In this document: piece after piece, positions 1-64,000 of the stretch
Layout of the letters: each line of letters starts with the position of its first letter
Position numbering within the stretch: the first letter of the stretch is position 1
The notes under the pieces: model-generated
Told to the model about the DNA's origin: nothing
What the model saw: only the letters and a program-made list of their open reading frames with translations
Databases searched by the model: none
Made by a program: the position numbers and the translations under genes
Source of the DNA: Patescibacteria group bacterium
Lineage (GTDB): Bacteria > Patescibacteriota > Minisyncoccia > Minisyncoccales > PEYH01
DNA length: 64,000 bases
Reading direction: 5' to 3'
Assembly: GCA_018817645.1 (NCBI GenBank)
Contig: JAHITK010000003.1
Coordinates: 9,922 to 73,921 of the forward strand

Positions 1-74
1 TCCGGAAGCCCACACACGAGGAATTACTCGTCATTGTTATTATAGCGAGAGATGTAATAAAAAGTCAATAGTTT

Positions 75-83
75 TTATCCACA
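75..83 (+). promoter_or_regulatory. Perfect DnaA-box-like 9-mer TTATCCACA within a conserved AGTCAA..TTTTTATCCACA.AAAATT-ATG leader upstream of comM fragment 1
   Basis: Read directly. A near-identical 26-nt leader recurs at 3361-3387 upstream of ksgA. Confidence 0.4.
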
Positions 84-90
84 GAAAATT

Positions 91-255
91 ATGTCTTGTA
101 AAATATTCTCCGGAGCTGTTATTGGATTAGACACTCAAATCATTGAAGTTGAATCGGATATTTCCTATGGATTGAGGAGTTTTGAGATTGTAGGCCTGCC
201 CGATAAGGCGGTAGAAGAGTCGACTGTCCTCACAAAACATTCAAAGTGTTTCTGA
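91..255 (+). pseudogene. Truncated duplicate of the comM/yifB 5' end (54 codons then stop), copy 1
   Basis: Encodes MSCKIFSGAVIGLDTQIIEVESDISYGLRSFEIVGLPDKAVEES, near-identical to the N-terminus of the full gene at 646. Confidence 0.6.
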
Positions 256-414
256 AAACAAAATTTCTTCCGACAGAAGAGGTGGTTGGGCATAGTGTGA
301 AAAATGGTGTCAACTCTATTTTCCCCTCTCCGAACAACCCCAAAAACCCATCACTGGGTTTTTGGTTTGAAGAGAATAGGACACAATGGAAAATATTAAG
401 TTCTAAAAAGTATT

Positions 415-627
415 ATGAGTTCTAAAATCTTCTCCGGCGCTGTCATCGGGCTGGATACCCAAATCACTGAAGTTAAGTCGGATATTTCTTACGGGTTGAG
501 GAGTTTTGATAAAAATAAAAATGGGGTCAACTCTATTTCCCTCTCTCTAGACGATAACCAAAAACCCACTACTGGGTTTTTGTGTTTGAGAAAAATAGGA
601 TACAATAACAAAAATAATATACAATGA
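415..627 (+). pseudogene. Truncated duplicate of the comM/yifB 5' end, copy 2, fused into spacer sequence
   Basis: MSSKIFSGAVIGLDTQITEVKSDISYGLRSF matches the comM N-terminus. The rest is a frame read-through of the repeat spacer that contains a conserved hairpin. Confidence 0.55.
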
Positions 628-645
628 TTACAATTAAAAAGTATT

Positions 646-2193
646 ATGAGTTGTAAAATATTCTCCGGCGCGGTGGTCGGCTTGGAAACTCAAATCATTG
701 AGGTGGAATCAGATATTTCCTACGGATTGAGGAGTTTTGAGATTGTCGGCCTGCCCGATAAGGCGGTAGAAGAATCAAAAGAAAGAGTAAGGTCAGCCAT
801 AAAATCCTGCGGGCTTCATCCTCCTTTTTCAAAACCGGAAAGAATTTTGATTAATTTGGCCCCCGCTGATTTAAAAAAAGAGGGCTCGCTTTATGACCTG
901 CCCATTGCCATTGCCTATCTCGTAAAAAGCAAACAAATCAACGCGGATTGCGAAGGGAAAATGTTTGCCGGAGAATTGTCGTTAGACGGAACCCTGCGCC
1001 CGGTCAAAGGAGCGCTTTCTTTTGCGCTTGAAGCCAATAAAGCAGGATTTTCCGAAATAATCCTGCCAATTGAAAATGTTAAAGAAGCGGCTCTGTGTCA
1101 AATTAATGCCAATAAAAACAATTTAAGAATAATCGGAATTGATTCCTTGCAAACCGCAATAAATTATCTGGAAGGGAAAATAAACATTGAGCCGGCAATG
1201 CTGGATATGAAAGAGGTTATTAAAAACAATGACTACCGGATTGGGTTGGACTGGGTGAGGGGACAAGAGCATGCCAAAAGGGCGCTGGTGATTGCCGCGG
1301 CCGGAGCCCACAACCTCCTGTTTATCGGGCCGCCGGGCGGAGGAAAAAGCTTACTGGCAAAGTCCCTGCCCTCAATCCTACCTGACTTGTCAGTGGAAGA
1401 AATGCTTGAGCTCACCAAAATCTACAGCATTTCCGGAATGCTCTCCAAGGAAGAACCGATTGTGACAAAGAGACCTTTCCGCGCCGCCCACCATACTGCT
1501 TCCAAGGTTTCAATAATCGGCGGAGGCACTCCGGTCCGTCCGGGTGAAATTACTCTTGCCCACCGGGGAATCTTGTTTTTAGACGAATTCCCGGAATTTA
1601 ACAAAGACGTATTGGAGGCCCTGCGGCAGCCCCTGGAAGACGGAACTATAACCGTAATGCGGGCAACCCAAAGAATCACCTTTCCCTGCCATTTCAGTTT
1701 GATTGCCGCGGCCAACCCCTGCCCTTGCGGGCATTTGAACGACCCGAACCATCCCTGTTCCTGCGTTCCCTCACAAATAGCAAAATACAAGCGCAAACTT
1801 TCCGGACCAATAATTGACAGGATTGATATGGTGGTGGAATTGCCTCAAGTGCAGTTTGAAAAACTAATCGCTCCCAACAGCAGTCAGGAAACAATTAAGG
1901 CAAGAAGGGAGATAGAAAAAGCGAGAAAAATTCAGAATGAGCGATTTCAAGAGAATAAAGCAATGACTAATAGCGAAATGGAGATACCGGAAATAAAAAA
2001 ATACTGCCAAATAAATTCAGCGACAAATAATATTCTGAGGGGCTATGTTAACTCTGGCAAGCTCTCAGCCCGCGGTTATCATCGGGTATTAAAAATAGCC
2101 CGCACTATTGCGGACTTAGCAGGGACAGAAGAGATTACGCTTGAAAATCTGCATGAGGCATTGATGTACCGCCTCGCTGAATCCTCTTGTTAA
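646..2193 (+). CDS. comM: YifB/ComM family Mg-chelatase-like AAA+ ATPase
   Basis: Walker A GPPGGGKS, Walker B ILFLDEF, Cys-rich CPCG...CSC region, overall ChlI/ComM architecture. Confidence 0.85.
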   Translation: MSCKIFSGAVVGLETQIIEVESDISYGLRSFEIVGLPDKAVEESKERVRSAIKSCGLHPPFSKPERILINLAPADLKKEGSLYDLPIAIAYLVKSKQINADCEGKMFAGELSLDGTLRPVKGALSFALEANKAGFSEIILPIENVKEAALCQINANKNNLRIIGIDSLQTAINYLEGKINIEPAMLDMKEVIKNNDYRIGLDWVRGQEHAKRALVIAAAGAHNLLFIGPPGGGKSLLAKSLPSILPDLSVEEMLELTKIYSISGMLSKEEPIVTKRPFRAAHHTASKVSIIGGGTPVRPGEITLAHRGILFLDEFPEFNKDVLEALRQPLEDGTITVMRATQRITFPCHFSLIAAANPCPCGHLNDPNHPCSCVPSQIAKYKRKLSGPIIDRIDMVVELPQVQFEKLIAPNSSQETIKARREIEKARKIQNERFQENKAMTNSEMEIPEIKKYCQINSATNNILRGYVNSGKLSARGYHRVLKIARTIADLAGTEEITLENLHEALMYRLAESSC

Positions 2194-3188
2194 TACCAAC
2201 TATTTAACGCCAATTTCGCAAACGGATTTACTGCGCCTCGCACTTCAAAATGAAGGTGGCATCCGCCCGGACCAGCAGGGATGGTGTGTCCTGAATAGCC
2301 AATATATCCGATTATCTGGCCTTGAGAAACTTTCTGCCCGGCAGAAACGGCAATCTTTGACATATGGCCGTAGAAAGTAACCACTCCGTTAGGGTGCAGG
2401 ATTCTTACATAGTTGCCTGCCTGTTTATCCCACCCGGTCCTTTGTATTTCCCCTTGGGCAGCGGCAAAAATAGGGGAACCGCATTCGCCGGTTGAAAAAT
2501 CAATGGCATTATACGAGTGAAGTCCTCGGGTGATTCTCCAAGGCGAAGGCACCGGGACGATAAAGTATGAATTAGGGATGGCTGTTGTTGGAGCCGAATA
2601 TGTTTTTATCAATGCTGGCTTAACGCCTCCGGGGATAATCAGAATATCTCCCACAACAACGGTCCCGTTTTCCGGCAAATTATTAAAAGCAATGATGCCG
2701 TCCTGCGATGCTTTGTAATCCCTTGCTATCTCGCTTATGGTGTCCCCGTTTTGCACAATATACATAGCGCCTGTCACAGGCAGGATAATCAATGTTTTGC
2801 CGACAATGAGAGTTGATTTTGCGGTTAAATTATTTGCCCAAAGGATAGTTTCTGCGCTAATATCAAATTGTTGGGCAACACTACTGATAGTATCGCCTTT
2901 CTGAATAACATACTCCTCCACTCCGGTTTCATTATGGCTTGTCCCACTGCCGGCCCCTAATGATGCTAAGGCCTTATAATCCAGGACTGTCGAGGCGGAA
3001 ACCGCCAATAAACTGTTATCTTGAATGGAGAACAAATCGGGATAGTGTTTTTTCTCCTCCCCTTGGCAAAGAGTGGAACAGGAAGATTGCGAGGAATTCT
3101 CTTCGCTTAAAATATTCGAAATGGCTGGTGTAATAACCGAAGAATCCTTACTGCTTGCATTGACGATAAGGATTGCTACGAGGAACAA
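2190..3188 (-). CDS. Secreted LysM-LysM-M23 family metallopeptidase (TTG start)
   Basis: Two LysM motifs (YVIQKGDTISSVAQQF..., YIVQNGDTISEIARDY...). M23 motifs HSYNAIDF and SGHTIPAGPGGCHLHFEV. Hydrophobic N-terminus. Confidence 0.8.
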   Translation of the reverse strand: MFLVAILIVNASSKDSSVITPAISNILSEENSSQSSCSTLCQGEEKKHYPDLFSIQDNSLLAVSASTVLDYKALASLGAGSGTSHNETGVEEYVIQKGDTISSVAQQFDISAETILWANNLTAKSTLIVGKTLIILPVTGAMYIVQNGDTISEIARDYKASQDGIIAFNNLPENGTVVVGDILIIPGGVKPALIKTYSAPTTAIPNSYFIVPVPSPWRITRGLHSYNAIDFSTGECGSPIFAAAQGEIQRTGWDKQAGNYVRILHPNGVVTFYGHMSKIAVSAGQKVSQGQIIGYIGYSGHTIPAGPGGCHLHFEVRGAVNPFAKLALNSWY

Positions 3189-3372
3189 GAATAAGAAAAA
3201 ACAGGGCTTAATGCATTTCTTAAGCCAAAGGGGTAAATTTAAGTTTTTTCCAATCGTAGGAATAGCTTTGGGCGGGCAGAAGAATCCTTAATTCCGCTGT
3301 CGCCTGTTATCTAAACTATCAAATCCGCCTGATTACCATTGTAATCCCAAAAAGCCAACTTAGTCAAGTTTT

Positions 3373-3381
3373 TTATCCACA
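3373..3381 (+). promoter_or_regulatory. Second copy of the TTATCCACA leader motif, 4 nt upstream of the ksgA ATG
   Basis: AGTCAAGTTTTTTATCCACAAAAATG versus AGTCAATAGTTTTTATCCACAGAAAATTATG at 66-93. Confidence 0.4.
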
Positions 3382-3384
3382 AAA

Positions 3385-4239
3385 ATGGATTTGTGCTCAA
3401 AACAAACAATCAAATCTCTTTTGAAAAACAGCAATATTTCTCCGTCCAAAAAATTGGGCCAGAATTTCTTGATTGACGGGGGGATAATCGACAAAATAAT
3501 CGGGTTTGCTGATTTGAATAATCAGGATACGGTTTTAGAAATAGGGCCTGGGCTCGGTTGCCTAACCCAGGCATTGGCGCAAAAAGCAAAACAAGTGGTC
3601 GCTATTGAAAAAGACCCTAAGCTGTTAGAAGTGTTGAAAAATAACTTAAGGGAGCTCGACAATGTAAAAATTATTTTTGGGGATATTCTTGGGATTGAAA
3701 TCCAAAATCCAAATGTCAAATGTCAAATCAAATCCAAAATCCCAATATCAAATAAATACAAGGTAGTGGCGAATTTGCCTTACAATATCGCCCTGCCGGT
3801 AATCAGAAGGTTTATAGAAGCGACAACTCCTCCGCAATTAATGATTTTGATGATTCAGAAAGAAGTGGCGCAGAAAATATGCGGAGAAAAATCATGTCTC
3901 CCGAAAATCGCGGTTGAAATGTTCGCCAAACCGGAGATATTGTTCTTTGTCCCCAAAAAATCATTTTTCCCGGAGCCAAAGGTTGACGGCGCAGTCATAA
4001 AAATATCTGAAATCCGAGATAAGAATCCTAAAATGGACAAAGAACTATTTTTTAAAATCGTGAAAGCCGGATTTGCTCATCCCAGAAAAACAATTTTAAA
4101 TAATTTGTCAAAAGAGTTGAATATACCCAAAAACGACACGGCTCAATGGCTAGAAAAGGCGAATATCCCCGGCCCCAAAAGACCTGAAGACCTTAATTTG
4201 CAGGAGTGGATAAAACTTGTTGATGGTTTTGATTTTTAA
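3385..4239 (+). CDS. rsmA: 16S rRNA (adenine1518/1519-N6)-dimethyltransferase
   Basis: LGQNFLID motif, SAM-binding EIGPGLGCLT, NLPYNIA motif. Confidence 0.85.
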   Translation: MDLCSKQTIKSLLKNSNISPSKKLGQNFLIDGGIIDKIIGFADLNNQDTVLEIGPGLGCLTQALAQKAKQVVAIEKDPKLLEVLKNNLRELDNVKIIFGDILGIEIQNPNVKCQIKSKIPISNKYKVVANLPYNIALPVIRRFIEATTPPQLMILMIQKEVAQKICGEKSCLPKIAVEMFAKPEILFFVPKKSFFPEPKVDGAVIKISEIRDKNPKMDKELFFKIVKAGFAHPRKTILNNLSKELNIPKNDTAQWLEKANIPGPKRPEDLNLQEWIKLVDGFDF

Positions 4240-4274
4240 TTTGTGTTAAAATTACCAAATAACCGAGACCTAAA

Positions 4275-6686
4275 ATGAAATTAAAAAACTTCCTTATCAC
4301 ATCAAAGCAGAAAATTTTCCTTTGGCTGGTTTTTGCCATTACTATGATTTTTGCGCCTACGCATCCTGTTAGGGCGCAATTCGGCATAGAAATCTTGACC
4401 GCGCCCTTTGTTTTTCTGGCAAAACTGGGAATGGCCCTTCTTATCGCCCTGCCTCTCTCTTTCTTCTGCCTTGAAATAGCCCAGATATTTCTAACCTGGG
4501 CCGCTAACCCAAATTTAGTGGGAGGAGTTGCCAGTAATACCTTCGTCCAGGCGGGCTGGACAGTGGTCAGGGATTTTGCCAATCTCTTTTTCATTTTAAT
4601 CGTGGTGGCCATTGGAATAGCCACCGCTTTGAGAGTCAAGCAATACGAAGTAAGAAAGACCCTGCCCCGCTTGATTATTGTCGCCATATTGATAAATTTC
4701 TCGCCCGTAATCTGCGGAGCAGTGATAGACGCAGCCAATATCATTACTAACTTCTTTTTTACCGCCGGCGCCGGGGGATTCGACAACGTCATCACTTTTT
4801 CAAAGGGCTCTTGGGGTTGGTTAAAAGAGAATTTTGGCACCATTAGCGGTGTTTGGGCGGAAATTAGGACAGGCAGAATTTTCTTCAAAATGATAGCCGT
4901 GACTGTATTCAACCTTTTCGGAGCATTTGTCTTATTCTTAATGGGAATACTTTTCATTGTAAGAAATCTCGCTCTGTGGATTTTGGTGATCTTGTCACCT
5001 TTGGCGTTCTTAGGAGCCATATTGCCAAAAGGCGCAGTGATTCCGGGGGTCCCAAAGAAAAAAAATATTTTTGGCATGTGGCGCGACCAATTCGTAAAAT
5101 GGGTTTTTATCGGAGTCACCGGTTCCTTCTTCCTTTATTTGAGCCAGCTGATGATGCAACTACAAGTAAAATCCCTTTTTAACAATCAAGGGCCTACCAC
5201 AGAAGCATCGGAAGTCGGAGGAAATATAATGACCGGCTTAATGATAATGGCCGTACCTTTGATTTTCCTTGGCATAGGGTATTTTGTCACTGTTTCCAGC
5301 TCCGCGCAGGGCGCCGGCGCTATCACAGGATTAGCTAAAAAGGGGTTCGCCTATGGGAAAAAGACAGCCCAAGGTGCGGCGATAAACAGACTAAGAAAAG
5401 ACATAGGGCAACCGATAAAAAATAGTTATGGAAGCGCTAAAAGAACTGTCCAAAAAGCGGCTGGAAGAATAATATCAGCCCGGCCAACCGATGCCGAACG
5501 AAAGGCGAGTTGGGATCAATCCTCTGGCTTAGGAAGGGCTGGCAAGATTGTGGCCAGAGCCGTGATTCCTTATAAAACCAGAGAAAGATGGAAAGCTCAA
5601 GCAACGGCAAAAATAAAAGAAGGGGACGTAGGTAAGGTGGAAAAAGCAAAGGCAGAAGCAAATAAATTAAATACTGCGGAAGCGCGCAAGGCGGGATATT
5701 TAGAAGCCAAGAAACAACGCGACAAGGAAAAACAACTCGGCTATATTCAGTCAGCCATAGAAAAAGGAGAATTAGACGGTTATTCAAATCAAGAAATTCA
5801 GCGCGCTATACGAGATGCCGGACAAATCAATAAAAAATTGGCAGAGGAAATAATGCAATCCGCACCCAATTTGGCCAAACAGGTTTATGACGAATATCAT
5901 CAAGCGCATCCGAATATAATGAATGAATATAACAATCTAAACACACAGCGAAATGATTTAGACGCTCAACGGATAGCTGCCCAGAATGCGGGCAACAATG
6001 GTTTAGCAAATCAGTTACAAGGACAAATGGACGCATTACAAAGGCAGATGGATAGAGCCAAGCGACCAGCAGACGAGAGAGGTCTATGGATATCGCCTGA
6101 AGACACGCAGCGTTACGGCGGATTGGAGGAAAAAATTGTACTTACTACTAAAACAAAGGATGTCGGTAAATTTAGAAAAAATTACGTAAAGACAAACAGA
6201 TTTATGGAAATTATTCAGGATGAAGCTCATCAAGGGAAAAATGCTTGGTCTGGAAACAACTTATCAAAAATAGCGGAAGAATATGGAACGCCCGTAGCTG
6301 ACCTGTATAATGCCACATCTGACAGAATAAATCGAGCCGGAAACTGGATGCATAATATCGCTGGAAAACGTCACCACATAAAAAGATATATTACAAACAA
6401 CCCCGGAGCTATTGCGGCAGGATATAGACTTCCCGAAGGTGTTTCTGAAGATGATGATGGAGACGATGAAGGAAAGAAAATAATAATCCCGTCTTCAACC
6501 AATGCAAGGACAACTAGCAAGGAAAATATGGATGAAAAACAAAGAGCAGAAATGGAAGAAGAGTCTAGAAGGAAAAGTGAGGAAAGTTCCAGAAGGCGGG
6601 AACCTAATCCTGATGAAAGGGGCGACCGCGGTGAAGAGGAAAGAGAGGGAAGGGGCGGACGCGAGCCCAGAGATGACGAAAGGTAA
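4275..6686 (+). CDS. VirB6/TrbL-like polytopic membrane protein with a long charged coiled-coil C-terminal tail
   Basis: Signal-like N-terminus, at least 6 hydrophobic helices in the first 400 aa, then a roughly 400-aa K/E/R-rich tail ending RRKSEESSRRREPNPDERGDRGEEE. Located next to the VirB4-like genes. Confidence 0.45.
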   Translation: MKLKNFLITSKQKIFLWLVFAITMIFAPTHPVRAQFGIEILTAPFVFLAKLGMALLIALPLSFFCLEIAQIFLTWAANPNLVGGVASNTFVQAGWTVVRDFANLFFILIVVAIGIATALRVKQYEVRKTLPRLIIVAILINFSPVICGAVIDAANIITNFFFTAGAGGFDNVITFSKGSWGWLKENFGTISGVWAEIRTGRIFFKMIAVTVFNLFGAFVLFLMGILFIVRNLALWILVILSPLAFLGAILPKGAVIPGVPKKKNIFGMWRDQFVKWVFIGVTGSFFLYLSQLMMQLQVKSLFNNQGPTTEASEVGGNIMTGLMIMAVPLIFLGIGYFVTVSSSAQGAGAITGLAKKGFAYGKKTAQGAAINRLRKDIGQPIKNSYGSAKRTVQKAAGRIISARPTDAERKASWDQSSGLGRAGKIVARAVIPYKTRERWKAQATAKIKEGDVGKVEKAKAEANKLNTAEARKAGYLEAKKQRDKEKQLGYIQSAIEKGELDGYSNQEIQRAIRDAGQINKKLAEEIMQSAPNLAKQVYDEYHQAHPNIMNEYNNLNTQRNDLDAQRIAAQNAGNNGLANQLQGQMDALQRQMDRAKRPADERGLWISPEDTQRYGGLEEKIVLTTKTKDVGKFRKNYVKTNRFMEIIQDEAHQGKNAWSGNNLSKIAEEYGTPVADLYNATSDRINRAGNWMHNIAGKRHHIKRYITNNPGAIAAGYRLPEGVSEDDDGDDEGKKIIIPSSTNARTTSKENMDEKQRAEMEEESRRKSEESSRRREPNPDERGDRGEEEREGRGGREPRDDER

Positions 6687-6697
6687 ATAAAAATTTA

Positions 6698-6730
6698 AAA
6701 CAGGGCTGTCCCTCCGGACAGCCCTGTTTG
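6698..6730. terminator. Bidirectional stem-loop terminator between convergent genes
   Basis: AAACAGGGCTGTCC-CTCC-GGACAGCCCTGTTT, a perfect 14-bp stem. Confidence 0.7.
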
Positions 6731-6741
6731 GCTTCCACCTC

Positions 6742-8013
6742 CTATGCCGACTCTTCTTCTGATTTTGGGGTCGGCTTTTTCTTGTCTGCCGGCTCATTGG
6801 TTGCAGCAGATTGTAGCCATTTCAGCAGGAGCGCCGGGACTGCCCCAAGGGATCCCTTCTCTCCGCCTCCCTGATTCAGGGCAACTGCCCATGCTCCTCC
6901 ATGCTTAGCAAGAGTATCTGTCAGCTCAAAGGCCAAGGCCGTCCTTAGTGCCTCGGACTCCTCTCCCATCCCCGCTCCTTGGAGTTTTTCCTTCATATCC
7001 AGCACGGGTCCAATTCGCTCCGCGCTCTCTTGAAGGGCCTTATACAGGGCTGCTTCTGTCTTAAGCTTCTCTACCCGCACGCGCTCGCGGGCTTCCTCAA
7101 TCTCCTTGGAGAGCTTAACAGCTCCGCAAAAGGCCCCTGTAATCTGTAGTATGCCTCTTTGGTGGGCATCTATGGTAATGAGGTTGTCCAAGCTCGCAGC
7201 GATACCCCTATAGAGCTTTGGAAGAGGGATTAGGCGGGTGATTTCTTCATCAAGATCCTCTATCGCCGGGTTAGACATATCCGGCACCGCGTCAATAGCT
7301 GTCATCGTCGCAAGGAGCGTTTTTTTCAGCGCCCTCACTCTCTTCAGTTTTTCCTTGGCAACGCCCTCGGCTTCGCGGATTCGGTCCAAGATGTTATCAC
7401 GGATCATTCCCTCGTCAGTCGCTTCTGCGACTGTAAGGGTTTGTATATACCCCACGATAAGCGAATTGGCCTTATTCCGAATCCAGTCCGGCCAATCTTG
7501 GACGCCGTACACCGCTGCCACGATATCGCCAAACCCAACACCCATTTTCAAGACGAGGGTGTAATCTCGAAGATAGATGACCCCATCATGTATTTGGATC
7601 TTGGGCAGTTCCCCTGGCGGTAGGGGGATGAGGTCAAGCACCCTTTCGTGCGGCCTCATCAACTTTCCCTTCGTATCTATGAAGGGTATCGTCAGGTGAA
7701 TGCCCGGACAGAGAGCGTCTTTCCTCCTTCCGAACCTCAAGCGGAGCCATGTTTCCGGCTCTGGAACAATCCATACGCCCCAGCAAACTAAGCCCCCGAG
7801 CGCAAGGATCTCCCCAAGAAACGACCAGCCCTTGGGAATCGCGAAGAGGCCCAAAACGAATATCAAGAGTCCAGCCCAAAAACCGACATTGGCAAAAATC
7901 CTGAAAATTCGTCTCTGCACCTCTACCCCTCTTTCTTGTCCTTGGCGCCCTACTCCTTGCCCTGCTCTCGCGGCAACCTGTCCAGTTGCAACCTCTGTTG
8001 GCATTTTGCCCAT
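6742..8013 (-). CDS. SPFH/band-7 (stomatin/HflC-like) membrane protein, anomalously GC-rich
   Basis: TM segment then VPEPETWLRLRFGRR...LTIPFID...IQIHDGVIYLRDYTLV fits the SPFH fold, followed by a coiled-coil tail. Local GC is visibly far above the surrounding genome. Confidence 0.6.
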   Translation of the reverse strand: MGKMPTEVATGQVAARAGQGVGRQGQERGVEVQRRIFRIFANVGFWAGLLIFVLGLFAIPKGWSFLGEILALGGLVCWGVWIVPEPETWLRLRFGRRKDALCPGIHLTIPFIDTKGKLMRPHERVLDLIPLPPGELPKIQIHDGVIYLRDYTLVLKMGVGFGDIVAAVYGVQDWPDWIRNKANSLIVGYIQTLTVAEATDEGMIRDNILDRIREAEGVAKEKLKRVRALKKTLLATMTAIDAVPDMSNPAIEDLDEEITRLIPLPKLYRGIAASLDNLITIDAHQRGILQITGAFCGAVKLSKEIEEARERVRVEKLKTEAALYKALQESAERIGPVLDMKEKLQGAGMGEESEALRTALAFELTDTLAKHGGAWAVALNQGGGEKGSLGAVPALLLKWLQSAATNEPADKKKPTPKSEEESA

Positions 8014-8209
8014 CTCCTTGCGCTTATACGCTTCTTTTTTGTTCGTTGTGAAGGTGCTGCTTGTGCCGCTATGTCTAAACGGAGAATTCCGATGAATCTC
8101 CTTTGTTTCTTTATGCCTATATTATACCAATAATCACCGCCTGTGTCAATGGCACGATGGGCGGGGTAGCGATGGTTCCCGCTCTGTTGATTTCTTTCTG
8201 TTAATTGCT

Positions 8210-8680
8210 GTGTTAAAATGGATTACAGGAAATTATTATGATAAAATTAAAGAATTGAAGATTAATATTATGGAAGAATTATCTAGAGACGAACTTTGGG
8301 CAATTTATAATACCCTGCCCGCCACTTTAAAAGACGCCATATTTTCAGAAGACACTGCTGATGCTATTTTTAATATCTGCAAACTCTACGAAATAGATAA
8401 AAACTCGGAAGTGGCGAAGATAATCGGCAGAATTTTGATGGGTCTCCTGCCTCCGGAGTTCCTGAGAGATACGCTTCAGGAAGAAATCGGACTTAAAGAA
8501 GATATTGCCAAAAAAACAACTATGGAACTGGAGCATTTCATCCTGAATCCGGTCAAAAAAGAATTGGACGCCCTGTACGAAGAAATAGAAGGAAAAGAGG
8601 AAAAGCCAGTAGGCGATACAAAAGAACAACCCACTGAAGAACCGAAGAAAGAAGACAGCTATAGAGAACCCATACAATAA
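8210..8680 (+). CDS. Hypothetical acidic protein (likely start ATG 8271)
   Basis: ORF only. Highly acidic C-terminus. No recognisable motif. Confidence 0.35.
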   Translation: MLKWITGNYYDKIKELKINIMEELSRDELWAIYNTLPATLKDAIFSEDTADAIFNICKLYEIDKNSEVAKIIGRILMGLLPPEFLRDTLQEEIGLKEDIAKKTTMELEHFILNPVKKELDALYEEIEGKEEKPVGDTKEQPTEEPKKEDSYREPIQ

Positions 8681-8681
8681 T

Positions 8682-8810
8682 CAAATCAAGTAAAATCCCA
8701 ATGTCAAAATCCAAATGACAAATCAAGCCCAAAATCCAAAATTATTATTATTTGACATTTGGATTTGGGATTTGATTTGATATCTGACATTTGGGCTTTG
8801 GATTTTTAAC
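8682..8810. repeat. AT-rich imperfect palindrome built from CAAAATCCAAA / TTTGGATTTTG units (MITE-like)
   Basis: Left arm ...caaaatccaaatgacaaatcaagcccaaaatccaaaat, right arm atttgacatttggatttgggatttgatttg...gctttggattttt. Same family as 19956-20131. Confidence 0.6.
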
Positions 8811-8811
8811 T

Positions 8812-9228
8812 ATGGAGTATCCTCTGCCACAATTTTTATCAATAAAACCAAAGGTTGCCGGACCCCTTAATTTAATGCAACTGTTGTATATCGTGGGCGG
8901 GGCAATCGTGGCCGTTATTTTCTACTTCACCGCTTCCCTCACCACCTTTATCATAATGGGCATCCCGATTATGGTGGTTGCTTTGATTTTGGCTTTTGGC
9001 AAAAGAAAAGGATTCCCGATTCCCACCATCATCGGCCGTTCTTTTATGTTTATCTTTGCCAGTAAAAGATATCTCTGGAAAAAAGTGGACACGCCGGCAA
9101 TCGTGCTTCCAAAAGCGACCAAGGCAAAGGCCGCAGAATTAGAAGACGATAAAGCGGTGAGCTTAAAAATTTCCGGCCAGAGCAGATTGAAAGAAATTGG
9201 GCGGCTGATTGAAATTCATCCCAAGTAA
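8812..9228 (+). CDS. Small two-TM membrane protein (VirB3-like position); the ORF track starts at TTG 8791
   Basis: Two long hydrophobic helices. Immediately precedes the VirB4-like genes. Confidence 0.4.
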   Translation: MEYPLPQFLSIKPKVAGPLNLMQLLYIVGGAIVAVIFYFTASLTTFIIMGIPIMVVALILAFGKRKGFPIPTIIGRSFMFIFASKRYLWKKVDTPAIVLPKATKAKAAELEDDKAVSLKISGQSRLKEIGRLIEIHPK

Positions 9229-9242
9229 ACTAATTTTGTATT

Positions 9243-9881
9243 ATGAATCTTTCATCCCAACAATTCCTGCCATTAGAACAAATAAAAGAGGGCATTATGA
9301 TATTGAAGGACCATAGTTTGAGGGGCATAATGATGGCCTCCTCCCTTAATTTCGCCCTCAAAGCCACTGACGAGCAGGAAGCGATTATTTATCAATTCCA
9401 GACATTTTTAAATGCTTTAGATTTTTCCTGCCAAATCTTTATCGCTTCAAGAAAAGTGAATATTACCGGCTATCTGGAAAAACTAAAAGAAGTGGAGAAA
9501 AAACACGAGAATGAATTGATGGCTGCCCAGACCAGGGAATACCGGAAGTTTATTGAAAAAATAGTGGCTGGCGGTTCCATCATGAATAAAAATTTCTACA
9601 TAATCGTGCCTTTTTACCTCTCGGAAATGTACGGAGGCGCTACCAAAGGAGGAATACTCACTCTAAAAGCAGCGCCGACCTTAACCGAAGAAATGTTCCA
9701 AAGGGCAAAATCTCAACTTTATCAAAGAATGGAATTTCTGTCTTTGGGCTTGAGAAGGTGCGGGGTTTGGAGCGTTGCCTTACAGAGCGAAGAATTAATA
9801 GAGCTTTTATGGAGTATGTCCCACCCCAAAGAATCCTCTGTCGGCTATTACCCGGAGATTCCGCCTGAATTAATACAATAA
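9243..9881 (+). CDS. VirB4/TraC-family N-terminal domain encoded as a separate ORF
   Basis: ILKDHSLRGIMMASSLNFALKATDEQEAI... resembles the N-terminal segment of conjugative VirB4 ATPases. The stop is 8 nt before the next ORF. Confidence 0.4.
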   Translation: MNLSSQQFLPLEQIKEGIMILKDHSLRGIMMASSLNFALKATDEQEAIIYQFQTFLNALDFSCQIFIASRKVNITGYLEKLKEVEKKHENELMAAQTREYRKFIEKIVAGGSIMNKNFYIIVPFYLSEMYGGATKGGILTLKAAPTLTEEMFQRAKSQLYQRMEFLSLGLRRCGVWSVALQSEELIELLWSMSHPKESSVGYYPEIPPELIQ

Positions 9882-9889
9882 CGAATAAA

Positions 9890-12800
9890 ATGAAACTGCC
9901 TTCTTTAAGTGAATTATTGGGAAGAAAGACGGCCTATGAAGCCGGCGCGGAACCGCAAGCAATGAATTTGCTTGATTTTATCGCTCCGCCGGCCATTACC
10001 ATCGGGTCTGATTATTTCCAAATCGGGGAAAAATTCGCCAAATCATATTTTATCTTTTCCTATCCAAGATATTTGAGCACCGGGTGGCTGGCGCCGATTA
10101 TAAACCTGGATATTCCTTTGGATATCTCCATTTTCTTTCATCCGATTGACACTGGGCTTGTTTTGAAAAAATTAAGCAAAAAGGTTACCGAGGTTCAGTC
10201 CGAGATTATGGAAAAAGAGGAAAAGGGACTGATTCGAGACCCGGTGCTGGAAACCGCGTACAAAGATATTGAGATATTAAGAGACCGGCTCCAAACAGCG
10301 CAGGAAAGAATGTTTAGGATAGGGCTTTACCTGACCATATACGCTGACGATAAAAAGGAATTGGAAAAAATAGAGGGCACGATTCGCTCGATTCTGGAAT
10401 CAAAATTGGTCTATATAAAACCAGCTCTCTACCAGCAGGACCGGGCGATGGTTTCCGCCTATCCCGCAGGCATAGACCGGCTTCAGGTGCATACCTCCAT
10501 CAATACCAGCCCGCTTTCCACAATTTTCCCTTTCGTGTCTTTTGATTTGAGTTCCAATGAAGGAATCCTTTACGGAATCAATCAGCATAACAGTTCGCTG
10601 GTCTTGTTTGACCGATTCAGCTTGGAGAACGCTAACTCGGTCGTGTTCGGAAAAAGCGGCGGCGGCAAAAGCGTTTTATCATTTGAGCCGGTGCTGATAA
10701 GCGAAAACGGCCAAACCAAAGTTGAAAATATCGGCAAAGTGGTGGAAAGAGCGATAGAAAAATACGGGTGTCAAAAAATTGACGAGGAGCTGGAAGGAGC
10801 GCTAAATCCATCCATTAAGGTTTGGAGTTTTGATAAAAATCTTAAAGGCAGTTGGTCAACAGTGACAGTCGCGGCCAGGAAAAAAGCCCCTGAAACATTT
10901 TATAAATTCAGAACCCGGAGCGGGAGAGAAGTGAGCACAACCGGAGACCATAATATGCTAATCATCAGAAACGGACAAATCGTGGCTGAGAAAAGCGCTG
11001 AAATCAAGGCAGGGGAATTCATCCCGTTGTCCAGAAAAATTTCCGAAAACTCCTCTCCGGATAAATTCATAAACCTGCTTGAATTGTTGAAAAACTCCCG
11101 CTTGATTTATATTTCCAAGGCGGAAAAAATCATTAAAAAATATTATCATCAGATAAAAAATCTTGAAGGGAATTCCTCGTTAGGGAAATATCTCTATAAA
11201 TACAAGGCTGGCCGGAGAATTCCTATTAAATATTTCTTGGAAATCATCAATTCTTTAAAAATTCCGGAAGCCGAGTTTAATGATTTGAAGATTGTTTCCA
11301 AAAACGGAGACCTCGGCAATGGTTTGAAGATAAACCTACCTATTTCAGCCGACTTATTGAAAATAATCGGTTTTATAACATCAGAAGGGACAGTGGGCGA
11401 ACACTTTATAAATATCAGCAACCAGGACGAGGGATTCATCAAGGAGTGTATGGATTCTTTCAGAAATATTGGAATCCCCTGTTATCGGACAGATAAAGCG
11501 GTTATTTGCGCCAGCCGCGTTTTCACGGAAATCATCAAATCATTGGGCGGAAAACAAAAATCCGGAAACAAAAAGGTATTGCCATTCATATTCAATGCGG
11601 AAAAAGAAAAAATCGCGCCATTTCTTTCCGCTTATTTTGAAGGAGACGGGGAGGTGGAACATAATAAAATATGTGTCACGACCAAATCAAAACAATTATC
11701 ATCTGAAATCTCTTATCTGCTTTATTATTTTGGAATCATTGCCCGGATTCAAAAGAAAATCAAATACGCAGCCAATACGAAAAAGAAACTTAAACAAACA
11801 TACTGGCAGATTTCTATATCAGGCAAAAGCGATTTGGAAAAATTTGCCCAAGAAATCGGGTTCATTTCCGGCAGAAAAACAAATAAACTGAACAGTATCA
11901 TAAAAGAAAACGGAAATACCAATGTTGATATAATTCCGGGTCTGACCTCGTTATTTGGAGAAATGTACAATGCCTGCCCTCCGCTTCTTATGGGGATGCC
12001 GGAAATTTCCGCCCTGAAGTGCGGGGTTTATAATCCTTCGCCGGATAATTTAAAAAGAATAATAGAAAAAATAGAAAAAAGGGTTGTTTATTTTAAAGAG
12101 CGGGGAGAACAAATAAAAATCCTGTCGGAATTGCCTAGAATTCAGGAATTAATTGAGCGCGGAGAAAGCGATAAATCGCTAAACAAGGAATTATGGAATT
12201 ATCTTGGCCCCAGCTGGCAACTTGTAAAAACCAACCAAGTTGACCCGGGCTTTGAAAATGTATCAAAAATCATCAATGTAATTTATGGCAATGATTATAA
12301 TCTGTCGGAAATCAAAAAAGAGATTCATCAGGGATTCAAAGAAATGGATATCTCTATTAAGGACTATAATCGCACCGTCCAGTCGGCATTAATAGACAGA
12401 CCGGATTCGAATACCAGATACCGCACCATTCAACAAGCCGGTCAGCTCATTTGGCAGAGATACCAGACAGTTTTAAGAAATGGCCTTCCAAAAATTGAGA
12501 ACACGCTTACGCGCCTAAAAACTCTGGCCAATTCTGATTTATTCTTTGATGAAATTGTCAGCATTGAAAAAATTGCCAACCAGAACGAGCAATATGTTTA
12601 TGACTTAACGGTGGACAATGAAGTGTTTCTCTGCGGGAACGGCGGAATGTTCGTGCATAATTCTTACGCTGTCAAGTTGGAGGTTTTACGGTCGTTAATG
12701 CTTGGAATTGAATCAATTATCATTGACCCGGAAAACGAGTATAAATTCCTCTCCGACGCAGTGGGCGGCAAGTTTTACAATATCTCTTTGGCCTCGGAAA

Positions 12801-13681
12801 GTCATATTAATCCTTTTGACCTGCCCGAACCGTTGGAAGGTGAAGGCCCAAAAGATGTCCTGCGCTCCAATATTATCAATTTGGTCGGGCTGATGAGAAT
12901 AATGCTTAGCGGGCTTACGCCGGAAGAGGACTCCATTATTGACCAGGCGATTAACGAAACATACGCGGCCCGCGACATTACCGCAGACACAGATCCTGTT
13001 TTATGGAAAGAAAGAGTGCCTTTGCTGGCTGATTTGGAGTCAGTGCTGGAAACAATGGAAGGCGCTGAATCGCTGGTTAAGCGATTAAGAAAATTCACCA
13101 AAGGCGTCTACGCGGGATTCTTTAATTATCCGACAAATATAATAATGGACAATCCCTTGGTCGTTTTCGGCATTAAAAACCTGGAAACGGAATTAAGGCC
13201 GTTGGCGATGTTCATTGTTATGCGCTACATCTGGAATGCCATCAAAGAGGATTTGAAAAAAAGAATCTTGGTGATTGATGAGGCCTGGTGGCTGATGCAG
13301 ACAGAGGACAGCGCCTCTTTCCTCTACGGAATTGTAAAAAGAGGCAGAAAATACTGGCTCGGCACAACCACCATCACCCAAGATGTCAATGATTTTATGA
13401 AATCAGAATACGGCCAGCCGATTATTACCAACTCTTCTCTGCAGTTATTGATGAAACAATCGCCCGCCACTATTGAAGTGGTAAAGGAAACATTCAACCT
13501 CACTGACCAGGAGAAATATCTTCTTTTGGAAGCGCCGATCGGCGAAGGAATATTTTTTGCCGGGGAAAAACATGTTTCCATCAGAGTGGTTGCTTCTTAC
13601 GCCGAAGACCAGATTATCACCACCTCGCCCGAAGAAATGATTAAAATCAAAAAACTTAAAAAAATAAGAGAAAATGCCTGA
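9890..13681 (+). CDS. VirB4/TrbE-like T4SS ATPase interrupted by an in-frame intein
   Basis: Walker A VVFGKSGGGKS then, after the insert, the VirB4 IIIDPENEY motif. Walker B ILVIDEAWWL. Extein about 600 aa. Confidence 0.8.
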   Translation: MKLPSLSELLGRKTAYEAGAEPQAMNLLDFIAPPAITIGSDYFQIGEKFAKSYFIFSYPRYLSTGWLAPIINLDIPLDISIFFHPIDTGLVLKKLSKKVTEVQSEIMEKEEKGLIRDPVLETAYKDIEILRDRLQTAQERMFRIGLYLTIYADDKKELEKIEGTIRSILESKLVYIKPALYQQDRAMVSAYPAGIDRLQVHTSINTSPLSTIFPFVSFDLSSNEGILYGINQHNSSLVLFDRFSLENANSVVFGKSGGGKSVLSFEPVLISENGQTKVENIGKVVERAIEKYGCQKIDEELEGALNPSIKVWSFDKNLKGSWSTVTVAARKKAPETFYKFRTRSGREVSTTGDHNMLIIRNGQIVAEKSAEIKAGEFIPLSRKISENSSPDKFINLLELLKNSRLIYISKAEKIIKKYYHQIKNLEGNSSLGKYLYKYKAGRRIPIKYFLEIINSLKIPEAEFNDLKIVSKNGDLGNGLKINLPISADLLKIIGFITSEGTVGEHFINISNQDEGFIKECMDSFRNIGIPCYRTDKAVICASRVFTEIIKSLGGKQKSGNKKVLPFIFNAEKEKIAPFLSAYFEGDGEVEHNKICVTTKSKQLSSEISYLLYYFGIIARIQKKIKYAANTKKKLKQTYWQISISGKSDLEKFAQEIGFISGRKTNKLNSIIKENGNTNVDIIPGLTSLFGEMYNACPPLLMGMPEISALKCGVYNPSPDNLKRIIEKIEKRVVYFKERGEQIKILSELPRIQELIERGESDKSLNKELWNYLGPSWQLVKTNQVDPGFENVSKIINVIYGNDYNLSEIKKEIHQGFKEMDISIKDYNRTVQSALIDRPDSNTRYRTIQQAGQLIWQRYQTVLRNGLPKIENTLTRLKTLANSDLFFDEIVSIEKIANQNEQYVYDLTVDNEVFLCGNGGMFVHNSYAVKLEVLRSLMLGIESIIIDPENEYKFLSDAVGGKFYNISLASESHINPFDLPEPLEGEGPKDVLRSNIINLVGLMRIMLSGLTPEEDSIIDQAINETYAARDITADTDPVLWKERVPLLADLESVLETMEGAESLVKRLRKFTKGVYAGFFNYPTNIIMDNPLVVFGIKNLETELRPLAMFIVMRYIWNAIKEDLKKRILVIDEAWWLMQTEDSASFLYGIVKRGRKYWLGTTTITQDVNDFMKSEYGQPIITNSSLQLLMKQSPATIEVVKETFNLTDQEKYLLLEAPIGEGIFFAGEKHVSIRVVASYAEDQIITTSPEEMIKIKKLKKIRENA
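10679..12661 (+). mobile_element. Intein (about 661 aa) with LAGLIDADG homing-endonuclease domain, inserted 3 residues after the P-loop
   Basis: N-splice SFEPVLISENGQ...IG (Hint block A, Ser1). Two LAGLIDADG-type motifs, LLKIIGFITSEGTV and APFLSAYFEGDGEV. C-terminal blocks VYDLTVDNEVFLCGNGGMFVHN followed by +1 Ser. Confidence 0.8.
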
Positions 13682-13973
13682 AACAATGTCGGCAATGGGG
13701 ATTATGAAACTGCTAATCGCTATCATATTGGACGGCGCTACTCTCATTTGTTTATGGTTTTACACTCTTGGTGGTCCGGGGATATTTATCGGCGAAACTC
13801 TTTCCTATGTCCCCAAAATATTAAGCTTGGTCTTTCTCGGGGGTTGGAGTTTATCAGGCAAAGATAAAAAAATAAATATGGGGAATAAGAAGGTCTTATG
13901 GAAACTTATTCCTGGAATCGGAAATCTTCCTTTTAATACTCTAAACCAGATAACCGCGCTTAACGCTGCTTAA
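13674..13973 (+). CDS. Small hydrophobic membrane protein (pilin/VirB2-like candidate)
   Basis: 99 aa, two hydrophobic helices. Overlaps the VirB4 stop by 8 nt (translational coupling). Confidence 0.35.
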   Translation: MPETMSAMGIMKLLIAIILDGATLICLWFYTLGGPGIFIGETLSYVPKILSLVFLGGWSLSGKDKKINMGNKKVLWKLIPGIGNLPFNTLNQITALNAA

Positions 13974-13994
13974 AACGATTCTTAATTTTCAACA

Positions 13995-16568
13995 ATGTCC
14001 GGTAAAAAAAACATTCTTTTTATCGCCTTGGTTTTGCTGGCTGTTTTTTTATTAACAATAATCCATTGTTCAACCGTAAGCGCAGCTAAATTAGAGAATA
14101 TCTATCCAAATATCCCAGGAGCAGTAACACCAACCACTACTGAAACGCCCCTGCCTGTATTATTCAAATATCTCTACAATCTTTCCATTATTTTAGCCGG
14201 AGTTATCGCCTTTGTGGTCACGGTCTGGGGAGGGATTAGATACATTTTAGCCGGTCCCCAGCCCGGAAAATTGACGGATGCCAGAGAGCAAATCGCTCTC
14301 GGATTTGTAGGAATGATAATTATTTTTGGCTCATATGTCATTGTAAACACCATAAATCCCGATTTCACGAAACTAACCGTAATCCTGCCGGTTAATAAAT
14401 TCACCGGCACCCTTCCGCCGCCAAGCGATACTTCTAATATTGATATCGGCCTTTTTGAGATCCCGGTCGGTTCAATCATTACCTCTGAATTCGGGGCTTC
14501 TTCTTTTCTGGCAACCACCAGCCCTGATATTGATTACGCCAATACCGAATGGCCGTCAGCCACTACCAGCACCAGCACTTATGACACCGACTTTCAGGGC
14601 GCTCTTTTCGGGGCGCGTTTAAGGCGGGTTTATGAGGTGGCAAGCACTACTGTGCCGGCGGCCCAAAAACTTCACGATTTGAGCACGGAACTCAAAGACC
14701 TTACAGATGACTGCACTTGCATGTATGAATGCCAAGGAAATTTCGCAATAGTATGTGAAACAGATGAGAATTGCGGTTGCGACGAAGGATATCTGTGCAG
14801 TGACGACACAAAAGATAAAATGAAAGAAAAAATAACGGAAATCGGGTCTTTAAAAGACGCTTTCAAGGCATTTTTAAATCCTAACTCTCTGGTGAAGGAT
14901 TATTATAATAATAACCAGTCCGATATTGACGGTCTGGATGATAATGAAATAAAAGACATCATCCAAACGATGATTGAAGTGGAAAATAAAGGAGGATACA
15001 GTCCGAAAACAGATCTTTTAGAAAGAGATGTAGGAAGAAATCTTTTTGAAATGACTTTTCTTATAAACGATATGAAGAAGATAAAAAGAATGCTTAATCC
15101 TTACGACCAGGATGTGGGATTTTTAAGTTTGCTGACCTTTGCCGAAGCCACCACCTTAGAATCCACTATGGATGTCAGCTCTACGATTTATAATTATTAT
15201 GTCACTTTTGCCTCCGGCTTGGAAAAAATTGACGAAAAAAACGACCCAGCCACTTTTTATTCCGCCGCCACCCTGCCTTACCCTTATGGACCGCCCGGCA
15301 CCCAGCCCTATAATCAGAATATCCCCGAGCCCGACCTCTTGCAATACTTAGATAAACAAAAAATATCTTATCCTGAAAATATCGCTTTCGCAGACGAGCC
15401 CTATACTCCGCCGGATGTAAAATTTAATTTTGACACCCCACCAACCACCGGCGGGGTCTGCAATTATATCGTGGAAATACCCATTGGCCGGGCTCTTGAT
15501 GAAGCCATTAAACTTGCCCAAGCCATCAATAAAGAATTATTCAATATTTTTATTAAAGGGCAGGCGGAAATAATCGGCGCTAATATGTTAATAAAGGCAG
15601 CGGAAAAATTCGCAGACCTGAAATGTGCTGACGGCTGCATTCAGCCAAAATGTTTGGAGGAACTTGGAGTACCTGGTTGTGTCCCTCCTAGTATAGTTCT
15701 TCTTGGTTGGAAATGCTATCCCAATGGGGAAACGGTGTTGTTAAACGCATATACTGGTATCGCTATGGATCTTATTAAGTTGACCACTATCCCGGGCATA
15801 AATCTCGCGCTGGACGATATTGAAACCTCATTTAAAAAATTGGACTCCCAGGAGCCGATTTTAACCGACTATGTCTGCCCAGACATAGAAGGAAATTGCC
15901 TGAGCAAAGACGGCACAGTCCAAGATGACAAAATAGAAAAAAGGGAGTATACTTTAAAAGATAAACTAATCGAGGTCCAACTTTTATTGGACCGCTCCCG
16001 AGAACTGGTGGGCCAAGCCAAAGAAAAAAGCGTTTATGAAATATTGCTGGAGGACTATATCGCTCTTGATCTTGGGGAATATTATAAAAATTTATTGGAT
16101 TACATAAGGGGGATTGACTCTATCAATAAAACCGACCTTCAGGACTGCCACATAATGTCCGGCACCATCAAAAAAATAGAGGGCAAAAACTACAGCACCT
16201 CATTGATGAATTGCCGGGATGCCAAACTCTTGGACCTGATAGATTTTCACGATAAAGAAGTGTGCAGTCCCAACCCTTACCTCGACGCCAATTTTTATTT
16301 AAACCCTGATGCACGCGCCTTACGGCCAATCAGTTGTTATTGCTATGACGAGGATGCTGACAAAAATTACTATAACAAAAGCGATTTCCCGGAACTTTAT
16401 CAGAGTGTAAGCCTTGTCATTCCCAGTTTTGCGGCTGATATAGAAGATTTAGACGCTGACGCTTTGCAGGATATGGCAAACCAATGGCAGGATGCCCGCA
16501 TAGATTTGAATAATTTCGCCGGGTTTGGTAATGATTATTTTTGCTGCATAAAGAACTATGAAGAATAA
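13995..16568 (+). CDS. Large secreted Cys-rich protein with pilin-like two-helix N-terminal module
   Basis: Signal/TM, then KYLYNLSIILAGVIAFVVTVWGGIRYILAG...LTDAREQIALGFVGMIIIFGSYVIVNTINPDF, then about 700 aa rich in Cys clusters (CTCMYECQG..CETDENCGCDEGYLC). Confidence 0.5.
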   Translation: MSGKKNILFIALVLLAVFLLTIIHCSTVSAAKLENIYPNIPGAVTPTTTETPLPVLFKYLYNLSIILAGVIAFVVTVWGGIRYILAGPQPGKLTDAREQIALGFVGMIIIFGSYVIVNTINPDFTKLTVILPVNKFTGTLPPPSDTSNIDIGLFEIPVGSIITSEFGASSFLATTSPDIDYANTEWPSATTSTSTYDTDFQGALFGARLRRVYEVASTTVPAAQKLHDLSTELKDLTDDCTCMYECQGNFAIVCETDENCGCDEGYLCSDDTKDKMKEKITEIGSLKDAFKAFLNPNSLVKDYYNNNQSDIDGLDDNEIKDIIQTMIEVENKGGYSPKTDLLERDVGRNLFEMTFLINDMKKIKRMLNPYDQDVGFLSLLTFAEATTLESTMDVSSTIYNYYVTFASGLEKIDEKNDPATFYSAATLPYPYGPPGTQPYNQNIPEPDLLQYLDKQKISYPENIAFADEPYTPPDVKFNFDTPPTTGGVCNYIVEIPIGRALDEAIKLAQAINKELFNIFIKGQAEIIGANMLIKAAEKFADLKCADGCIQPKCLEELGVPGCVPPSIVLLGWKCYPNGETVLLNAYTGIAMDLIKLTTIPGINLALDDIETSFKKLDSQEPILTDYVCPDIEGNCLSKDGTVQDDKIEKREYTLKDKLIEVQLLLDRSRELVGQAKEKSVYEILLEDYIALDLGEYYKNLLDYIRGIDSINKTDLQDCHIMSGTIKKIEGKNYSTSLMNCRDAKLLDLIDFHDKEVCSPNPYLDANFYLNPDARALRPISCYCYDEDADKNYYNKSDFPELYQSVSLVIPSFAADIEDLDADALQDMANQWQDARIDLNNFAGFGNDYFCCIKNYEE

Positions 16569-18195
16569 AAAGATAAAAAAAATCGTATTGATAATGAGCA
16601 TTTTAGCGGTTCTTTCCTGCGCCGGCTTAATATACGCCCAAGACAGCGATAGTTCGCTTGAATTAGAATATCCCACTTTAGGCGGGATGCAAGGTCCCCA
16701 AAGCACCAGCGTCAAATTAACAACCTATATCCGCTATCTTTATAACTTCGCCATTATCAGCGGCGGGCTGATCGCTTTATTGTCCCTAATTTACGGCGGA
16801 TTTCGGTTTTTGACCTCTACTGGCAATCCAGCTGCCATCACTGACGCCCGGGGACAAATTTTAGCCGGCTTCCTTGGCCTAGTGGTTATTTTGGGCTCAT
16901 ATATAATACTCAATGAACTGAATCCTGATTTAATATCTTTACGAACTCCGGGTATTACGAAACACGGAAAAGGAATAATCTTATACAACCAAGCCAACTG
17001 CGGAGGATTAGGGGATTATGCCGACACCCCTGAAACTACCGATAATATTCCAGACGGACTTCTTTATAAAGCAATAAATAGCAGCGGTTCAGCAACGCTG
17101 GGGAAAAACCAAGATGGAAAAGATATCCTGCCTGTTTCTTTATACTCTTTCCAAGATTCAGAACAATTAATAATACAATTCTATGCTAATGAAGATTGTA
17201 AAAACAATGTCCTTCCCTCGCCCAAACTACAAGCAAACCAATGCTTGGAGATTGATGCCTCCAATGTTAAATGCATAAAATTTATCTGGTACAAACCCGG
17301 GGTCTGGGTGTTCAATAGATTAGATGACGGAGGCAGTGTGCCTGACCCGGGCGACTTGCCTCTTAATTGGGAGGAAGGCAAGGACTACATAGTGGTTCAG
17401 GGCAATCAGGATTCTCTACCCGACAAGTTTAGCGACAAGGTTTTGGGCATAGCAATTGTGCCCAGTAAAGAGTCGCGGGGAGGATTAGGGCAAAACTATG
17501 GCGTAATTGCCCATAATATGTCCGGCGGTATATCGGAAGAAAAGGGCTGGGCGCATATTTATCTTCCCGGATGCGGCTCTACCAAAAAATGCAAAATGAT
17601 GAGAGGAGAGATAACCGTATTCGGTCCATTTTATGACCCCAATAAAGATTATGACTCTGACACCAATAACTACGAATTTTCCCACATCTCTTCTTTAACG
17701 ATATTTAATGTTCCAAAAACAGAGGAAACAAGCAGTAAAGAGATAAAGGTTTGCCGGCAGGATCGCTGTGAGCCGCAATGGGTGGGCGATAAGTCATATG
17801 ATGTTTCTAAAACATACTCTCCCGCAAGCGGGCTTAGAGAAATAACCGGCACTTTTGGCAAGGCGGTTTCTCCTTACAACCCCGGTAAGAGTATAATATA
17901 TGGAATAAGTTTTGAAGGCGTAGAATGGGATGGTACCAATAAAGCCATCGCAATTAGAGAGCATGACCCTAAGTTTGACGATGTACAAGAGGGAGTATCA
18001 GCTATTGAAATAGACGAAGGAGCCCATTATTTACTGCTCCTTTACGAACATTTTATTGATGATTTTTCAAAAATCAATGAAAATGTTTCCACTGACGCAG
18101 CCATTATCAATATATCCCAAACATCTTTGAGAACCATCCAGATGAATGACCGGGTGGGCACCATTATCGTTATCAGGACAGAGGCGAAGGATTAA
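16558..18195 (+). CDS. Paralogous secreted protein with the same pilin-like N-terminal module
   Basis: RYLYNFAIISGGLIALLSLIYGGFRFLTS...ITDARGQILAGFLGLVVILGSYIILNELNPDL aligns residue-for-residue with the 13995 protein. The C-terminal domain differs. Confidence 0.5.
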   Translation: MKNKKIKKIVLIMSILAVLSCAGLIYAQDSDSSLELEYPTLGGMQGPQSTSVKLTTYIRYLYNFAIISGGLIALLSLIYGGFRFLTSTGNPAAITDARGQILAGFLGLVVILGSYIILNELNPDLISLRTPGITKHGKGIILYNQANCGGLGDYADTPETTDNIPDGLLYKAINSSGSATLGKNQDGKDILPVSLYSFQDSEQLIIQFYANEDCKNNVLPSPKLQANQCLEIDASNVKCIKFIWYKPGVWVFNRLDDGGSVPDPGDLPLNWEEGKDYIVVQGNQDSLPDKFSDKVLGIAIVPSKESRGGLGQNYGVIAHNMSGGISEEKGWAHIYLPGCGSTKKCKMMRGEITVFGPFYDPNKDYDSDTNNYEFSHISSLTIFNVPKTEETSSKEIKVCRQDRCEPQWVGDKSYDVSKTYSPASGLREITGTFGKAVSPYNPGKSIIYGISFEGVEWDGTNKAIAIREHDPKFDDVQEGVSAIEIDEGAHYLLLLYEHFIDDFSKINENVSTDAAIINISQTSLRTIQMNDRVGTIIVIRTEAKD

Positions 18196-18650
18196 GCCGG
18201 CTTGATAATGATTTTGCGGTAAGGGTCTGTGCCGATGCTCTCGGTTTTAACATCGCTTCTCTCTTGAAGTTCCATATGAATAATCCTCCTTTCGTAAGCT
18301 GACATCGGTTTCAGCTCTTTTTCTTGTTTGGAAAAAGCCACATCATCAGCATAACTTCTGGCAATGTCTTTTAAATAATCGAGCTTCTTTTTCTTATAAT
18401 CATTGATATCTAAATCAATGTAAAACTCCTCTTTGAATTTTTTCCTTAAAAACTTGTTCAATAAGCTCTGAATCTCAAAAAGAGTCCGGCCATTGTCGCC
18501 AATCAGGGTTTGAGGCTCTTCGGTCTGAATTGAAACCGGCATAGAAGAATCAGACATTTCTTCAACAGATACTTTGACTTCAAAAGTGGTTTTTTTAAAA
18601 AATTCCTCAACCGCTTTTTTGACTTTTTGGCTTAATTTTCTTTCAAACAT
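18192..18650 (-). CDS. jag: Jag/KhpB-like R3H RNA-binding protein
   Basis: C-terminal R3H-like YERRIIHMELQERSDVKTESIG. Conserved position next to yidC. Confidence 0.7.
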   Translation of the reverse strand: MFERKLSQKVKKAVEEFFKKTTFEVKVSVEEMSDSSMPVSIQTEEPQTLIGDNGRTLFEIQSLLNKFLRKKFKEEFYIDLDINDYKKKKLDYLKDIARSYADDVAFSKQEKELKPMSAYERRIIHMELQERSDVKTESIGTDPYRKIIIKPA

Positions 18651-18651
18651 A

Positions 18652-19380
18652 TTATTTTTTCGTTAAATAATATTTCTTTCTGATAAAAAACTGCTGGGCC
18701 GCCATAAATATCCCGGCCACCAGTAAATAAAGGCCTAAGGCCGCGGGCAGGCGCAAAAGGACAACGGTAATCAAAATAGGGAACAGAAATATCATCTGTT
18801 TTTGAAACATATCCGCGAAGCCCGATTTTTTAGGGGACTGATTCTGGTTTTTTTCCTTTTTCGGCATCGCGAATTTGCTTTGAAGGAAAAAAGTTATGCC
18901 AACGATTACAGCCAAAAAAGGCGATGGCTCGTTCAGATTAATGCCGAGAAACATCGGATTAATCACTTCCGGCCGCTGAACAAAACTGTAAAGATAAACA
19001 AAATTCTCCTCCTGTATGCCCTGCCAGAACATCCGGTAAAGAATAAACAGGATTGGCAGCTGGATAAGGGTCACCAGAAACGCTGAAAAAGGATTAATTT
19101 TTTCGGTTTTATAAAGCTCCATCATTGCTTTTGCCTGCTCCTCCCGGTTATTCTTGTATTTTGCCTGGATCTCTTTCAGTTTGGGCTGCAAGGCCTGCAT
19201 AGCCAGCTGGGACCGGCTCGCCCGGTCTTGCAGAGGATAAAGAATAACCCTGATGAGTAGGGTCAGAACGATAATCGCCACTCCAAGATTATGGCCCGGC
19301 AGATAATAACAGAGCAAAATCAACAGATTAAACAGGGGTTGCCACAATATTACATGAAAAAAATTAGTGAAAGCATTCAT
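18652..19380 (-). CDS. yidC: Membrane protein insertase YidC (short form)
   Basis: LYPLQ...KLKEIQAKYKNNREEQAKAMMELYKTEKINPFS motif. 5 TM helices. Confidence 0.85.
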   Translation of the reverse strand: MNAFTNFFHVILWQPLFNLLILLCYYLPGHNLGVAIIVLTLLIRVILYPLQDRASRSQLAMQALQPKLKEIQAKYKNNREEQAKAMMELYKTEKINPFSAFLVTLIQLPILFILYRMFWQGIQEENFVYLYSFVQRPEVINPMFLGINLNEPSPFLAVIVGITFFLQSKFAMPKKEKNQNQSPKKSGFADMFQKQMIFLFPILITVVLLRLPAALGLYLLVAGIFMAAQQFFIRKKYYLTKK

Positions 19381-19385
19381 TGGTT

Positions 19386-19736
19386 TTATCGCTTATTAAT
19401 AATCCCTGACCTTAATAATAGGTTATTAACGGTTTCTTTTATTCTTTGAAAATCGGTTGTCTTGTTAATTCCGCTTAAAGCGCTGATCACAATGTCTTGC
19501 CCGGTATTTATGGCTGAAAGCGTTTCTTTAACCGCGGCCCTGATTCTTCTTTTAATTAAATTCCTCTCTGCGGCCTTTGAAGCAACCTTCCTGCTGACCA
19601 CAATCCCTATCCGCGAAATATCGGAATTATTGGTGGCGAACTTCAAAAATAAAAAATCCTGCTTAAAGCCCTTGCCTTCCTTATAAACCCTTTCGAAATC
19701 ATTTTTCTTTTTAAGACGATGAATTCTGGGCAACAT
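19386..19736 (-). CDS. rnpA: RNase P protein component
   Basis: RLKKKNDFERVYKEGK... basic 116-aa protein. Position between rpmH and yidC. Confidence 0.8.
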   Translation of the reverse strand: MLPRIHRLKKKNDFERVYKEGKGFKQDFLFLKFATNNSDISRIGIVVSRKVASKAAERNLIKRRIRAAVKETLSAINTGQDIVISALSGINKTTDFQRIKETVNNLLLRSGIINKR

Positions 19737-19737
19737 C

Positions 19738-19872
19738 TTAAACAGTGATTATTTTTCTTCCCTTTTTTCTCCTCCTCTGCAGAACTTTCCGGCCATCGCT
19801 GGTCTGGGAACGCTTTAAAAAGCCATGTTTTTTCTTTCTTTTCTTTTTGTTCTGTTTATAGGTAATAACCAT
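19738..19872 (-). CDS. rpmH: 50S ribosomal protein L34 (44 aa; absent from the ORF track because under 60 aa)
   Basis: Hand-translated: [44 protein letters not shown]. Its stop lies 1 nt before the rnpA start. Confidence 0.8.
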
Positions 19873-19955
19873 AAATTAGTTTGATTAAAATTAATTTGGG
19901 TTTTGTTTAACCAGTATAATCGGGAATAAGCCAGAAGTCAAATTGACGGCTAATT

Positions 19956-20131
19956 AAATCCCAAAATAAAAATCCAAAATCCAAAGCTCAAATGCCAAAT
20001 CAAGCTCAAAATCCAAATTGAAGAAATGTATTCTTTTGACATTTGTCATTTGGACTTGCCTGTCCTGAACCTGTTGAAGGGATTTGACATTTGGATTTTG
20101 ACATTGGGATTTTTAACTTGGGATTTTTAAC
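19956..20131. repeat. CAAAATCCAAA/TTTGGATTTTG inverted-repeat element in the rpmH-dnaA intergenic region
   Basis: aaaatccaaaatccaaagctcaaatgccaaatcaagctcaaaatccaaattg ... gatttgacatttggattttgacattgggatttttaacttgggatttttaac. Confidence 0.6.
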
Positions 20132-20257
20132 TTTATTTCCCCATTTTATCCCCCTTTTTTCAACAGCCCTCTTTGATTTACGCGGAAAACCATTGATTTG
20201 CCTTTTCCAAAAATATAGCATAGTATAAAAGATTGAGATTAACCTTCTTCCAACGCT

Positions 20258-21613
20258 ATGAATAAAGAAGAGCTTTGGCAAGCAATTTTGTCCCAAATCC
20301 AGTTTAATATATCGCAGGCGAATTTCAGCACCTGGTTTAAGAATACTTATATTCTCTCAAAGGATAATGGGATAATAATAATCGCTGTGCCGAATAATTT
20401 TTCAAAAGAATGGCTGGAAAAAAAATATAACAAACTGGTTTTGAATGGTTTGGAGGAATTAAACGAAAGAGTTAAATCAATAGAATATAAGGTGGTGAAT
20501 GTTCCGGCCCCCCAGAGGCCGAAAGTATCTGCCAAGGCCGAAATAACGGCCATAAACCAGTTAGAATTGGAAGAATTGGCGCTTGATAAATACACTAACC
20601 TTAATCCTAAATACACTTTTGACAATTTCGTGGTTGGCCCGTTTAATGAATTGGCGCATGCGGCCGGATGGGCGGTAAGCCAAAAACCGGGTTTAGTATA
20701 TAATCCCTTTTTTGTCTACGGAGGAGTCGGGCTGGGCAAGACCCATCTCCTGCAGGCAATCGGAAACAAAGTGGGCGAGCATTTTTCCAAAAAGAAAATT
20801 AAATATCTTTCTTCTGAAAGATTCATATCCGGCATTATCAATGCGATAAAAAATCAGACTATCGAAGATTTTAAAAACGCTTATCGCGACTTTGATGTGC
20901 TGATAATCGACGATATTCAGTTTCTGGCAGGCAAAGAAAAGACCCAGGAAGAATTTTTCCATCTTTTCAATGTTTTATACGAAACCAACAAACAAATTGT
21001 CATTTCATCCGACCGCCCTCCGAAAGCGATTTCCGCCCTGGAAGAACGATTGCGCTCAAGATTTGAAGGCGGGATGATAACGGACATTGGAACGCCTGAC
21101 TTTGAAAGCAGAATCGCCATCTTGAAACAAAAAATACAAGAGAAAAAAGCAGGAATCAGTGAGGAAGTTTTAGGGTATATTGCTTCAAATATCCAAAAAA
21201 ATGTCAGGGAACTGGAAGGGGCTTTAAAATCCTTGGCTGCCTGGAAACAGCTTCATAATCAGGATATTAATCTCGAGCTGGCGAAAAAGATTTTAAGAAA
21301 AACAGTCAATCCGCAGCCCAAAGGGCTTAATTTCCAAAAAATAGTCACAACGGTGGCAGAATTCTATAGTATGAAGGATAAAGATTTGTTTGTAATCTCA
21401 AGAAAAAAAGAAATCGTAAAACCCCGCCAGATAGCAATGTATTTTTTAAGGGAAGAGTTAAAGAGTTCTTTTCCGTTCATCGGCAAAAAATTCGGAGGCA
21501 AGGACCATACTACCGCCATTTATGCCTGTGAAAAAATTTCAAAGGAAATAATAGAAAACGAACAGCTGGCGGAAGAAATAAATCTTATCAAGGAAAAAAT
21601 TTACGCTTATTAG
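20258..21613 (+). CDS. dnaA: Chromosomal replication initiator DnaA
   Basis: N-terminal ELWQAILSQIQFNISQANFSTWF. AAA+ Walker A GGVGLGKTHLLQAIG. C-terminal DNA-binding KDHTTAIYACEKI. Confidence 0.9.
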   Translation: MNKEELWQAILSQIQFNISQANFSTWFKNTYILSKDNGIIIIAVPNNFSKEWLEKKYNKLVLNGLEELNERVKSIEYKVVNVPAPQRPKVSAKAEITAINQLELEELALDKYTNLNPKYTFDNFVVGPFNELAHAAGWAVSQKPGLVYNPFFVYGGVGLGKTHLLQAIGNKVGEHFSKKKIKYLSSERFISGIINAIKNQTIEDFKNAYRDFDVLIIDDIQFLAGKEKTQEEFFHLFNVLYETNKQIVISSDRPPKAISALEERLRSRFEGGMITDIGTPDFESRIAILKQKIQEKKAGISEEVLGYIASNIQKNVRELEGALKSLAAWKQLHNQDINLELAKKILRKTVNPQPKGLNFQKIVTTVAEFYSMKDKDLFVISRKKEIVKPRQIAMYFLREELKSSFPFIGKKFGGKDHTTAIYACEKISKEIIENEQLAEEINLIKEKIYAY

Positions 21614-21878
21614 AGAGGTTTGAGGAGGGGGAAAACCTGTTAAGAAGTGCTGGATATTGATAGGGATAACAACGGGATAACCAGAGAATAAGACAGGGCC
21701 CTCAAAAACCGAAAAATTTATCCAGACCTAATCAAGGAATTATCAACTGATTTATCAACTAAGTTATTAACTATTTCTCCCCAAAACCAGCCCTTGTCAA
21801 ACCTAAATAAATGATTAAAATGAACTCACCAAATCAATGCCTAATAACAACAATTAATATATTAATTAAATAAATAAT
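21614..21878. promoter_or_regulatory. Candidate oriC / DNA-unwinding region in the dnaA-dnaN spacer
   Basis: Degenerate DnaA boxes (TTATCCAGA, GGATAACAA/GATAACCAG, TTATCAACT x2 in tandem) followed by a roughly 60-nt stretch that is over 85% AT before dnaN. Confidence 0.4.
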
Positions 21879-23012
21879 ATGAAAATAATAATACTTAAAG
21901 AAAAGTTGGCTAAAGGGTTGAGCATTGTCGAAAGAATAACTGGAAAAAATCTCACCCTCCCGATTTTAAATAATGTTTTAATTTCCGCAGAAGATAATTC
22001 ATTGAAACTCTCGACCACTGATCTTGAATTAGGGATTAGTTATTGGGGCCTTGCCAAAGTGGAGGAAAAGGGCGAAATCACTATCCCGGTAAGAACTCTT
22101 TCCGGTTTTGTTTCTTTGGTCGGAGAAGAAAAAGTGACAATAGAAAGCAAAGAAAAAACCCTTTATCTTAAAGGGGAAAATTATAAGACCCAGATAAAGG
22201 GGCTTGATACAAAGGATTTCCCGATTATTCCGGAAGTTGTTTCAGATAAATGGCTTGAGTTTGAGGCCATTGCTTTTTGCAAAGGAATAATGCAGGTAAT
22301 GGATTTTTGCGCCTTGACTCAAGTAAGGCCCGAACTTTCAGGATTATATTTTTCTTTCCAAAAAGATTTGGCTAAAATCGCCGCTACTGACAGCTTCCGC
22401 TTGTCAGAAAAAACCATTGCTTTAGACGGGATAACTCAAGGCCTAGAAGGCCCCCAGTCATTTATCTTGCCCAAAAACGCGGCCCGGGAAATAGTCAATA
22501 TTTTTTCCGAACACAACGGAAAGGTTAAGTTCTCTTTATCTCCCAGCCAAGTGATGATTGAGAGTTATATTGACGATACCAAAAATCCCCAGGCGCGTCT
22601 GGTTTCCCGCTTAATTGAAGGCGAATACCCGGATTACGAGGCCGTCATACCCAAGGAATTCAAAACGCGGGTCATTATTCCCCGGGAGGAGTTTCTAAAT
22701 CAGATTAAAATTGCCAGTTTATTCAGCGGAAGGACCAATGAAGTGAAATTGGCGATAAGCCCTAAAAAAGGAAATGTCTTAATATCTTCGCAAAGCGTTG
22801 ATTTAGGAGAGACGGAATCTAGAATCGCGATAGCAGCTCAGGGCGAGGAGGTGGAAATAAGCTTCAATTATAAATTTCTGGCGGAAGGATTGAATCAAAT
22901 AAAATCAGACAAAATCATTTTTGAGCTTAATGGCCAAGATGGCCCTGGTGTTCTAAAACCGAGCGATGATGCGAGCTATATCTATGTGATAATGCCCATT
23001 AAGGCATCTTAA
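21879..23012 (+). CDS. dnaN: DNA polymerase III beta sliding clamp
   Basis: MKIIILKEKLAKGLSIVERITGKNLTLPILNNVLI. Three-domain length. Follows dnaA. Confidence 0.85.
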   Translation: MKIIILKEKLAKGLSIVERITGKNLTLPILNNVLISAEDNSLKLSTTDLELGISYWGLAKVEEKGEITIPVRTLSGFVSLVGEEKVTIESKEKTLYLKGENYKTQIKGLDTKDFPIIPEVVSDKWLEFEAIAFCKGIMQVMDFCALTQVRPELSGLYFSFQKDLAKIAATDSFRLSEKTIALDGITQGLEGPQSFILPKNAAREIVNIFSEHNGKVKFSLSPSQVMIESYIDDTKNPQARLVSRLIEGEYPDYEAVIPKEFKTRVIIPREEFLNQIKIASLFSGRTNEVKLAISPKKGNVLISSQSVDLGETESRIAIAAQGEEVEISFNYKFLAEGLNQIKSDKIIFELNGQDGPGVLKPSDDASYIYVIMPIKAS

Positions 23013-23305
23013 TGTTTGAGTCAATATCAAGAATCATAAACAAGAGAGCCGACCGATTCTCTTTTAAAAGGGAAATTTTGGCAGTAGAAATTTGCCGGAT
23101 ATGGCCAAAAGTCCTGAAGCAATTATTTGATGAAGAAATAGCTGGTTCTACTCAAGCCCTGTCTTTCCGAGACGGGGTTTTGGTGGTAAGAGTCCAGCAC
23201 CCGACATTAATGCAGGAGCTCCAGATAGAGAATGAAAATATAATTGCTTCCCTGAACAGAGAAGCGAAAAAAAGAGTCGTGGGGAAAATTGTCTATCGAA
23301 CCTAA
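23012..23305 (+). CDS. DUF721/DciA-like small protein
   Basis: W..V....IAG.T..L.FRDGVLVV.V....LMQELQ pattern typical of DUF721. Position after dnaN. Confidence 0.5.
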   Translation: MFESISRIINKRADRFSFKREILAVEICRIWPKVLKQLFDEEIAGSTQALSFRDGVLVVRVQHPTLMQELQIENENIIASLNREAKKRVVGKIVYRT

Positions 23306-23307
23306 TC

Positions 23308-25227
23308 TTATTTAACAAGGGCTTTTAGGAAAAAATTGCGCCAAATCGGTCCGGCTATCACGATACCGGGCCTTTTCGCTATAGCGCTGTTATCATTATT
23401 CCCGGTCCAAACACCGACCGCCAAATCAGCCGTATAACCGATAGTCCAGGCATCCCGGTATTGGTCAGTTGTTCCGGTTTTTGCGGCCACCTCATAACCG
23501 GGGAAATAAAGGAGCGAATGGGCTCCGAACATCGGAGTGCGAGCCACATTGTCAGAAAGAATATTGGTTATCATCTGGCAGATTTCCTCGCTGATTACTC
23601 TTCGGGAGGCGTTTTTATTTTCTTCAATAATATTTCCTTCGTTGTCTTCTATTTTTAATATCGCGGTAGCTTGCAGGCGCAATCCGTTATTGGAAAAGAC
23701 CCCGTAAGCGGAGACCATATCGATCAGTTTTACTTCTCCGGCTCCCAAAACCAATGAAGGGCCGTAAAAACCCGGTCCTTCATTAAGAGTGGTGATCCCC
23801 ATATCATGGGCCGTGGCAATAGCATCATTGATACCGGCTGCCAACAGCACCTTTATCGAAGGAATATTCAGCGATTGAGCTAATGCCTGCCTGAGAGTAA
23901 CCGGACCCCGGTACCATCCGTCATAGTTTTCCGGGATATAGTCCTCGTCTCCCCATCGGCCAAAATTCGTTTTTTCATCAATCACGACATCATCAGGGGT
24001 ATAACCCTTTTTAAAAGCCGTGGCATAGACAAACGGCTTGAAAGCGGAACCGGGCTGTTGACCCTCTCCATAGGTGGCCACATTGACTTTGGGTTCAAAT
24101 TTGCAGTTAAGCCCCGGAGTGCATCCTTCAGGATACGGCTCTCCAAAATAATCTTTTGACCCGACCATTGCCATTATCTCCCCGTTTTTCGGGTTTATCG
24201 CCACCAAAGCGGCATTATATGATTGATAGGACTCGTTTATTTTCACTCCTTCTTTAACCGCTTTTTCCGCTGCCTCCTGCAGTTTCAAATCAAGAGTGGT
24301 GTACACTTTCAAGCCATGTTCTTTGAGAAAGTCGCCGCCGTACTTTTGGTATAGATAATTTTCCACATAGAGAATAAAATGAGGAGCATTTTTAAAAGCA
24401 GAATCAAGGCCGACAAATTCAATAGGGGTCTGGACTCTTTCGTTGTATGTTTCTTCTGAAATGTATTTTTCCTCTAACATCCTCTCCAGGATGAAATCCT
24501 TTCTTTTCAAAAGCGCGTCTTGATGTTCTCCATAAGGGTAGTAATAGCTTGGCGCTTGAATGAGAGAGGCAATGACAGCCGCTTCCGGCAAGGTAATGTC
24601 CTGGATTGATTTTCCAAAAAAGGTGCGGCTCGCTTCACCGACGCCGTAAATATTCGGGCCAAATGGAATTTGGTTCAGATACCATTCCAAGATTTGGTCT
24701 TTAGAGTAACGCCTTTCAAGTTCTAAGGTAAGGACTAACTCTCGTATTTTTCTTTTAGCGCTTTTTTCCAGCGATAAAAAGGTGGAGCGGATGAGCTGCT
24801 GGCTTATAGTGGAAGCGCCTTGGGCCGGTTTTTTGAGCTTTAAATCAACCAAGATGGCTCTCGCGACTCCGGCCAGATCCACTCCGTGATGGTTATAGAA
24901 ATTATCATCTTCTGCCGCCAATACCGCCTTAATCAAATGATCCGGCACATCACTTAAAGCCACGAGTTCTCTTTTTTCTTCCCCATAAATTGTTCTTAAT
25001 AAAGTTTCTCCGGTTCGGTCGTAAATCCGGGTAGGCATTATTTGTTCTCTTTCAGTGAAAACCTCGGGTCTTGGCAGGTCTTTGGCAAAATAAATAAAGA
25101 CGGATAATCCTATCAAGACAAGGATGAGGATGGAAAATAAAAAAATCCGGCTTATTTTTTTTAAGACGCGCTTTAAGCGGGAATTATCCCGATAGGTCTG
25201 GCGATGGTAAATTCTCAAAAACATCAT
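23308..25227 (-). CDS. Class A penicillin-binding protein (glycosyltransferase + transpeptidase)
   Basis: GT51 motifs EDDNFYNHHGVD, GASTISQQL. Transpeptidase SAFKPF and KTGTT motifs. N-terminal TM. Confidence 0.85.
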   Translation of the reverse strand: MMFLRIYHRQTYRDNSRLKRVLKKISRIFLFSILILVLIGLSVFIYFAKDLPRPEVFTEREQIMPTRIYDRTGETLLRTIYGEEKRELVALSDVPDHLIKAVLAAEDDNFYNHHGVDLAGVARAILVDLKLKKPAQGASTISQQLIRSTFLSLEKSAKRKIRELVLTLELERRYSKDQILEWYLNQIPFGPNIYGVGEASRTFFGKSIQDITLPEAAVIASLIQAPSYYYPYGEHQDALLKRKDFILERMLEEKYISEETYNERVQTPIEFVGLDSAFKNAPHFILYVENYLYQKYGGDFLKEHGLKVYTTLDLKLQEAAEKAVKEGVKINESYQSYNAALVAINPKNGEIMAMVGSKDYFGEPYPEGCTPGLNCKFEPKVNVATYGEGQQPGSAFKPFVYATAFKKGYTPDDVVIDEKTNFGRWGDEDYIPENYDGWYRGPVTLRQALAQSLNIPSIKVLLAAGINDAIATAHDMGITTLNEGPGFYGPSLVLGAGEVKLIDMVSAYGVFSNNGLRLQATAILKIEDNEGNIIEENKNASRRVISEEICQMITNILSDNVARTPMFGAHSLLYFPGYEVAAKTGTTDQYRDAWTIGYTADLAVGVWTGNNDNSAIAKRPGIVIAGPIWRNFFLKALVK

Positions 25228-25233
25228 AAAACA

Positions 25234-25260
25234 AAACCCCTGCCGGAAGGCAGGGGTTTT
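25234..25260 (-). terminator. Stem-loop terminator downstream of the acidic ORF
   Basis: AAAACCCCTGCC-GGAA-GGCAGGGGTTTT. Confidence 0.6.
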
Positions 25261-25266
25261 GGGGGA

Positions 25267-25461
25267 TTAAAATTCTTCTTCAAGGCCTTCTTCTGTTCCG
25301 CCTTCCTCTGGGGTGGTCTCTTCTTCGGCTGGGGTTTCCTCTTCTCCCAGACCTTCTTCGACTGGCAGACCTTCTTCCACGCCGGCATCGTCCACGCCCC
25401 CTGATTCTTCCTCGTCTTCCTGGTTGAGCAGGATTCTAACGGCTTGATCTTCGTATTCCAT
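25267..25461 (-). CDS. Small highly acidic protein (E/G/T-rich); possibly spurious
   Basis: ORF in a GC-rich patch with its own terminator hairpin. Low-complexity poly-Glu composition. Confidence 0.3.
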   Translation of the reverse strand: MEYEDQAVRILLNQEDEEESGGVDDAGVEEGLPVEEGLGEEETPAEEETTPEEGGTEEGLEEEF

Positions 25462-25542
25462 AATTGATTAAACTTAATTTATATTGGAAAATGAACGACC
25501 TTTTTAATTTATATGCTCATTATAATTTTATCAAGACCTTTG

Positions 25543-26037
25543 TCAAGCTTTTTTCGGCAATCTTTTGGATTGGAGGAGATAGACGTAACAAATAGCCAAA
25601 CCCAAGGCGTCGGCCGCGTCATCCGACTTGGGCGCCTTGTCTAAATTCAAAAGTTTTTTAATCATTTTTTGCATTTGGGTTTTCTGCGCCCGGCCATAAC
25701 CGACAATATTCATCTTAACCTCCAAAGGGGTGAATTCAGAGACCGGTATTTTTTTTCTGGCCGCGGCCAGCAATATAACGCCCCGCGCTTGGCTCACCGG
25801 AATAGCGGTCTTGGCGTTTTTAAAGAAAAACAATCGTTCTATCACCAAGGCATCCGGGGAAAAATCTTTTATTAATTTATTGATTTGATTAAAGATTTGA
25901 TTGAGTCGATCTTGGGGAGAATCATCTGGAGAGGTTTTAATGCATCCGCAGGCGACAAAATCTATTCCTTTTTGGGATTTCCTGATAACCCCATAGCCGG
26001 TCGTCGCTGTCCCGGGATCGATGCCTAAAATAATCAT
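25543..26037 (-). CDS. ruvC: Holliday junction resolvase RuvC
   Basis: MIILGIDPGTATTGYGVI...ALVIERLFF motifs. Confidence 0.85.
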   Translation of the reverse strand: MIILGIDPGTATTGYGVIRKSQKGIDFVACGCIKTSPDDSPQDRLNQIFNQINKLIKDFSPDALVIERLFFFKNAKTAIPVSQARGVILLAAARKKIPVSEFTPLEVKMNIVGYGRAQKTQMQKMIKKLLNLDKAPKSDDAADALGLAICYVYLLQSKRLPKKA

Positions 26038-26046
26038 AAGCAGAAG

Positions 26047-26766
26047 TTATAATTTTATGTTTGAGTAAACCTCTTGGACATCGTCATCGTCATCAAGGGC
26101 CTCGAAGAGTTTTTCGATAGAGGTTTTTTCTTTTTCCTCAATTTCTATCTCTTCTTTTGCCATCCATCCCAAATTGGCTGATTCTATATTAAGCCCGCGG
26201 TTTTCAAGCGCTTTCTTTACGTTTTCCAGATTCTCGGGTATGGTGTAGACCTCCATAAAACCCTCTCTTCTTTTGAAATCGTCAGCGCCAGCTTCGATGA
26301 TTATCATTTCCAAATCGTTTTGTCCTGTGCCTTCGGGAATTTCTAAAATAATGACTCCCATATTCTCAAACTGCCATTTCACCGAACCCTCGTTTGCCAG
26401 TTTAGCATTATTGCGGGATAAAAGTTGTTTTATTTCCGCAAAAGTCCGGTTCTTGTTGCTGGTGATGCCGGTTATTATAAGGGCGCTTTTGGCCGGTCCG
26501 TAGGCCTCGAAACAAAATTCCTCCAAGATCTCTTCCGGTAATTCGCCGGTGCCTCTTTTAATGGCTCTTTCAACATTGTCGCTCGGCATATTGGCTTTTT
26601 TTGCCTGCTCAACGGCGATTCTTAGGGTGGGATTCATCTCCGGATCTCCGCCTTTTTTCGCAGCCACTGAAATAACCCGGGATAATTTTGAAAAAATTTG
26701 CGCCCGTTTTTTGTCTTCTGTTTCTTTGCCTCGTTTAATTGTTGCCCAATGGCTGTGCCCGCTCAT
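26047..26766 (-). CDS. yebC: YebC/PmpR family DNA-binding regulator
   Basis: MSGHSHWATIKRGKETEDKKRAQIFSKL... Confidence 0.85.
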   Translation of the reverse strand: MSGHSHWATIKRGKETEDKKRAQIFSKLSRVISVAAKKGGDPEMNPTLRIAVEQAKKANMPSDNVERAIKRGTGELPEEILEEFCFEAYGPAKSALIITGITSNKNRTFAEIKQLLSRNNAKLANEGSVKWQFENMGVIILEIPEGTGQNDLEMIIIEAGADDFKRREGFMEVYTIPENLENVKKALENRGLNIESANLGWMAKEEIEIEEKEKTSIEKLFEALDDDDDVQEVYSNIKL

Positions 26767-26802
26767 AGATACTAATAATTAATCAATAATCATTTATTAC
26801 TC

Positions 26803-26818
26803 GCCCGCCTCGGGCGGG
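26803..26818. terminator. GCCCGCCTCGGGCGGG hairpin (one copy of a recurring GC hairpin family)
   Basis: Perfect palindrome downstream of the LTD gene stop. The same hairpin recurs at 43246-43280, 59075-59090 and 56607-56626. Confidence 0.55.
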
Positions 26819-26822
26819 TTAA

Positions 26823-27464
26823 TCATTGATATTTTATATTACTTGATTTCTTTTTTGTTTTCAACCATATTGCTGAAAAAATAGCTGAAATACAAGCTGA
26901 AGCGCTTAGACCGATTGCCAACACCGAAGCAAATTTTGAATTCTCATAATTTCTGTCAGCAATACTAAGCTCTTTTTGGGGAATAATGCTTTCATCAGGG
27001 CTATTTTCTGATTTTGGCGTCCCTCCCGGATTTTGGCTGGTTTTCCAATTATTAGGGTCTGACCCTGATAATTGGCCGGGGCCGGCGGAAAAAGAACCAA
27101 TTCTCTCCATTGTCTTTTTGTTTTCATTATTGCCGGCAAACCAGCCCAAAGAACAGTCCACTTCGTCAACAACTCGGCCAGAATCGTCTAAAAGCAAAAT
27201 CCGCTTTCCCTGGTTATTCAGCCCGCCTTTATAGATGAGGTCGGCGGTGATTCCCGGCACGGTGGAATCGTCTGTCCTCTCAAGCAGGAAATACGACTTT
27301 GTTCCGACCACTCCTGATAACTTTATTTTCAGCGACCCATCATTTGTCTGGATAGTCCAGTTATCCAGGTTAAGAGGAGATTCGTTGGGGTTATAAAGTT
27401 CAATCCATTCGTTATGGTAAGAGTTTTCAGTGCCCATCCAAGCCAGTTCGTTTATGACAACCAT
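26823..27464 (-). CDS. Lamin-tail-domain (LTD) protein with C-terminal TM anchor
   Basis: INELAWMGT...EWIELYNP...LDNWTI motif typical of LTD. Hydrophobic C-terminus. Confidence 0.6.
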   Translation of the reverse strand: MVVINELAWMGTENSYHNEWIELYNPNESPLNLDNWTIQTNDGSLKIKLSGVVGTKSYFLLERTDDSTVPGITADLIYKGGLNNQGKRILLLDDSGRVVDEVDCSLGWFAGNNENKKTMERIGSFSAGPGQLSGSDPNNWKTSQNPGGTPKSENSPDESIIPQKELSIADRNYENSKFASVLAIGLSASACISAIFSAIWLKTKKKSSNIKYQ

Positions 27465-27532
27465 CGGGTTTTCTTTGGCTAAAACAAAATTAGCCGGGCT
27501 GAAGCAAGTAATTAGAAAAAGAAATTCAAAAA

Positions 27533-28588
27533 TTATAATAATTTTGTGTTTTGTGTTTTTGATTTTGGATTTATTCTAAGGTGCTCATAGGCCTTTTGAG
27601 TCGCCATCCTTCCTTTGGGGCTTCTTACAATCAAGCCCAGCTGCAGCAGATACGGCTCATAGACCTCCAAAATATTATCCTGCTCCTCATTAGCGGAGGC
27701 CGCTAATGCCTGCAAGCCAACCGGGCCGCCATTAAACTTCCGGATTAGCATTTCCAGAATTTTTCTATCCGGCGGCTCCAGCCCCATTTCATCTATCTCT
27801 AAAGCCGATAATCCCAATTCGGTTATTTCTTTATTAATTTTTTCCATTCCTTCTACTTGCGCGAAATCGCGGATTCTTTTCAGAAGCCGATTGGCTATGC
27901 GCGGAGTGAATCTTGAACATTGACTTATCATGGTTATGGCTTCCTCATCTATTGCTATAGATAAGATGCCGGCCGATCTTTTGATAATTTTTTGGATATC
28001 ATCGCCCGAATAAAAATCAACCTGAAAAGTAGCTCCAAATCGGCTTCTCAACGGAGAGGTAAGCAGCCCGATTCTGGTCGTTGCCCCTATCAAGGTGAAG
28101 GGAGGAAGGTCTATTTCCAGCGTTCTGGCCATCGGGCCGGTGCCGGTTATTATCTGCAGTTTGAAATCCTCCATAGCCGGATAGATAATCTCCTCACAGG
28201 TTTTATTCAAGCGATGAATTTCGTCAATAAAAAGAACATCTCTTTCGGAGAGCGAGGTCAAAATAGCAGCCAGATCTCCCGGTCTTTGGATGGCCGGGCC
28301 AGTGATAATTCTTATATTAGAGTCGATGCTTTGGGCGACTAAACGCGACAGGGTTGACTTTCCAAGCCCCGGGCCGCCGCAAAAAAGAAGATGGTCAACC
28401 GCCTCCTTTCTTTCTTTGGCTGCTTGCAGGATAATCCGGATATTTCTTTTTATCCTCTCTTGCCCAATAAAATCCTCCCATTGTTTGGGTCTAAGGGTTT
28501 GGTCTAAGACCTCTTCTTCTTTTAGATTAACATTGTCCCGTAATGGTTTCTTTTTTGGAGAGAGGGGGTAGGGGGGGTTGACAATCAT
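27533..28588 (-). CDS. ruvB: Holliday junction branch-migration helicase RuvB
   Basis: Walker A GGPGLGKSTL. Sensor and arginine-finger regions present. Confidence 0.9.
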   Translation of the reverse strand: MIVNPPYPLSPKKKPLRDNVNLKEEEVLDQTLRPKQWEDFIGQERIKRNIRIILQAAKERKEAVDHLLFCGGPGLGKSTLSRLVAQSIDSNIRIITGPAIQRPGDLAAILTSLSERDVLFIDEIHRLNKTCEEIIYPAMEDFKLQIITGTGPMARTLEIDLPPFTLIGATTRIGLLTSPLRSRFGATFQVDFYSGDDIQKIIKRSAGILSIAIDEEAITMISQCSRFTPRIANRLLKRIRDFAQVEGMEKINKEITELGLSALEIDEMGLEPPDRKILEMLIRKFNGGPVGLQALAASANEEQDNILEVYEPYLLQLGLIVRSPKGRMATQKAYEHLRINPKSKTQNTKLL

Positions 28589-28725
28589 TTTGTTATTTGT
28601 TATAATAAAGGCGATCCCTGGCTGATTAGGGGTTTTTCTTAGCTCGGGTAAACTGGCTCCGGCTGGGTTATTCCTCGGAAAAATTCTGGTCTTTATTTGG
28701 TTATGAAGATATTGCAGCCAGGGAT

Positions 28726-30033
28726 TTAGTTTTCGCTGGTGACTCTTTCCACTTCCTCTATGGTGGTTATTTGTTTAAGAACCTTGATTATTCCGTCCTG
28801 AAACATTGTAATCATTCCATTTTCGGCAATGATTTTTTTAATTTCGGGAACAGCTGGTTTTTTGACAATAAGGGATTCCAGTTCGTCGTTGATTAAAAAT
28901 GCCTCAAATATTCCCTGCCGTCCTTTATAGCCGGTAAAGCTGCATTCTTTGCATCCTTTGGGAACCGCTATTTTTATCGGCGCCGGGAGAGTGAAATTAT
29001 CATTTGGAACATCTTTCATCACTCTTTTTATCTTTTCTGATTCTTCCGGCGTCGCTTCTCTTATCCCGGCGCATTTCTTACAAACCCTCCTGACCAAGCG
29101 CTGGGCAATCACCATATTTATAGCCGGACCGATATTCATAGCGTCGGCTCCCAAAGATATTAAGCGGGGAATAGCTCCGGCCGCGTCGTTTGTGTGCAGA
29201 GTGGAAAAAACCAGATGGCCAGTCAGGGCTGCTTGTAGGGAGATTTGGGTTGTTTCCAGGTCTCTTATTTCTCCGACCAATATTACATCAGGATCCTGCC
29301 TTACAATGGAGCGCAGGCCGTTGGCAAAATCATACCCCTGGCTGGGATTTACTTCTGTTTGGGAGGTGCCATCGAGGCGGTATTCGATAGGGTCTTCAAT
29401 GGTGATGATTTTGATTTCCGGATTCTGGATATGTTTTAAAAAAGCGTAAAGAGTAGTGGTTTTTCCGGATCCGGTCGGTCCGGTAACAATTATCATCCCA
29501 TTAGGTTTTTTGATTTCTCCTTTGAACACTTCCAGTAATTCCTCTCTTAATCCAAGCTCTTCCATATTTTTCAAGCTTTCCGGATTAAGGATTCTCATCA
29601 CCACCGATTCCCCAAAGTCCGCTGGCAGAGCCGAGGTCCTGATTTCTATCTCCTGTTCCGGGTTTGTTTTTATTTGCATAACAACAGAGAAACTCCCGTC
29701 CTGCGGTTTATCGTGGACATTTAATTTAAGACCGGCCAAAAGTTTGATTCTGGATAAAAGCAGGCGGTATGTCTCCGGGGAAAGAAACATTACATCATGG
29801 AGCATGCCGTCCAACCGTATCCGCAGACGGACATCTTCTTCTCTCGGCTCAAGGTGGATATCAGAGGCAGACAGAGAAATCGCACCCACTAAAACCACCT
29901 CGATAATCTTTGTAATCTCCTTTTTTATATTCTTCTCTATTTCTGTTTTAAAATCAGGCACGGATTTTATGGCCTTTTGTACTGGCCCGATTATTTGAGA
30001 AGGGATGATAATTTTGTCAGTAATTTTTACCAT
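28726..30033 (-). CDS. Type II/IV secretion-family ATPase (PilB/GspE-like)
   Basis: Walker A GPTGSGKTTT. Asp box. Tetracysteine CKKC...CKEC. Confidence 0.8.
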   Translation of the reverse strand: MVKITDKIIIPSQIIGPVQKAIKSVPDFKTEIEKNIKKEITKIIEVVLVGAISLSASDIHLEPREEDVRLRIRLDGMLHDVMFLSPETYRLLLSRIKLLAGLKLNVHDKPQDGSFSVVMQIKTNPEQEIEIRTSALPADFGESVVMRILNPESLKNMEELGLREELLEVFKGEIKKPNGMIIVTGPTGSGKTTTLYAFLKHIQNPEIKIITIEDPIEYRLDGTSQTEVNPSQGYDFANGLRSIVRQDPDVILVGEIRDLETTQISLQAALTGHLVFSTLHTNDAAGAIPRLISLGADAMNIGPAINMVIAQRLVRRVCKKCAGIREATPEESEKIKRVMKDVPNDNFTLPAPIKIAVPKGCKECSFTGYKGRQGIFEAFLINDELESLIVKKPAVPEIKKIIAENGMITMFQDGIIKVLKQITTIEEVERVTSEN

Positions 30034-30145
30034 AAACGATTCAATAATTTACAATTTTCAATTTTCCCGCCGCCACCCGCCCGGGGCGAGCTAAGGCAGG
30101 CAGGTAATTTTCAATTAACAATTAATAACATTTACCCGAAGGTTA

Positions 30146-31237
30146 TTAAAAGATGATTTCCATTATTTTTTCTTTTATCTCATTTATATTACCATTTTCT
30201 GCCTTGAATATAATAGCCCTCCCCTTGGCCGTCCCCTCAAAGGCCTCAAGTATCTTGCTGCTGGAGTAGGGTTTGGAAGAATAAAAAACGCCTCTCACCG
30301 GGGTTTTATTGTTTTCGCTTTCCCAGAGAAGAAGCAGCGAGGGAAGCCGCAGGATATTGTTGCTAAGTTCTTCCAAGACAAAACCTAAATCCTTCGGATT
30401 AGTCCCGGATTCCTGAAAATCTTTTTTAGTCAAAGAAATTACGGGAAGTTGTTTTTCCCGGCGGAATTCAATTTTTTTCAAGGCGATTTCCAGAATATTA
30501 AGCTCTCGGACGCTTTCATTTTTTGCGAAAAATTTTAATAATTCTTTATAGCGGATATTAGCGGTTATCAAGTCAAAAACGCTGTTCATTATTTCCTGAT
30601 TAGCCCCTCTATCTTTGGAAAAAGCGATTATCCCGGCCAAAATCCAGGTTTTAATATTTTGGTCGGTCGGGCCCGGAAGCAAGTCAAGCAGCTGATTGGA
30701 AATTAAAGTCATCGGCAGGTTTTCCGAGACCAGATTAATGTTGCCGAATCTGTTGTTTATCGGCCGATTGTCTATATTCAATATCGGGGTTTGATAAAAA
30801 AGCTTAAAATTTTCTTCATAAAAATCCTCTAATATCTCCAAATTTTCTATCCCCACCGTTATTAAAAGATCCGAGTCCGTCTTCGGCAATTCTTGGAAAT
30901 CGTCAAAATTTATGTCGTCTTTGGTGATTTTACTGCCTTTTGGGCTCAAAGATATTTTCAGTATCTGGTTTTCTTTTTCATAGTATAACTCGGAGATTTC
31001 TTTACCCTTAATAGAGATGACAAACCTGCTCGGATTAAGGGTTTGAGGGAATAGCAGGGCATAGTTTTGGGGAATAGTCCGAGGATATAAATTTACAATC
31101 TTGCCTTTATTGTTTAAAGTATAAGAAAGGGAAACAGCTGATGCCAGGGAATCAAGGCCCGGATTTTGAGGGGTCAGCACCAGGATATTCTTAGCGCTGT
31201 CAAGAAGTTTTTTTGCTTGATATAATCCTTCAGTCAT
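30146..31237 (-). CDS. NrnA-like DHH/DHHA1-family protein with degenerate catalytic motifs
   Basis: Layout collinear with NrnA. DHH is replaced by DNR (NIDNRPINNRFG). Asp motifs replaced (NPGLDS). GGGH is replaced by EGTAKG. Confidence 0.4.
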   Translation of the reverse strand: MTEGLYQAKKLLDSAKNILVLTPQNPGLDSLASAVSLSYTLNNKGKIVNLYPRTIPQNYALLFPQTLNPSRFVISIKGKEISELYYEKENQILKISLSPKGSKITKDDINFDDFQELPKTDSDLLITVGIENLEILEDFYEENFKLFYQTPILNIDNRPINNRFGNINLVSENLPMTLISNQLLDLLPGPTDQNIKTWILAGIIAFSKDRGANQEIMNSVFDLITANIRYKELLKFFAKNESVRELNILEIALKKIEFRREKQLPVISLTKKDFQESGTNPKDLGFVLEELSNNILRLPSLLLLWESENNKTPVRGVFYSSKPYSSSKILEAFEGTAKGRAIIFKAENGNINEIKEKIMEIIF

Positions 31238-31271
31238 TAATTCAATCTATATTTTATTGGTTTAAAAGTCA

Positions 31272-31820
31272 ATGGAAAAAAAGATAATAACAGGCAGCGA
31301 TCAAAAGACCAGGTCTTTGGCAAAAAGCATGGCTGAAAATTGTTTGAAAACGGGGCTCGGTTTTGTTTTTAACGGCCAAGCAATGATTTTCGCTCTGGAT
31401 GGCAGCTTGGGCAGCGGTAAGACGACTTTTATCCAGGGGTTTGCCAAGGGACTGGGGATAAGAGAGAAAATTTTGAGTCCCACCTTCGTAATTTTGAAAA
31501 GATTCAAAATTACTAAACCCAAAGGCCCGAACCCAACCCGCTCGCAACGCTTCGCGCCGCGATGCGGGCCAGAATCTAAAGCCCTAAGCCCAAAATTTAA
31601 AAATTTTTATCATATTGATTGTTATAGAATAAAGGATTCGCAGGAAATTTTGGACCTGGGCTTTGAAGAAATAATTTCTGACCCGGAAAATATAGTGGTT
31701 ATTGAATGGGCGGACAAAATCAAGGAAGTTCTTCCCAAAAACATCGCGGTTATTAATTTTAAGTTGAAGGATAAAAATATTCGGGAAATTATTATTAAAA
31801 GCGAATATAATTTTGGATAA
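31272..31820 (+). CDS. tsaE: tRNA t6A biosynthesis protein TsaE, carrying an in-frame GC-rich repeat insertion
   Basis: P-loop GSLGSGKTTF, SPTFV, YHIDCYRI motifs. An extra PKGPNPTRSQRFAPRCGPES segment is encoded by the GC-rich element at about 31533-31572. Confidence 0.75.
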   Translation: MEKKIITGSDQKTRSLAKSMAENCLKTGLGFVFNGQAMIFALDGSLGSGKTTFIQGFAKGLGIREKILSPTFVILKRFKITKPKGPNPTRSQRFAPRCGPESKALSPKFKNFYHIDCYRIKDSQEILDLGFEEIISDPENIVVIEWADKIKEVLPKNIAVINFKLKDKNIREIIIKSEYNFG

Positions 31821-32736
31821 AAAACGATTAGTGATAATTGACAGCAATGCCTTGGTCCACCGGGCCTTTCATGCCTTACCGCCCCTTACCTCTCCGAAGG
31901 GAGATTTGGTCAATGCCGTTTATGGGTTTCTTTTGGTTTTTTTGAAAGCGCTCAAAGACCTGCGGCCTGATTGCGTAGCCGCTACCTTTGATTTGCCGGG
32001 CCCCACTTTTAGGGACAAGATATACCAGGAGTATAAGGCAAAAAGGGTGAAGGCGCCGGATGAGCTTTATCTCCAGATTCCGATAACGAAAAGAATGCTT
32101 GAAGTGTTTGGCGTTCCGGTTTTTGAGAAACAAGGATTTGAGGCAGATGATGTGATAGGCACTATCGCCAAAAATGCCAAAAGAAAACAGATAACTCCGG
32201 AAATAGAGATAATCATTGTCACTGGAGACCTGGATGCTTTGCGTTTGGTCGATAAAAATACCAAGGTCTATACTTTGAAAAGGGGCCTTTCCGAAACAGT
32301 GGTCTATGACGAACAGTTAGTGAAAAAGAGGTACGACGGTCTGATACCCGAACAATTAACAGATTACCGCGCCTTAAGAGGGGATCCTTCCGACAATATT
32401 CCGGGCGTGACTGGAATCGGGCCCAAAACAGCCATAGGATTATTAAAAAGATTCGGATCTTTGGACAACATTTACCGGGTAATTGAGAGCGGAGAGAGTA
32501 AGGATTTAATCCCGCTCCGCCTTGAAGAAAAACTTATTGCCTACAAAGAACAAGCGCTCTTCTCAAGGGCGCTGGCGGAAATTAACACTGCTGTTCCGAT
32601 TGATTTTACCCTTGCGCAGTGCCAATGCCGCCCGCTGGACCGGGAGAAAATAATAAAAATTTTCCAGGAATTCGGATTTTACAGCTTGATTAAAAGATTG
32701 CCGGACACGGCGCAGGCAAAATTAGGGGATTTCTGA
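31813..32736 (+). CDS. Standalone 5'-3' exonuclease (Pol I N-terminal/FEN-like)
   Basis: LVIIDSNALVHRAFHA...Y(K)A(K)R motifs. Helix-hairpin-helix region. Confidence 0.8.
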   Translation: MDKKRLVIIDSNALVHRAFHALPPLTSPKGDLVNAVYGFLLVFLKALKDLRPDCVAATFDLPGPTFRDKIYQEYKAKRVKAPDELYLQIPITKRMLEVFGVPVFEKQGFEADDVIGTIAKNAKRKQITPEIEIIIVTGDLDALRLVDKNTKVYTLKRGLSETVVYDEQLVKKRYDGLIPEQLTDYRALRGDPSDNIPGVTGIGPKTAIGLLKRFGSLDNIYRVIESGESKDLIPLRLEEKLIAYKEQALFSRALAEINTAVPIDFTLAQCQCRPLDREKIIKIFQEFGFYSLIKRLPDTAQAKLGDF

Positions 32737-32822
32737 ATTTAATATCAAAAATCCCCCGCGCTTGGCGTAAAATTCCTTTCAAGGCAATAAATTGTTATAA
32801 TAAATGAATTAAACAGATATTA

Positions 32823-33776
32823 ATGACAGAAGTTTTTAAAAGAGAAAGCCAGGTCAAATCGGCTATATTGGAAAATTTGGGAAAAGAAAGAAGGCGGAGA
32901 AAATATATTATTTTGGGAACAATTGCCTTTTTCTTGGCAATAAGATTGGCCATTAAGCCCTTCCCTTACTTTTATTATATTACAGCGGGTTGTTTACTGT
33001 CCCTCTTTTTGATAATTCCGGCTACTCATTATCTCAAAAAGGACTCTAAGATGAAAATAGGAGTCATTCGGCTTATCGTAGGGGCAATAATCTTTATAGA
33101 ACTTTTAACCCTCGGCGCGGTATTATACTTCTTTATGCCGGTGGCTTTATTTTATCAGATGCGCATTTCTATCATCGCCATTCCGTTTTTCCTGCTTTAC
33201 GCCGTCCTGATTTACCCCTTGCTGGTTTCCAGGAAAAGCAACGACCTTTTTTATTTCTTTTCTTTGGTTATGGTGTCGGCTTTGTCGCTGTTGGAATATG
33301 CGGGCCGGTATCCGGACTACTCCCATTATCCCATTTCCGAAGAACCGGCTTTGGCCCTCTATGCGGCAATCATTCCGATTGTCATCGCCCTGTTTATTTT
33401 CTTAACAATGAGGAGTTCAATGAGTCAGTTTTGGGGGCAGTTTAGCAAAATGAATCTGGAACTTAAAGGATTAAATATTGAACTTGAAGAGAAAGTCAAA
33501 GAAAGGACAACGGAACTGCAGAAAAAGTCAGAAGAGCTGGAAGAAGCGAAAAATATTTTAGAAATCAAGGTGGCGGCGCGGACCAGAGAATTGGAAGAAT
33601 CCGCCGAGCAATTGGAGGAAAATATCAAATTGAGAACCAAGGAACTACAAGAGAGAATCGATGAATTAGAGACATTCCATAAGCTTACCGTCGGCCGGGA
33701 ATTAAAGATGATTGAACTCAAAAAGGAAATAGAAGACTTGAAAGAACAATTAATCAGCAGGCAGAAAAATGAGTAA
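32823..33776 (+). CDS. Polytopic membrane protein with C-terminal coiled coil (hypothetical)
   Basis: About 6 TM helices, then heptad-rich E/K/L segment. Confidence 0.35.
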   Translation: MTEVFKRESQVKSAILENLGKERRRRKYIILGTIAFFLAIRLAIKPFPYFYYITAGCLLSLFLIIPATHYLKKDSKMKIGVIRLIVGAIIFIELLTLGAVLYFFMPVALFYQMRISIIAIPFFLLYAVLIYPLLVSRKSNDLFYFFSLVMVSALSLLEYAGRYPDYSHYPISEEPALALYAAIIPIVIALFIFLTMRSSMSQFWGQFSKMNLELKGLNIELEEKVKERTTELQKKSEELEEAKNILEIKVAARTRELEESAEQLEENIKLRTKELQERIDELETFHKLTVGRELKMIELKKEIEDLKEQLISRQKNE

Positions 33777-33788
33777 ATTAGCAAGAGA

Positions 33789-35387
33789 ATGAAAAATAAG
33801 TTTTTTCTGAAAAACAGAAAATTAAATATGGCGCCGGAATACCAAAAAGAGATAGCAAAATTACAGAAAGACCTCAATGAAGCCGCCGCTTATTTGAATG
33901 ATTTTCTGGCTTTTTTGCCTTTGCCGATTTGCGATGTCAGCCCGACCGGAATGGTAAGTAATGTGAACAAGGCCTTTGAAAAATTAACCGGGTTTCGTTT
34001 CAGCGAGGCAATAGGTGAATACTTATCGGGCTTTTTCACGGAACGGGGCGAGATTGATGCCTGTCTTAAGTCGTTAGAAAGAGATAACGCGGCAAAAAGC
34101 GAAGAATTGTATTTAGTCACCAAGGATAAGAAAAAAATACCGGTAAGCGTATCCTTTGCGGCCAAAAGAGACCAGAGAGGGGAATTAACAGGCTATTTTA
34201 TCGGAATCATAGACATTACCCTTTTGAAGGACTTGCAGAGCAAGACCGAGGAAAAAATCAAGGCCAGAACAAAGGACTTGGAGAATTCAAGAACGGCCCT
34301 GCTCAATATGCTCGAGGATACCGAAATGGCCAAGCAGCAGATAGAAAGAGAAAAAAACAGAAGCCAGATAATTTTTAACAATTTTATTGACGGGCTCCTG
34401 ATATTTAATTCCAAAGGAGAACTGGAACTGTTGAATCCGCGGGCAGAGGAATTTTTGAAAGTAAGACAGTCCGCCCTTATTGGAAAAACAATCACTGAAC
34501 TGGCAGAATGGTCGCAGACAATGGATTTGGCAAAAATGCTTGAAAGCAGAAAGAAGGATATCTTCCGAGAAGAGCTTCCTTTTAAAGAAGGAGAATTAGT
34601 GGTAGAGGTTACCACCCAGACATTGAATCCTGGCAAAAAAGACGCTTCAACCCTGGTAATTCTCCACGACATCTCCAGGGAGAAAGTCATAGAGCGTTTA
34701 AAGAGCCAGTTTGTTTCAGTCGCCGCTCATCAATTAAGGACCCCGCTTTCCATTATAAAATGGTCATTATCTATGATTTTGGAAGAAGAAATAGGGCCTC
34801 TTAACACGGAACAGAAAGAAATGTTATCCTGGGCTAATCAGACAAATGAAAGAATGATAAGATTGATTAATGATTTGTTGAATGTTGCCAGAATAGAGGA
34901 AGGAAGGTTTATGTACCGCCCGACCATTATAGATTTCGGCGAACTGGTGGAGTCAATGGTGGCTTCGCTGAAACCGTTGGCCCAAAAGAAAAAAGTAAAG
35001 TTCATTTTTAAAACTTCTAAAACCAAGGCCCCGAAAGTAATCAGGGCGGACATTGAAAAATTGACTTTGGCAATCAAGAATATCATTGAGAACGCCATAT
35101 TTTATACTGATCCAGGGGGCAGCGTTGAGGTTTCTTTAACCAGAAAGAAAGATAAGGTGGAGTTATCTGTCAAGGACAGCGGAATCGGCATTCCTAAAGA
35201 CCAGCAGGACAGAGTTTTTACCAAATTCTTCAGAGCCGACAATGCGGTGCGAAAAGAGACCGAGGGCACCGGCTTGGGCCTATTTATCGCCAAGAATGTT
35301 ATGGAATCCCATAAGGGCAAGATTTCATTCGTTTCCGCAGAGAAAAAGGGCACCACTTTCACCATTTCTCTGCCAGCCATAGGATGA
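33789..35387 (+). CDS. PAS-domain sensor histidine kinase
   Basis: H-box VAAHQLRTPL. N box. G boxes GTGLGLFIAKN. Confidence 0.8.
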   Translation: MKNKFFLKNRKLNMAPEYQKEIAKLQKDLNEAAAYLNDFLAFLPLPICDVSPTGMVSNVNKAFEKLTGFRFSEAIGEYLSGFFTERGEIDACLKSLERDNAAKSEELYLVTKDKKKIPVSVSFAAKRDQRGELTGYFIGIIDITLLKDLQSKTEEKIKARTKDLENSRTALLNMLEDTEMAKQQIEREKNRSQIIFNNFIDGLLIFNSKGELELLNPRAEEFLKVRQSALIGKTITELAEWSQTMDLAKMLESRKKDIFREELPFKEGELVVEVTTQTLNPGKKDASTLVILHDISREKVIERLKSQFVSVAAHQLRTPLSIIKWSLSMILEEEIGPLNTEQKEMLSWANQTNERMIRLINDLLNVARIEEGRFMYRPTIIDFGELVESMVASLKPLAQKKKVKFIFKTSKTKAPKVIRADIEKLTLAIKNIIENAIFYTDPGGSVEVSLTRKKDKVELSVKDSGIGIPKDQQDRVFTKFFRADNAVRKETEGTGLGLFIAKNVMESHKGKISFVSAEKKGTTFTISLPAIG

Positions 35388-35488
35388 TGGTAAAAATAAG
35401 GCATCTGTTATAAAATGAGGATGGGGATTAATGTTTGACAGGGGCTACTAAAAGGTTAAAATAGTAATAGAATTAAATATCAAGAATT

Positions 35489-35872
35489 ATGGCTAAAAAG
35501 ATTTTAATTATAGAGGACGAAGAGCTGCTTTTAAATCTGTTGAAAAAGAAGTTGAGCGAATTGGGCTATGAGGTCTTGGCCGCTGTCGACGGCCTGGAGG
35601 GATTGGAGGCGATTAAGGAGACCGCGCCTGATTTAGTGTTGCTGGATATAGTGATGCCCAAAATGGGAGGATTTGAGGTCTTGGAGAAAAAACAGGAGGA
35701 CGATTCCATTAAAAGTATTCCGGTGATTATTATTTCCAACTCCGGTCAGCCGGTGGAATTAGAAAAAGCGAAACAATTGGGGGCTAAAGATTGGTTGATA
35801 AAAACAGAATTTGACCCCGTGGAAGTGGTGGAAAAAGTTATAAAACAAATTGGAGACAGCAACAATAATTAA
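35489..35872 (+). CDS. Single-domain response regulator (receiver only)
   Basis: IEDEE...DLVLLDIVMP motifs. Confidence 0.8.
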   Translation: MAKKILIIEDEELLLNLLKKKLSELGYEVLAAVDGLEGLEAIKETAPDLVLLDIVMPKMGGFEVLEKKQEDDSIKSIPVIIISNSGQPVELEKAKQLGAKDWLIKTEFDPVEVVEKVIKQIGDSNNN

Positions 35873-35889
35873 GTTGGTTAAGCAAAATT

Positions 35890-36285
35890 ATGCAAGAACA
35901 TATTCTCATAGTAGAAGATGATAAGTTTCTGCGGGAGCTTATCTCCAGAAAGCTTTTAAGCGAGGGATTTAAAATAGATGAAGCGATAGATGGAGAAGAG
36001 GGTCTAAGGAAAATAGAAGAAAGCAAACCGGATTTGGTTTTGCTTGATCTTATTCTGCCTGGTTTGGATGGGTTTGAGGTGTTGGAGAGAATAAAGGACA
36101 ATCCGAGCACTAGTGCCGTGCCCGTGCTTATCCTTTCAAACTTGGGGCAGAGAGACGAGATTGAGAGAGGATTAAAACTGGGGGCGGTTGATTTCTTGGT
36201 AAAGGCGCATTTTACGCCTGAAGAAATAGTGGAAAAGATTAAAACTATTTTTGAAAAGAAACCCGCTGCCAGCCAGAGCGAATAA
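35890..36285 (+). CDS. Second single-domain response regulator
   Basis: VEDDKF...DLVLLDLILPGLDGFEVL. Confidence 0.8.
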   Translation: MQEHILIVEDDKFLRELISRKLLSEGFKIDEAIDGEEGLRKIEESKPDLVLLDLILPGLDGFEVLERIKDNPSTSAVPVLILSNLGQRDEIERGLKLGAVDFLVKAHFTPEEIVEKIKTIFEKKPAASQSE

Positions 36286-36333
36286 TTTTTAGCAAGAATA
36301 ATCTCGAGGAAAGTCCTGAGCAAGGACTTTTCT

Positions 36334-37281
36334 TTGCGCAATATGCTTGTTTTAATATGCGGAAAAGACACTTATAGGGGATGGCAAAAGCTCAAAGAGA
36401 TAGTGAGGGCTTTTGAGAAAGAAAATAAAATTTCTCTGTCTTTGGATTCTCTGGGAAATGAGGCCGTGACATCAGAGGATTTAAAAAATGAATTGAGGCA
36501 CGGCTCGATGTTTGAGAAAGAAAAGATAGTAGTTTTAAGAAATGCTTTTGGCAATGCGAATTTTAAGGAAGAATTTATAAAAGAAATAGAGAGCTTTTCA
36601 GGAGATAAAGACATTTTAATGGTTTTTTATGAAGAAGGAGACGCCTCTCTAAGCGCGGATTTCCTGAAACTTTTCCAGAAACAAGGCGATGTTTATAAAT
36701 TCGACTTTTTAAAGGGAAATGACCTGAAGGAATGGGCTAAAAAAGAATTGTCTTCATTGGGGGCAAGCGCGAAGCCAGAGGCCCTGGCGTTGTTAATCAG
36801 TTCAACCGGCAGCGACCTGTGGCGGTTATCGGCCGAAATTAAAAAAGTCGCTGCCTATAAGGCGGGCAAGAAGAATATTGAGAAGAAAGAGGTGGAACTC
36901 TTGGTAAGCCCGAATAGCGAGGCCGTGATTTTTAAAACTATTGATGCCATTGCTTCGGGAAACAAAAAAACCGCCCTTGATTTGATCTATAAGCATTTGG
37001 CAAAAGGCGATCCCCCGCTTTACCTTTTATCAATGATAATTTTTCAATTCAGAAACCTGTTGGTTGTTAAAGAGCTGGAGGGGCGTTCTTTTGAAGCGAA
37101 AGCCAAACTTTTAAGACCAATGCACCCGTTTGTCGTCCAAAAAAGTTCTTGGTTAGCCAAGAGATTTTCCTTGGAGCAATTAAAAGATATTTATCTCAAA
37201 ATTTTTAAGATGGATTTGGCTATTAAGGGGGGAAAAATAAAACCAGAGATGGCTCTGGAATTATTGGTTGCGGACATTTAG
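36334..37281 (+). CDS. holA: DNA polymerase III delta subunit-like
   Basis: Length and C-terminal helical pattern (...ALDLIYKHLAKGDPPLYLLSMIIFQFRNLL...). Moderate confidence. Confidence 0.5.
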   Translation: MRNMLVLICGKDTYRGWQKLKEIVRAFEKENKISLSLDSLGNEAVTSEDLKNELRHGSMFEKEKIVVLRNAFGNANFKEEFIKEIESFSGDKDILMVFYEEGDASLSADFLKLFQKQGDVYKFDFLKGNDLKEWAKKELSSLGASAKPEALALLISSTGSDLWRLSAEIKKVAAYKAGKKNIEKKEVELLVSPNSEAVIFKTIDAIASGNKKTALDLIYKHLAKGDPPLYLLSMIIFQFRNLLVVKELEGRSFEAKAKLLRPMHPFVVQKSSWLAKRFSLEQLKDIYLKIFKMDLAIKGGKIKPEMALELLVADI

Positions 37282-37542
37282 TTATTTCTGCCTTAAAATT
37301 CGGGCAATACTGGATTTTTTTCTGGCCGCCGTGTTTTTTTTGATAACATTTTCTTTTGCCGCCTTGTCCACTATTTTATAGAATCGAGGGAGCAATTCAT
37401 TTGCCTCCTTTGTTTTATTTTCTTTTTTCAGAGAAAGGATTTGTTTTTGCAAGTTCTTAATGGTTTTTTTATAGCGCAAATTAGACGCTCTGTTTCGGCG
37501 TTCTTGTCTTAGAGATTTGATGGCTGATTTTGTGATAGGCAT
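37282..37542 (-). CDS. rpsT: 30S ribosomal protein S20
   Basis: MPITKSAIKSLRQERRNRASN... Confidence 0.85.
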   Translation of the reverse strand: MPITKSAIKSLRQERRNRASNLRYKKTIKNLQKQILSLKKENKTKEANELLPRFYKIVDKAAKENVIKKNTAARKKSSIARILRQK

Positions 37543-37545
37543 GTT

Positions 37546-37672
37546 CGCTCCCCGCCCGAGGCGGGTTCGCTCAAGTTAAAAATTAACCCGCCTGCAACGC
37601 TTCGCAAGCGAGCTTGCTCGCGCCCGCCGGCAGCGATGCAACAGTTTCGGGCAGGCAGCGAGGCGGGCAGGA
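37546..37672. repeat. GC-rich composite palindromic element (family A) immediately upstream of rpsT
   Basis: Contains GCGAGCAAGCTCGCTTGCGAAGCGTTGC flanked by CCCGCC/GGCGGG arms. Near-identical copy at 39826-39910. Related copies at 58128-58185 and 31533-31572. Confidence 0.65.
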
Positions 37673-37804
37673 AAGGTAAAACTAAAAATGAAAAACAAAA
37701 CACTTCTTGTGATTGATACAATATCACACCCTTTGTTTTTTTTCAAGTTTTTCAAGCCCGAATGGTTGAAAATAAGCGGGGAATAGGGTAATATTAAAGC
37801 GGAT

Positions 37805-38107
37805 ATGAAAAAAATACCTCAATTTTTGCAGAAATATTTTTGGGATGTGGATTTTTCAACCGTGGACAAGAAACAGCATTCTCAGTTTGTTATTGAGAGG
37901 ATTTTAGAGTACGGAGACAAAAAATCAATTAAATGGATGAAAGACAATTTTTCTTCAGAAGAAATTAAAAAGACCCTTTCTGTTTCTAAAAATCTTTCGC
38001 GAAAATCAGCCAATTTTTGGCAGCTTATTTTCGGTTTAGATAAGGATAAAATTCTATGCCTGAAGAAATCATTTCAAAAAAAACACAGAGCAATTTGGAG
38101 ATATTAA
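37805..38107 (+). CDS. Hypothetical small protein upstream of and overlapping an AbiEii-like gene (possible cognate partner)
   Basis: ORF only. Overlaps the next gene by 52 nt in another frame. Confidence 0.3.
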   Translation: MKKIPQFLQKYFWDVDFSTVDKKQHSQFVIERILEYGDKKSIKWMKDNFSSEEIKKTLSVSKNLSRKSANFWQLIFGLDKDKILCLKKSFQKKHRAIWRY

Positions 38108-38673
38108 AAAAATCCTGTTTGATTGCCGGTTTTTATCTTGCTGGTGGCACCGGGTTGGCTTTATATTTAAATCACCGCCTCTCTGTTGATTTAGACTTTT
38201 TCAGCGAAAAAGAATTTAATAGTAAGCCTCTGCTTCAAAAGATTAAAAAATTAGGCAAATTTTCAGTCGCCAAGGAATCAGAAAATACTTTGGCGGGCGT
38301 TTTTAATGGCACAAAAATCGCTTTTTTGGCATACGATTATCCCCTTCTTTTTCCGTTGAAAAAACTTGGCAACATTAATGTCGCTGATATAAGAGAGATC
38401 GCTTGTATGAAAATTTCCGCGATTTCTTCGCGCGGCAGCAAGAAGGACTTTATTGATTTATACTTTATTTGCCAGCAGGGCATTTCACTAAAACAGGCAT
38501 TAGCGCTGTTTGAAAGGAAATACAGGGGTATTCATTATAATATGGTGCATATTTTGAAAAGTTTGGTCTTTTTTGACGATGCTGACAACGAACCCCTGCC
38601 AAAAATGTTGGTTCCTGTTACCTGGAAACAGGTTAAGAAATTTTTTCAAGAAAAAGTAAAAATGAATCAATGA
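38056..38673 (+). CDS. AbiEii/AbiGii-family nucleotidyltransferase (type IV TA toxin-like)
   Basis: LAGGTGLALYLNHRLSVDLDFF motif (GGTAL...R.S.DLDF). Confidence 0.6.
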   Translation: MPEEIISKKTQSNLEILKKSCLIAGFYLAGGTGLALYLNHRLSVDLDFFSEKEFNSKPLLQKIKKLGKFSVAKESENTLAGVFNGTKIAFLAYDYPLLFPLKKLGNINVADIREIACMKISAISSRGSKKDFIDLYFICQQGISLKQALALFERKYRGIHYNMVHILKSLVFFDDADNEPLPKMLVPVTWKQVKKFFQEKVKMNQ

Positions 38674-39239
38674 TTTCTTTTATTAGGGGCAAAATAAAAG
38701 CAAAAAACGGAGAATTTGTTATTGTTGAAAACAATGATATTGGTTTTAAGGTTTTTGTTTCTCCGAAGACCCTGGAAAAATTAAATCCGAGCGAGATTAC
38801 AGAGTTTTTTATTTTTTTTGCCGTTCGCAACGAAAAGCCGGAATTATACGGGTTCCTGACGCCGGAAGAATTAAAAGTTTTTGAAATTATAGAAAAGGTC
38901 TCTGGCATCGGCCCCAAAGGAGCAATGCTTATTGCTTCATTGGGAACATTTGAAGAACTTAAAAAAGCGATAGAAATTCAGGACTTTGGATTTTTCTCCA
39001 AAATTAAAGGAATCGGGAAGAAGAAAATCCAGAAGGTTATCCTGGAATTGGGCGGGACCATAAAAAGAATTGAAGAAATGGAGAACAAAAGTTCTCAAGA
39101 AGACGAGGCCTTTAAGGGTTTGCTGGCTTTGGGTTTTTCCCCAAAAGAGGCGAAAGAAGCGCTGGCGAATGTGCCGAAGGAAGTAAAAGACATCAGCCAG
39201 AGAGTCCAGCAGGCATTGAGACAGTTCACAAAAAAATGA
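38670..39239 (+). CDS. ruvA: Holliday junction DNA helicase RuvA
   Basis: MISFIRGKI...OB fold, HhH region GIGPKGAM. Confidence 0.85.
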   Translation: MISFIRGKIKAKNGEFVIVENNDIGFKVFVSPKTLEKLNPSEITEFFIFFAVRNEKPELYGFLTPEELKVFEIIEKVSGIGPKGAMLIASLGTFEELKKAIEIQDFGFFSKIKGIGKKKIQKVILELGGTIKRIEEMENKSSQEDEAFKGLLALGFSPKEAKEALANVPKEVKDISQRVQQALRQFTKK

Positions 39240-40603
39240 TGAAGAGAATTATAAAAAAGATTATCCCGCCATTCTTTCTAAACTGGTATTACCAGTTTTT
39301 TCCTCTATTAGGCGCTGTCTGGTATCGCTTTCCCTCAAAAAAATTAGTGGTAGTCGGGGTGACCGGCACTAATGGCAAGTCCACGACAATTCAGCTGGTC
39401 TCGGACATTTTAAGGCAGGCCGGGCTCAAAGTCGCTTCTCTTTCTTCAATCCGTTTCCAAACAGGAGATAAGCTATGGCAGAACAAGCTCAAAATGACGA
39501 TGCCCGGCCGGCTTAAACTTCACCATTTTTTAAGAAAAGCGGTCAACAGCGGATGCCAATACGCTGTGCTGGAAGTGACCTCTGAAGGAATCAAGCAGTG
39601 CCGCCATAAATTTATCGATTTTGACGCAGCCATTTTCACCAATTTAGAGAAAGAGCATATTGAGTCGCATGGCTCGTTTGAAAAATACCGGCAAGCCAAA
39701 GGAAAATTGTTTCAGATGCCGGGCCTCAAATGCGCGATAGTGAATTTAGACGATGCGCAGGCTGATTATTTTTTAAGTTTTCCAGTGAAAGAGAAGTGGG
39801 GATACACAGTAAATCCAAAATCCAACCCGCCCGCCTCGCTCCCTGCCCGAAACTGTTGCATCGCTGCAGGCGGGCGCGAGCAAGCGAGCTTGCGAAGCCT
39901 TGCGGGCGGGAATGCCAAAATGGAAAATCAGGATTTGAAAATTGTGGAGGGGGAGGAAGTGAATCTTTTTGAGGACCATTCGGAATTTTCTGTCAGCGGG
40001 CAGGAATTCTCCATTCCGTTAGTGGGAGAGTTTAATGTTTACAACGCTTTGGCCGCTGTTTCTTTTGGGCTGTCGCAGGGCCTAAATTTAGACATTATAG
40101 CAGAGGCCTTAAAGAAGACAGCAGGGGTTCCGGGCAGAATGGAATTCGTGATAAAAGAGCCGTTCCGGGCGGTGGTTGATTACGCCCATACCCCCAAAGC
40201 GCTTGAAAATGTCTACCAAACACTTTCCCTTGGAAAGCAACAGGACGCTAAAAAGAAATTAATATGTGTTTTGGGTTCTTGCGGCGGGGGCCGGGATAAA
40301 TGGAAGCGGCCGGTATTTGGAGCCCTGGCCGGCCAATATTGCGACAAAATTGTTTTAACCAATGAGGACCCTTATGACGAGGACCCAATTCAAATTATTG
40401 AGGCGATTGAAGCAGGGGTTCCTCAAAATGCCGATTATGAGAAAATTTTTGACCGGCGCGCGGCGATTAAGAAAGCATTATCTTTGGCTAACCCCGGAGA
40501 CACAATCGCCATTACCGGTAAAGGAGGCGAGCCCTGGATTTGTGCGGCAGGCGGGAAAAAGATTCCCTGGGACGACCGGCAAATAGTCAGGGAGGAGATG
40601 TGA
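39236..40603 (+). CDS. murE: Mur ligase, MurE-like, with in-frame GC-rich repeat insertion
   Basis: VVGVTGTNGKSTT, DYAHTPKAL. Extra segment NPPASLPARNCCIAAGGREQASLRSLAGGN encoded by the family-A repeat at 39826-39910. Confidence 0.7.
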   Translation: MMKRIIKKIIPPFFLNWYYQFFPLLGAVWYRFPSKKLVVVGVTGTNGKSTTIQLVSDILRQAGLKVASLSSIRFQTGDKLWQNKLKMTMPGRLKLHHFLRKAVNSGCQYAVLEVTSEGIKQCRHKFIDFDAAIFTNLEKEHIESHGSFEKYRQAKGKLFQMPGLKCAIVNLDDAQADYFLSFPVKEKWGYTVNPKSNPPASLPARNCCIAAGGREQASLRSLAGGNAKMENQDLKIVEGEEVNLFEDHSEFSVSGQEFSIPLVGEFNVYNALAAVSFGLSQGLNLDIIAEALKKTAGVPGRMEFVIKEPFRAVVDYAHTPKALENVYQTLSLGKQQDAKKKLICVLGSCGGGRDKWKRPVFGALAGQYCDKIVLTNEDPYDEDPIQIIEAIEAGVPQNADYEKIFDRRAAIKKALSLANPGDTIAITGKGGEPWICAAGGKKIPWDDRQIVREEM

Positions 40604-40616
40604 TTTTAAGATATTT

Positions 40617-42059
40617 TTGAATATGCTCAAAGACGCATTCCAAAAAATAAGTCAATATTTGTGGGAACTGCCCGCTTCCTTTAGGCAGGGGATGAGAACC
40701 GGCGTCAGGGTTTATTCTTCTGACAAATTATGGGGACAAATAGAAGAGGAATCTTTAGAGCAACTAATGAACTGCGCTTTTTTGCCGGGAATTGTCGGTT
40801 ATGCCTTTGGTATGCCCGATATTCATTCCGGCTATGGTCCCCCGATTGGAGGAGTGGGAGCAATGGAGACGCATCAAGGGATTATTTCTCCCGGATTTGT
40901 TGGATTCGACGAGAATTGCGGAGTGCGTTTGCTTAAATCATCGTTTAATCAGAAGGATATAGAACCCTACTTAGGAGAGTTGGCAAATGGCATAGAAAAT
41001 GAAATTCCCTCCGGGCTGGGAAGGGGCAGGAAAACAAAATTAAGTATTAACCAAATTAACGAAATTCTTGACAAGGGCGTGCCAGGGTTAGTCGAGCAAG
41101 GGTATGGCTTAAAGGAAGATGTCGAAAACTGCGAAGAAGGAGGATATATGCGCGATGCTGATTCTGTTTATGTTTCAGACCGGGCAAAAAATCGCGGGAG
41201 AGACCAACTGGGGACATTGGGAAGCGGGAATCATTTTTTAGAAATTCAGGCAGTGGAAGAAATTTATGACAAGCCAGTGGCCGAAATATTCGGATTATCG
41301 GCCGGACAAATAGTGGTAATGATTCACACCGGCTCACGGGGCTTGGGTCACCAGAATTGTTCCGATTACTTGAAGTCCGTTCTGCTGGCAATGCCGAAGT
41401 ATAAAATTAGTGTGCCGGACAAAGAATTGGCTTGCGCGCCTTTGAATTCTCCAGAAGGTCAAAATTTTCTAAAAGCAATGTCTGCGGCTTGTAATTTTGC
41501 CTGGGCCAACAGACAGATTATTACTTATTATGTTCGCAAGGTGTTTAAGGAAATAACGGGCGGCTCCGGGAATCTCGTTCTCCTGTACGATGTGGCTCAT
41601 AATATCGCCAAAATTGAGGAGCATGAAGTTAACCAGGATATGGTAAAATTAATTGTCCATCGCAAAGGCGCAACCAGGGCTCTTCCAGCCGGGCATTCGG
41701 GAATACCGGAGAGATATAAAACGGCGGGACAGCCGGTTCTTATTCCCGGCTCAATGGGAACGCCTTCCTATGTCTGCGTAGGCACGGAAAAATCAAAAGA
41801 GGCCTGGTATACGGTAAATCACGGAGCCGGGAGGATAATGTCCCGACATTCGGCGGTTAATAAAATCAGGGGCGAAGATGTAATTAAGGGCTTGCAAAAA
41901 CAGGGAATTTTGGTAAAGTGTCATTCAGCAAGGAATATTGCCGAAGAGGCTCCCCTGGCTTACAAAAATATTAATGATGTGGTAGAAGTAGTTCAGGGCG
42001 CCGGGCTTGCCAGAAAGGTTGCTCGGCTGAAACCATTGGCAGTGGTAAAAGGAGAATAA
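40617..42059 (+). CDS. rtcB: RNA-splicing ligase RtcB
   Basis: GNHFLEIQ, HTGSRGLGHQ, NHGAGR motifs. Confidence 0.85.
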   Translation: MNMLKDAFQKISQYLWELPASFRQGMRTGVRVYSSDKLWGQIEEESLEQLMNCAFLPGIVGYAFGMPDIHSGYGPPIGGVGAMETHQGIISPGFVGFDENCGVRLLKSSFNQKDIEPYLGELANGIENEIPSGLGRGRKTKLSINQINEILDKGVPGLVEQGYGLKEDVENCEEGGYMRDADSVYVSDRAKNRGRDQLGTLGSGNHFLEIQAVEEIYDKPVAEIFGLSAGQIVVMIHTGSRGLGHQNCSDYLKSVLLAMPKYKISVPDKELACAPLNSPEGQNFLKAMSAACNFAWANRQIITYYVRKVFKEITGGSGNLVLLYDVAHNIAKIEEHEVNQDMVKLIVHRKGATRALPAGHSGIPERYKTAGQPVLIPGSMGTPSYVCVGTEKSKEAWYTVNHGAGRIMSRHSAVNKIRGEDVIKGLQKQGILVKCHSARNIAEEAPLAYKNINDVVEVVQGAGLARKVARLKPLAVVKGE

Positions 42060-42063
42060 AGAA

Positions 42064-42288
42064 TTGAGAAATTTTATGAATAAAAAAATGCCTAAAAGCG
42101 TTAGAAAACATATTCGTCAAGAAAAAGCTCGTCTTCGCCGGGAAGTTTCAGATATTAATAAAAGAGAAGATATGATTAAACAGCTGTATGCCCGGTTTAG
42201 TCCGGGGGCGCCGGAAAAGGCGGCTAAAGTGATGGAATTAAAACCAAAAATTTCAAAAATTCCTAAAGCCGTAAAAACTTCTCAATAA
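42064..42288 (+). CDS. Small basic hypothetical protein
   Basis: ORF, K/R-rich, tightly packed between rtcB and the next gene. Confidence 0.3.
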   Translation: MRNFMNKKMPKSVRKHIRQEKARLRREVSDINKREDMIKQLYARFSPGAPEKAAKVMELKPKISKIPKAVKTSQ

Positions 42289-43238
42289 TGAAAATACCAG
42301 ACATCTATAATTTAGCTCTTCAGATGGGGACAGCCGCCGACCTTAGAGGCAAAGAGGCGGTAGAGAAATTTTTAAGCAAAAAGCAGCGCGATTACGAAAA
42401 GCTTTCTGAAAAGGAAAAGCAGAATTTCGATCTGGAAACGCTTAAAAATCCTTATTCTGATTCTCGGATTTTAAATGTATCCGAAGATAAAGAGATAAAA
42501 AGGATTTTAGTCGGGATAGATATAGAACCGGCCGAGCTTTTGCTGGCGAGAGAAATCGGGAATATTGATTTAATTATTTCTCATCATCCATTGGGCAAAG
42601 CGTTAGCCACTCTCCACGAAGTAATGGAGCTTCAATGCGAAGTTCTTTCCCAGTACGGCGTTCCGATAAACATAGCCGAGGGGTTGATGAGAGAGAAAAT
42701 ATCAGAGGTGGCTCGGGGTTTGAATAAGTCCAATTCCGAAAGAACGGTTGACGCAGCCAAGCTTTTGAAATCCAATTTAATTTGTCTCCATACGATTTGC
42801 GATAATCTGGCCGCGGATTTCCTGAAAAGAACTATTGAAAATCAAAAGCCGGAAACAGTGGGAGAGTTGTTGGATATTATCGAAAAGATTCCCGAATATA
42901 GATTATCAAGTAAAAACGGAATCGGGCCCAAGATTTTTGTGGGCAAGAAAGACAATCATTGCGGGAAAATTGCTTTTACCGAGATTACCGGAGGCGCAGA
43001 GGGTTCTTCAAAACTTTATGAAAAAATGGCGCAGGCAGGAATCGGGACCATTGTCGGAATGCATGTTTCAGAAGAGCATAAAAAAGAAGCGGAATCAGCC
43101 CTTATTAATATGGTGATAGCCGGGCATATGCCTTCTGATTCTTTGGGCGTGAATCTCTTTTTGGATGAGTTGGAGAAAAAAGGAATTGAAATTATTCCGT
43201 GTTCCGGCCTGATCAGAGTTTCCCGCATTAGTCATTAA
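42288..43238 (+). CDS. Nif3-family (YqfO/YbgI-like) dinuclear-metal protein
   Basis: RILVGIDIE...DLIISHHP motif. Confidence 0.5.
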   Translation: MKIPDIYNLALQMGTAADLRGKEAVEKFLSKKQRDYEKLSEKEKQNFDLETLKNPYSDSRILNVSEDKEIKRILVGIDIEPAELLLAREIGNIDLIISHHPLGKALATLHEVMELQCEVLSQYGVPINIAEGLMREKISEVARGLNKSNSERTVDAAKLLKSNLICLHTICDNLAADFLKRTIENQKPETVGELLDIIEKIPEYRLSSKNGIGPKIFVGKKDNHCGKIAFTEITGGAEGSSKLYEKMAQAGIGTIVGMHVSEEHKKEAESALINMVIAGHMPSDSLGVNLFLDELEKKGIEIIPCSGLIRVSRISH

Positions 43239-43245
43239 TCCCTTG

Positions 43246-43280
43246 CCCGCCTCGGATGGGTCTGCCCGCCTCGGGCGGGA
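43246..43280. terminator. Tandem GCCCGCCTCGG(A/G)(T)GGG hairpins after the Nif3-family gene
   Basis: gcccgcctcggatgggtctgcccgcctcgggcggg. Confidence 0.5.
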
Positions 43281-43498
43281 TTGATTGCTGACACATTGGC
43301 CATTAGGCCATTTTTTGTTATGATGAATTAACATGAAAAAATATTTTTCCAAACAAGCCAAAAAAGGAAAGGCAGGCAATACTGCTTTTAGGACCCCCTC
43401 TCCTTTTATCAGCAGAAAATGTCAGACAAAACGGAAGATAATTCAAGGAAAGTAAATTTCCCGGCATCATTGATTTAAAATGCCGTTGGTTTTAAATT

Positions 43499-44278
43499 AT
43501 GCTGGACAAAAAGAGAAAATATTTACAAATTGCTTTAAATAGCACCCTTCAAGATGCGCAGGATATAATTTTGAAGCTTCCGATAGACGAGAGAATTATT
43601 ATTGAGGCCGGCACACCGCTGATTAAGAATTATGGCGGCGAAGGCATTCAGGATATCAGAAGGTTATGGGAGCAAAGGATTGCCGGAAAGAATCTGTCTG
43701 CTCCGCCGCCGGCGGATTTGATGGCGGTTTTCAGATTAATAAAAGAAATAAGACGAACCAAACAAGCGCCAGTTAACAATCAAAAGAACGATTCTTTGCC
43801 TGTTCTCTATATCATCGCTGACCTTAAATGTATGGATCGGGGCTTTACCGAAGTAGATATCGCTAAGTCCGGAGGGGCCAGCGCCGCCACGGTTTTAGGC
43901 CAGGCGCCGATAGAGACCATCAATGTTTTTATTGAGAAATGCGAGGAAAGCGGGCTGGACTCGATGGTTGATATGATGAATGTGGGATACCCACTGGGAA
44001 TTTTAGGAAATTTAAACAAACAGCCCGATGCGGTAATTTTGCATCGGGGAGTTGACGAGGAAGATTATAATAGAGAAAAAGAAATTCCTTACCACGAAAT
44101 CCAGCGCATCAAAAGCGATTACGACATAATGGTTGCCGTGGCCGGAGGGGACACCATTCAGGAAGTTCAAACAGCCATCCTGAACGATGTTGATATTATT
44201 GTTCTTTGGAGGGCTTTCTATAAAAGCACCGAGGACACCATTAAATTAGTTGAGGAATTCCTCAAAGAAATTCGTTAA
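43499..44278 (+). CDS. OMP-decarboxylase-fold protein, 3-hexulose-6-phosphate synthase-like
   Basis: YLQIALNSTLQDAQDIILKL...IIIEAGTPLIKNYG matches the HPS/KGPDC N-terminal signature. Confidence 0.5.
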   Translation: MLDKKRKYLQIALNSTLQDAQDIILKLPIDERIIIEAGTPLIKNYGGEGIQDIRRLWEQRIAGKNLSAPPPADLMAVFRLIKEIRRTKQAPVNNQKNDSLPVLYIIADLKCMDRGFTEVDIAKSGGASAATVLGQAPIETINVFIEKCEESGLDSMVDMMNVGYPLGILGNLNKQPDAVILHRGVDEEDYNREKEIPYHEIQRIKSDYDIMVAVAGGDTIQEVQTAILNDVDIIVLWRAFYKSTEDTIKLVEEFLKEIR

Positions 44279-45039
44279 GAGATATCTCTCTTTTTAGCCG
44301 CAAGATTTTTAAATCCCTCTAAAATCTCTATTGGAAGAGCGAATATCACGGTTTTTGACGGGTCGGGCTGAAGATTGTCAATTGTTTCAAGGGTTCTCAA
44401 AGACAAGCCGCCGGGCGCTGAGGTAAGCAATTCCGCAGCGTTTTTTAAACTTTGGGCCGCCGCCACTTCTCCTTCTGATTTGATGATAATAGCTCTTTTT
44501 TCTCTTTCTGCTTCTGCTTGCGCGGCCATCGCTCTCTTCATTCCGGCTGGCAGTTCTATATCTTGCATTTTAATGGCCGTGACGTCTATCCCCCAGGGGT
44601 CAGTTTCGGCATCAACCATTTGTTTGATGGCAGTGGCAACATCTTCTCTTTCAGTGAGCAGGGCGTCTAATTCCACTCCGCCGATAATATCCCGTAAAGC
44701 GGCCAAAGCGTATTGCGAAACCGCGTAGCGGTAATTTTCTACCTTTAAAACAGCAAATTCCGGCTTTTCCACTTTGAAATAGACCACTGCGTTAACGCCG
44801 ACCGGCACATTGTCTTTGGTGATAGCTTCCTGCCGCGGGACATCCACGGTAGTGATTCTTAAGTCCACAGTTATCAATCTTTGGATTCCGGGGAATATCC
44901 ATCTGAAGCCCGGGATTTTTATCCCCGTGTACTTGCCGAATGTCAAGATTACGCCCCTTTCATATTCGTTTATAATCCTTATGCCTGATAAAAAGAGAAC
45001 TAAGAGAAATGCTAATATAATAATTAAGGCGATTACCAT
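44275..45039 (-). CDS. SPFH/stomatin-like protein (native-composition copy)
   Basis: INEYERGVILTFGKY...ITKDNVPVGVNAVVYFKV, a typical band-7 pattern. Confidence 0.8.
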   Translation of the reverse strand: MVIALIIILAFLLVLFLSGIRIINEYERGVILTFGKYTGIKIPGFRWIFPGIQRLITVDLRITTVDVPRQEAITKDNVPVGVNAVVYFKVEKPEFAVLKVENYRYAVSQYALAALRDIIGGVELDALLTEREDVATAIKQMVDAETDPWGIDVTAIKMQDIELPAGMKRAMAAQAEAEREKRAIIIKSEGEVAAAQSLKNAAELLTSAPGGLSLRTLETIDNLQPDPSKTVIFALPIEILEGFKNLAAKKRDIS

Positions 45040-45063
45040 ATTTTTAAGTTAATTATAATTGAA

Positions 45064-46668
45064 TTACATTTTTAATCTTTTTATCATATATGTGTTTTTT
45101 AGGGAATAGCCGAGCGTCTTATAATAATCCCTTACTCCCACTCCGGATATCACAATGATATTTTTCAAGCCGAATTCTTTCTGAACAATCTTTTCCGCCT
45201 CCTGCATCAATTTTTTCCCAAGCCCCCGGTGTTGGGGAGCGTTTGTTTTTTGAGAGACGGGCACTAATTTCCCGTAAGTGTGAAGTTCCCTTACAATACC
45301 GGAATCCTTCAAGACCGGCAGGACAACTTGGCCGGGGATTCTTAGGCGCAATAAGCTGTGGAGTCGGGTTCGGTCTTTGTTCTCGAAGCTTAAAAATATT
45401 TCCTTTCCTTTGGAGGCCTCATAATCACTTCGGAAAAGATATATTTTTTCTTTTGGATTATATTGCCCCTTGACTTCCCGGCACCTGATGCATTTACAGC
45501 GCCATCTCTGCTGTTTTGCGATTACCATTATCATCTGCCTTAGATTAGATGTCTTGGTTCCGCCCTGCACCACATATTGAGAGGGAATATCCCGGACAAT
45601 TCTTTGTATCCGGCAGTAATATGGAACCGTTTTTTTGATGGCGATTATGATTTCCAAAAGCTGCTTTTCGGTGTACGGCTGGTAGCCCTGCTTTTCCCAG
45701 ATATTATACAAAGGAGCTTCTTTTAACAGGGCGCAGGGATATATTTTTAAATAATCAGGCCGGAAATCCGGATTAGAGAAAAGCTCTTTAAACATCTTAA
45801 CATCTTTATTAGGGTCAGACCCTAACAGATTGGGCATCATCTGGAAACAAATTTTGAATCCAGCGTCTTTTAAGAGCCGGGTTGCTTTTATGGCTGCGTC
45901 AATATTATGCCCTCTTTTGTTTATTTTCAAAATGTTATTATAGATACTCTGAATTCCGAGCTCAACCCTTGTTATCCCCAGTTCCCTTAATCGTTTTATT
46001 TCTTTTTCATCAATAAAATCCGGCCTGGTCTCAATGGTAATCCCGATAATCCTATGTTTTGCCTGCTCGTTTTGCTTTTGAACATTCTCTAATTTTTTAA
46101 TTTTTAATTGTCGTTTTTCATTTTTCGTTTTACATTTTTCATTATATTCGTTCGCCCCCCTAAGGCATTCTTTAATAAACCAATTCTGGTAGTTTTTCGG
46201 GTAAAACGACCAAGTTCCGCCGATAATCCTTAAATCAATTTTATCGGTCGGATGGCCGATTGCTTCCAGCGCCTTGATTCTTGCCTGAACCTGTTGAAAA
46301 GGACGGTATCCCATCATTATCGCCCGGGCCACCGCTGGCTCCTCTTTTAAATAACTTTTTGGAACTTTGCTTTGGCTTGGGCAGAAAATACACTTTCCCG
46401 GGCAAGGGAACGGTTTTGTTAGCGCGGAAACAATAATTATGCCTGAAAGCGAGCGGATTTTTCTGATTCGCAGAACTTCCTCAATTTCCGGGTTGGGCTT
46501 TATTCTTTTATCTTTGATTAAGGTGTGATAAGCTTCTAATAACTGGGAGTTTGGAATCATTTTGGCGCTTTTTCTCTTGGAATAACGGCGCTTCAGAGAA
46601 CTTAAAACATCCGGGCTTACGGCCTTTTCCTTGGTAAGAGCAATAATAATTTCTTTTGCCAATTCCAT
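45064..46668 (-). CDS. Elp3-like radical-SAM/GNAT tRNA-modification enzyme
   Basis: Radical-SAM Cys cluster CPGKCIFCP, large TIM-barrel region, C-terminal GNAT acetyltransferase domain. Confidence 0.65.
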   Translation of the reverse strand: MELAKEIIIALTKEKAVSPDVLSSLKRRYSKRKSAKMIPNSQLLEAYHTLIKDKRIKPNPEIEEVLRIRKIRSLSGIIIVSALTKPFPCPGKCIFCPSQSKVPKSYLKEEPAVARAIMMGYRPFQQVQARIKALEAIGHPTDKIDLRIIGGTWSFYPKNYQNWFIKECLRGANEYNEKCKTKNEKRQLKIKKLENVQKQNEQAKHRIIGITIETRPDFIDEKEIKRLRELGITRVELGIQSIYNNILKINKRGHNIDAAIKATRLLKDAGFKICFQMMPNLLGSDPNKDVKMFKELFSNPDFRPDYLKIYPCALLKEAPLYNIWEKQGYQPYTEKQLLEIIIAIKKTVPYYCRIQRIVRDIPSQYVVQGGTKTSNLRQMIMVIAKQQRWRCKCIRCREVKGQYNPKEKIYLFRSDYEASKGKEIFLSFENKDRTRLHSLLRLRIPGQVVLPVLKDSGIVRELHTYGKLVPVSQKTNAPQHRGLGKKLMQEAEKIVQKEFGLKNIIVISGVGVRDYYKTLGYSLKNTYMIKRLKM

Positions 46669-47378
46669 TTATGAAAAAAGATTACGCTGAATATTTGTTG
46701 GAAAAAACCAGACAGGACTATGATGCGATTGCGGACGACTTTGACAAAAAACGGGATTATCTTCCTCCTGATTTTGCAATTTTACAGGACTATGTTGATA
46801 AAGGGGACAGGATTTTGGATTTAGGATGCGGGAACGGAAGATTCCAGGAAGTTATCAAAGACCGGGCTGATTATTACGGAACAGATGTTTCCGGTCCTCT
46901 TATCAGAATTGCCAAAGCGAAATATTCGGATGCCAAGTTTTTTGTCAGCAAGCCCTTGTCCCTGCCTTTTGAGGACAATTTTTTTGACAAGGTCTTTTGC
47001 CTGGCTGTTTTTCATCATATCCCGTCAGCAAGGATAAGAAAAGAGTTTTTAAAAGAAATTAGGCGAGTTTTAAAGCCGGATGGCCGGATTGTCTTAACTG
47101 TTTGGGATTTAAGTGATAATAAGAAAGCCAGACAGCTTTTGTTAAAATATGCCCTGCTTAAATTAATCGGCCGAACAAAACTTGATTTTAAAGATGTTTT
47201 TTATCCTTGGAAAAACAGCGCCGGCAAGGTGGTTATAAACAGATATATCCATATTTTTTCGGAAAATGAACTGGAGAAAATTATTGAAAGCGCGGGATTG
47301 GTGATCAAAGAAAAAGGGATTTTAGAAAGAAGCCCAAAAGGGAAAAATATTTTTATCATCGCCCAAAAATCAAAATAG
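46656..47378 (+). CDS. Class I SAM-dependent methyltransferase
   Basis: ILDLGCGNGRF motif I. Confidence 0.7.
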   Translation: MPIPFMKKDYAEYLLEKTRQDYDAIADDFDKKRDYLPPDFAILQDYVDKGDRILDLGCGNGRFQEVIKDRADYYGTDVSGPLIRIAKAKYSDAKFFVSKPLSLPFEDNFFDKVFCLAVFHHIPSARIRKEFLKEIRRVLKPDGRIVLTVWDLSDNKKARQLLLKYALLKLIGRTKLDFKDVFYPWKNSAGKVVINRYIHIFSENELEKIIESAGLVIKEKGILERSPKGKNIFIIAQKSK

Positions 47379-47401
47379 TTATAATTTTTCGTTTTAAGTT
47401 A

Positions 47402-47584
47402 GTCCCTGTGGTTCAACGGCCCGCCAAAATTTGCCCTCATAGTTTAACGGACAAAACACAGGCCTCCGGAGCTTGAAATACAGGTTCGATTCCTGTTGAG
47501 GGCATAAGCAAAATTTAGGCGGGTAAAATAAAATGCCTCCCTCCGGAGGAGGAAATGGCTGTTCGAATCAGCCCAGGGACACAT
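47402..47584 (+). ncRNA. tRNA-Arg(CCG)-like gene split into a 5' part (acceptor + D-loop) and a 3' part (anticodon arm + T arm + acceptor) by a 121-nt insert that contains a complete tRNA
   Basis: 5' GTCCCTG-TG-GTTCAACGG and 3' CCTCC-CTCCGGA-GGAGG-AAAT-GGCTG-TTCGAAT-CAGCC-CAGGGAC-A. Ends are perfectly complementary. The insert is closed by a CCCGCC/GGCGGG helix and flanked by AAAATTT direct repeats. Confidence 0.45.
47433..47504 (+). tRNA. tRNA-Arg (anticodon CCG), CCA not encoded
   Basis: Hand-folded cloverleaf. Acceptor GCCCTCA/TGAGGGC, D stem GTTT/AAAC, anticodon stem CAGGC/GCTTG with loop CTCCGGA, T stem ACAGG/CCTGT with loop TTCGATT, discriminator A. Confidence 0.8.
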
Positions 47585-47650
47585 TAGAACAAGTTAATGA
47601 GTAAAACGAATTTATTTGTTCTTATGCCCTAAAGAGCGGAGTGACGAAGA

Positions 47651-47696
47651 TTAAAATTAAAATAGTGCCAAATTAAAATAGTGCCAGGCACTATTT
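47651..47696. promoter_or_regulatory. Putative AbiEi operator: direct repeat ATTAAAATAGTGCCA x2, the second copy forming the palindrome AATAGTGCC-A-GGCACTATT
   Basis: Read directly, about 50 nt upstream of the AbiEi start. Confidence 0.5.
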
Positions 47697-47747
47697 ATTT
47701 TATCTATTTATCTATTTACTTATCGATTGATAGATTAGTACGATATA

Positions 47748-48413
47748 TTGACCCAGCGAATATTATGGGATATAATTGAACTGGAAAATACCTTAAAGTC
47801 TATTTCCAGTCTATATATGGATAAAAAACCCACTAAAGGTGAATATTTAGAGGTTTTATTAAGATTCCCCAAGACCGTCTTTTCTACCAAAGATGTTGCT
47901 TTATTATGGGGAGAAGAAAAGGAACAAACAATTACTGGACGGTTAAACAAATATGTTAAAGCCGGAAAGTTGGTCAGGGTTCGGCGCGGCATATATGCAA
48001 AGGATAAAAATTATGATCGCTTTGAGTTGGCGACCAGAATATATACGCCTTCGTATATCAGTTTCGAGACGGTATTAACCCGTGCTGGGGTAAATTTTCA
48101 GTACTACGGAACTATCTTTGCCGCATCCTACATAACCCGGGAAATTAGCGTCGGCAGTCAGAAAATTTCTTTTATTCGGATGAAAGATTATGTGTTGAGC
48201 AATACTGTCGGTATCAAGCACGCAGACGGTATTGCAACTGCAACCAAAGAGCGCGCTTTTTTAGATCGAATCTATGTCAGTAAGGATTATCATTTTGATA
48301 ACTTGGATGCGTTGGATTGGGATAAGGTATTTGAAATTTTGCCTATATACAACAACAAGAGAATGATCAGGAAAGTCAACGAGTATTTCAAACATTATAA
48401 AGCCACAAAATAA
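47748..48413 (+). CDS. AbiEi-family antitoxin/transcriptional regulator
   Basis: wHTH GRLNKYVKAGKLVRVRRGIYA plus C-terminal AbiEi domain. Confidence 0.65.
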   Translation: MTQRILWDIIELENTLKSISSLYMDKKPTKGEYLEVLLRFPKTVFSTKDVALLWGEEKEQTITGRLNKYVKAGKLVRVRRGIYAKDKNYDRFELATRIYTPSYISFETVLTRAGVNFQYYGTIFAASYITREISVGSQKISFIRMKDYVLSNTVGIKHADGIATATKERAFLDRIYVSKDYHFDNLDALDWDKVFEILPIYNNKRMIRKVNEYFKHYKATK

Positions 48414-48439
48414 AATACTTGTGGTGAGCTTATCGAATC

Positions 48440-49135
48440 ATGACATTGGATTATGCCAAACATAAAAATATACTACTTCAGATTTTGAAGGACATTTACT
48501 CTGACATATCAATTGCGCCTAATTTGGGCTTTAAGGGCGGCACGGCTGCTTTTCTATTCTATGAATTGAACCGCGGTTCAGTTGATTTGGATTTTGATCT
48601 GCTTGATGAAAGCAAAAAACAGGTCGTGTTTGATAAAATTCAAAAGATCGCTACTGGCTACGGAAAAATTATTGACTCCAGGGTTAAGCGTTTCAATCTG
48701 GTGAATGTAATCTCCTATGATACGAAATCACAGAATATTAAAATTGAGGTAAATAGGCGGGATTTTGGTTCACGATACGAATTAAAAACTCTGCTTGGTA
48801 TTTCGATGATAGTCATGGTTCGGGAAGATATGTTCGCTCACAAGCTTATGGCTATGTATGAACGGGTCGGCAAAACAAGCCGCGATATTTATGACATCTG
48901 GTTCTTCTTGAAGAATAACTGGCCGGTGAATAAAGAAATCATTAAACAAAGATCGGGTATGTCTTTTGAGGAGTTTCTGCAAAAGTGCGCAGAACAGCTT
49001 GGGAAAATGGATAATCGTAATATTCTGGTCGGTTTAGGCGAATCTCTTACCGAACCACAGAAAGATTGGGCTCGGGCAAAACTTCGGACGGAAACAATTT
49101 TTTTATTGAGAGCTCGATTAGAAAGCGAAAAGTGA
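48440..49135 (+). CDS. AbiEii-family nucleotidyltransferase toxin
   Basis: FKGGTAAFLFYELNRGSVDLDFD motif. Confidence 0.65.
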   Translation: MTLDYAKHKNILLQILKDIYSDISIAPNLGFKGGTAAFLFYELNRGSVDLDFDLLDESKKQVVFDKIQKIATGYGKIIDSRVKRFNLVNVISYDTKSQNIKIEVNRRDFGSRYELKTLLGISMIVMVREDMFAHKLMAMYERVGKTSRDIYDIWFFLKNNWPVNKEIIKQRSGMSFEEFLQKCAEQLGKMDNRNILVGLGESLTEPQKDWARAKLRTETIFLLRARLESEK

Positions 49136-49348
49136 ATTTATATCAAAAGAAATCGATATGAATTCAGGTTTAACATTCATCACAAAGGATAAGTAGATTT
49201 ATAAAAACAGAAGTTTGCAAAAACCAAAATTCAAAAAGATTTTTGATTCCTTATATCAGGGTCTTTTGAAAATTAATATGCTTGGTTCGCAGTGAAGCAT
49301 TTCAAAGGTCGAGTTTGTCGTTTATTAGACATTTAAGAATGAAAAATT

Positions 49349-49555
49349 ATGAATAAATTAAATGTTTTAGATTGGGTTGCCTTAATTTTAGTTATAATCG
49401 GCGGCTTAAATTGGGCTTTAGTTGGCTTGTTTAGTTTTGATTTGGTGGCGGCAATATTTGGAGCTATGTCTATTTTATCGCGTATCATTTATGTATTAGT
49501 TGGCTTGTCTGCGGTTTATCTCTTGGCTACTCTTGGTAAATTAGCTAAAGAATAA
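49349..49555 (+). CDS. DUF378-family small membrane protein
   Basis: LDWVALILVIIGGLNWALVGLFSFDLVAAIFG...RIIYVLVGLSAVYLL. Confidence 0.6.
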   Translation: MNKLNVLDWVALILVIIGGLNWALVGLFSFDLVAAIFGAMSILSRIIYVLVGLSAVYLLATLGKLAKE

Positions 49556-49705
49556 AGGATTTCCGAATTCAGATTCGGGTAACAGAAAGGAATCAAATAA
49601 AATGTATAAAAAGATTATCTCCCAATATCTTTTTAAAAAACAAAGGAACTCTAAGAGCTCCTTTCCTGTTGGCCGAATGTCATTCTCGGATACTGCCTGA
49701 TTGTG

Positions 49706-49933
49706 TTAAGGTTTAAGATGTACGCTCACCGAGGTAATGATTAGGCCTAAAACCGTGAGGACTGTCCCGAGTAAAGGAAAAGAGCTGTTCTGTCCAAGAC
49801 GAATTACTATTAACGCCAATCCGAACCCTACCATTACTATTCCAAGACCGATTCCTAAGATAGCGAGCCTCTCTTTCATCCACCTCACCCCCTCTTGAAT
49901 ATGTGCTATCTCACAATAACACACCGCATTCAC
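49706..49933 (-). CDS. Small hydrophobic hypothetical protein
   Basis: ORF with two TM helices only. Confidence 0.25.
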   Translation of the reverse strand: MNAVCYCEIAHIQEGVRWMKERLAILGIGLGIVMVGFGLALIVIRLGQNSSFPLLGTVLTVLGLIITSVSVHLKP

Positions 49934-50067
49934 TTGTAAAGATTAGAAAGGATTTTTTAAGATTGGATCGAGGGAGATATAAAGTCGCCAAAAGGGTATT
50001 TTTTTGATATAATAAACCAAGGAAAGGTCGTTTGAAGTAGTCGATTAATTATTAATATTTTTTAAAT

Positions 50068-50331
50068 ATGCCTGAAGAGGAAATTGAAGGTAAATTAATC
50101 GGTAAAATCATTCATTTTTTCGACAAAATTCAGGTTGCGGTGATTGAGCTCCTTGGTCCTCTAAAAGTAGGAGACGAAATCAGGATTGTCGGCGGTGAGA
50201 CGGATTTCGAGCAAGCCGTAGAATCAATGCAGATTGACCACCAAGAAATAGACAAAGCCAAAAAAGGAGACGAGGTTGGCTTAAAGGTCTCGGAGAAAGT
50301 CAGGGACGGCTATCGCGTTTATAAAATTTAG
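50068..50331 (+). CDS. Small EF-Tu-domain-2-like beta-barrel protein
   Basis: GKIIHFFDKIQVAVIELLGPLKVGDEIRIVGGETDFEQ...KKGDEVGLKV resembles translation-factor domain II. Confidence 0.4.
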   Translation: MPEEEIEGKLIGKIIHFFDKIQVAVIELLGPLKVGDEIRIVGGETDFEQAVESMQIDHQEIDKAKKGDEVGLKVSEKVRDGYRVYKI

Positions 50332-50354
50332 ACAATTTAAGCAGTTTCCCCAAA

Positions 50355-51476
50355 ATGACAGCTTTCTGGAAAGCGTTAACTGTTTTTGTTAGCACAATCA
50401 TAGGCGTGGGCATCTTCGGCTTGCCCTGGGTCGCTTTTAAAAGCGGATTTTTTGTTTTATTCGGGTATTTTTTGATATTGGGGGCAGTGGCGATTTTTGT
50501 TCATTTGATTTTGGGGGAAATTGTGGTTGGAACAAAAGCCGAGCGCCGATTCCCGGGTTATGTCAAACAATATTTAGGCAAAAGGTGGGGGACTGTTTCT
50601 TTCATTGCGATGTGCGCCGGGCTTTTTGGCGCCCAGCTGGCTTATTTGGTGGTGGGCGGCAGTTTTTTAGCCAATATTTTGACCCCCTATCTTGGCGGAA
50701 GCGTCTTAATCTATGTTCTGGTTTTTTTCATTCTGGGGAGCTTATTGATTTACAGAGACATCAAAAGCATTTGCCTGACAGATTTTCTGATTTTGATTCT
50801 TTTTTTAGGCATTCTCGCTTTTTTTGTTGTCAAATCATTGCCCCATATTAATCCGGTTAATTTTTTACAAACTAACTTTAAATATATTTTCCTGCCTTAC
50901 GGAGTAATAGTATTTTCCTTGTGGGGTTCGGCTATTTTGCCGGAAGTTAAGGAGATCCTGGGAAAAAGGAAAAAGGACTTAAGAAAAGTCATTATATCAG
51001 GCATACTTATTTCCGCGTTTGTTTATCTTATTTTCGTTATGGCGATACTGGGAGCCAGCGGGACAGCCACTTCCGAAAACGCAATTTCCGGTTTTGGTTT
51101 GGTAATTGGAGGCAACATCGCAAAAATAGGATTTATCTTTGGACTCCTCACTTGTTTCAGCTCCTATCTGTCTCTCGGGCTTACTTTAAAAAAGATTTTT
51201 TGGTATGACATCAAAATGCCGGAGAAAACTTCCTGGGCCGTCGCTTCTTTCGTGCCAATAGCGATGTTTCTTCTTGGCGCAAGGGAATTTATTAATATAA
51301 TCGGCTTTACCGGCGCGCTTGCGGGCGGCGTAGAGGGCTTCACTTTAATTTTTCTCTATCGCAGTTTTTTAAAGAAGAAAAAAGCCAGCCAAAAAATGAA
51401 TCCCCTTTATTTCTTGCTGGCCATATTTTTCATTTTAGGAATGATTGCAGAGATTTCTCACTTTTTCCGAGGGTAA
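50355..51476 (+). CDS. Amino-acid permease family transporter (Trp/Tyr-permease-like)
   Basis: TIIGVGIFGLPWV motif. About 11 TM helices. Confidence 0.5.
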   Translation: MTAFWKALTVFVSTIIGVGIFGLPWVAFKSGFFVLFGYFLILGAVAIFVHLILGEIVVGTKAERRFPGYVKQYLGKRWGTVSFIAMCAGLFGAQLAYLVVGGSFLANILTPYLGGSVLIYVLVFFILGSLLIYRDIKSICLTDFLILILFLGILAFFVVKSLPHINPVNFLQTNFKYIFLPYGVIVFSLWGSAILPEVKEILGKRKKDLRKVIISGILISAFVYLIFVMAILGASGTATSENAISGFGLVIGGNIAKIGFIFGLLTCFSSYLSLGLTLKKIFWYDIKMPEKTSWAVASFVPIAMFLLGAREFINIIGFTGALAGGVEGFTLIFLYRSFLKKKKASQKMNPLYFLLAIFFILGMIAEISHFFRG

Positions 51477-51608
51477 TCTAAATATTTTTTAAGCGGTCAT
51501 TGTTTTTTGTTTCGACCTTTTTTTATTTTCCCGGCTTGACAAGGCATTTTTAATGATTAAAATTAAAAAGTGATATAAAATCCGCTAAAGCTTGAAAAAA
51601 GCAAAATT

Positions 51609-52082
51609 ATGGACTTAGAGAGGGAAATCTATCTTACTAAAGAGGGATTGAGGAAGCTTGAGCAGGAGTATGAGGAGCTTAAGGCCCTGAAAAGTCAAAG
51701 GACAAAAGAAAACGCTCCTACCACTGCCGCTTCTTTGGAAATTGATTCTGAATATCTGGCCTTTCAGGACGATTTGAATTTGTTAGAGTCCAGAATCGCC
51801 GAACTGGAAACAATTTTAAAGAATTACCAATTAATAGCAGCGCCCAGCAAGGGCGCTCATAAAGAGGTTTCATTAGGCGCAACGGTAGTCGTGGAAATAG
51901 AGGGACAAGAAGATGAATTCACCATAGTCGGCTCTTTGGAAGCGAATCCGATGCTTGGCAGAATCAGCAACGAGTCGCCGGTGGGCAAGGCCCTTTTGGG
52001 GCGCAAAACCGGAGAGGAAGTAAAAGTTCAGTCAGCGGTAGCGACTGTTTATAAAATTAAGAAAATTACCTATCAGCTTTAG
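51609..52082 (+). CDS. greA: Transcription elongation factor GreA
   Basis: N-terminal coiled coil, then C-terminal FKBP-like domain VSLGATVVVE...SPVGKALLG. Confidence 0.8.
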   Translation: MDLEREIYLTKEGLRKLEQEYEELKALKSQRTKENAPTTAASLEIDSEYLAFQDDLNLLESRIAELETILKNYQLIAAPSKGAHKEVSLGATVVVEIEGQEDEFTIVGSLEANPMLGRISNESPVGKALLGRKTGEEVKVQSAVATVYKIKKITYQL

Positions 52083-52093
52083 CATTAAACGCA

Positions 52094-52117
52094 AAAGAGG
52101 GCGCTGCCCTCTTTTTG
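52094..52117 (+). terminator. Rho-independent terminator after greA
   Basis: AAGAGGGC-GCTG-CCCTCTT followed by TTTT. Confidence 0.6.
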
Positions 52118-52124
52118 AAATCCA

Positions 52125-53495
52125 ATGAGTTCCCTACTTGATTTTTTTATAAAACTCGGGAAATTAAAAACCAACAAGAGGAAAGGGTGGGTTCTTTACG
52201 GGATAAAAGACCCGGCCGCCACTGCTGACCATATTTTTAGAGGCGCTATTTTAGGCTGGGTTTTGAACAGCATCAATAAGAACAACAAGAAAAAAGGGTT
52301 TAATGACGCAAGGATTATTAAAAGCATCTTAATCCATCATTTGCCGGATATATATATCGGCGAAGAAACCCCTTACGATTCTTTGCTGCCGAAAGATATT
52401 GCTTCCGAGATTTCTAAGAAAGACCAAGATATTATCAGAGAAATCCTTAAAAAGCTGCCGCAGGTTTCCGCCGGGTTAGAGAGAAAGAGAGCAATCCAAA
52501 GACAGCAGCTTGAAGAAAAGACATTTCATAGGATTGTGGCAAAACTACCCAACGAAATTAAAAAAGATTTGGAAGATTTATGGTCAGAGCTGAATAAAAG
52601 AAGGACTAATTTGAGCAAATTTGCCTGGGAGTCGGCCAAATTGGAAAGTTATCTCCAGTCGCTGGAATATTGGAGAAAAGAGGGAAAGGTTCAGCATAAA
52701 CTATGGAATAGATGGGTGAAAAAGAATCTGAAAGAGTCCTTCATAATAAAGTTCCGGAAGGAGATAGACAAGTATTTGATAAATAATCATAAAAAGTGCG
52801 AAAAAGACGCTTTATGCGAACTGCTTCGTTTCTTGAACGAAGTCGGCAGGTTGAAATCGCTCAAAAGGACTGGTTGGGTTTTGAGGCGGGTCAAGAAGCC
52901 GGAAAGCGTTGCCCAGCACACTTTTCAAATGACAATAATGAGCTGGGTGCTTGGAAAAATAAAAGGATTGGATACTGACAGAATTGTCAAAATCGCCTTA
53001 GTTCATGATTTATGCGAGGTTTATGCCGGAGACCAGACGCCCTACGACCCCATATTGGTGGCAGACAAGGAAGTAGTGCGCAAGCTCGTTGAAAAAGCGC
53101 CCAGAGTTCCTAAGGCCCAGCGAATAGAATGGCTTTTCAAGAAGCGGGAAAAGGAATGGAAGGCAATCGTTGAACTGACTTCAAATCTCCCGAAGATTTT
53201 ACAGAAAGAGATGATCAGCTTATGGCTGGACTGCGAAGAGGGATTGACCAAAGAAGGAAGATTTGTGTCGCAAGTGGATAAGCTGGTAAATCTTTTTCAA
53301 GCCATTGAATACTGGAAAAAAGATAATAATTTTCCGATTGAGTCCTGGTGGGTTTTTATAAAGGAGAGGGTGGACGATCCCTTGCTATTAAAATTTACCG
53401 ATGAGCTGGACAAAGAATTTGCCATAGCCAACAGAATATCCAGTAAAAATAAAAACAAGAGAGCCGGCAAGGCGAAGAGTCCAAAGGAAAAATAA
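52125..53495 (+). CDS. Tandem-duplicated HD-domain hydrolase (YfbR-like 5'-deoxynucleotidase fold x2)
   Basis: Two repeats of KR.GW.L...ESVA.H.F......W...ALVHDL.E.YAGD.TPYD. Confidence 0.6.
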   Translation: MSSLLDFFIKLGKLKTNKRKGWVLYGIKDPAATADHIFRGAILGWVLNSINKNNKKKGFNDARIIKSILIHHLPDIYIGEETPYDSLLPKDIASEISKKDQDIIREILKKLPQVSAGLERKRAIQRQQLEEKTFHRIVAKLPNEIKKDLEDLWSELNKRRTNLSKFAWESAKLESYLQSLEYWRKEGKVQHKLWNRWVKKNLKESFIIKFRKEIDKYLINNHKKCEKDALCELLRFLNEVGRLKSLKRTGWVLRRVKKPESVAQHTFQMTIMSWVLGKIKGLDTDRIVKIALVHDLCEVYAGDQTPYDPILVADKEVVRKLVEKAPRVPKAQRIEWLFKKREKEWKAIVELTSNLPKILQKEMISLWLDCEEGLTKEGRFVSQVDKLVNLFQAIEYWKKDNNFPIESWWVFIKERVDDPLLLKFTDELDKEFAIANRISSKNKNKRAGKAKSPKEK

Positions 53496-53513
53496 ATTGT
53501 TGATAGATATTTC

Positions 53514-53537
53514 TAAAGCCCAAGCAAGGGCTTTTTG
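53514..53537 (+). terminator. Stem-loop plus T-run after the HD-domain gene
   Basis: AAGCCC-AAGCAA-GGGCTT then TTTGCTTTTT. Confidence 0.5.
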
Positions 53538-53577
53538 CTTTTTACCAAACAAAGAGATGTGATAAAATGAATTCAAT

Positions 53578-54549
53578 ATGATTAACCAGGAATTGGCAAA
53601 TATCTTATACGAAATCGGTTATTTTCTGGAAATGGAAGAGGCCGCTTTCAGGCCTCAGGCCTATGAGAAGGCGGCGATTGTTCTGGAAAATTCAGAAGAG
53701 AGCGTGCGCGATATTTATAATAGAGGCGGGATTAAAGCGTTGGTTGCAATGCCCGGGATAGGAGAAAGCATTGCCAAAAAAATCGAGGAGTATCTTAAAA
53801 CCGGGAAAATTGAATATTATGAGAAATGGAAAAAGAAAGTGCCGGTTGACATTGAAGGACTAATGGCCGTGGAAGGAGTGGGGCCAAAGACAATCCGGAT
53901 TTTATATGAGGAGCTCGGGGTTACTGACAGAAAGGAGCTGGAAGAGGCGGCGATGAACCATAAAATCTCTCCTCTTTTTGGATTTGGCAAAAAAAAGGAA
54001 GAAAATATTCTGCAAAGCATCGCCCTTTTGAAAGCCAAAAAAGAAAGATTCCCTTTTGAGAAAATTTTTCCCACCGCCAGAGACATTAAAACCAGATTAA
54101 ACTCTTTAAAAGAGGTGAAGAAGATTGATTTGGCCGGCTCTTTGCGCCGGAGGGAAGAGACAATCGGCGATATCGATATTTTAGCGATGACTTCGCGTCC
54201 GGAAAAAGTGGTGTCCTTTTTTATTAATCTTCCGGAGGTAGTGAGAATCTGGGGCAAGGGCAAAACCAAGGCCTCTGTCCGTTTAAGACAGGGCATAGAC
54301 GCGGACTTAAGAGTTATCCCGGAAATCAGTTACGGCGCGGCTCTCCAGTATTTCACCGGCTCCAAAGAACACAATGTGGCTTTGAGAAAAATAGCCATTG
54401 AAAAAGGAATGAAACTCAATGAATACGGGCTTTTCAAGGGAAAAAGAAGGGTGGCCGGCCGGCGAGAAAAAGACGTTTACGCCGCCCTCGGTCTTCAGTG
54501 GGTTTCGCCTGAATTGAGGAAAGGAAGGGGCGAAATAGCGGTTATTTAA
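53578..54549 (+). CDS. Family X DNA polymerase (Pol beta-like core, no PHP domain)
   Basis: HhH motifs, GSLRRREETIGDIDIL nucleotidyltransferase motif, YGLFKG. Confidence 0.75.
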   Translation: MINQELANILYEIGYFLEMEEAAFRPQAYEKAAIVLENSEESVRDIYNRGGIKALVAMPGIGESIAKKIEEYLKTGKIEYYEKWKKKVPVDIEGLMAVEGVGPKTIRILYEELGVTDRKELEEAAMNHKISPLFGFGKKKEENILQSIALLKAKKERFPFEKIFPTARDIKTRLNSLKEVKKIDLAGSLRRREETIGDIDILAMTSRPEKVVSFFINLPEVVRIWGKGKTKASVRLRQGIDADLRVIPEISYGAALQYFTGSKEHNVALRKIAIEKGMKLNEYGLFKGKRRVAGRREKDVYAALGLQWVSPELRKGRGEIAVI

Positions 54550-54620
54550 AATAATTAGATTTAAGTCCTTTTATTTGTTATGATAAAGATATTAACCATT
54601 AATAATTAACTAATACGCAT

Positions 54621-56582
54621 ATGAGATATAAGAATACAAAAATAGCAATAGTTTCCTTACTGTTCTTTTTCGCTCTTGGGGGCATAGCGTCTGCCCAGGA
54701 ATCCTGCGCTTCTTTATATGAACAACACGGAACTATTATTAACAGATATGACAGCGACCAAAACGGAAAAATATCCCTTCAAGAATCAGATGCCGCTGTT
54801 TCGGCTTGGTTTGAATACGCCTGGACAGACAATGATTTGCTGGGATTATTAAAATTTGCCAGGCAGGGGTGTGTTATCCCGTCTCTTGAGAATGATCCGG
54901 TATCCGGAACGCTTTCCGCTTCTGCCATCCAGGTAAATATCGGAGAGACAATTGTGCTGACCGTGACCGGCAAAGATAATGACGGCTTACAGAATCTTTG
55001 GGCCTATTATCAAGGAAGTTGGCACAATAAGCCGGTGCAAGGGGAGGCAGCAGACACCACTTTTACTTTTTCAGAATCAAAAGCCGGGACCTATGTTTAT
55101 AAAGGATATATCTATGGGAGCCAGCCCACTGGGGTCAAAGAAACTGCCTGGACCACTCCCCAAGAGGTGAGAGTGGAGGTTTTGCCGGCAACGGTTGTTG
55201 ATTGCCATTATTATTATTGGTTTGACGATGATACGCCCGCTTGCGGTTATAAACAATTTTGCGGTGCGTATGTCTATTATGGACTAAGAACCTTTGCCAC
55301 TCAACAAGAGTGTGAAGAGGCATTGCCGGAAACTCCCTCGGAGAATAATCTTGTTTCCGGAACCTTATCTGTTTCTGCTGCGCAAGTAAGCCCCGGGGAT
55401 GATATTACTTTAACTGTTACTGGACAAGATAATGATGGATTATATGCTTTATTGGTTTATTATCAGGGACAATGGTACAAAAAATTAGTCCAGGGCACGA
55501 CGGCCAGCGCCACCTTTACTTTTTCGGAATCCCAGCCAGGGGTTTATACCTATTTTGGATATGTTTACGGCAAAACGCCAGGCGGCAATTTAGAGTTTAA
55601 TTGGACCGAGCCGAAAATAGTGACAGTTAAAGTTCAAAGCAGTCAGGTTGCTGGAGGTCCGGATTTGATTATTTCTTCAGTAAGCACGAGCCCGAGCTCG
55701 CTCACCATTGCAGACGATGTTGATTTCAAAGTGACTATCAAGAATATTGGCACGCAGCAGTTGCCGGTTGTCTCAAGCGGAATTATCACAAAAGTTTCTT
55801 CAAGCTCTATGGAAGGATCTGGCTGGAGAATATGCGACGCAATGACCACCCAACTCAAGGTAGGCGAAAGCGCAACCATCGATTGTCCGATTGTGCAGAG
55901 ATTATCAAAAGGAAGCCATAATTTCACATTTTTAGTGGATTCGTCCTATCGCTTAGCAGAAGGTAATGAGAATAACAATGAATTTTCAAAAACAGTCAGC
56001 GTCGGGGGCGGGACAATAGTTAATAATGATGTGGTGTCAGGAACATTTGCAGCCAGCGCGGCGAATGTTAATGTCGGTCAATCATTTACTCTTACAATAA
56101 TAGCCCAAGATGACCAGGGAGTGGAGAAAATAAAAATGTATTATAAAGGGGCGTGGCGTACTTTTGACTGCGGAGGACAGACATCCTGCACTAAGAGTTC
56201 TGATTTATACGAGTCAACGGCCGGAACCTATACATATTATGCCATAGTTTATGGGTACGATTTAAACGGCAATTCAGAGAATAACAACACCAGCCCCCCT
56301 TCAATGAGGGTCGTGGTCAAGCAGGCCGGCAATTGCGCGGAAACAGACGGGGGGAAGGATTATTATACGAAAGGCACAACAACAAATATTATCACTGATG
56401 GAGGACTTTCTTTGAGCAGTTGGACTGATATTTGTCTCAAAGACAACCAAACCGCTTTAGCCGGCCAGGAGAATTATTTGTTTGAAGCGTATTGCGACGA
56501 TAATGGAATAGGCCGGCTGATGTCGGGGCCAACCGCTTATATCTGTCCGAAAGGATGTCAAAATGGGGTATGTATTAAATAG
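54621..56582 (+). CDS. Secreted multi-repeat protein with CARDB-like domain and Cys-rich C-terminus
   Basis: Signal peptide. Three about 115-aa repeats (VSGTLSASA.QV..G..I.LTVTG.DNDGL...YYQG.W). DLIISSVSTSPSSL...KNIGTQ fits CARDB. Confidence 0.5.
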   Translation: MRYKNTKIAIVSLLFFFALGGIASAQESCASLYEQHGTIINRYDSDQNGKISLQESDAAVSAWFEYAWTDNDLLGLLKFARQGCVIPSLENDPVSGTLSASAIQVNIGETIVLTVTGKDNDGLQNLWAYYQGSWHNKPVQGEAADTTFTFSESKAGTYVYKGYIYGSQPTGVKETAWTTPQEVRVEVLPATVVDCHYYYWFDDDTPACGYKQFCGAYVYYGLRTFATQQECEEALPETPSENNLVSGTLSVSAAQVSPGDDITLTVTGQDNDGLYALLVYYQGQWYKKLVQGTTASATFTFSESQPGVYTYFGYVYGKTPGGNLEFNWTEPKIVTVKVQSSQVAGGPDLIISSVSTSPSSLTIADDVDFKVTIKNIGTQQLPVVSSGIITKVSSSSMEGSGWRICDAMTTQLKVGESATIDCPIVQRLSKGSHNFTFLVDSSYRLAEGNENNNEFSKTVSVGGGTIVNNDVVSGTFAASAANVNVGQSFTLTIIAQDDQGVEKIKMYYKGAWRTFDCGGQTSCTKSSDLYESTAGTYTYYAIVYGYDLNGNSENNNTSPPSMRVVVKQAGNCAETDGGKDYYTKGTTTNIITDGGLSLSSWTDICLKDNQTALAGQENYLFEAYCDDNGIGRLMSGPTAYICPKGCQNGVCIK

Positions 56583-56595
56583 AAAGGAGCGATTT

Positions 56596-56637
56596 TAAAA
56601 ACCTAAAAACCCGCTTCGGGCGGGTTTTTAGGTTTTT
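56596..56637. terminator. Long bidirectional hairpin between convergent genes
   Basis: AAAAACCTAAAAACCCGC-TTCG-GGCGGGTTTTTAGGTTTTT. Confidence 0.7.
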
Positions 56638-56656
56638 AATAATCAATGATTACTAA

Positions 56657-57004
56657 TCATTTAATCGCTTCTTCGATGATTTTTTCAAATATTTTTGGCT
56701 GTTTCTGGGCCAGTTGAGCCAAGATTTTTCTGTCTATGGCGATGTTTTTTTTCTTGAGAGCGCCCATTAATTTGCTGTAGGAGATATTTTGTTTTCTGGA
56801 ACCGGCATTAATCTGGGTCTGCCACAGCTGTCTTTTTTCGCGCTTTCTCACTTTCCGATCCCTATAATTATAAGACAGGGCATGGAATAATGCTTCTTTG
56901 GCCAAAGCATATCTGTTTTTTCTGCCCCAGCGGAATCCCTTGGTTTGTTTTAACAGGTTTTTCCGGCGCTGGTGGGCTGATGTTCCGCGTTTTACTCTTA
57001 CCAT
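56657..57004 (-). CDS. rplT: 50S ribosomal protein L20
   Basis: MVRVKRGTSAHQRRKNLLKQTKGFRWGRKN... Confidence 0.9.
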   Translation of the reverse strand: MVRVKRGTSAHQRRKNLLKQTKGFRWGRKNRYALAKEALFHALSYNYRDRKVRKREKRQLWQTQINAGSRKQNISYSKLMGALKKKNIAIDRKILAQLAQKQPKIFEKIIEEAIK

Positions 57005-57005
57005 A

Positions 57006-57212
57006 TTATATAGACATCAATTTTTTAATTTTTTTGGATTCGGATTTTGGTAATTCCACCCATCTCCTTTTCTCTTGTATCTGTTTTCCTGATTTTTTTG
57101 ACCGGAAATGGTTTTGCCCGGTCGCTTGGCGCAAAATCTTCCCGCTTTTGGTTAGTTTAAATCTTTTAGCTAACGACTTCTTTGTCTTCGCCTTTTTTCT
57201 TTTCTGCGGCAT
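57006..57212 (-). CDS. rpmI: 50S ribosomal protein L35
   Basis: MPQKRKKAKTKKSLAKRFKLTKSGK... Confidence 0.85.
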   Translation of the reverse strand: MPQKRKKAKTKKSLAKRFKLTKSGKILRQATGQNHFRSKKSGKQIQEKRRWVELPKSESKKIKKLMSI

Positions 57213-57726
57213 TTTTTTGTCCTCGTTTAATAATAAGAATTAATATGTTTGGCAATTTCTTCGGAGGCAATTCGGTTTCTATCGGGATTTGGCTCCCTAA
57301 TATTTCCACGAATTTCTTTATTTGCTCATCAGCGTGCGGGCGCAACGCTTTTTCGCGCCCCCTTAATCGCAACTCCACCTTGATTTTATTCCCCTGTTTC
57401 AAAAATTTGTATGCTTGATTTGCCTTGATTTCTATATCGTGCGGAGAAGTATTGAATTTTATCCTCACTCCCTTGATTCCTCCGCCCTTTTGATGGGATT
57501 GTTTTTTCTCTTTCTTTTTCAATTGATAAAGATATTTTCCATAATCGCCTATCTTGCATATTGGGGGAGAGACCTTGTCTGTAATCTGTATTAAATCTAA
57601 ACCGCGCTCGGAAGACATTTTGAGCGCTTGTTCCAGGGATACTATCCCCACCTGCTTATCGTCTTCGTCAATTAATCTTACCTCTCTTACTTTTATTTGA
57701 TGGTTTAATAACGGTTTGCTCTGAAT
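57166..57726 (-). CDS. infC: Translation initiation factor IF-3; probable AUU start at 57726 (the ORF track shows only the GTG-internal part from 57651)
   Basis: Upstream in-frame extension encodes IQSKPLLNHQIKVREVRLIDEDDKQ, the canonical IF3 N-domain. The first in-frame codon is ATT with no ATG. C-terminal domain IKFNTSPHDIEIK...LRLRGRE. Confidence 0.7.
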   Translation of the reverse strand: MQSKPLLNHQIKVREVRLIDEDDKQVGIVSLEQALKMSSERGLDLIQITDKVSPPICKIGDYGKYLYQLKKKEKKQSHQKGGGIKGVRIKFNTSPHDIEIKANQAYKFLKQGNKIKVELRLRGREKALRPHADEQIKKFVEILGSQIPIETELPPKKLPNILILIIKRGQKNAAEKKKGEDKEVVS

Positions 57727-57755
57727 ACTTTTATAATTACTGATTTTAATTTTAG

Positions 57756-58131
57756 TGGAGATGGCGGGATTCGAACCCGCGTATAGGAAGGCGTTTGAAC
57801 TGTTTCTACAAGCTTGCCTTGATTAGTGTTGTCGGATAGGGGCCTCGAATCAAGGAAAACGGCTCCTATCTTAGGCCTGTTTTAGCAATCCTTCCCGGCC
57901 AATGAAGAACCGCTTATCTCGATAAATTACACCGGTCTTGCTTATCGAGAATCCGCAAAACAGATGGGCGTTGATTATTGCTAATCAAGCGCCGACCATG
58001 GCGTTATGCGTAAGCATAAGCCGGTCTTTGAAATAAGTTGGCACTTATTTGATTCTTGGAAGTTTAACCAGGTTCCAAGAACTGGGCTTGCGCAATTCAT
58101 CAGCTGTTTCCTATCGATGCCTTTCACCCCC
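57756..58131 (-). ncRNA. ssrA: tmRNA (ssrA), CCA not encoded
   Basis: 5' GGGGGUGAAAGGCAUCGAUAGG (tRNA-like 5' half) pairs with 3' CAUCUCC-A including a G3:U70 wobble. T arm GCGGG-UUCGAAU-CCCGC. Length about 376 nt. Adjacent to smpB. Confidence 0.75.
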
Positions 58132-58185
58132 GCCCGCATCGCTACGCGAGCAAGCTCGCTTGCGAAGCGTTGCGGGCGGGCCCGT
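58128..58185. repeat. GC-rich family-A repeat abutting the tmRNA 5' end
   Basis: cccgcccgcatcgctacgcgagcaagctcgcttgcgaagcgttgcgggcgggcccg. Confidence 0.6.
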
Positions 58186-58234
58186 TAATACTTCGTAGCG
58201 ATATGGGCGAGGTTTCTTCTTTATGAAGAACTAT

Positions 58235-58480
58235 TTAAATATTTTGTAATCTCCTTTTAAGATATGCCCTCCCAAATCCTGTTTTCAGAGAAGCTTCGCG
58301 TCTTATAGCATCCTCAAGAATATTACTAGCTTCATAGTACACAATTTTAAGCGGGCGTCTTTTTTGGGTAGCTTCCACCAATCCTTGATTATGTTGTTTT
58401 ATTCTATTTGTAAGATTCTTTGTATGCCCGATATACAACTTACTATCTTTTATACTTTTTAAAATATAAACATAATACAT
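58235..58480 (-). CDS. Standalone GIY-YIG nuclease-domain protein
   Basis: YYVYILKSIKDSKLYIGHTKNLTNRIKQHN fits the GIY-YIG motif. Confidence 0.7.
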   Translation of the reverse strand: MYYVYILKSIKDSKLYIGHTKNLTNRIKQHNQGLVEATQKRRPLKIVYYEASNILEDAIRREASLKTGFGRAYLKRRLQNI

Positions 58481-58929
58481 CAGTTTTCTTTTAGCGCTCT
58501 TCTAATATCTTTGTCTGCGTCTCTTTTTTTAAGGACTTCTCTTTTGTCAATTTTGCTTTTATGTCTGGCAATGGCTATCTCAATCTTTATTTTTCCCTGC
58601 TTAGTATACATTCTCAAAGGCACTAATGTCAAGCCCTGCTGGGCTGATTTTCCGATTAAGTGCTTGATTTCCGATTTGTTTAACAGTAACTTTCTCGTTC
58701 TTCTTTCGTTGTAACTATCAGGAGTGTTGTTTGGCTGATAAGGGGGGACGCTGGCATTAAGGAGATACGGGTCTTCGTCTTTAAAAACCACAAAAGACCC
58801 TTGCAGGTTGGCTCTGCCGAGCTTGATTGATTTTACTTCATAACCATTCAACACAATACCCGCCTCAAATGTTTCTATGGGCAAATAGTCGAAAAAGGCC
58901 TTTTTGTTTTCCGCTAAATTCTTTGCCAT
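58480..58929 (-). CDS. smpB: SsrA-binding protein SmpB
   Basis: KAFFDYLPIETFEAGIVLNGYEVKSIK... Confidence 0.9.
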   Translation of the reverse strand: MAKNLAENKKAFFDYLPIETFEAGIVLNGYEVKSIKLGRANLQGSFVVFKDEDPYLLNASVPPYQPNNTPDSYNERRTRKLLLNKSEIKHLIGKSAQQGLTLVPLRMYTKQGKIKIEIAIARHKSKIDKREVLKKRDADKDIRRALKEN

Positions 58930-59072
58930 TATTTTATAGTATCATAAACCGGCAAAATATTAAGGGGATTGAGTTCCATTTCGGGTTTATTTGAGGTAAA
59001 ATGATAGAATAATGAACAATAATTAAAAGATGACTTAAAAAGGTCGGGAGATAATCGTTAATTATTGATTAC

Positions 59073-59924
59073 TTGCCCGCCTCGGGCGGGTTAATTATTA
59101 AGAGATTTAATATGGAAGACACAAAAAGTTTTTTTCATCACAATCATCCCAAAGGCGCCTTAAAAGCAGTTTTGAGTTTGCTTTTGGTTACCCTGATTGT
59201 CTACATCTCCGTGGGGATTTCCAATCAGATAAAAACAGGCCGATATATTGGTCAGGGTGTGGTTTCCAGGAATACTATCACCGTCAGCGGGACAGGAGAG
59301 ATTTACGCTAAGCCGGATTTGGCGATTACCAGTTTTACCGTGAAAACAGAAGCCAAAGCCGTAGAAGAGGCGATAGCGGATAATACCGAGAAAATGAATG
59401 CTATTGTTGAAGCGATGAAGGGTGCTGGGATTGAAGACAAAGACCTGAAGACAACAGATTTTAATATTTATCCGAGGTATGAATACAGGGCTGATTATTC
59501 CGTTGAATACTGGCCTAAGCCGGAAAAGAGGGTTTTAGTCGGATATGAAGTGAGTCAGTCGCTGGAGGTTAAAATAAGGGATATGGTGAAAATAGGAGAC
59601 ATTATCCAAAAAGCGGTTGATGCCGGAGCCAATCAGGCGGGCGAGCTTCAGTTTACTTTTGATGACCCGGATGGCTTGAAGAATCAGGCGCGGGAAGAGG
59701 CGATTAAGGAAGCCAAAGAAAAAGCGGGATTATTGGCAAAACAGCTGGGCGTGAAATTAACCAAGATTACCAATTTCAGCGAAGGCGGATATTATCCAAC
59801 ACCGATGTATTACGATAGCGCAATGAGCGCTAAGGAAATAGGCGGTAGTGAGAGCATTCCGCAGATAGAGACAGGAGAGAATAAGATTACGGTAAATATC
59901 AGCATTACCTACGAAATTAATTAA
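59073..59924 (+). CDS. SIMPL/DUF541-family secreted protein (likely start ATG 59112)
   Basis: TM anchor, then TITVSGTGEIYAKPDLAITSFTV...VGYEVSQSLEV fits the SIMPL pattern. Confidence 0.6.
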   Translation: MPASGGLIIKRFNMEDTKSFFHHNHPKGALKAVLSLLLVTLIVYISVGISNQIKTGRYIGQGVVSRNTITVSGTGEIYAKPDLAITSFTVKTEAKAVEEAIADNTEKMNAIVEAMKGAGIEDKDLKTTDFNIYPRYEYRADYSVEYWPKPEKRVLVGYEVSQSLEVKIRDMVKIGDIIQKAVDAGANQAGELQFTFDDPDGLKNQAREEAIKEAKEKAGLLAKQLGVKLTKITNFSEGGYYPTPMYYDSAMSAKEIGGSESIPQIETGENKITVNISITYEIN

Positions 59925-59939
59925 AAACGCAAAACCAAG

Positions 59940-60035
59940 ATCTTCAACGAGACCCGGCCTCGTTGATGCCTCAAAACGTTGGAACCCTTGCTAGCATTGA
60001 AGATTTTCACAACGAGACCCGGCCTCGTTGATAAC
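59940..60035. repeat. Two direct copies of the hairpin CAACGAGACCCGGCCTCGTTGA, about 64 nt apart; a third inverted copy at 60607-60633
   Basis: Read directly. 7-8-bp stems. The copies bracket the Gly-rich micro-ORF locus. Confidence 0.6.
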
Positions 60036-60139
60036 ATGGATGGAGTTTTCCACAGGAAAGTGAAAAAATTGGCAAAATGATTTGACAGGGATTAGGGAGG
60101 AGGATTATACTAAAAACAGAATAATTAATCTCAAAAAAT

Positions 60140-60328
60140 ATGAAATATCAAGATGGCGACATTCAAAAAGTTGGTGATTCACAGGGAGTTCTTGGCTCGG
60201 GTGGTTATGGATTTCCTGATGGCGGGTATGGGCCGGATGATGACGGTGGTGGCGGATATTGGGGCGATTCATGTGGGATAAGAGAGGAGTCTGGCAGGGG
60301 TGACGATGGAGAGGGATCTAATCAATAA
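60140..60328 (+). CDS. Gly/Asp-rich small protein (62 aa)
   Basis: GGYGFPDGGYGPDDDGGGGYWGD...GRGDDGEG. No signal peptide. Confidence 0.3.
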   Translation: MKYQDGDIQKVGDSQGVLGSGGYGFPDGGYGPDDDGGGGYWGDSCGIREESGRGDDGEGSNQ

Positions 60329-60347
60329 TAATTAATAATTTAAAATT

Positions 60348-60491
60348 ATGTTTAATAAAGGAGTAACAGGCGGATACAGAGGTGATCAAGCTGTTGGCAG
60401 GGGCGATAATTCGGGCGGATACAGAGGAGACCAAACCGGTGGATATAAAAGGGGAGAATCAGCGCTAGGCAGAGGAGACGACGGGATGTAG
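60348..60491 (+). CDS. Gly-rich micro-protein (47 aa) with four GGY-RGD repeats; hand-called
   Basis: MFNKGVTGGYRGDQAVGRGDNSGGYRGDQTGGYKRGESALGRGDDGM. Followed by a terminator-like hairpin AAAGCGCTTG-TTTC-AAGCGTTTT. Confidence 0.3.
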   Translation: MFNKGVTGGYRGDQAVGRGDNSGGYRGDQTGGYKRGESALGRGDDGM

Positions 60492-60797
60492 ATGTAATTT
60501 CCAATTTTCAATTTTCATTTTTAATCTTTAATCTATATTGGTCGCACCTAATAAGGGGTTATATTCAACAAAGCGCTTGTTTCAAGCGTTTTGTTTTTAA
60601 TCTCCAATTTAGCAACGAGGCCGGGTCTCGTTGCTTGACAGTTGGGACTGGATAATGTCTAATTTCTTACGATTTCCTACGAGCCCCGCCCTTTTCAAGA
60701 GGCGAATCTGCCGAGATCGTTTCTCGGCAAAAGCGTTGGGATTTTGACATTGGGATTTTCAGCGCTGTTTTTGCCTTGATTCGCAATTTAAGATAAG

Positions 60798-61643
60798 ATG
60801 AATAGTATGAAAAATGCTTATGTTATTAATCTAAAAGGCGAAAGGGAGCCATTTTCTTTGGCAAAGGTTCTGAGAAGCGCCCGGCGGGCTGGGGCTTCAA
60901 AGGACTTGGCGCAAAAAGTGGCGCTGGAGATAGAAAAAGGCATTTATCCGGGCTCAAAAACCAGCGAGATTTTTAAGCAAGTCAATCAGCTTCTCAAAAA
61001 GGAGGACGAACGATCAAGTTTGCGGTTCAGTTTGAGAGAAGCCATGAGAAAATTGGGTCCCAGCGGTTTTCCTTTTGAAAAATACATAGGGGATATTTTT
61101 TCCGCTCACGGATACGCGGTCTCGCTAAACCGGAAAATTAAAGGAAAATTCGCCATCCATGAAATTGACTTTCTGGCGAGAAACGAAAAAGTCCTGTATA
61201 TCGGAGAGTGCAAGTATCGCATTTTCCCGGGAGAAAGAGTTGATTTGGCGATATTATTGGCATTCTATGCCAAATTTTTAGACCTCAAAAACGGCAATTA
61301 TTTTAATCTGCCGAAGAATGTTGTTTTAAAGCCGATTATGGTTACCAACGCAAAATTCAGCTCGCAGGCAATCAGGTATGCCAATGGCGTGGGAATCAAA
61401 CTCTTGGGATGGAAACATCCGCCAAACCAAGGGCTGGAATCAATGATTGAGGCGGAACAGCTTTATCCCATCACCATTTTGCCCTCGTTTAAAGGATATT
61501 TAATGGAATCCTGTTCGCAGGCGAAATTAATGCTCGCAAAAGACATCTTAGAGAAGAATCCGCAACAGATTGCCAAAATTATCGGCGTTGAGAAGAACAA
61601 AATTTTGTCTTTAATCAACGAAGCCAGAACACTATTGAGTTAG
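60798..61643 (+). CDS. ATP-cone domain fused to a restriction-endonuclease-like (Mrr-cat-type) domain
   Basis: N-terminal VINLKGEREPFSLAKVLRS...(ATP-cone). Central D..(E)CK-like core (IHEIDFLAR...YIGECKYR). Confidence 0.45.
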   Translation: MNSMKNAYVINLKGEREPFSLAKVLRSARRAGASKDLAQKVALEIEKGIYPGSKTSEIFKQVNQLLKKEDERSSLRFSLREAMRKLGPSGFPFEKYIGDIFSAHGYAVSLNRKIKGKFAIHEIDFLARNEKVLYIGECKYRIFPGERVDLAILLAFYAKFLDLKNGNYFNLPKNVVLKPIMVTNAKFSSQAIRYANGVGIKLLGWKHPPNQGLESMIEAEQLYPITILPSFKGYLMESCSQAKLMLAKDILEKNPQQIAKIIGVEKNKILSLINEARTLLS

Positions 61644-61680
61644 CCCGGAAAAGAATTAAAAGACCGCTTTCGCGCGGTTT

Positions 61681-63441
61681 TTGGTTTTACAAAACCATAT
61701 TTTAAGGTTAAACTGGAGGAATATGGATAAAGAGGAATTAGCAGGCCTTGTCAAAAAGGCGGTTTTAATAGCTCAAAAAGAAGGCAAACTTCCTGATTTT
61801 AGTATCCCGGAAATTCCGCTAAATTATTCTGAAAAAGAGGAGTACGGGGATTATAACACCCCGATAGCATTTTCTATTGCCAAACAAATTAACCAGACCC
61901 CGGAGTCAGTGGCAAAAATTCTGGCCGATTATTTAGCCCAAGAGGAAGGGACAAAATCCGCGGAGGCCAAAGGCGGTTTTGTGAATTTTTATCTTTCAGA
62001 CAAACAGCTGATTAATTCCTTGAGAATTATTTTAAAACAGAAAAACAAATACGGCTCCAGCCAGAAAGGCAAAGGCAAGGTAATGGTGATAGATTATTCT
62101 GCTCCCAATATCGCCAAGCCCTTCGGAGTCGGCCATCTTCGCTCTACGATTATCGGCCAGGCGATATATAATTTGTATGAATTTCTGGGCTGGAAATGTA
62201 TCGGCGACAATCATTTAGGTGATTGGGGCACGCAATTCGGAAAACTTATTACCGCCATCAAAAGATGGAATAAAAAACCCTTGGAGGAATTGTCTGTTTC
62301 AGACCTGCAGGCGTTATATGTCCAATTCCATCATGCGGCAGAGACCCAGGCGGAATTATTAGAAGAATCAAGAGAGTGGTTTAAAAAATTGGAACAAAGA
62401 AACAAAGAAGCCAGACAAATCTGGAAGATATGCGTGGACATAAGCATCAAAGAGTTTAATAAGGTTTATAATATCCTGGGGGTAAAAATAGACAAAGCAT
62501 TGGGAGAAAGTTTTTATGAAGGCAAAATGGAAGCGGTGATAGAGAACGCCAAAAAAAAAGGCATAGCCCAAGAAAGTCAGGGCGCATTAGTGATTATACT
62601 GCCCGGCCTAAATGTTCCTTTGATGCTTTTAAAATCAGACGGAGCCACTACTTATGAGACAAGGGATTTGGCGACCATTGAGTACCGGATGAAGAAATGG
62701 AAGCCGGACTTGATTATCTACGAAGTCGGAGCTGACCAACAGCTTCATTTTGAAAAAGTGTTCAAGGCCGCAGAAATGCTCGGGTATAAAAAGGAAGTTG
62801 AGTTTAAGCATATTGCTCATGGCTTGATTCGCTGGGAAGATAGAAAGTTTTCCACCCGAAAAGGAGATACGATTGCCTTGGAAGAAGTTTTGGATGAAGC
62901 AGTTAAAAGAGCCAAAGACATTATTTTGAAATCAAAAGAAAACCAGGATATCAGCGCTGAACAGAAAGAACAGATTGCCAAACAAGTCGGGATCGGGGCG
63001 GTGAAATATAATGATTTGTCTCGCCAGCCGGAAAGAGATGTCATATTTGATTTGGACAGAATGGTAACGCTTGAAGGCAACTCCTGCCCCTATCTTCAAT
63101 ATACGGCTGTCCGTTGCCAAAGCGTTTTAGACAGAGCGGGAAAGATAAAAAGAGAGATAAAAGACATTGAACTAAACTTTGAAGAAAAATCCGTTGTTCG
63201 GCTTTTGAAAAAATTTCCAGAAATCGCAGCCGAGGCAGCGGAAACTTTTTCCCCGAATTTAATTTGCAATTTCGCTTTTGAGTTAGGGCAGAAGTATAAT
63301 ATCTTTTATGAAAAATGCCAGATTTTGAACGCTGACAGCGAGCCGGAAAAAGAACTCCGCTTGGCCATCACCGCTGCGACGAGGCAGGTTTTGGGAAACA
63401 GCTTAAAATTATTGGGAATAGCTATTCCTGAAAGAATGTAA
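61681..63441 (+). CDS. argS: Arginine--tRNA ligase (probable true start ATG 61723)
   Basis: HIGH-region APNIAKPFGVGHLRSTIIG. Anticodon-binding C-terminal domain ending ERM. Confidence 0.9.
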   Translation: MVLQNHILRLNWRNMDKEELAGLVKKAVLIAQKEGKLPDFSIPEIPLNYSEKEEYGDYNTPIAFSIAKQINQTPESVAKILADYLAQEEGTKSAEAKGGFVNFYLSDKQLINSLRIILKQKNKYGSSQKGKGKVMVIDYSAPNIAKPFGVGHLRSTIIGQAIYNLYEFLGWKCIGDNHLGDWGTQFGKLITAIKRWNKKPLEELSVSDLQALYVQFHHAAETQAELLEESREWFKKLEQRNKEARQIWKICVDISIKEFNKVYNILGVKIDKALGESFYEGKMEAVIENAKKKGIAQESQGALVIILPGLNVPLMLLKSDGATTYETRDLATIEYRMKKWKPDLIIYEVGADQQLHFEKVFKAAEMLGYKKEVEFKHIAHGLIRWEDRKFSTRKGDTIALEEVLDEAVKRAKDIILKSKENQDISAEQKEQIAKQVGIGAVKYNDLSRQPERDVIFDLDRMVTLEGNSCPYLQYTAVRCQSVLDRAGKIKREIKDIELNFEEKSVVRLLKKFPEIAAEAAETFSPNLICNFAFELGQKYNIFYEKCQILNADSEPEKELRLAITAATRQVLGNSLKLLGIAIPERM

Positions 63442-63444
63442 TAT

Positions 63445-64000
63445 ATGGAGATAATTTTCCCCAAAATCGAAGAAAAAATAATAAAGTTTTGGAAAGAAAA
63501 TCGCATTTTTGAAAAATCCTTGGAGAAAAAAGGCGGGGATTTTGTTTTTTATGAAGGGCCCCCGACGGCCAACGGAAGACCGGGCGTCCATCATGTTTTA
63601 GCCAGGGCATTTAAAGACATAATCTGCCGCTACCAGACAATGAAAGGAAAAAGGGTTTTAAGAAAAGCGGGCTGGGATGTCCACGGGCTTCCGGTTGAGC
63701 TGGAAGTGGAAAAACAGCTTGGATTGCAGGACAAGAAGGGCATAGAGGAATACGGAGTGGCGCAATTTAACGAAGAATGCAAAAAATCCGTCTGGAAATA
63801 TGCCGGCGAGTGGGAGAATCTTACCGAAAGAATCGGTTATTGGCTGGACCTGGAAAATCCCTACATCACTTCCGACTCTGATTATATGGAAAGCGTTTTC
63901 CAGATAATCAAAAGGGTCTGGGAGAAAGGGCTGCTGTATCAGGGATACAAGGTTCTGCCCTATTGCCCGCGCTGCGGGACCGGGCTTTCATCCCATGAAG
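63445..64000 (+). CDS. ileS: Isoleucine--tRNA ligase, 5' partial (runs off the window)
   Basis: Hand-translated: MEIIFPKIEEKIIKFWKENRIF...FYEGPPTANGRPGVHHVLARAFKDIICRYQTMKG...GWDVHGLPVE. Confidence 0.8.
   Translation, partial: MEIIFPKIEEKIIKFWKENRIFEKSLEKKGGDFVFYEGPPTANGRPGVHHVLARAFKDIICRYQTMKGKRVLRKAGWDVHGLPVELEVEKQLGLQDKKGIEEYGVAQFNEECKKSVWKYAGEWENLTERIGYWLDLENPYITSDSDYMESVFQIIKRVWEKGLLYQGYKVLPYCPRCGTGLSSHE

Follow-up and report, generated by a model that had tools for sequence, protein, structure and literature searches.

The first lines of this stretch raise the question of why an intact comM gene should be preceded by repeated fragments of its own 5′ end. In the window, by which we mean the whole stretch of 64,000 nucleotides that was analysed, the intact gene lies at 646–2193 on the forward strand, and two 5′-end stubs on the same strand lie upstream of it, at 91–222 (codons 1–44) and 415–510 (codons 1–32). 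The reading that we favour, and consider probable, is that a tandem array of small recombinase-less cassettes has decayed here and that positions 1–776 are its comM-proximal end; the cassettes would target comM codons 44–46, with the core GAAGAATC, in Parcubacteria. The features concerned are as follows.

91–222, forward strand: comM 5′ copy 1, codons 1–44, truncated; the attL-side stub, with 85% nucleotide identity to 646–777.
214–221, forward strand: junction core GAAGAGTC in copy 1; the intact gene has GAAGAATC at 769–776.
222–299, forward strand: conserved element left arm (GACTGTCCTCACAAAACATTCAAAGTGTTTCTGAAAAC...CTTCCGACAG...), with 23 distinct instances and about 55–60 nt conserved.
300–321, forward strand: B block 1 (AAAAATGGTGTCAACTCTATTT), the start of a right arm; the left arm adjoins it with no cargo between.
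366–414, forward strand: leader 1, a native-type comM leader (AATAGGACACAAT).
415–510, forward strand: comM 5′ copy 2, codons 1–32; the last 12 codons and the ensuing left arm are deleted.
517–538, forward strand: B block 2.
583–645, forward strand: leader 2, with promoter-like TACAAT boxes.
646–2193, forward strand: intact comM, 515 aa, with the domains ChlI, Mg_chelatase and Mg_chelatase_C.

The preliminary description had reported three copies of the comM 5′ end in one orientation, with ATGs at 91, 415 and 646, and this is what was found: by tblastn, copy 1 (44 codons) matches the ComM N-terminus with E = 3e-23 and copy 2 (32 codons) with E = 2e-12. Over the first 93 nt the copies are pairwise 81–85% identical at the nucleotide level, and the differences between copy 1 and positions 646–777 number 2, 3 and 16 at the first, second and third codon positions, respectively. 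Between copies, third codon positions account for 12 of 18, 16 of 21 and 12 of 17 differences, more than a uniform spread over the codon would give (P = 0.004, 7e-5 and 0.002, respectively), and this coding-constrained divergence indicates that every copy was once the start of a working gene. A collapsed or expanded repeat, which had been raised as a possible artefact of assembly, does not explain the arrangement, since the divergence of 15–20% between the copies excludes repeat expansion by the assembler and the separately assembled Logan contig L001 has the same arrangement over 3734 of 3734 nt. Within the left arm that follows copy 1, an in-frame stop codon at 253–255 gives rise to a 54-aa ORF at 91–255. 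The ORF at 415–627 is a fortuitous read-through from copy 2.

In the relative L003, with 85% ComM identity, the site is empty and consists of a dksA-like gene, a hairpin, a leader and a single comM. A single-copy 5′ end in related genomes had been named beforehand as an observation that would speak for an artefact; it does occur here, but as an unoccupied site rather than as a sign of misassembly. In L002, whose ComM is 89% identical, there are three copies, all of them cut at codon 44, with cargo of 1.15 and 1.87 kb between them. Positions 517–2243 of the window are collinear with 9874–11598 of L002, which comprise the right arm of its last cassette and comM (83%), and positions 83–278 are collinear with copy 2 of L002 and the left arm; the 279/300 boundary of the window corresponds to L002 8191...9873, about 1.7 kb of cargo being missing from the window.

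A search with the left-arm pattern returned 23 metagenome loci, in nearly all of which comM amino acids 1–44 are followed by the left arm and, after 1–5.6 kb, by another comM 5′ end; as many as three cassettes stand in a row. The junction follows GAAGA(A/G)TC in all 23 distinct left-arm instances, the cargo differs among instances, and about 55–60 nt of the arm are kept across lineages in which ComM identity is merely 55–60%. The right arm of the metagenome cassettes brings along a promoter as well as a new copy of codons 1–44, by which comM is restored, and beyond the last right arm comM is full-length in the window, L002, L079, L080, L087, L093, L094 and L096. The cargo genes include Gp49/HigB with HTH_3, NYN, PIN, HicA, SocA_Panacea and RelE-like genes, toxin–antitoxin and nuclease-type functions being predominant. 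The neighbours of the array are a dksA-like gene, an 842-aa protein, PNPase, NYN and S15 upstream and an M23 peptidase and ksgA downstream, and no tRNA or tmRNA gene that could serve as a target was found near the site. The empty site of L003, the cargo present in L002 and in the 23 loci and the third-codon divergence together support the earlier suggestion that the repeats are scars of repeated integration or of att duplication at a comM hotspot. Head-to-tail units, such as those seen here with periods of 324 and 231 nt, would also be expected if the 5′ end of comM and the region upstream of it had been duplicated locally in tandem and had then decayed; against this stand the third-codon bias, the unrelated leader of copy 1, a left arm that does not belong to the empty site of L003 and the kilobases of varied cargo at the same junction in relatives, which leave this explanation with almost no probability.

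In the L079/L087 lineage, the dksA-like gene lies directly before the first stub, and the promoter leader of the restored gene is borne by the element; the right edge of the duplication is therefore fixed and its left edge is lineage-specific, as an attP-side gene mimic predicts. Between the L079 and L087 lineages, the 5′ copies are 87–95% identical, the host DNA upstream 87% and the body of comM 76%, and the weak signal of horizontal transfer of the 5′ segment was set aside as evidence because the N-terminus is more conserved in general. The NYN cassettes of L002 and L080 are 89.6% identical, compared with 78.5% for the adjacent comM, and L080 has an extra cassette at the comM-proximal position. 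Only the short core is shared by secondary insertions, which lie within comM at TTTTGAAGAATC for L088/L089 and at TTTTGACGAATC for L094.

These comparisons bear on whether homologous recombination alone could account for the array, the codon-44 junction having arisen once and cassettes having since been gained, lost and swapped through the repeats and arms by RecA-type exchange after DNA uptake, in Campbell-type or double-crossover events and with no dedicated recombinase. Inside one locus the 5′ copies are 89–99% identical over 132–230 nt, a degree of likeness that equally permits gene conversion, the arms of 60 to more than 110 nt and the 5′ copy could be used as flanking homology, and no cassette encodes a recombinase. 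This explanation is nevertheless unlikely: the secondary-site insertions share only a core of about 8 nt, the non-coding left arm is conserved even where comM has diverged to the extent given above, and the entry of new cargo between the arms is left unaccounted for.

The spacers between the copies carry a conserved block and a hairpin followed by a T-rich tail, as had been described.

340–365, forward strand: hairpin 1, CCAAAAACCCA-TCAC-TGGGTTTTTGG, then TTTG; −20.6 kcal/mol, z −3.6.
559–582, forward strand: hairpin 2, a variant of hairpin 1 with a T-rich tail after it; −17.9 kcal/mol, z −3.8.

Over all the hairpins folded, the energies run from −13 to −21 kcal/mol (z −2.5 to −6.1), with a UUUUUGGUUUG tail. 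The distance from the stop codon of the dksA-like gene to the start of the hairpin is about 25 nt in both L003 and L002, and the attributes of an intrinsic terminator, namely a stable stem-loop and a U-tract just past a stop codon, are all present as predicted from sequence and folding; a simple terminator scan missed the hairpin, which by the rule of that scan has fewer than three G–C pairs in its stem. Both in L003, where the site is empty, and ahead of copy 1 in L002, the hairpin stands directly past the stop codon of the dksA-like gene; it is therefore the predicted native terminator of that gene, copied into each right arm, and not an attenuator. The alternative that short leader peptides and hairpins form an attenuator regulating comM had been suggested by the short ORFs, which are followed by stable hairpins with U-rich tails. 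Apart from the assignment of the hairpin to the dksA-like gene, the L079/L087 lineage keeps its stubs with no hairpin, a single dominant hairpin was folded with no alternative antiterminator pairing, and no match to the Rfam leader families was obtained, so that regulation of this kind is exceedingly improbable. Comparison of the hairpin, the spacer and the left arm with Rfam families gave nothing except one chance sRNA match in L084. Crossover within the palindromic hairpin was considered and rejected, as the L079/L087 stubs have no hairpin.

The left edge of the window contains three further features.

1–34, reverse strand: start of a leftward ORF (ATG at 34..32, MTSNSSCVGFR...), which reaches ...MVA with the 8 extra nucleotides of L001.
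39–68, reverse strand: promoter-like TTGACT-18-TATAAT, 11 of 12 matches, pointing left to the ORF at 1–34.
75–83, forward strand: TTATCCACA, DnaA-box-like, at copy 1 only.

The leftward ORF is probably a cargo gene of a further cassette to the left of the window. The left side of the array is out of view, the window and L001 both stopping there; exact-protein look-ups with ComM and the 54-aa stub for a leftward extension returned solely the same 3.7-kb Logan contig, and the dksA-like and 842-aa genes that flank comM in L002, L003 and L071 are absent from the window. The leader TTATCCACA, which had been thought to precede every copy, was found only before copy 1, and copies 2 and 3 have a common leader of another kind (AATAGGAYACAAT...TAAAAAGTATT), to which the leader of copy 1 is unrelated. 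The only other exact occurrence of TTATCCACA in the window is at 3373, before ksgA, and two copies, against 0.34 expected, were equalled in 6 of 100 shuffles, so that the count is not significant. Its interpretation as a shared leader or a DnaA box was therefore rejected, and its presence at 75–83 is most likely due to chance. The TACAAT boxes of leader 2 probably drive the intact comM.

A cassette consists of the conserved left arm of about 60 nt, variable cargo and a right arm, the latter containing a promoter or leader, a mimic of comM codons 1–44 and, in the lineage of the window, also a copy of the terminator hairpin of the upstream gene. In the mechanism that we propose, insertion would leave the old 5′ end as a 44-codon stub, with a stop 10 codons into the left arm, and would join the mimic to the remaining comM, giving an intact gene with a promoter regained; codons 1–44 of the present intact comM would thus be element-derived. 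Repeated insertion beside the intact gene would then stack the stubs upstream. In the window, two cassettes have probably been emptied of cargo through internal deletions, the first retaining both arms and the second being short of its left arm and of the last 12 stub codons as well, and at least one further cassette probably lies past the left edge. Movement would occur by site-specific recombination in the style of cis-mobilizable elements, with a trans-acting recombinase encoded elsewhere.

No recombinase gene was found in about 30 cassettes, nor was any found in the 64-kb window or its flanks by tblastn with large serine recombinase (LSR) and small resolvase sequences, motif regular expressions or Pfam, the Pfam scan of the window covering 20 mid-sized ORFs of at least 120 aa; the window ORFs at 30146–31234 (reverse strand) and 32823–33773 gave no Pfam match. 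As neither the cassettes nor the window yielded a recombinase, we infer the whole of the catalytic step. Neither excised circles nor population polymorphism were seen directly. The left arm and recombinases are combined only in L088/L089, where one end of the element is an ordinary cassette left arm of more than 110 nt, like that of L081/L097, and the other end encodes a resolvase and an LSR with Resolvase, Recombinase and Zn_ribbon_recom domains. The attB of this LSR family lies at comM codon ~284 in seven loci (L088, L089, L101–L104 and L107), and its junction and the codon-44 site share no sequence.

The pairing in L088/L089, together with the occurrence of both kinds of element in comM within one bacterial clade, could mean that the cassettes are satellites of comM-targeting LSR elements, mobilised by an LSR of the L088/L089 type or by its partner small resolvase. 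The different position of the LSR junction in all seven loci argues against this, as does the absence of the left arm from the LSR loci other than L088/L089. When the ends of L088/L089 and the left arm were aligned as a serine-type inverted-repeat attP, 9 of 22 positions matched, a value reached by 78% of shuffles. Serine recombinases require a 2-bp crossover, unlike the common core of 8 nt. An LSR gene at one end and an inverted-repeat attP, by which LSR elements are recognized, were found in the separate codon-284 elements only, and in neither the window nor the codon-44 cassettes, and a satellite relationship is on the whole quite unlikely. In IMG/VR, the LSR had a single relative, at 24% identity, and specific patterns of the left arm and B block had zero matches; 12 matches to a short pattern were all attributed to chance, identity beyond the pattern being about 25% and none of them lying near a comM gene.

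IMEX elements such as CTX-phi are integrase-less and form tandem arrays, and the comM array, with elements of the same description, might likewise have been built by the host chromosome-dimer resolution recombinase in Xer/dif-type integration. The site, however, lies within coding sequence and 18–28 kb from dnaA–dnaN and the skew minimum, and is thus origin-proximal and not at the terminus, and its core has no dif-like 11-6-11 architecture (10 of 22 matches); integration of this type is very unlikely.

It is conceivable, though doubtful, that comM codon 44 is an integron-like capture platform, at which a dedicated trans recombinase of a new type, with its gene elsewhere in these tiny Parcubacteria genomes, would capture and shuffle toxin–antitoxin and defence cassettes that carry a promoter and a 44-codon mimic, with the left arm and the 22-nt B blocks as putative binding sites. 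As in integrons, small recombinase-less cassettes, mostly of one or two genes, are arrayed at a fixed chromosomal platform, toxin–antitoxin cargo is common and new cassettes enter proximally; in contrast to integrons, the cargo lies in both orientations with its own promoters and each cassette has a gene-5′ mimic. An integron is defined by an IntI tyrosine recombinase, attI and a Pc promoter beside the array, and no integrase is found among the flanking genes; in place of the imperfect inverted repeats of attC, the left arm and the comM mimic bound the cassettes, and the inverted-repeat score at the junction is 10 of 22.

Our preferred reading, that of a decayed array of recombinase-less cassettes, describes a kind of structure that is already known, the tandem accretion of non-autonomous integrative elements, to which the comM cassettes add another member. 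Among the properties of gene-restoring integrative elements, the comM site has an unoccupied state, a precise junction and a carried gene end, and a cognate recombinase was not found; it fits only the non-autonomous subclass. The same target family, comM/yifB, is an island hotspot in Acinetobacter baumannii, where AbaR/Tn6022-type islands, which are Tn7-like transposons, disrupt comM and create a short target duplication, whereas the cassettes restore the gene by the 5′ mimic that they carry and have unrelated ends. The Listeria A118 prophage has comK as its target. The enzyme of this gene-splitting A118 type is a large serine recombinase (PMC3556126), and the LSR elements of the relatives resemble it in splitting comM, at codon ~284, where their ends are inverted repeats and the target is not duplicated (L107); they constitute a separate system at another position of comM, one that the window lacks and that leaves the gene unrestored.

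In ICESt1/CIME of Streptococcus thermophilus (Pavlovic et al. 2004, as cited in PMC3146451), integrative and cis-mobilizable elements undergo tandem accretion. As summarized in that citing paper, the elements are stacked at one att site between repeats of the target-gene end, some members keep att sites without integration genes and newer ones adjoin the intact target (PMC3146451). The comM cassettes resemble CIMEs in being att-flanked with no integration or transfer genes; they differ from ICESt1/CIME, as far as that summary describes it, in that all of about 30 examined have no recombinase, in their size of 0.2–5.6 kb, in their Parcubacteria hosts and in their target, a protein-coding gene at its 5′ end (codon 44), with a mimic of 132–230 nt that includes the promoter. 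The ssrA-specific islands of Dehalococcoides have a CcrB-type serine recombinase module and a repeat of 20 bp from the 3′ end of the RNA gene (PMC3146451). They, too, are multiple tandem islands, located downstream of a conserved gene that occurs once, with direct repeats of the end of that gene as boundaries and a conserved motif flanking the repeat that marks the insertion point, and some islands without integration modules have been read as CIME-like (PMC3146451); the search for a cognate recombinase of the comM array, in contrast, found none, and what is repeated there is a 5′ coding segment of 44 codons. Tycheposons of Prochlorococcus encode tyrosine recombinases and target tRNA genes (bioRxiv 10.1101/2020.12.28.424599), unlike the comM cassettes with no encoded recombinase and comM as the target; the likeness lies in the serial integration of cargo elements at one site, with older ones pushed further in, and in the partial target copies and degenerate remnants that remain (bioRxiv 10.1101/2020.12.28.424599).

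In conclusion, the 54- and 70-aa 'genes' that annotation would place upstream of comM are integration stubs, and the array of stubs accounts for assembly breaks at the comM 5′ end. The LSR elements represent a second, unrelated class that splits the same comM about 240 codons downstream. Mobile elements of the candidate phyla radiation are little charted, and this locus and 25-odd related loci point to a recurrent comM hotspot, at which very small recombinase-less cassettes pile up without loss of the gene. The core GAAGAATC and the arm of about 60 nt provide a handle for following flexible gene content in Parcubacteria metagenomes, as well as for the search for the recombinase.

The 5' end of comM occurs three times on one strand within positions 1-800 of the window, with pairwise nucleotide identities of 81-85% among the copies, so that the three same-strand copies in the preliminary description are confirmed, both truncated copies (stubs) being matched by tblastn:

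646-2193: intact comM, 515 aa, with ChlI, Mg_chelatase and Mg_chelatase_C domains
ATG at 91: copy 1, comM codons 1-44 (E 3e-23)
ATG at 415: copy 2, comM codons 1-32 (E 2e-12)
300-321 and 517-538: 22-nt B block, in both spacers
340-365 and 559-582: hairpin, then T-rich tail, in both spacers

Repeat expansion by the assembler was excluded, as the copies are 15-20% different from one another; L001, a separately assembled Logan contig, has 3734 nt identical to the window, and its left end lies just 8 nt beyond that of the window. Tandem duplication in place followed by decay as junk is opposed by the inter-copy differences, which fall at third codon positions in 12/18, 16/21 and 12/17 cases (P = 0.004, 7e-5 and 0.002 versus a uniform distribution); each fragment therefore diverged while still translated as the start of a functional comM. 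Local duplication is also opposed by the sequence upstream of copy 1, which is unrelated to the leaders of copies 2 and 3. Each copy had been credited with its own TTATCCACA leader, but this motif precedes copy 1 only (75-83), and copies 2 and 3 have a common, different leader. A second exact TTATCCACA lies at 3373-3381 before ksgA, and both motifs are a few nucleotides 5' of start codons (91 and 3385). Two occurrences in the window against 0.34 expected were matched by 6 of 100 shuffles, which is not significant, and this placement is probably due to chance.

A genome-collection scan with ComM placed the window in Parcubacteria, near Nealsonbacteria. Among the relatives, contig L003 (ComM 85% identical) has an empty site with one comM copy, in the order dksA/TraR-like gene, spacer of about 25 nt, hairpin (AAAACCCA-GAAA-TGGGTTTT and T-run), leader (AATAGGATACAAT) and comM. 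From this order, the hairpin and leader of the window are the native comM upstream region. The window hairpins have folding energies of -20.6 and -17.9 kcal/mol (z-scores -3.6 and -3.8), and the hairpin is the predicted terminator of the upstream dksA/TraR-like gene; the suggested attenuator is wrong, because the hairpin follows this gene even at the single-copy site. Contig L002 (ComM 89% identical; L078 is identical to it) has three comM 5' copies, the same number as the window, with stubs that each end at codon 44 and spacings of 1.15 and 1.87 kb. The cargo of its first segment is a Gp49/HigB-type toxin and an HTH_3 partner, that of its second a membrane protein and an NYN-domain protein. 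Past codon 44, every case changes to a conserved left arm (GACTGTCCTCACAAAACATTCAARGTRTTYYTRAAAAC...CTTCCGAYAG), the in-frame stop of which, ten codons on, explains the 54-aa ORFs. The empty site, the cargo-bearing arrays and the precise codon-44 junction bear out the earlier reading of the repeats as integration scars at comM.

Using the left-arm pattern, the family was retrieved from 23 metagenome contigs, nearly all with the architecture comM amino acids 1-44, left arm, 1-5.6 kb and the next comM 5' end, in tandems of at most three cassettes (L080, L094 and L099). The junction lies directly after GAAGA(A/G)TC in 23/23 distinct instances. The left arm is conserved over about 55-60 nt, and over more than 110 nt inside subfamilies, and is kept though the identity of the host ComM to that of the window drops to 55-60%. 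The cargo consists of small toxin-antitoxin or nuclease-type genes (Gp49/HigB+HTH, RelE-like, PIN, HicA, SocA/Panacea and NYN) and membrane proteins, and no recombinase was found among the cassette cargo genes. One subfamily with a left arm exceeding 110 nt (L088, L081 and L097) has a conserved stem-loop, CTGTCCATA-N12-TATGGACAG, about 95 nt past the junction (L088:161-205 and equivalent positions in L081 and L097), for which no Rfam match was found. In lineages near that of the window, the right arm holds the hairpin between the 22-nt B block and a native-type leader, ahead of the comM copy. The B block (AAAAATGGTGYCAAYTCTRTTT) was found only in these lineages. In right arms it is forward, just 5' of the hairpin, and in left arms it is inverted, 45-60 nt in; it may bind a protein or act as a terminal inverted repeat. 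Its positions on other contigs are:

L002: 6924-6945 (inverted) and 9874-9895
L071: 7232, 7769 and 7939 (inverted)
L090 (comM-oriented): 12271 and 12319 (inverted)

The palindromic hairpin was checked as a possible recombination site in place of codon 44, and stubs without it speak against this role: in the L079/L087 lineage, a dksA-like coding sequence lies directly 5' of the first stub with no hairpin, and a leader borne by the element, with a good promoter (TTGTCA or TAGACA, N16-17, TAAAAT), stands ahead of the restored comM. This layout fixes the right edge of the duplication at codons 44-46 and leaves the left edge lineage-specific, as should be expected of a putative attP-side mimic of the target 5' end. 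Four left-arm contexts without a preceding codon-44 stub all still lie directly after ...GAATC:

inside comM, L088/L089: the native sequence of that lineage is TTTGAAGAATCATTA
L094: at TTTTGACGAATC
L082/L083 and L085: immediately past the stop codon of the dksA-like gene

Such secondary sites, with the short core alone in common, argue for site-specific over homologous recombination.

Evidence for cassette movement comes from the NYN cassette, in which L002 and L080 share 89.6% identity across 2.16 kb, versus 78.5% for the adjacent comM; L080 has one extra cassette in the comM-proximal position. This pattern would be expected if newcomers enter the regenerated site adjoining intact comM. Window positions 83-278 align with copy 2 and the left arm of L002, and 300/517-2243 align at 83% with the right arm of its last cassette and comM; this makes the window an L002-type array with its cargo deleted, a decayed scar:

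222-414: cassette 1, with left arm, B block, hairpin and leader kept and nothing between the arms
511-645: cassette 2, which also lacks its left arm and the final 12 codons of the stub before it
68..39, minus strand: strong leftward promoter-like site, 5' of copy 1
34, minus strand: ATG, 5' of copy 1

As both arms of cassette 1 are intact, these are internal-deletion remnants rather than products of precise excision. The leader of copy 1 is non-native, and the window has neither the dksA-like nor the 842-aa gene expected from synteny; together with the leftward promoter-like site and ATG, this places at least one more cargo-bearing cassette beyond the left edge of the window, the point at which two assemblies break.

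A left arm is combined with recombinases only in L088/L089, elements of 12 kb (L088:1-12061) with type III restriction-modification-like genes (ResIII helicase and N6_N4 methylase), a ClpP-like protease, a Panacea-domain protein, a small resolvase and a large serine recombinase (LSR) of 540 aa. On the left, a cassette left arm of the ordinary kind meets comM at an internal GAAGAATC (codon ~251); on the right, the junction is at codon ~284, and comM codons ~253-284 are missing. The LSR family has its own target, comM being split at codon ~284 by prophage-like or small elements:

L101: comM-oriented 9141-11620
L102 and L103
L104: 1043-3879
L107: 3796-12444

There the LSR is usually paired with a small resolvase, attB lies around CTTCNGAAGTAG, the recombinase ORF runs across the junction, and both orientations relative to comM occur; in L107 both junctions are seen, with inverted-repeat element ends that part comM cleanly into its N- and C-terminal halves. 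No left arm was found at L101-L104 or L107, and no significant inverted repeat in a hypothetical attP built from the two ends of L088. L088/L089 are therefore treated as composite, probably the outcome of two events, and the LSR is regarded as only weakly linked to the codon-44 cassettes. Some relatives have lost comM once a cassette had inserted: in L071 (6486-8565), a cassette remnant is joined to comM codon ~316, the first ~315 codons being gone, and L097 (comM-oriented 2432-7691) has a stub and one cassette, then at once the usual downstream M23 peptidase-like and ksgA genes, with comM absent. These losses and the LSR-split alleles suggest that comM is dispensable in these lineages.

These comparisons show that elements inserted serially at the nucleotide-precise core, that a carried promoter and 44-codon mimic restored comM, that earlier 5' ends were displaced as stubs ending in the left arm, and that cargo decayed later; the terminator copies present in right arms would shield restored comM from transcripts begun upstream. 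We infer catalysis by a site-specific recombinase acting in trans, and homologous recombination between 89-99% identical repeats may add to cassette loss and shuffling. A shared core of 8 nt is more usual for tyrosine recombinases than for serine recombinases. In the window, tblastn with serine recombinases, motif searches and a Pfam scan of 20 ORFs (240-456 aa) found no recombinase. The origin-proximal position of comM (18-28 kb from dnaA-dnaN and the skew minimum) makes a Xer/dif-type mechanism unlikely. The window contains YidC (18652-19377, minus), dnaA (20258-21610) and dnaN (21879-23009); the GC skew is flat to about 30 kb and then strongly positive, with a cumulative minimum at about 28-30 kb, and the window therefore seems to include the replication origin region, at 18-28 kb from comM. 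A tRNA-Arg(CCG) (47432-47505, plus) and a tmRNA (57753-58131, minus; tag peptide ANLFQRPAYAYA) are also present, and the scans found no repeats of either gene's end.

Acinetobacter AbaR/Tn6022 islands interrupt comM by transposition and in this differ from the codon-44 cassettes. Integrons are alike in being arrays of small cassettes without a recombinase, but the comM array lacks both of their defining features, an adjacent IntI/attI and attC sites. The architecture matches that of tandemly accreted integrative elements and of cis-mobilizable elements. The cassettes closely parallel the ssrA islands of Dehalococcoides, some of which are without integration modules (PMC3146451), and tycheposons, in which partial tRNAs are left between stacked elements (bioRxiv 10.1101/2020.12.28.424599). 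A limited search found no literature on comM codon-44 cassettes or a codon-284 LSR site in Patescibacteria. RuvB (27533-28585, minus) and a T2SSE type II/IV secretion ATPase (28726-30030, minus) lie in the same window as comM; together they may belong to a DNA-uptake and recombination gene set, which bears on a possible spread of cassettes by transformation. The window exposes a recurrent comM hotspot and a non-autonomous cassette family in Parcubacteria.

What the first reader, a model, noticed from the sequence alone, without database searches (positions are those of the whole stretch)
4275..18195. Compact T4SS-like cluster with a minimal, atypical component set
Contiguous same-strand genes: VirB6/TrbL-like polytopic protein with an extreme charged tail (4275-6686); small acidic protein; small two-TM protein; VirB4 N-domain ORF; intein-containing VirB4 body; overlapping small membrane protein; then two large secreted proteins. 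There is no recognisable VirB8/9/10/11, VirD4 or relaxase. This suggests a reduced secretion/DNA-uptake or surface-appendage apparatus rather than a classical conjugation system. The set resembles poorly characterised T4SS-like loci reported in ultra-small bacteria.
Basis: partly seen in the sequence, partly recalled or inferred. Interest (0 to 1): 0.7.

Follow-up and report, generated by a model that had tools for sequence, protein, structure and literature searches.

The report
Patescibacteria-type type IV secretion gene cluster
This is a real type IV secretion gene cluster of the kind already described next to the replication origin of ultra-small (Patescibacteria/CPR) bacteria, so it is a further example rather than a new system, although its motor gene carries an intein and its "pilins" are unusually large surface proteins.

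Summary
Window 4275-18195 encodes an extended VirB6/TrbL-like protein, a PrgI/VirB3 protein, a separate VirB4 N-domain (TrsD-like) protein and a CD1110-family VirB4 ATPase. The ATPase is interrupted in its Walker A loop by a 664-aa LAGLIDADG intein. A small membrane protein and two large proteins follow, and each large protein starts with a VirB2-like T4SS_pilin module. No VirB8/9/10/11, coupling protein or relaxase is recognisable anywhere in the 64 kb.

One detail is wrong. The genes are not all contiguous on one strand: an SPFH/Band-7 gene (6742-8013) lies on the opposite strand inside the cluster.

It is the chromosomal, origin-proximal, MPF-FATA-related T4SS of Patescibacteria (PMC12102498; PMC10633639; PMC12857230). 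The order ksgA-VirB6-...-PrgI-TrsD-VirB4-pilins-jag-yidC-rnpA-dnaA recurs across most of the 80 related species examined.

Details I did not find in those papers:
- None of the 80 relatives carries the intein, but it recurs at the same site in VirB4 of other CPR lineages.
- The "pilins" of this clade have a median length of 473 aa and fall into two conserved ectodomain families.
- Two unnamed accessory families and the SPFH gene are conserved in fixed positions.

Verdict: new member of a known kind, moderate interest.

The parts
4275..6686 (+). Extended VirB6/TrbL-like polytopic membrane protein (803 aa). It has a helical membrane core of about 345 residues and a roughly 450-aa hydrophilic extension ending in a highly charged low-complexity tail.
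6698..6729 (.). Hairpin with a 14-bp stem (8 G-C pairs) between the convergent stop codons of the VirB6-like and SPFH genes; likely a terminator serving both strands.
   Evidence: Terminator-like scan, best-ranked site, called on the minus strand. The palindromic stem, which would let it act in both directions, is read directly from the sequence.
6742..8013 (-). SPFH/Band-7 membrane protein (423 aa, N-terminal TM hairpin) embedded in the cluster on the opposite strand. Possible membrane scaffold; a link to the T4SS is unproven.
   Evidence: Pfam Band_7 E=8.5e-6, above cutoff. TM-like segments. Perfect TTGACA-17-TATAAT promoter at 8149..8121. An SPFH-like minus-strand ORF lies between VirB6 and TrsD in 22 of 43 related loci that span this interval.
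8270..8680 (+). Small acidic cytoplasmic protein (136 aa from ATG 8270; the mechanical ORF starts at GTG 8210). Unnamed family, usually immediately upstream of PrgI, with a conserved extreme C-terminal D-x-Y-R-E-P-I-E motif.
   Evidence: pI 4.6, no TM. Found in 63 of 81 sources, upstream of PrgI. Motif; it is specific to this family (58/64). No Pfam or PDB relative.
8812..9228 (+). PrgI/VirB3-like two-TM protein (ATG 8812; alternative TTG 8791).
   Evidence: Pfam PrgI PF12666 E=5.1e-7, 30.6 bits, above the 27 cutoff. Conserved in 69/80 loci directly upstream of TrsD-VirB4.
9243..9881 (+). TrsD-like protein: a free-standing VirB4 N-terminal domain (212 aa), separated from VirB4 by a TAA stop and 8 nt.
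   Evidence: NCBIfam VirB4_plasma (model positions 104-233) 5.6e-8, CD1110 (5-120) 2e-5, TrsD 1.8e-3. Junction sequence. Separate gene in 78/80 loci. TrsD is the commonest T4SS component of Patescibacteria (PMC12102498).
9890..13681 (+). VirB4 ATPase precursor (1263 aa). N-extein 9890-10669, C-extein 12662-13681; the spliced product is 599 aa.
   Evidence: NCBIfam conju_CD1110 4.5e-103, above cutoff. The spliced sequence matches VirB4 4AG5 at 7e-43 in one stretch across the junction, and TrwK at 8e-5. All 80 relatives have the uninterrupted gene.
10670..12661 (+). Class-1 intein (664 aa) with a LAGLIDADG homing endonuclease, inserted in the Walker A loop (GKSGGGK^S ... FVHN^S).
   Evidence: Pfam/NCBIfam intein and LAGLIDADG hits. 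Boundaries. Intein-free alleles read FGKSGGGKSYA(I/V)KLE. GC is 39.0% against 44-45% in the exteins. Related inteins sit at the same site in VirB4 of other Patescibacteria.
13674..13973 (+). Small membrane protein (99 aa) overlapping the VirB4 stop by 8 nt. Unnamed family (motifs SPEG..LD..G, IGGW, ELIPxxGxxPxWT).
   Evidence: Iterative HMM finds it in 36/81 sources, nearly always starting -7 to +76 nt from the VirB4 stop. Alignment. No Pfam match. Co-occurs with downstream large pilin-module genes (27/28 vs 22/38, Fisher p=4e-4, not corrected for phylogeny).
13995..16568 (+). Signal peptide + VirB2-like T4SS_pilin module (about residues 31-127) + 730-aa Cys-rich, largely helical ectodomain (857 aa).
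   Evidence: PF18895 4e-6, above cutoff. 18 invariant Cys. NCBI name 'pilin' for the identical protein P0121. Ectodomain family of 44 members in related loci. Only 36 representatives in 1.84e9 proteins, with the same architecture wherever the match reaches the start of the ectodomain. Structure model is poor (pLDDT 60.8) with no fold match.
16558..18195 (+). Signal peptide + VirB2-like T4SS_pilin module (about residues 28-128) + 417-aa ectodomain with weak beta/gamma-crystallin-like signals (545 aa).
   Evidence: PF18895 3.3e-5. The N-terminal ~125 aa are 37% identical to the 857-aa protein (1e-24) and the rest is unrelated. In its family, 35/44 hit PF18895, 2 hit TrbC/VirB2 PF04956 and 3 hit Crystall. 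PDB 3hzb at 0.0078.

Best explanation
This is the chromosomal, vertically inherited, origin-proximal type IV secretion system of a Patescibacteria (Paceibacteria/Parcubacteria-type) bacterium. It is a reduced derivative of the monoderm MPF-FATA conjugation machinery that no longer serves conjugation.

Shown here: the membrane translocon parts are encoded. These are an extended VirB6-like protein, PrgI/VirB3, and a VirB4 motor split into a TrsD-like N-domain protein and an ATPase body.

The ATPase body is made as a precursor whose Walker A loop is broken by an intein. The intein must splice out to recreate GKSGGGKS before the motor can bind ATP. This step is inferred from intact splicing residues and from intein-free alleles in relatives.

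Downstream, translationally coupled genes encode a small membrane protein and two proteins that share a VirB2-like two-helix module but carry large, unrelated ectodomains.

Inferred mechanism: VirB4, VirB3 and VirB6 extract or assemble the VirB2-like modules from the membrane, as in pilus-forming T4SSs. The cell thereby displays the Cys-rich and crystallin-like ectodomains on a short filament or surface structure that contacts the host cell. The apparatus would then support attachment and/or exchange of macromolecules needed for epibiotic growth, rather than DNA export.
For: Component identities:
- PrgI, VirB4 CD1110 and T4SS_pilin score above or near curated cutoffs.
- The spliced VirB4 aligns to the VirB4 structure 4AG5 at 7e-43.

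Vertical inheritance rather than mobility:
- The order M23/LysM-ksgA-VirB6-(SPFH)-acidic protein-PrgI-TrsD-VirB4-(small TM protein)-pilin genes-jag-yidC-rnpA-dnaA-dnaN recurs across most of the 80 species-level relatives.
- No relaxase, T4CP or integrase domain was found in the window ORFs scanned.

Intein:
- Ser1, TxxH, terminal HN and +1 Ser are all present, and two LAGLIDADG stretches are detected.
- The intein-free allele in L001 (95% identical) equals the predicted spliced product.

Pilin-module proteins:
- 136 in related loci, median 473 aa, and the module is N-terminal in nearly all.
- Two conserved ectodomain families.
- Invariant cysteines fit an extracytoplasmic location.

Literature:
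- The same repertoire and genomic context are described for Patescibacteria (PMC12102498).
- T4SS and pilin genes are essential for epibiotic growth of S. epibionticum, which lacks a recognisable relaxase or T4CP (PMC10633639; PMC12857230).
Against: - Function is entirely inferred. There is no experimental data for this lineage, and essentiality is known only from one Saccharibacterium.
- The absence of T4CP and relaxase is established only for these 64 kb. T4CP homologues are often encoded far from virB4 in Patescibacteria (PMC12102498).
- The 4275 protein itself has no direct significant Pfam hit, and Foldseek E-values to TrwI are marginal (about 0.04-0.08).
- TrsD similarity is far below the NCBIfam cutoff (18 vs 200 bits).
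- Subunits of 545-857 aa are hard to reconcile with a canonical VirB2 pilus lattice.
- The ectodomain model was low-confidence (pLDDT 60.8) and gave no fold match.
- Intein splicing competence was not tested.
Confidence: 0.78

Rival explanations
1. It is the mating-pair-formation module of an integrated conjugative element or a remnant of one, and it moves DNA between cells.
For: The VirB4 belongs to the CD1110 conjugal-transfer ATPase family, and PrgI and TrsD are conjugation-plasmid components. A few Patescibacteria genomes do carry relaxases (PMC12102498).
Against: No relaxase, T4CP, integrase or repeat-bounded island was found in the window. The cluster lies between ksgA and jag-yidC-rnpA-dnaA in the same order across most of the 80 species examined, which indicates vertical inheritance. 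Composition is close to that of the flanks apart from the 6-8 kb stretch.
Confidence: 0.04
2. It is an import device: a ComB-like DNA-uptake system or a conduit for taking nucleotides, lipids or proteins from the host, rather than a secretion or adhesion apparatus.
For: Patescibacteria lack many biosynthetic pathways. [quoted passage not shown] T4SS-related DNA-uptake systems exist (ComB of Helicobacter; from my own knowledge).
Against: In S. epibionticum, DNA uptake depends on T4P and ComEC, and a comEC deletion is viable while the T4SS is essential (PMC12857230). Nothing in the window links the cluster to comEC or comF. The direction of transport cannot be read from sequence.
Confidence: 0.13
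3. The cluster is degenerate and inactive: VirB4 is split and interrupted, and the remaining genes are relics.
For: VirB4 is encoded in two ORFs, and its P-loop is disrupted by 1992 nt.
Against: The split (TrsD-like ORF + VirB4) is conserved in 78/80 relatives and across Patescibacteria (PMC12102498). The intein keeps all splicing residues and both LAGLIDADG motifs. All ORFs are intact, with short gaps or overlaps typical of coupled translation. VirB4 is 95% identical to that of the nearest species, which indicates strong purifying selection.
Confidence: 0.03
4. The two large proteins are ordinary Sec-exported, membrane-anchored surface proteins that merely neighbour the T4SS. Their N-terminal module is a generic two-helix anchor, not a functional VirB2 equivalent.
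For: They are 5-8 times longer than known VirB2 pilins. PF18895 scores lie at or near the threshold (27.2 and 24.3 bits against 26.6). Each has a signal-peptide-like N-terminus.
Against: Of 136 such genes in the related loci, most lie directly downstream of virB4 and a minority lie upstream next to the VirB6-like gene. The module is more conserved (84-85% to L001) than the ectodomains (54-69%). Some family members also hit TrbC/VirB2 PF04956. Pilin genes in the S. epibionticum cluster are essential.
Confidence: 0.1

Closest known systems
Patescibacteria-clade T4SS (Quinonero-Coronel et al. 2025, PMC12102498; S. epibionticum SEML1_0006-0019, Wang et al. 2023, PMC10633639)
   Same: VirB4 of MPF-FATA affinity, TrsD-like gene next to virB4, PrgI/VirB3, VirB6, an array of PF18895 VirB2-like genes, no relaxase or T4CP nearby, and a chromosomal location beside dnaA/dnaN/rnpA/ksgA.
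   Different: This copy has an intein in the VirB4 P-loop, which those papers do not mention. Its 'pilins' are 545 and 857 aa with large ectodomains. An SPFH gene is embedded on the opposite strand. No VirB1-like hydrolase gene is encoded inside the cluster; an M23/LysM gene lies two genes upstream.
Monoderm MPF-FATA conjugative T4SSs (pGO1/pSK41 TrsC-TrsD-TrsE; pCF10 PrgH-PrgI-PrgJ; CTn2 CD1110)
   Same: VirB4 CD1110-family ATPase above the curated cutoff, a PrgI-type VirB3, a free-standing TrsD-like VirB4 N-domain as in pGO1, a VirB6-like polytopic protein, and no outer-membrane core.
   Different: No relaxase, T4CP, VirB8-like (PrgL/TraM) protein or PrgB-type adhesin was detected. VirB2-like modules are present, which Gram-positive systems lack (PMC12857230). 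The cluster is chromosomal and syntenic across species, not on a mobile element.
R388 Trw / Agrobacterium VirB-D4 (MPF-T) system
   Different: No VirB5, 7, 8, 9, 10, 11 or D4 was recognised. The VirB6 carries a roughly 450-aa hydrophilic extension. The VirB2-like modules are fused to large domains.
Extended VirB6 proteins (Rickettsiales; MPF-FA systems)
   Same: A polytopic VirB6 core plus a large C-proximal hydrophilic, partly unstructured domain (PMC12857230).
   Different: The tail here is a fast-evolving low-complexity charged segment, 20% identical in the nearest species. The 120 homologues listed range from 271 to 770 aa, and most are about 480-770 aa.
P-loop inteins of ATPases (DnaB, MCM, RFC; five VirB4 inteins listed by Novikova et al. 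2016, PMC4760082)
   Same: The intein sits in the Walker A loop of a P-loop NTPase. It is class 1 with a LAGLIDADG endonuclease.
   Different: The host protein is a Patescibacteria VirB4. Related inteins (35-52% identity) occupy the same site in VirB4 of several other CPR lineages, yet none of the 80 closest species carries one.

Membership tests
Patescibacteria-clade T4SS (MPF-FATA-related) | VirB4 ATPase of the monoderm (CD1110/MPF-FATA) type | tested here: met
   NCBIfam conju_CD1110 E=4.5e-103, 345.9 bits, above the 325 cutoff. PDB 4AG5 VirB4 at 7e-43. No tree was built.
Patescibacteria-clade T4SS (MPF-FATA-related) | TrsD-like (VirB4 N-domain) gene adjacent to virB4 | tested here: inconclusive
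   TrsD model E=1.8e-3 but 18 bits against a 200 cutoff. Similarity to VirB4 N-termini is clearer (5.6e-8, 2e-5). Position and separateness are conserved in 78/80 loci.
Patescibacteria-clade T4SS (MPF-FATA-related) | PrgI/VirB3 homologue near virB4 | tested here: met
   PF12666 at 30.6 bits, above 27. Present in 69/80 loci.
Patescibacteria-clade T4SS (MPF-FATA-related) | VirB6/TrbL homologue near virB4 | tested here: met
   There is no direct Pfam hit. However, 10/40 family members hit PF04610, and the fold matches TrwI.
Patescibacteria-clade T4SS (MPF-FATA-related) | VirB2-like (PF18895) genes in an array near virB4 | tested here: met
   Two tandem genes with PF18895 at 4e-6 and 3.3e-5. Related loci carry arrays of 1-4.
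Patescibacteria-clade T4SS (MPF-FATA-related) | No relaxase or T4CP next to virB4; chromosomal context near dnaA/dnaN/rnpA/ksgA | tested here: met
   No such domains in the window. ksgA is at 3385-4239, rnpA at 19386-19736 and dnaA at 20258-21613. Synteny.
Patescibacteria-clade T4SS (MPF-FATA-related) | Host is a Patescibacteria genome | tested here: met
   All 80 nearest loci are Patescibacteria MAGs. The identical protein P0121 is named as from 'Patescibacteria group bacterium'.
Conjugative T4SS (MPF + T4CP + relaxase) | Relaxase (MOB) gene | tested here: not met
   No relaxase domain in any scanned ORF of the 64-kb window. The rest of the genome was not available.
Conjugative T4SS (MPF + T4CP + relaxase) | VirD4/TcpA-type coupling protein | tested here: not met
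   No T4CP domain in the window (same calls). It could be encoded elsewhere, as is often the case in Patescibacteria.
Diderm VirB/D4-type T4SS (MPF-T) | Outer-membrane core VirB7/9/10 and VirB11 ATPase | tested here: not met
   No Pfam or NCBIfam hit in the cluster. The only other secretion ATPase in the window is a T2SSE protein at 28726-30033.
VirB2/TrbC conjugative pilin | Signal peptide followed by two hydrophobic helices joined by a short charged loop | tested here: met
   Hydropathy segments at 1-33, 53-87 and 98-121 (857-aa protein) and at 5-29, 60-85 and 99-121 (545-aa protein). Modelled helices H53-85 and H90-119. PF18895 hits.
VirB2/TrbC conjugative pilin | Small mature subunit (roughly 70-120 aa) able to pack in a helical pilus | tested here: not met
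   The proteins are 857 and 545 aa. The clade median is 473 aa. Polymerisation cannot be tested with these tools.
Class 1 intein with LAGLIDADG homing endonuclease | N-terminal Ser/Cys, block B TxxH, C-terminal HN, +1 Ser/Thr/Cys, endonuclease domain, and an intein-free allele that equals the spliced product | tested here: met
   S261, TTGDH, FVHN924 and S925 are read from the sequence. Intein_splicing 1.2e-18, LAGLIDADG_3 4.4e-19 with 2 stretches. L001, L002 and L005 read GKSGGGKS(Y/F). Splicing activity was not tested.

The most novel reading that the evidence does not exclude
In this Paceibacteria clade the VirB2-like element may not be a pilin in the classical sense. It may instead be a conserved 100-aa 'handle' by which the VirB3/VirB4/VirB6 machine extracts and displays large ectodomain proteins. 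These fall into two conserved families, one Cys-rich and helical, the other crystallin-like; a few members carry M23 or C39-like peptidase domains. The result would be a T4SS-built surface organelle for gripping or breaching the host cell wall. The small membrane protein, the acidic YREP-tailed protein and the embedded SPFH scaffold would be lineage-specific assembly factors. The sporadic P-loop intein would add a post-translational gate on motor activity.
Probability: 0.2. Interest if true: 0.65.

Novelty: new member of a known kind. Interest (0 to 1): 0.36.

Why it matters
T4SSs are among the few machines implicated in how ultra-small, host-dependent bacteria live on other cells, and in the one lineage tested genetically the system is essential. 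This locus adds no new kind of system.

It does show that in a large Paceibacteria clade the so-called pilins are 300-2000-aa fusion proteins belonging to two conserved families. This bears on the open question of whether these monoderm T4SSs build a pilus at all.

It also defines three conserved but unnamed neighbours as candidates for the 'missing' components (VirB8, VirB1 and adhesin equivalents): the acidic YREP-tailed protein, the small membrane protein downstream of VirB4, and the SPFH protein.

Finally, it documents a mobile intein that targets the VirB4 Walker A site across CPR lineages.

Tried and rejected
1. Direct Pfam/NCBIfam assignment of the 4275 protein gave nothing. A family profile searched against PDB sequences returned only coiled-coil noise from the tail. 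The assignment was resolved only through family members and fold.
2. Structure prediction of the 857-aa protein from 14 homologues gave pLDDT 60.8, and Foldseek found nothing below E=1. The ectodomain fold remains unknown.
3. Profiles of the acidic protein and the 99-aa protein against Pfam and PDB gave no credible hits.
4. I tested whether the C-terminal YRE(P) motif is a shared signal on other cluster proteins or on VirB6 tails. It is not: 5/120 VirB6 homologues carry it, and almost all ORF hits belong to the acidic family itself.
5. I first read the ectodomains as hypervariable. Clustering showed two large conserved families instead, so I dropped that reading.
6. I considered that the SPFH gene was a recent insertion, because GC is 50% in 6-8 kb. 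I rejected this because an SPFH-like gene lies in the same position and orientation in 22/43 related loci.
7. An alternative genetic code or a frameshift as the cause of the TrsD/VirB4 split was rejected. There is a clean TAA stop followed by ATG 8 nt later, and the split is conserved.

Full report
**What is in the sequence**

The window is a stretch of a Patescibacteria (CPR) chromosome around the replication origin. It holds a Mg-chelatase-like ATPase, an M23/LysM peptidase (minus strand) and ksgA (3385-4239). After the cluster come jag, yidC and rnpA (minus strand) and then dnaA (20258-21613) and dnaN.

Profile searches identify most of them directly.
- 8791/8812-9228 is a PrgI-family (VirB3) protein: PF12666, E=5.1e-7, above the gathering score.
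- 9243-9881 matches only the first ~120 residues of VirB4 models (5.6e-8 and 2e-5) and, weakly, TrsD.
- 9890-13681 is a CD1110-family VirB4 (E=4.5e-103, above NCBI's curated cutoff) that also contains an intein with a LAGLIDADG endonuclease.
- 13995-16568 and 16558-18195 each begin with a T4SS_pilin (PF18895) module.

**The VirB6-like protein**

The 803-aa protein at 4275-6686 has no direct family hit. Its N-terminal 440 residues retrieve 154 homologues, and all those that carry a source name come from Patescibacteria or related MAGs. Many have precomputed TrbL-type Pfam domains. I recall PF19590 to be a TrbL-like family; PF04610 and PF19597 are named TrbL.

The remaining ~450 residues are hydrophilic. 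The last 104 contain 51 charged residues. That tail is only 20% identical in the nearest species, and tails differ widely across the family. This fits the 'extended VirB6' class described in PMC12857230.

**The motor and its intein**

The VirB4 precursor reads ...FGKSGGGK | SVLSFEPV ... GGMFVHN | SYAVKLE.... Removing residues 261-924 (DNA 10670-12661) gives a 599-aa protein. That protein aligns in a single stretch across the junction to the VirB4 crystal structure 4AG5 (7e-43) and also to TrwK.

A scan of one genome per species (GTDB representatives) with the spliced sequence returned 80 loci. In every one, virB4 is uninterrupted. This includes L001 at 95% identity, which reads FGKSGGGKSYAIKLE at the site.

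The intein keeps Ser1, the TxxH block, the terminal His-Asn and the +1 Ser, and two LAGLIDADG stretches are detected. Its GC content is 39.0%, against 44-45% in the exteins.

Its closest relatives (35-52% identity) are almost all embedded in VirB4-type proteins of other Patescibacteria lineages, including Harrisonbacteria, Taylorbacteria, Portnoybacteria, Uhrbacteria and Yanofskybacteria. They sit at exactly the same K|S site. A few related inteins sit in the P-loop of PF01935-annotated ATPases; I recall that family to be HerA-like.

VirB4 inteins have been counted before: five, in Firmicutes and Proteobacteria (PMC4760082). The Patescibacteria T4SS paper does not mention inteins. Because the intein breaks the Walker A loop, ATP binding by VirB4 should require splicing. 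This is an inference, not a test.

**Synteny and inheritance**

tblastn of the window's proteins against the 80 loci shows a recurring order:
M23/LysM(-) - ksgA - VirB6-like - [variable] - acidic protein - PrgI - TrsD-like - VirB4 - [small TM protein] - pilin-module genes - jag(-) - yidC(-) - rnpA(-) - dnaA - dnaN.

Out of 80 loci, TrsD-like was found in 78, PrgI in 69, pilin-module genes in 60-64 and the VirB6-like gene in 45. The last count is limited partly by how much flank was available.

No relaxase, coupling protein or integrase domain occurs in the ORFs scanned, which cover nearly all ORFs of 120 aa or more in the window. The cluster is therefore a vertically inherited chromosomal system, not a mobile element.

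This is the situation published for Patescibacteria. That work reports VirB4 sister to MPF-FATA, TrsD as the most frequent companion, PrgI-type VirB3, VirB6, arrays of VirB2-like PF18895 genes, almost no relaxases, and proximity to dnaA, dnaN, rnpA and ksgA (PMC12102498). In Southlakia epibionticum the equivalent cluster and its pilin genes are essential for growth on the host, and it lacks recognisable coupling and relaxase proteins (PMC10633639; PMC12857230).

**Correction to the observation**

The cluster is not uninterrupted on one strand. A 423-aa protein with an N-terminal TM hairpin and an SPFH/Band-7 domain (E=8.5e-6, above cutoff) is encoded on the minus strand at 6742-8013.

It has a perfect extended -10 sigma-70 promoter (TTGACA-17-TATAAT, 8149..8121). 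A 14-bp-stem hairpin (6698-6729) lies between its stop codon and that of the convergent VirB6-like gene. The VirB6-like gene is thus probably transcribed with ksgA, and the genes from about 8270 to 18195 form a second, tightly packed unit with gaps of 8-21 nt or overlaps.

The SPFH gene is not a one-off insertion. Among 43 related loci that span VirB6 to TrsD, 22 have an SPFH-like ORF in that interval, always on the opposite strand. The iterated profile also recognises generic SPFH domains, so this shows domain-level conservation, not strict orthology.

**The 'pilins'**

The two large proteins share only their first ~125 residues (37% identity, E=1e-24); the rest is unrelated. Each has a signal-peptide-like segment followed by two hydrophobic helices joined by a short charged loop. 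This is the layout of VirB2.

A profile of this module finds 136 ORFs in the related loci. Their median length is 473 aa and the longest is 2095 aa. The module is N-terminal in nearly all of them, and they occur in arrays of one to four, mostly just downstream of virB4.

Their C-terminal parts are not a random assortment. 117 ectodomains cluster into two large families, 44 like the 857-aa protein and 45 like the 545-aa protein, plus minor groups.
- The 857-aa family has 18 invariant cysteines among its close homologues. It is rare in public data: 36 representatives among 1.84 billion proteins, and wherever the match reaches the start of the ectodomain it begins at about residue 125-150 of the hit. 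In a few longer members it carries Peptidase_M23 or C39-like domains (L025:4006-5715).
- In the 545-aa family, 35/44 members hit PF18895, two hit TrbC/VirB2 PF04956, and three hit beta/gamma-crystallin. The crystallin signal is weak.

Between the window and its nearest species, the module is better conserved (84-85%) than the ectodomains (54-69%).

I found no discussion of this size or architecture in the papers read. Subunits this large do not meet the 'small pilin' criterion, so I do not file them as VirB2 pilins. I regard them as VirB2-module fusion proteins.

**Two further conserved neighbours**

The acidic protein probably begins at ATG 8270, giving 136 aa. It occurs in 63 of 81 sources, upstream of PrgI and usually directly adjacent to it. 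It ends in a nearly invariant D-x-Y-R-E-P-I-E motif that is specific to this family. It has no Pfam or PDB relative.

The 99-aa membrane protein overlaps the VirB4 stop codon by 8 nt. Homologues occur in 36 of 81 sources, nearly always starting within -7 to +76 nt of the VirB4 stop. They share conserved motifs and have no Pfam match. The family co-occurs with downstream large pilin-module genes (27/28 vs 22/38, Fisher p=4e-4). That test is not corrected for phylogeny or for profile sensitivity.

**How it most likely works**

Shown: the genes for a VirB3/VirB4/VirB6 inner-membrane translocon and for VirB2-like modules are present, conserved and intact. Conjugation-specific functions are absent from the neighbourhood.

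Inferred:
1. After the intein splices out, VirB4 works with the TrsD-like N-domain protein and is anchored by PrgI.
2. It powers extraction or assembly of the VirB2-like modules at a VirB6 platform.
3. This places the Cys-rich and crystallin-like ectodomains on the cell surface, or on a short filament, at the contact with a host cell.
4. The system thereby serves attachment and/or macromolecule exchange.

Rival readings are given with their evidence in the structured fields: a conjugative element, an import conduit, a dead relic, and unrelated surface proteins. Only the import variant retains appreciable probability, and sequence alone cannot distinguish it from the preferred reading.

**Verdict**

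The parts I did not find in the literature searched are the recurrent VirB4 P-loop intein in CPR, the large two-family pilin-module proteins, the two unnamed accessory families and the embedded SPFH gene. They give the locus moderate interest.

Noticed in passing
window 6742-8013 (-), promoter 8149..8121, hairpin 6698-6729: An SPFH/Band-7 membrane protein gene with a perfect sigma-70 consensus promoter lies inside the T4SS cluster on the opposite strand. An SPFH-like gene occupies the same position and orientation in 22 of 43 related loci. The T4SS papers read do not mention it. Flotillin-type scaffolds are known to assist other secretion machines (from my own knowledge).
   Followed up: partly
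window 10670-12661; proteins P0135-P0178: Relatives of the VirB4 intein sit at the identical Walker A K|S site in VirB4 of many other Patescibacteria lineages. A few are in PF01935-annotated ATPases (P0164, P0167, P0174) at the analogous P-loop position. None of the 80 closest species has the intein, so distribution is sporadic, as expected of homing.
   Followed up: partly
window 9890-13681: The window's 857-aa 'pilin' is in the protein collection as an identical sequence (P0121). In contrast, no 100%-identical hit to the VirB4 precursor appeared in the intein search (best 52%). The intein-containing gene may not have been called as one protein in the source annotation.
   Followed up: no
window 8270-8680; L060:52-1667: The acidic protein family ends in a nearly invariant D-x-Y-R-E-P-I-E motif. 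Locus L060 has three tandem short ORFs ending DPYKEPIE, DPYKESIE and DLYKEPIE. One VirB6-like homologue (P0030) ends DDYREPIK, and the L001 VirB6-like protein has GYREP near its end.
   Followed up: partly
L025:4006-5715 and other members of alignment A7: Some larger members of the 857-aa pilin-module family carry Peptidase_M23 (2 members, 5e-32) or Peptidase_C39-like (2 members) domains. These are cell-wall or peptide hydrolase modules fused behind a VirB2-like anchor.
   Followed up: partly
window 2190-3188 (-): An M23 peptidase with two LysM domains lies two genes upstream of the VirB6-like gene. It keeps this position in the 34 related loci where it was detected. It is a candidate VirB1-type wall-remodelling enzyme, but no functional link was shown.
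   Followed up: no
window 6001-8000: GC content rises to 50%, against about 37-46% in the rest of the window. The stretch covers the charged tail of the VirB6-like gene and the SPFH gene.
   Followed up: partly
window 28726-30033 (-), 30146-31237 (-): A T2SSE-family (PilB/PilT-type) secretion ATPase (E=3.4e-113) lies next to a 363-aa ORF with no family hit. This is possibly part of a type IV pilus or competence apparatus.
   Followed up: no
window 38056-38673; 47748-49135: There are two AbiEii nucleotidyltransferase toxin genes. The second has an AbiEi-like antitoxin immediately upstream, which makes a type IV toxin-antitoxin pair.
   Followed up: no
window 44275-45039 (-): A second, canonical SPFH/Band-7 protein (254 aa, E=4e-41) is encoded elsewhere in the window. 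The cluster-embedded copy is therefore a divergent paralogue.
   Followed up: no
window 57755-58131 (-), 58480-58929 (-): A tmRNA gene (tag ANLFQRPAYAYA) and smpB lie close together. tRNA-Arg(CCG) is at 47432-47505.
   Followed up: no
L011, L016, L019, L031, L037, L052: In a subset of relatives, virB4 is followed directly by jag. Shorter pilin-module genes (237-423 aa) then lie upstream, between ksgA and the VirB6-like gene. This is an alternative arrangement of the same cluster.
   Followed up: no

Follow-up and report, generated by a model that had tools for sequence, protein, structure and literature searches.

Results

The window, i.e. the whole 64,000-nucleotide stretch of DNA that was analysed, encodes on its forward strand a VirB4-like T4SS ATPase precursor (9890..13681), which was recognized from the open reading frame list, NCBIfam conju_CD1110 and Pfam P-loop_TraG/AAA_10, and which reads as a single unbroken frame of 1263 aa plus stop. 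By exact look-up this precursor is NCBI record MBU1045590.1, labelled there as a 'hypothetical protein' of Patescibacteria group bacterium. Its neighbourhood holds further parts of a T4SS. Upstream on the same strand lie the gene of a PrgI-family (VirB3-like) membrane protein (8791..9228; Pfam PrgI, E 5.1e-07), found in the same gene order in the loci L001 and L105, and that of a 212-aa TraC-like protein (9243..9881), which is homologous to the N-terminal domain of VirB4. The Pfam scan of the window's 212-aa protein gave no match, its 212-aa counterpart at the syntenic place in L001 and L105 has PF26593 TraC-like, and the gene is probably the TrsD equivalent. Downstream, an 857-aa protein with an N-terminal T4SS pilin domain is encoded at 13995..16568 (+; Pfam T4SS_pilin, E 4e-06), again syntenic in L001 and L105. 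The PrgI, TraC-like, VirB4 and pilin cluster adjoins rnpA/yidC/dnaA/dnaN, which is the arrangement reported for the T4SS of Patescibacteria (PMC12102498), and in Ca. Southlakia the Patescibacteria T4SS was essential to epibiotic growth (PMC10633639).

Within the VirB4-like frame lies an intein of 664 aa (S261-N924, SVLSFEPV...GGMFVHN; 10670..12661, +), which was delimited by HMMs, empty-allele alignment, DNA collinearity and an AlphaFold2 model. It is positioned between Lys260 and the Ser of Walker A (GKSGGGK↓S, the arrow marking the insertion point), and alignment with intein-free alleles showed that this motif is whole only once the intein is removed. The N-extein (aa 1-260; 9890..10669, +) ends in ...VVFGKSGGGK, i.e. 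Walker A through its lysine, as aligned with the intein-free P0001, P0002, P0008 and P0066. The C-extein (aa 925-1263 plus stop; 12662..13681, +) was likewise aligned with intein-free alleles, conju_CD1110 spans its residues 925-1230, and its first residue, Ser+1 (12662-12664), is the putative splice nucleophile and the Walker A serine at once. Ser+1 is followed by SYAVKLEVLRSL, IIIDPENEY (aa 943) and Walker B ILVIDEAWW, all read from the sequence. The intein-free alleles read FGKSGGGK↓SYAIKLE, and P0001 and P0002 (94-95% identical) are without exactly aa 261-924, so the inserted block is the 664 aa given above. The predicted spliced product of 599 aa has the same length as P0001 (599 aa) and aligns to it without gaps, at 95% identity over 100% of the length. 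At the DNA level, L001 is collinear with the window over ~24 kb, the sole break being 10668 to 12659, and the reading frame is kept to the exact nucleotide at the junctions.

The first-pass annotation of this DNA had started the intein, with a 'Ser1', at nt 10679, i.e. 3 residues (9 nt) too late, and had placed it after Walker A; the empty-allele alignment puts it inside the motif, GxxxxGK↓S. An N-terminal boundary at aa 264 was ruled out by this alignment, by the TIGR01445 register (model position 7 falls on residue 267 and thus model position 1 on residue 261) and by conservation, as the relatives always have S, C or T at residue 261 and differ at aa 264 (G, S, P, N); such a boundary would also leave an extra SVL in the product. 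The features that had been quoted were all found where they had been located: GKSGGGKS at aa 254 (nt 10649), SFEPVL at aa 264 (nt 10679), the two endonuclease motifs at aa 489 (nt 11354) and aa 576 (nt 11615), IIIDPENEY at aa 943, and the C-terminal junction FVHN↓SYAV at aa 921-928, whose HN ends at nt 12661.

Splicing signatures were strong. On the VirB4-like ORF, Pfam Intein_splicing (PF14890) matched with E 1.2e-18, and both NCBIfam intein_Nterm (TIGR01445, E 1e-11) and intein_Cterm (TIGR01443, 17.5 bits vs cut-off 15.6) scored above their cut-offs; the NCBIfam search also gave strong partial matches to archaeal intein-containing proteins. The Hint N-terminal part (intein aa 1-125; 10670..11044, +) was assigned on TIGR01445 and on PDB sequences, with PI-PkoII and TFIIB mini-inteins matching over residues 4-141, and it contains block A with Ser1 at 10670-10672 and block B T-x-x-H as TGDH (intein aa 91-94; 10940-10951). 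The Hint C-terminal part (intein aa 621-664; 12530..12661, +) was assigned on TIGR01443 and on PDB sequences, where residues 613-664 align with the C-terminal ends of PI-PkoII and of the TFIIB intein. Its block F is YVYDLTVDNEVFL and its block G is GGMFVHN with the penultimate His and the terminal Asn, and the junction ...GGMFVHN↓SYAV thus has His-Asn followed by Ser at +1. The Hint-C DNA signature is unique within the window, in which phmmer on six-frame ORFs found no second related intein.

Position 1 is S in 69 of 79 relatives, C in 6 and T in 4, the HN↓S junction occurs in 100/100 genomic relatives among the matches listed, and the catalytic positions are kept across ~40 protein clusters and 100 genomic loci, likewise among the matches listed. 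The conserved positions of the family are S, C or T at position 1, TTGDHN, SEG, EGDG, the block D Lys, YVYDLTVD and FVHN↓S. The AlphaFold2 model of the intein had a pLDDT of 93.7 and a pTM of 0.88, and its best Foldseek matches were PI-TkoII (2cw7), the TliVMA intein (7qss) and PI-PfuI (1dq3), with PI-SceI also found. With Hint sequence and fold, the nucleophile, HN↓S and a removable in-frame insertion all present, the element is a class-1 intein that is predicted to splice.

Between the two Hint parts, a middle insert of ~100 aa (intein aa 126-225; 11045..11344, +) showed mixed strand/helix secondary structure in the AlphaFold2 model and had no match in Pfam; it occurs in roughly half of the intein family and is cut to 0-50 aa in the others. 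It is followed by a LAGLIDADG homing endonuclease domain (intein aa 226-400; 11345..11869, +), which was identified by Pfam LAGLIDADG_3 (PF14528, E 4.4e-19) and by Foldseek matches of the endonuclease core to I-DmoI, I-Tsp061I and PI-TkoII. This domain has two LAGLIDADG motifs, motif 1 being LLKIIGFITSEGTV (11354-11395) with the acidic E (GFITSEG) and motif 2 being APFLSAYFEGDGEV (11615-11656) with the acidic D (YFEGDG); block D is KKVLP and block H is YLLYYFGII. Each motif thus has its terminal acid, and the two lie on the alpha-beta-beta-alpha-beta-beta-alpha fold of such endonucleases. Throughout the intein family these two acids are conserved, as is the block D Lys.

The roughly 200 aa that had been left unassigned between the endonuclease and the C-terminal block are indeed there, and they resolve as an extra all-alpha domain of ~220 aa (intein aa 401-620; 11870..12529, +; pI 9.2). 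This domain, confidently predicted to be all-helical, starts with the family-invariant GNTNVD(I/V)IP, and its two long helices span intein 458-487 and 584-620. Its Pfam matches with E up to 10 were mere noise (ArsR 0.081, myosin lever 0.14), solved structures gave no fold match and no likeness to known DNA-binding folds, and phmmer against 1.84 billion representatives found it solely inside the same VirB4 intein family.

The central proposal, a large LAGLIDADG intein splitting the P-loop of a VirB4-like T4SS ATPase, survived all the refuting tests that had been named with it. These were the HMM searches, with strong matches to Hint (Intein_splicing) and to LAGLIDADG (LAGLIDADG_3); the contiguity of the spliced product, which aligns across the junction to VirB4-like ATPases; and the comparison with homologs, where intein-free alleles were found and the 661-aa segment behaves as a presence/absence insertion and not as a native domain. 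Against NCBIfam conju_CD1110 (NF045971; MPF-FATA type) the spliced product scored 361.6 bits (cut-off 325) in one stretch, residues 23-569, in a run with the 602-aa product of the earlier boundary, from which the corrected 599-aa product differs only by loss of SVL.

The same intein family was found at the same VirB4 site in at least 100 species-representative genomes, nearly all of them Patescibacteria, and a few copies occupy a second site 5 residues upstream. The members are 33-81% identical to the window copy and share the site GxGK↓S, the blocks and the optional modules; they include P0165/L105, P0121, NCBI Harrisonbacteria COU09_00740 (P0128) and GW2011 Amesbacteria/Woesebacteria genomes, and a few relatives were already tagged 'intein/homing endonuclease' or 'LAGLIDADG family homing endonuclease' by JGI or NCBI. 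The closest intein is that of L105 (JGI 3300004238), at 81% identity, the next being ~62% identical, and the two precursors align without gaps at identical length and 87% identity. The first-pass annotation had considered such an intein unusual in a T4SS ATPase of a streamlined genome, which the spread of the family contradicts for this clade, and it had remarked on the large size, which is normal here: lengths are typically ~645-670 aa (median ~645 aa, with many at 655-679 aa), in statistics that omit L041, L084 and L102, whose false N-junction calls inside block D were removed by eye. All states of the homing cycle were seen, i.e. empty alleles (P0001-P0038), full inteins and decayed inteins; of the last, P0039 and P0129 lost motif 1 by deletion and read YFEKYA/FFEKKA, P0130 has AKS, and P0154 has SNI/EGNG. 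Among the closest extein homologs, 38/39 are empty.

In the comparison of the window with L105, dN/dS was 0.033 for the exteins (C-extein 0.033) and 0.086 for the intein, with 0.057 for Hint-N, 0.029 for Hint-C, 0.085 for the endonuclease, 0.13 for the middle insert and 0.10 for the ~220-aa domain; dS was 0.86-1.8, near saturation, which makes these ratios approximate, yet no segment comes anywhere near 1. Every part of the VirB4/intein gene is under purifying selection (dN/dS 0.03-0.13). As the exteins are this constrained in intein-bearing lineages, the host gene should be functional, which would require that splicing works. The purifying selection on the endonuclease could also reflect another selected role.

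The intein itself has a dS of ~1.2 between the window and L105, and its divergence follows that of the exteins (Spearman 0.68): extein/intein identities to the window are 95/81% for L105, 88/62% for L035 and 80/53% for L089, the nearest inteins being in the nearest exteins. Judged from these sequence divergences, the intein is a resident of VirB4 since before the split of the window and L105 lineages. It has a lower GC content than the extein (0.390 with GC3 0.431, against 0.445 with GC3 0.528), which could hint at a foreign origin; as L105 shares the intein at that dS and intein and extein co-diverge, a looser constraint on codons and amino acids (K/N/I-rich) is the likelier cause. Recent acquisition was ruled out on the same two grounds despite the lower GC. 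The endonuclease had been described as intact, and so it is, with selection acting on it; the recent mobility that had been read from this was not borne out, since the intein predates the L105 split.

Discussion

We consider it very probable that the window carries a canonical class-1 intein with an active-looking LAGLIDADG endonuclease, in frame in the chromosomal VirB4 of one bacterium of the Patescibacteria, of the Parcubacteria/Paceibacteria type. The splicing mechanism proposed here is drawn from the conserved residues and the established chemistry of inteins. In the 1263-aa precursor the P-loop would be broken and would not bind ATP properly. An N-O acyl shift at Ser1, helped by Thr91 and His94 of block B, would be followed by attack of Ser+1 on the ester to give the branched intermediate; cyclisation of Asn664, assisted by His663, would then release the intein, and an O-N shift would yield a 599-aa VirB4 whose GKSGGGKS Walker A is whole. 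Once free, the 664-aa intein may act as a site-specific DNA endonuclease, whose predicted target is the Walker A coding sequence of intein-less virB4, roughly ...GGNGGNGGNAAR↓TCNTAYGC..., and recombinational repair of the cut allele would copy the intein in, which is homing. As intein and extein co-diverge, ongoing homing is only a proposal. The intein is an old resident of Patescibacteria VirB4 that is mostly co-inherited with its host gene, sometimes lost or decayed, and kept functional by selection. The middle insert and the basic helical domain most likely serve the endonuclease as accessory modules for DNA recognition or positioning.

It is unlikely, in our view, that the intein splices without homing, either as a long-resident vertical passenger or as an element that benefits the host, e.g. 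by conditional control of T4SS motor assembly, with the extra helical domain serving that benefit and not DNA targeting. Such an intein would fit the way intein identity tracks extein identity (Spearman 0.68, nearest inteins in nearest exteins), its presence before the window/L105 split (dS ~1.2) and an extra domain that is conserved, selected and unlike known DNA-binding folds, and a possible functional reason for the persistence of P-loop inteins was put forward by Novikova et al. 2016 (PMC4760082). However, the patchy spread (38/39 closest extein homologs empty) together with the decayed copies is easier to reconcile with a selfish element than with an essential regulator, and the serines at positions 1 and +1 offer no obvious redox switch for regulation. 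Moreover, the LAGLIDADG acids and the block D Lys are kept in most of the ~100 copies, with an endonuclease dN/dS of 0.085, and in the standard homing-cycle model conservation of the endonuclease is expected only where cleavage activity still matters.

That the element is a non-splicing remnant in a pseudogene-like VirB4, with the T4SS ATPase dead, is very improbable. Splicing is a prediction, and Ser nucleophiles are intrinsically less reactive than Cys, but the frame is open over 1263 aa with every splicing residue intact, the Hint blocks have the lowest dN/dS within the intein (0.03-0.06), and the extein dN/dS of 0.033 across two intein-bearing lineages is incompatible with a dead gene. The window does stem from a metagenome-assembled genome, and a chimeric contig that fuses VirB4 with an unrelated intein-bearing fragment through misassembly or misbinning might be suspected. 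This is hardly conceivable, as L105 was assembled independently and has the same architecture, gapless and at identical length, the architecture recurs in at least 100 other genomes including the closed chromosomes CP066693 and CP179887, and the frame runs through the junctions without the shift of a single nucleotide.

For the splicing and homing intein that we favour, a more speculative role of its extra modules can be raised, though we would give it a slim chance: the ~220-aa domain and the ~100-aa insert could make splicing of the T4SS motor conditional, or the helical domain could be a hitherto unseen DNA-recognition module. Splicing that depended, e.g., on contact with the host, the nucleotide state or DNA binding would make the intein a post-translational switch of the epibiotic machinery of Patescibacteria; if the helical domain recognized DNA, it would be usable to engineer endonuclease specificity.

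The window intein is a distinct member of a widespread Patescibacteria VirB4 intein family; it was a good catch and is no surprise, because at least 100 related species have the family in this very position. In the literature on inteins with VirB4 or Patescibacteria, no description of this family was found; the one item that bears on it is the 5 VirB4 (COG3451) inteins, from Firmicutes and Proteobacteria, in Table 3 of Novikova et al. 2016 (PMC4760082), and the 2025 survey of Patescibacteria T4SS contains no mention of inteins (PMC12102498). The deposited 1263-aa 'hypothetical protein' should be annotated as VirB4 plus intein, and T4SS surveys and phylogenies of Patescibacteria, e.g. that of 2,474 VirB4 homologs (PMC12102498), contain interrupted genes unremarked. 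Nearly all Patescibacteria have the T4SS, and their sole genetically tractable member requires it for epibiotic growth; its motor ATPase would, in at least 100 species, be active only after the predicted protein splicing. The family is good material on the persistence of inteins in P-loops: its alleles form a natural series from full through trimmed and decayed to empty, it has a second insertion point at a distance of 5 residues as well as relatives in archaea, and its endonuclease bears a conserved helical domain without fold match. The current understanding of inteins is not overturned by the Patescibacteria VirB4 intein.

Among known inteins, the window copy is most similar to PI-TkoII/PI-PkoII, intein 2 of the Thermococcus kodakarensis DNA polymerase (2cw7), which is both its best sequence match (E 9.3e-19) and its best fold match (Foldseek E 2.5e-27, TM 0.72 on target), and both have a Hint domain split by a two-motif LAGLIDADG endonuclease. 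The block order A, B, C, D, E, H, F, G is the same as in PI-TkoII and in archaeal LAGLIDADG inteins (PI-PfuI, 1dq3; Tli/Pho VMA, 7qss/7qst), yet the identity to these archaeal inteins is only 12-17%, and the hosts differ, being a bacterial T4SS ATPase in the window and an archaeal polymerase or V-ATPase for inteins of the PI-TkoII type. The window intein is also ~185 residues longer than PI-TkoII between the endonuclease core and Hint-C (query 358-613, target 416-487), and these extra residues form the helical domain without counterpart in solved structures. Its location in Walker A is that of the P-loop inteins at DnaB site b, MCM site a and RFC-S site a. The 5 VirB4 inteins of Novikova et al., which are likened here by host family alone, belong to T4SSs of mobile elements in Firmicutes and Proteobacteria (PMC4760082), unlike the window intein, whose host is a chromosomal, origin-proximal and clade-specific VirB4 of Patescibacteria.

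Insertion site and boundaries of the intein

The ORF at 9890-13681 (+) encodes 1263 aa in one frame without interruption, and its NCBI record (MBU1045590.1) reads 'hypothetical protein KJ616_00520 [Patescibacteria group bacterium]'. The first-pass annotation had taken it for a VirB4-like ATPase whose P-loop is split by a LAGLIDADG intein, and all the motifs it quoted are present where it placed them. Profile matches, intein-free (empty) alleles and a gapless 599-aa product support this reading. The Pfam profiles Intein_splicing (E 1.2e-18, residues 302-924 of the 1263-aa protein) and LAGLIDADG_3 (E 4.4e-19, residues 574-657) were matched, while P-loop_TraG, AAA_10 and, weakly, CagE_TrbE_VirB were found on the flanks of the intein. 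Among the NCBIfam models, the VirB4-like conjugal transfer ATPase CD1110 family match was split in two pieces, intein_Nterm was matched at E 1e-11 and intein_Cterm at 17.5 bits (cut-off 15.6 bits), and models of archaeal intein-containing proteins gave strong partial matches.

To locate the boundaries, the protein as it would be after splicing was compared with 5.8 billion proteins, and thousands of VirB4-like sequences ~595-600 aa long were matched in Parcubacteria, Paceibacterota and Patescibacteria. Two empty alleles, P0001 and P0002, rank highest, with 95% and 94% identity over 100% of the query and no insert. Because the aligned empty alleles read ...VVFGKSGGGK↓SYAIKLEILRSL... (the arrow marks the junction), the intein is S261...N924 (SVLSFEPV...GGMFVHN; 664 aa, nt 10670-12661). 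The intein proposed earlier is thus real, and by the same alignment its N-terminal start had been set 3 residues (9 nt) too late. Position 7 of the TIGR01445 model falls on residue 267, which puts position 1 on residue 261, a nucleophile in every one of ~40 related inteins, where the residue first called Ser1 is G, S, P or N. The corrected splice product has 599 aa, the same length as P0001, with zero gaps. In DNA, window 83-23879 runs collinear with the intein-free metagenomic contig L001 (130 kb) at 73-86% identity, and the sole break falls at 10668↓12659. By these alignments the intein lies inside the Walker A motif, between the invariant Lys and Ser (GxxxxGK↓S), so that the precursor carries no intact P-loop, and the Walker A serine doubles as the splice nucleophile Ser+1.

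Domain organization and predicted splicing

The AlphaFold2 model of the intein, built from a 43-sequence alignment, was confident (pLDDT 93.7, pTM 0.88). In intein numbering, the Hint N-part (aa 1-125, with Ser1 and TGDH at 91-94) is followed by a mixed alpha/beta middle insert (aa 126-225), a LAGLIDADG endonuclease (aa 226-400; motif 1 GFITSEG, block D KKVLP, motif 2 YFEGDG, block H YLLYYFGII), an extra helical domain (aa 401-620) that starts GNTNVDIIP and has two helices of 30-37 residues, and the Hint C-part (aa 621-664, YVYDLTVDNEVFL...GGMFVHN). The closest solved relatives include the intein endonucleases PI-TkoII (2cw7; Foldseek E 2.5e-27, phmmer E 9.3e-19), TliVMA (7qss), PI-PfuI (1dq3) and PI-SceI, and the endonuclease core also resembles I-DmoI and I-Tsp061I. 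The roughly 200 aa of unassigned sequence reported in the first pass are genuine and correspond to the helical domain, which matched just 15 clusters in a phmmer search of 1.84 billion representative proteins. In all eight clusters scanned with Pfam the domain formed part of an intein whose host is a VirB4-like or HerA-like ATPase, and it is therefore regarded as conserved and specific to this intein family.

Judging from these residues and established class-1 intein chemistry, splicing would begin with an N-O acyl shift at Ser1, helped by the block B Thr and His, followed by transesterification by Ser+1, cyclisation of Asn664 helped by His663, and an O-N shift yielding the 599-aa VirB4 with GKSGGGKS restored. 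The freed intein would be a LAGLIDADG endonuclease recognising the stretch that encodes Walker A in empty alleles. PI-SceI and PI-PfuI possess extra DNA-binding regions, and by analogy the middle insert and helical domain may be DNA-recognition accessories.

Distribution of the intein family

A search with the intein alone gave 43 protein clusters, of which ~37 were VirB4-like at 33-55% identity, from Harrisonbacteria, Falkowbacteria, Taylorbacteria, Portnoybacteria, Uhrbacteria, Yanofskybacteria, Andersenbacteria and Pacebacteria. The site was constant (GxGK↓S...HN↓S) in every member whose locus reaches a splice junction. A degenerate DNA signature of blocks F and G, occurring once in the window, was found in at least 100 stretches among 185,579 species-representative genomes. 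All 100 matches listed continue into an S[YF]xx... C-extein, and in 97 the VirB4 motif KLExLRSL is present, exact or slightly varied; the three archaeal loci depart from it (KTF... in L009 and L087, KLMLMRE in L104). The bacterial matches listed are Paceibacteria-type and Microgenomatia-type Patescibacteria, two closed chromosomes included, with Amesbacteria, Woesebacteria, Gottesmanbacteria, Collierbacteria, Kaiserbacteria, Nealsonbacteria, Nomurabacteria and Zambryskiibacteria among the named groups, and the archaeal ones are two Micrarchaeota and one Altiarchaeota. Among the matches listed that contain both junctions, the intein measures 391 to 679 aa (median ~645), so 664 aa is the standard full-length form and no outlier. 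The rarity and exceptional size first ascribed to the intein are not supported by these numbers. Both catalytic acids are kept in most copies among the matches listed. Decay is seen in P0039 and P0129, where motif 1 is lost and motif 2 has become YFEKYA/FFEKKA, and in P0130 and P0154, where acids are substituted.

In four genomes among the matches listed (L017, L026, L052, L091) the same Walker A is interrupted 5 residues further upstream, by a related intein that shares the block F/G signature and reads LENANMVVFGK↓S(L/V)ASWEP...FVHN↓SG(S/G)GKS over ~601-603 aa; both junctions were confirmed in L017 and in L052, the latter from Gottesmanbacteria (JAUXTO010000022.1). Since the motif GK↓SGGGK↓S holds two K↓S junctions, ectopic homing between them is suggested. 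In four other relatives (L010, L018, P0126, P0130) intein residue 1 is Thr, not Ser/Cys, with the other blocks intact (for example GK↓TLDYHSPVL and GK↓TIHGNEPVL); Thr at position 1 is very uncommon in the inteins described so far.

Same-family inteins occupy the equivalent GxGK↓S site in Micrarchaeota (L009, L087), Altiarchaeota (L104) and the clusters P0150, P0153 and P0176, the archaeal hosts being DPANN-type DUF87/HerA- or VirB4-like ATPases. Among the loci compared, the Micrarchaeota copies alone are more similar to Patescibacteria copies in the intein (38-42% identity) than in the exteins (20-25%), which suggests transfer of the intein, either between ATPase hosts of different kinds or between archaea and ultra-small bacteria.

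Selection and history

A 1263-aa ortholog, P0165, with 87% identity and no gaps also came out of the search of the representative library; its contig, L105, has the gene order of the window. Codon-wise comparison of window and L105 (NG86) gave a dN/dS of 0.033 for the exteins (dS 0.86) and 0.086 for the whole intein (dS 1.23), within which the values were 0.057 for Hint-N (dS 1.47), 0.13 for the middle insert (dS 0.99), 0.085 for the endonuclease (dS 1.12), 0.10 for the helical domain (dS 1.26) and 0.029 for Hint-C (dS 1.81); the ratios, all far below 1, are approximate because dS is near saturation. Such values in every segment argue that the VirB4 ATPase is functional in intein-bearing lineages, where splicing would then have to work, and that all intein modules, the endonuclease and helical domain included, are under constraint.

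From the window exteins it is about as far to intein-bearing L105 (dS 0.86) as to intein-free L001 (dS 1.04), and the presence of the intein is therefore polymorphic among close relatives. Recent mobility, as first proposed, is not indicated by the correlation of intein with extein identity (Spearman 0.68 over 65 loci with complete inteins). In the same 65 loci the nearest inteins to that of the window reside in its nearest exteins (extein/intein identity 95/81%, 88/62% and 80/53%). The pattern points to long residence with co-divergence, or exchange restricted to close relatives, plus scattered loss. The intein is lower in GC than the extein (0.390 vs 0.445), which could be read as foreign origin; because intein and extein co-diverge, an effect of constraint is more likely.

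Genomic context

The VirB4 gene is preceded by a PrgI-family (VirB3-like) gene and, directly upstream, a 212-aa TraC-like gene (9243-9881) kept in L001 and L105, and is followed by a gene of 99 aa and one of 857 aa (13995-16568, +) whose product has an N-terminal T4SS pilin domain. Judged by synteny with L001 and L105, yidC, rnpA, dnaA and dnaN come after the cluster. The cluster is the T4SS that PMC12102498 describes for Patescibacteria: chromosomal, close to the origin and lacking a relaxase, with VirB4 in 2,417 of 3,035 genomes; the paper makes no mention of inteins. The 212-aa TraC-like gene is probably the counterpart of the TrsD-type protein, in which PMC12102498 sees a remote homologue of the N-terminal domain of VirB4; the N-domain of the VirB4 itself (N-extein 9890-10669) is short. 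Ca. Southlakia epibionticum cannot grow epibiotically without this T4SS (PMC10633639).

By synteny with L001 16038-21790, the genes yidC, rnpA, dnaA, dnaN and dciA lie beside the cluster at 17989-23879, which places it at the origin of chromosome replication. The cumulative GC skew stays level across 1-32 kb, then climbs steadily between ~32 kb and 64 kb. The remaining ~700 aa of the 857-aa protein are Cys-rich and had no Pfam match; the protein is considered fast-evolving because the alignment piece spanning it and its neighbours (12659-17576) is just 73% identical to L001 in nucleotides, and a pilus-tip or adhesin-like role is possible for it. The window is GC-rich at 6001-8000 (0.50 vs a mean of 0.42), over the gene of a 423-aa SPFH/Band-7 domain protein (6742-8013, -) with an Ala/Gly/Arg-rich N-terminus, found at the same place in L001. 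A tmRNA (57753-58131, -; Rfam 100.3 bits; tag peptide ANLFQRPAYAYA) and a tRNA-Arg(CCG) (47432-47505, +) were the only structured RNAs in the window at gathering thresholds.

Comparison with known inteins

Inteins in P-loops are a well-known theme. The present family is widespread and its mechanism ordinary, the window copy stands without annotation, and the conserved helical domain is the one unexplained element. A few family members already carry a JGI or NCBI label 'intein/homing endonuclease', and no published description of this Patescibacteria VirB4 intein family, the second site or the extra domain was found in a literature coverage that is incomplete. VirB4 (COG3451) is itself a listed intein host, with five cases in Firmicutes and Proteobacteria (PMC4760082).
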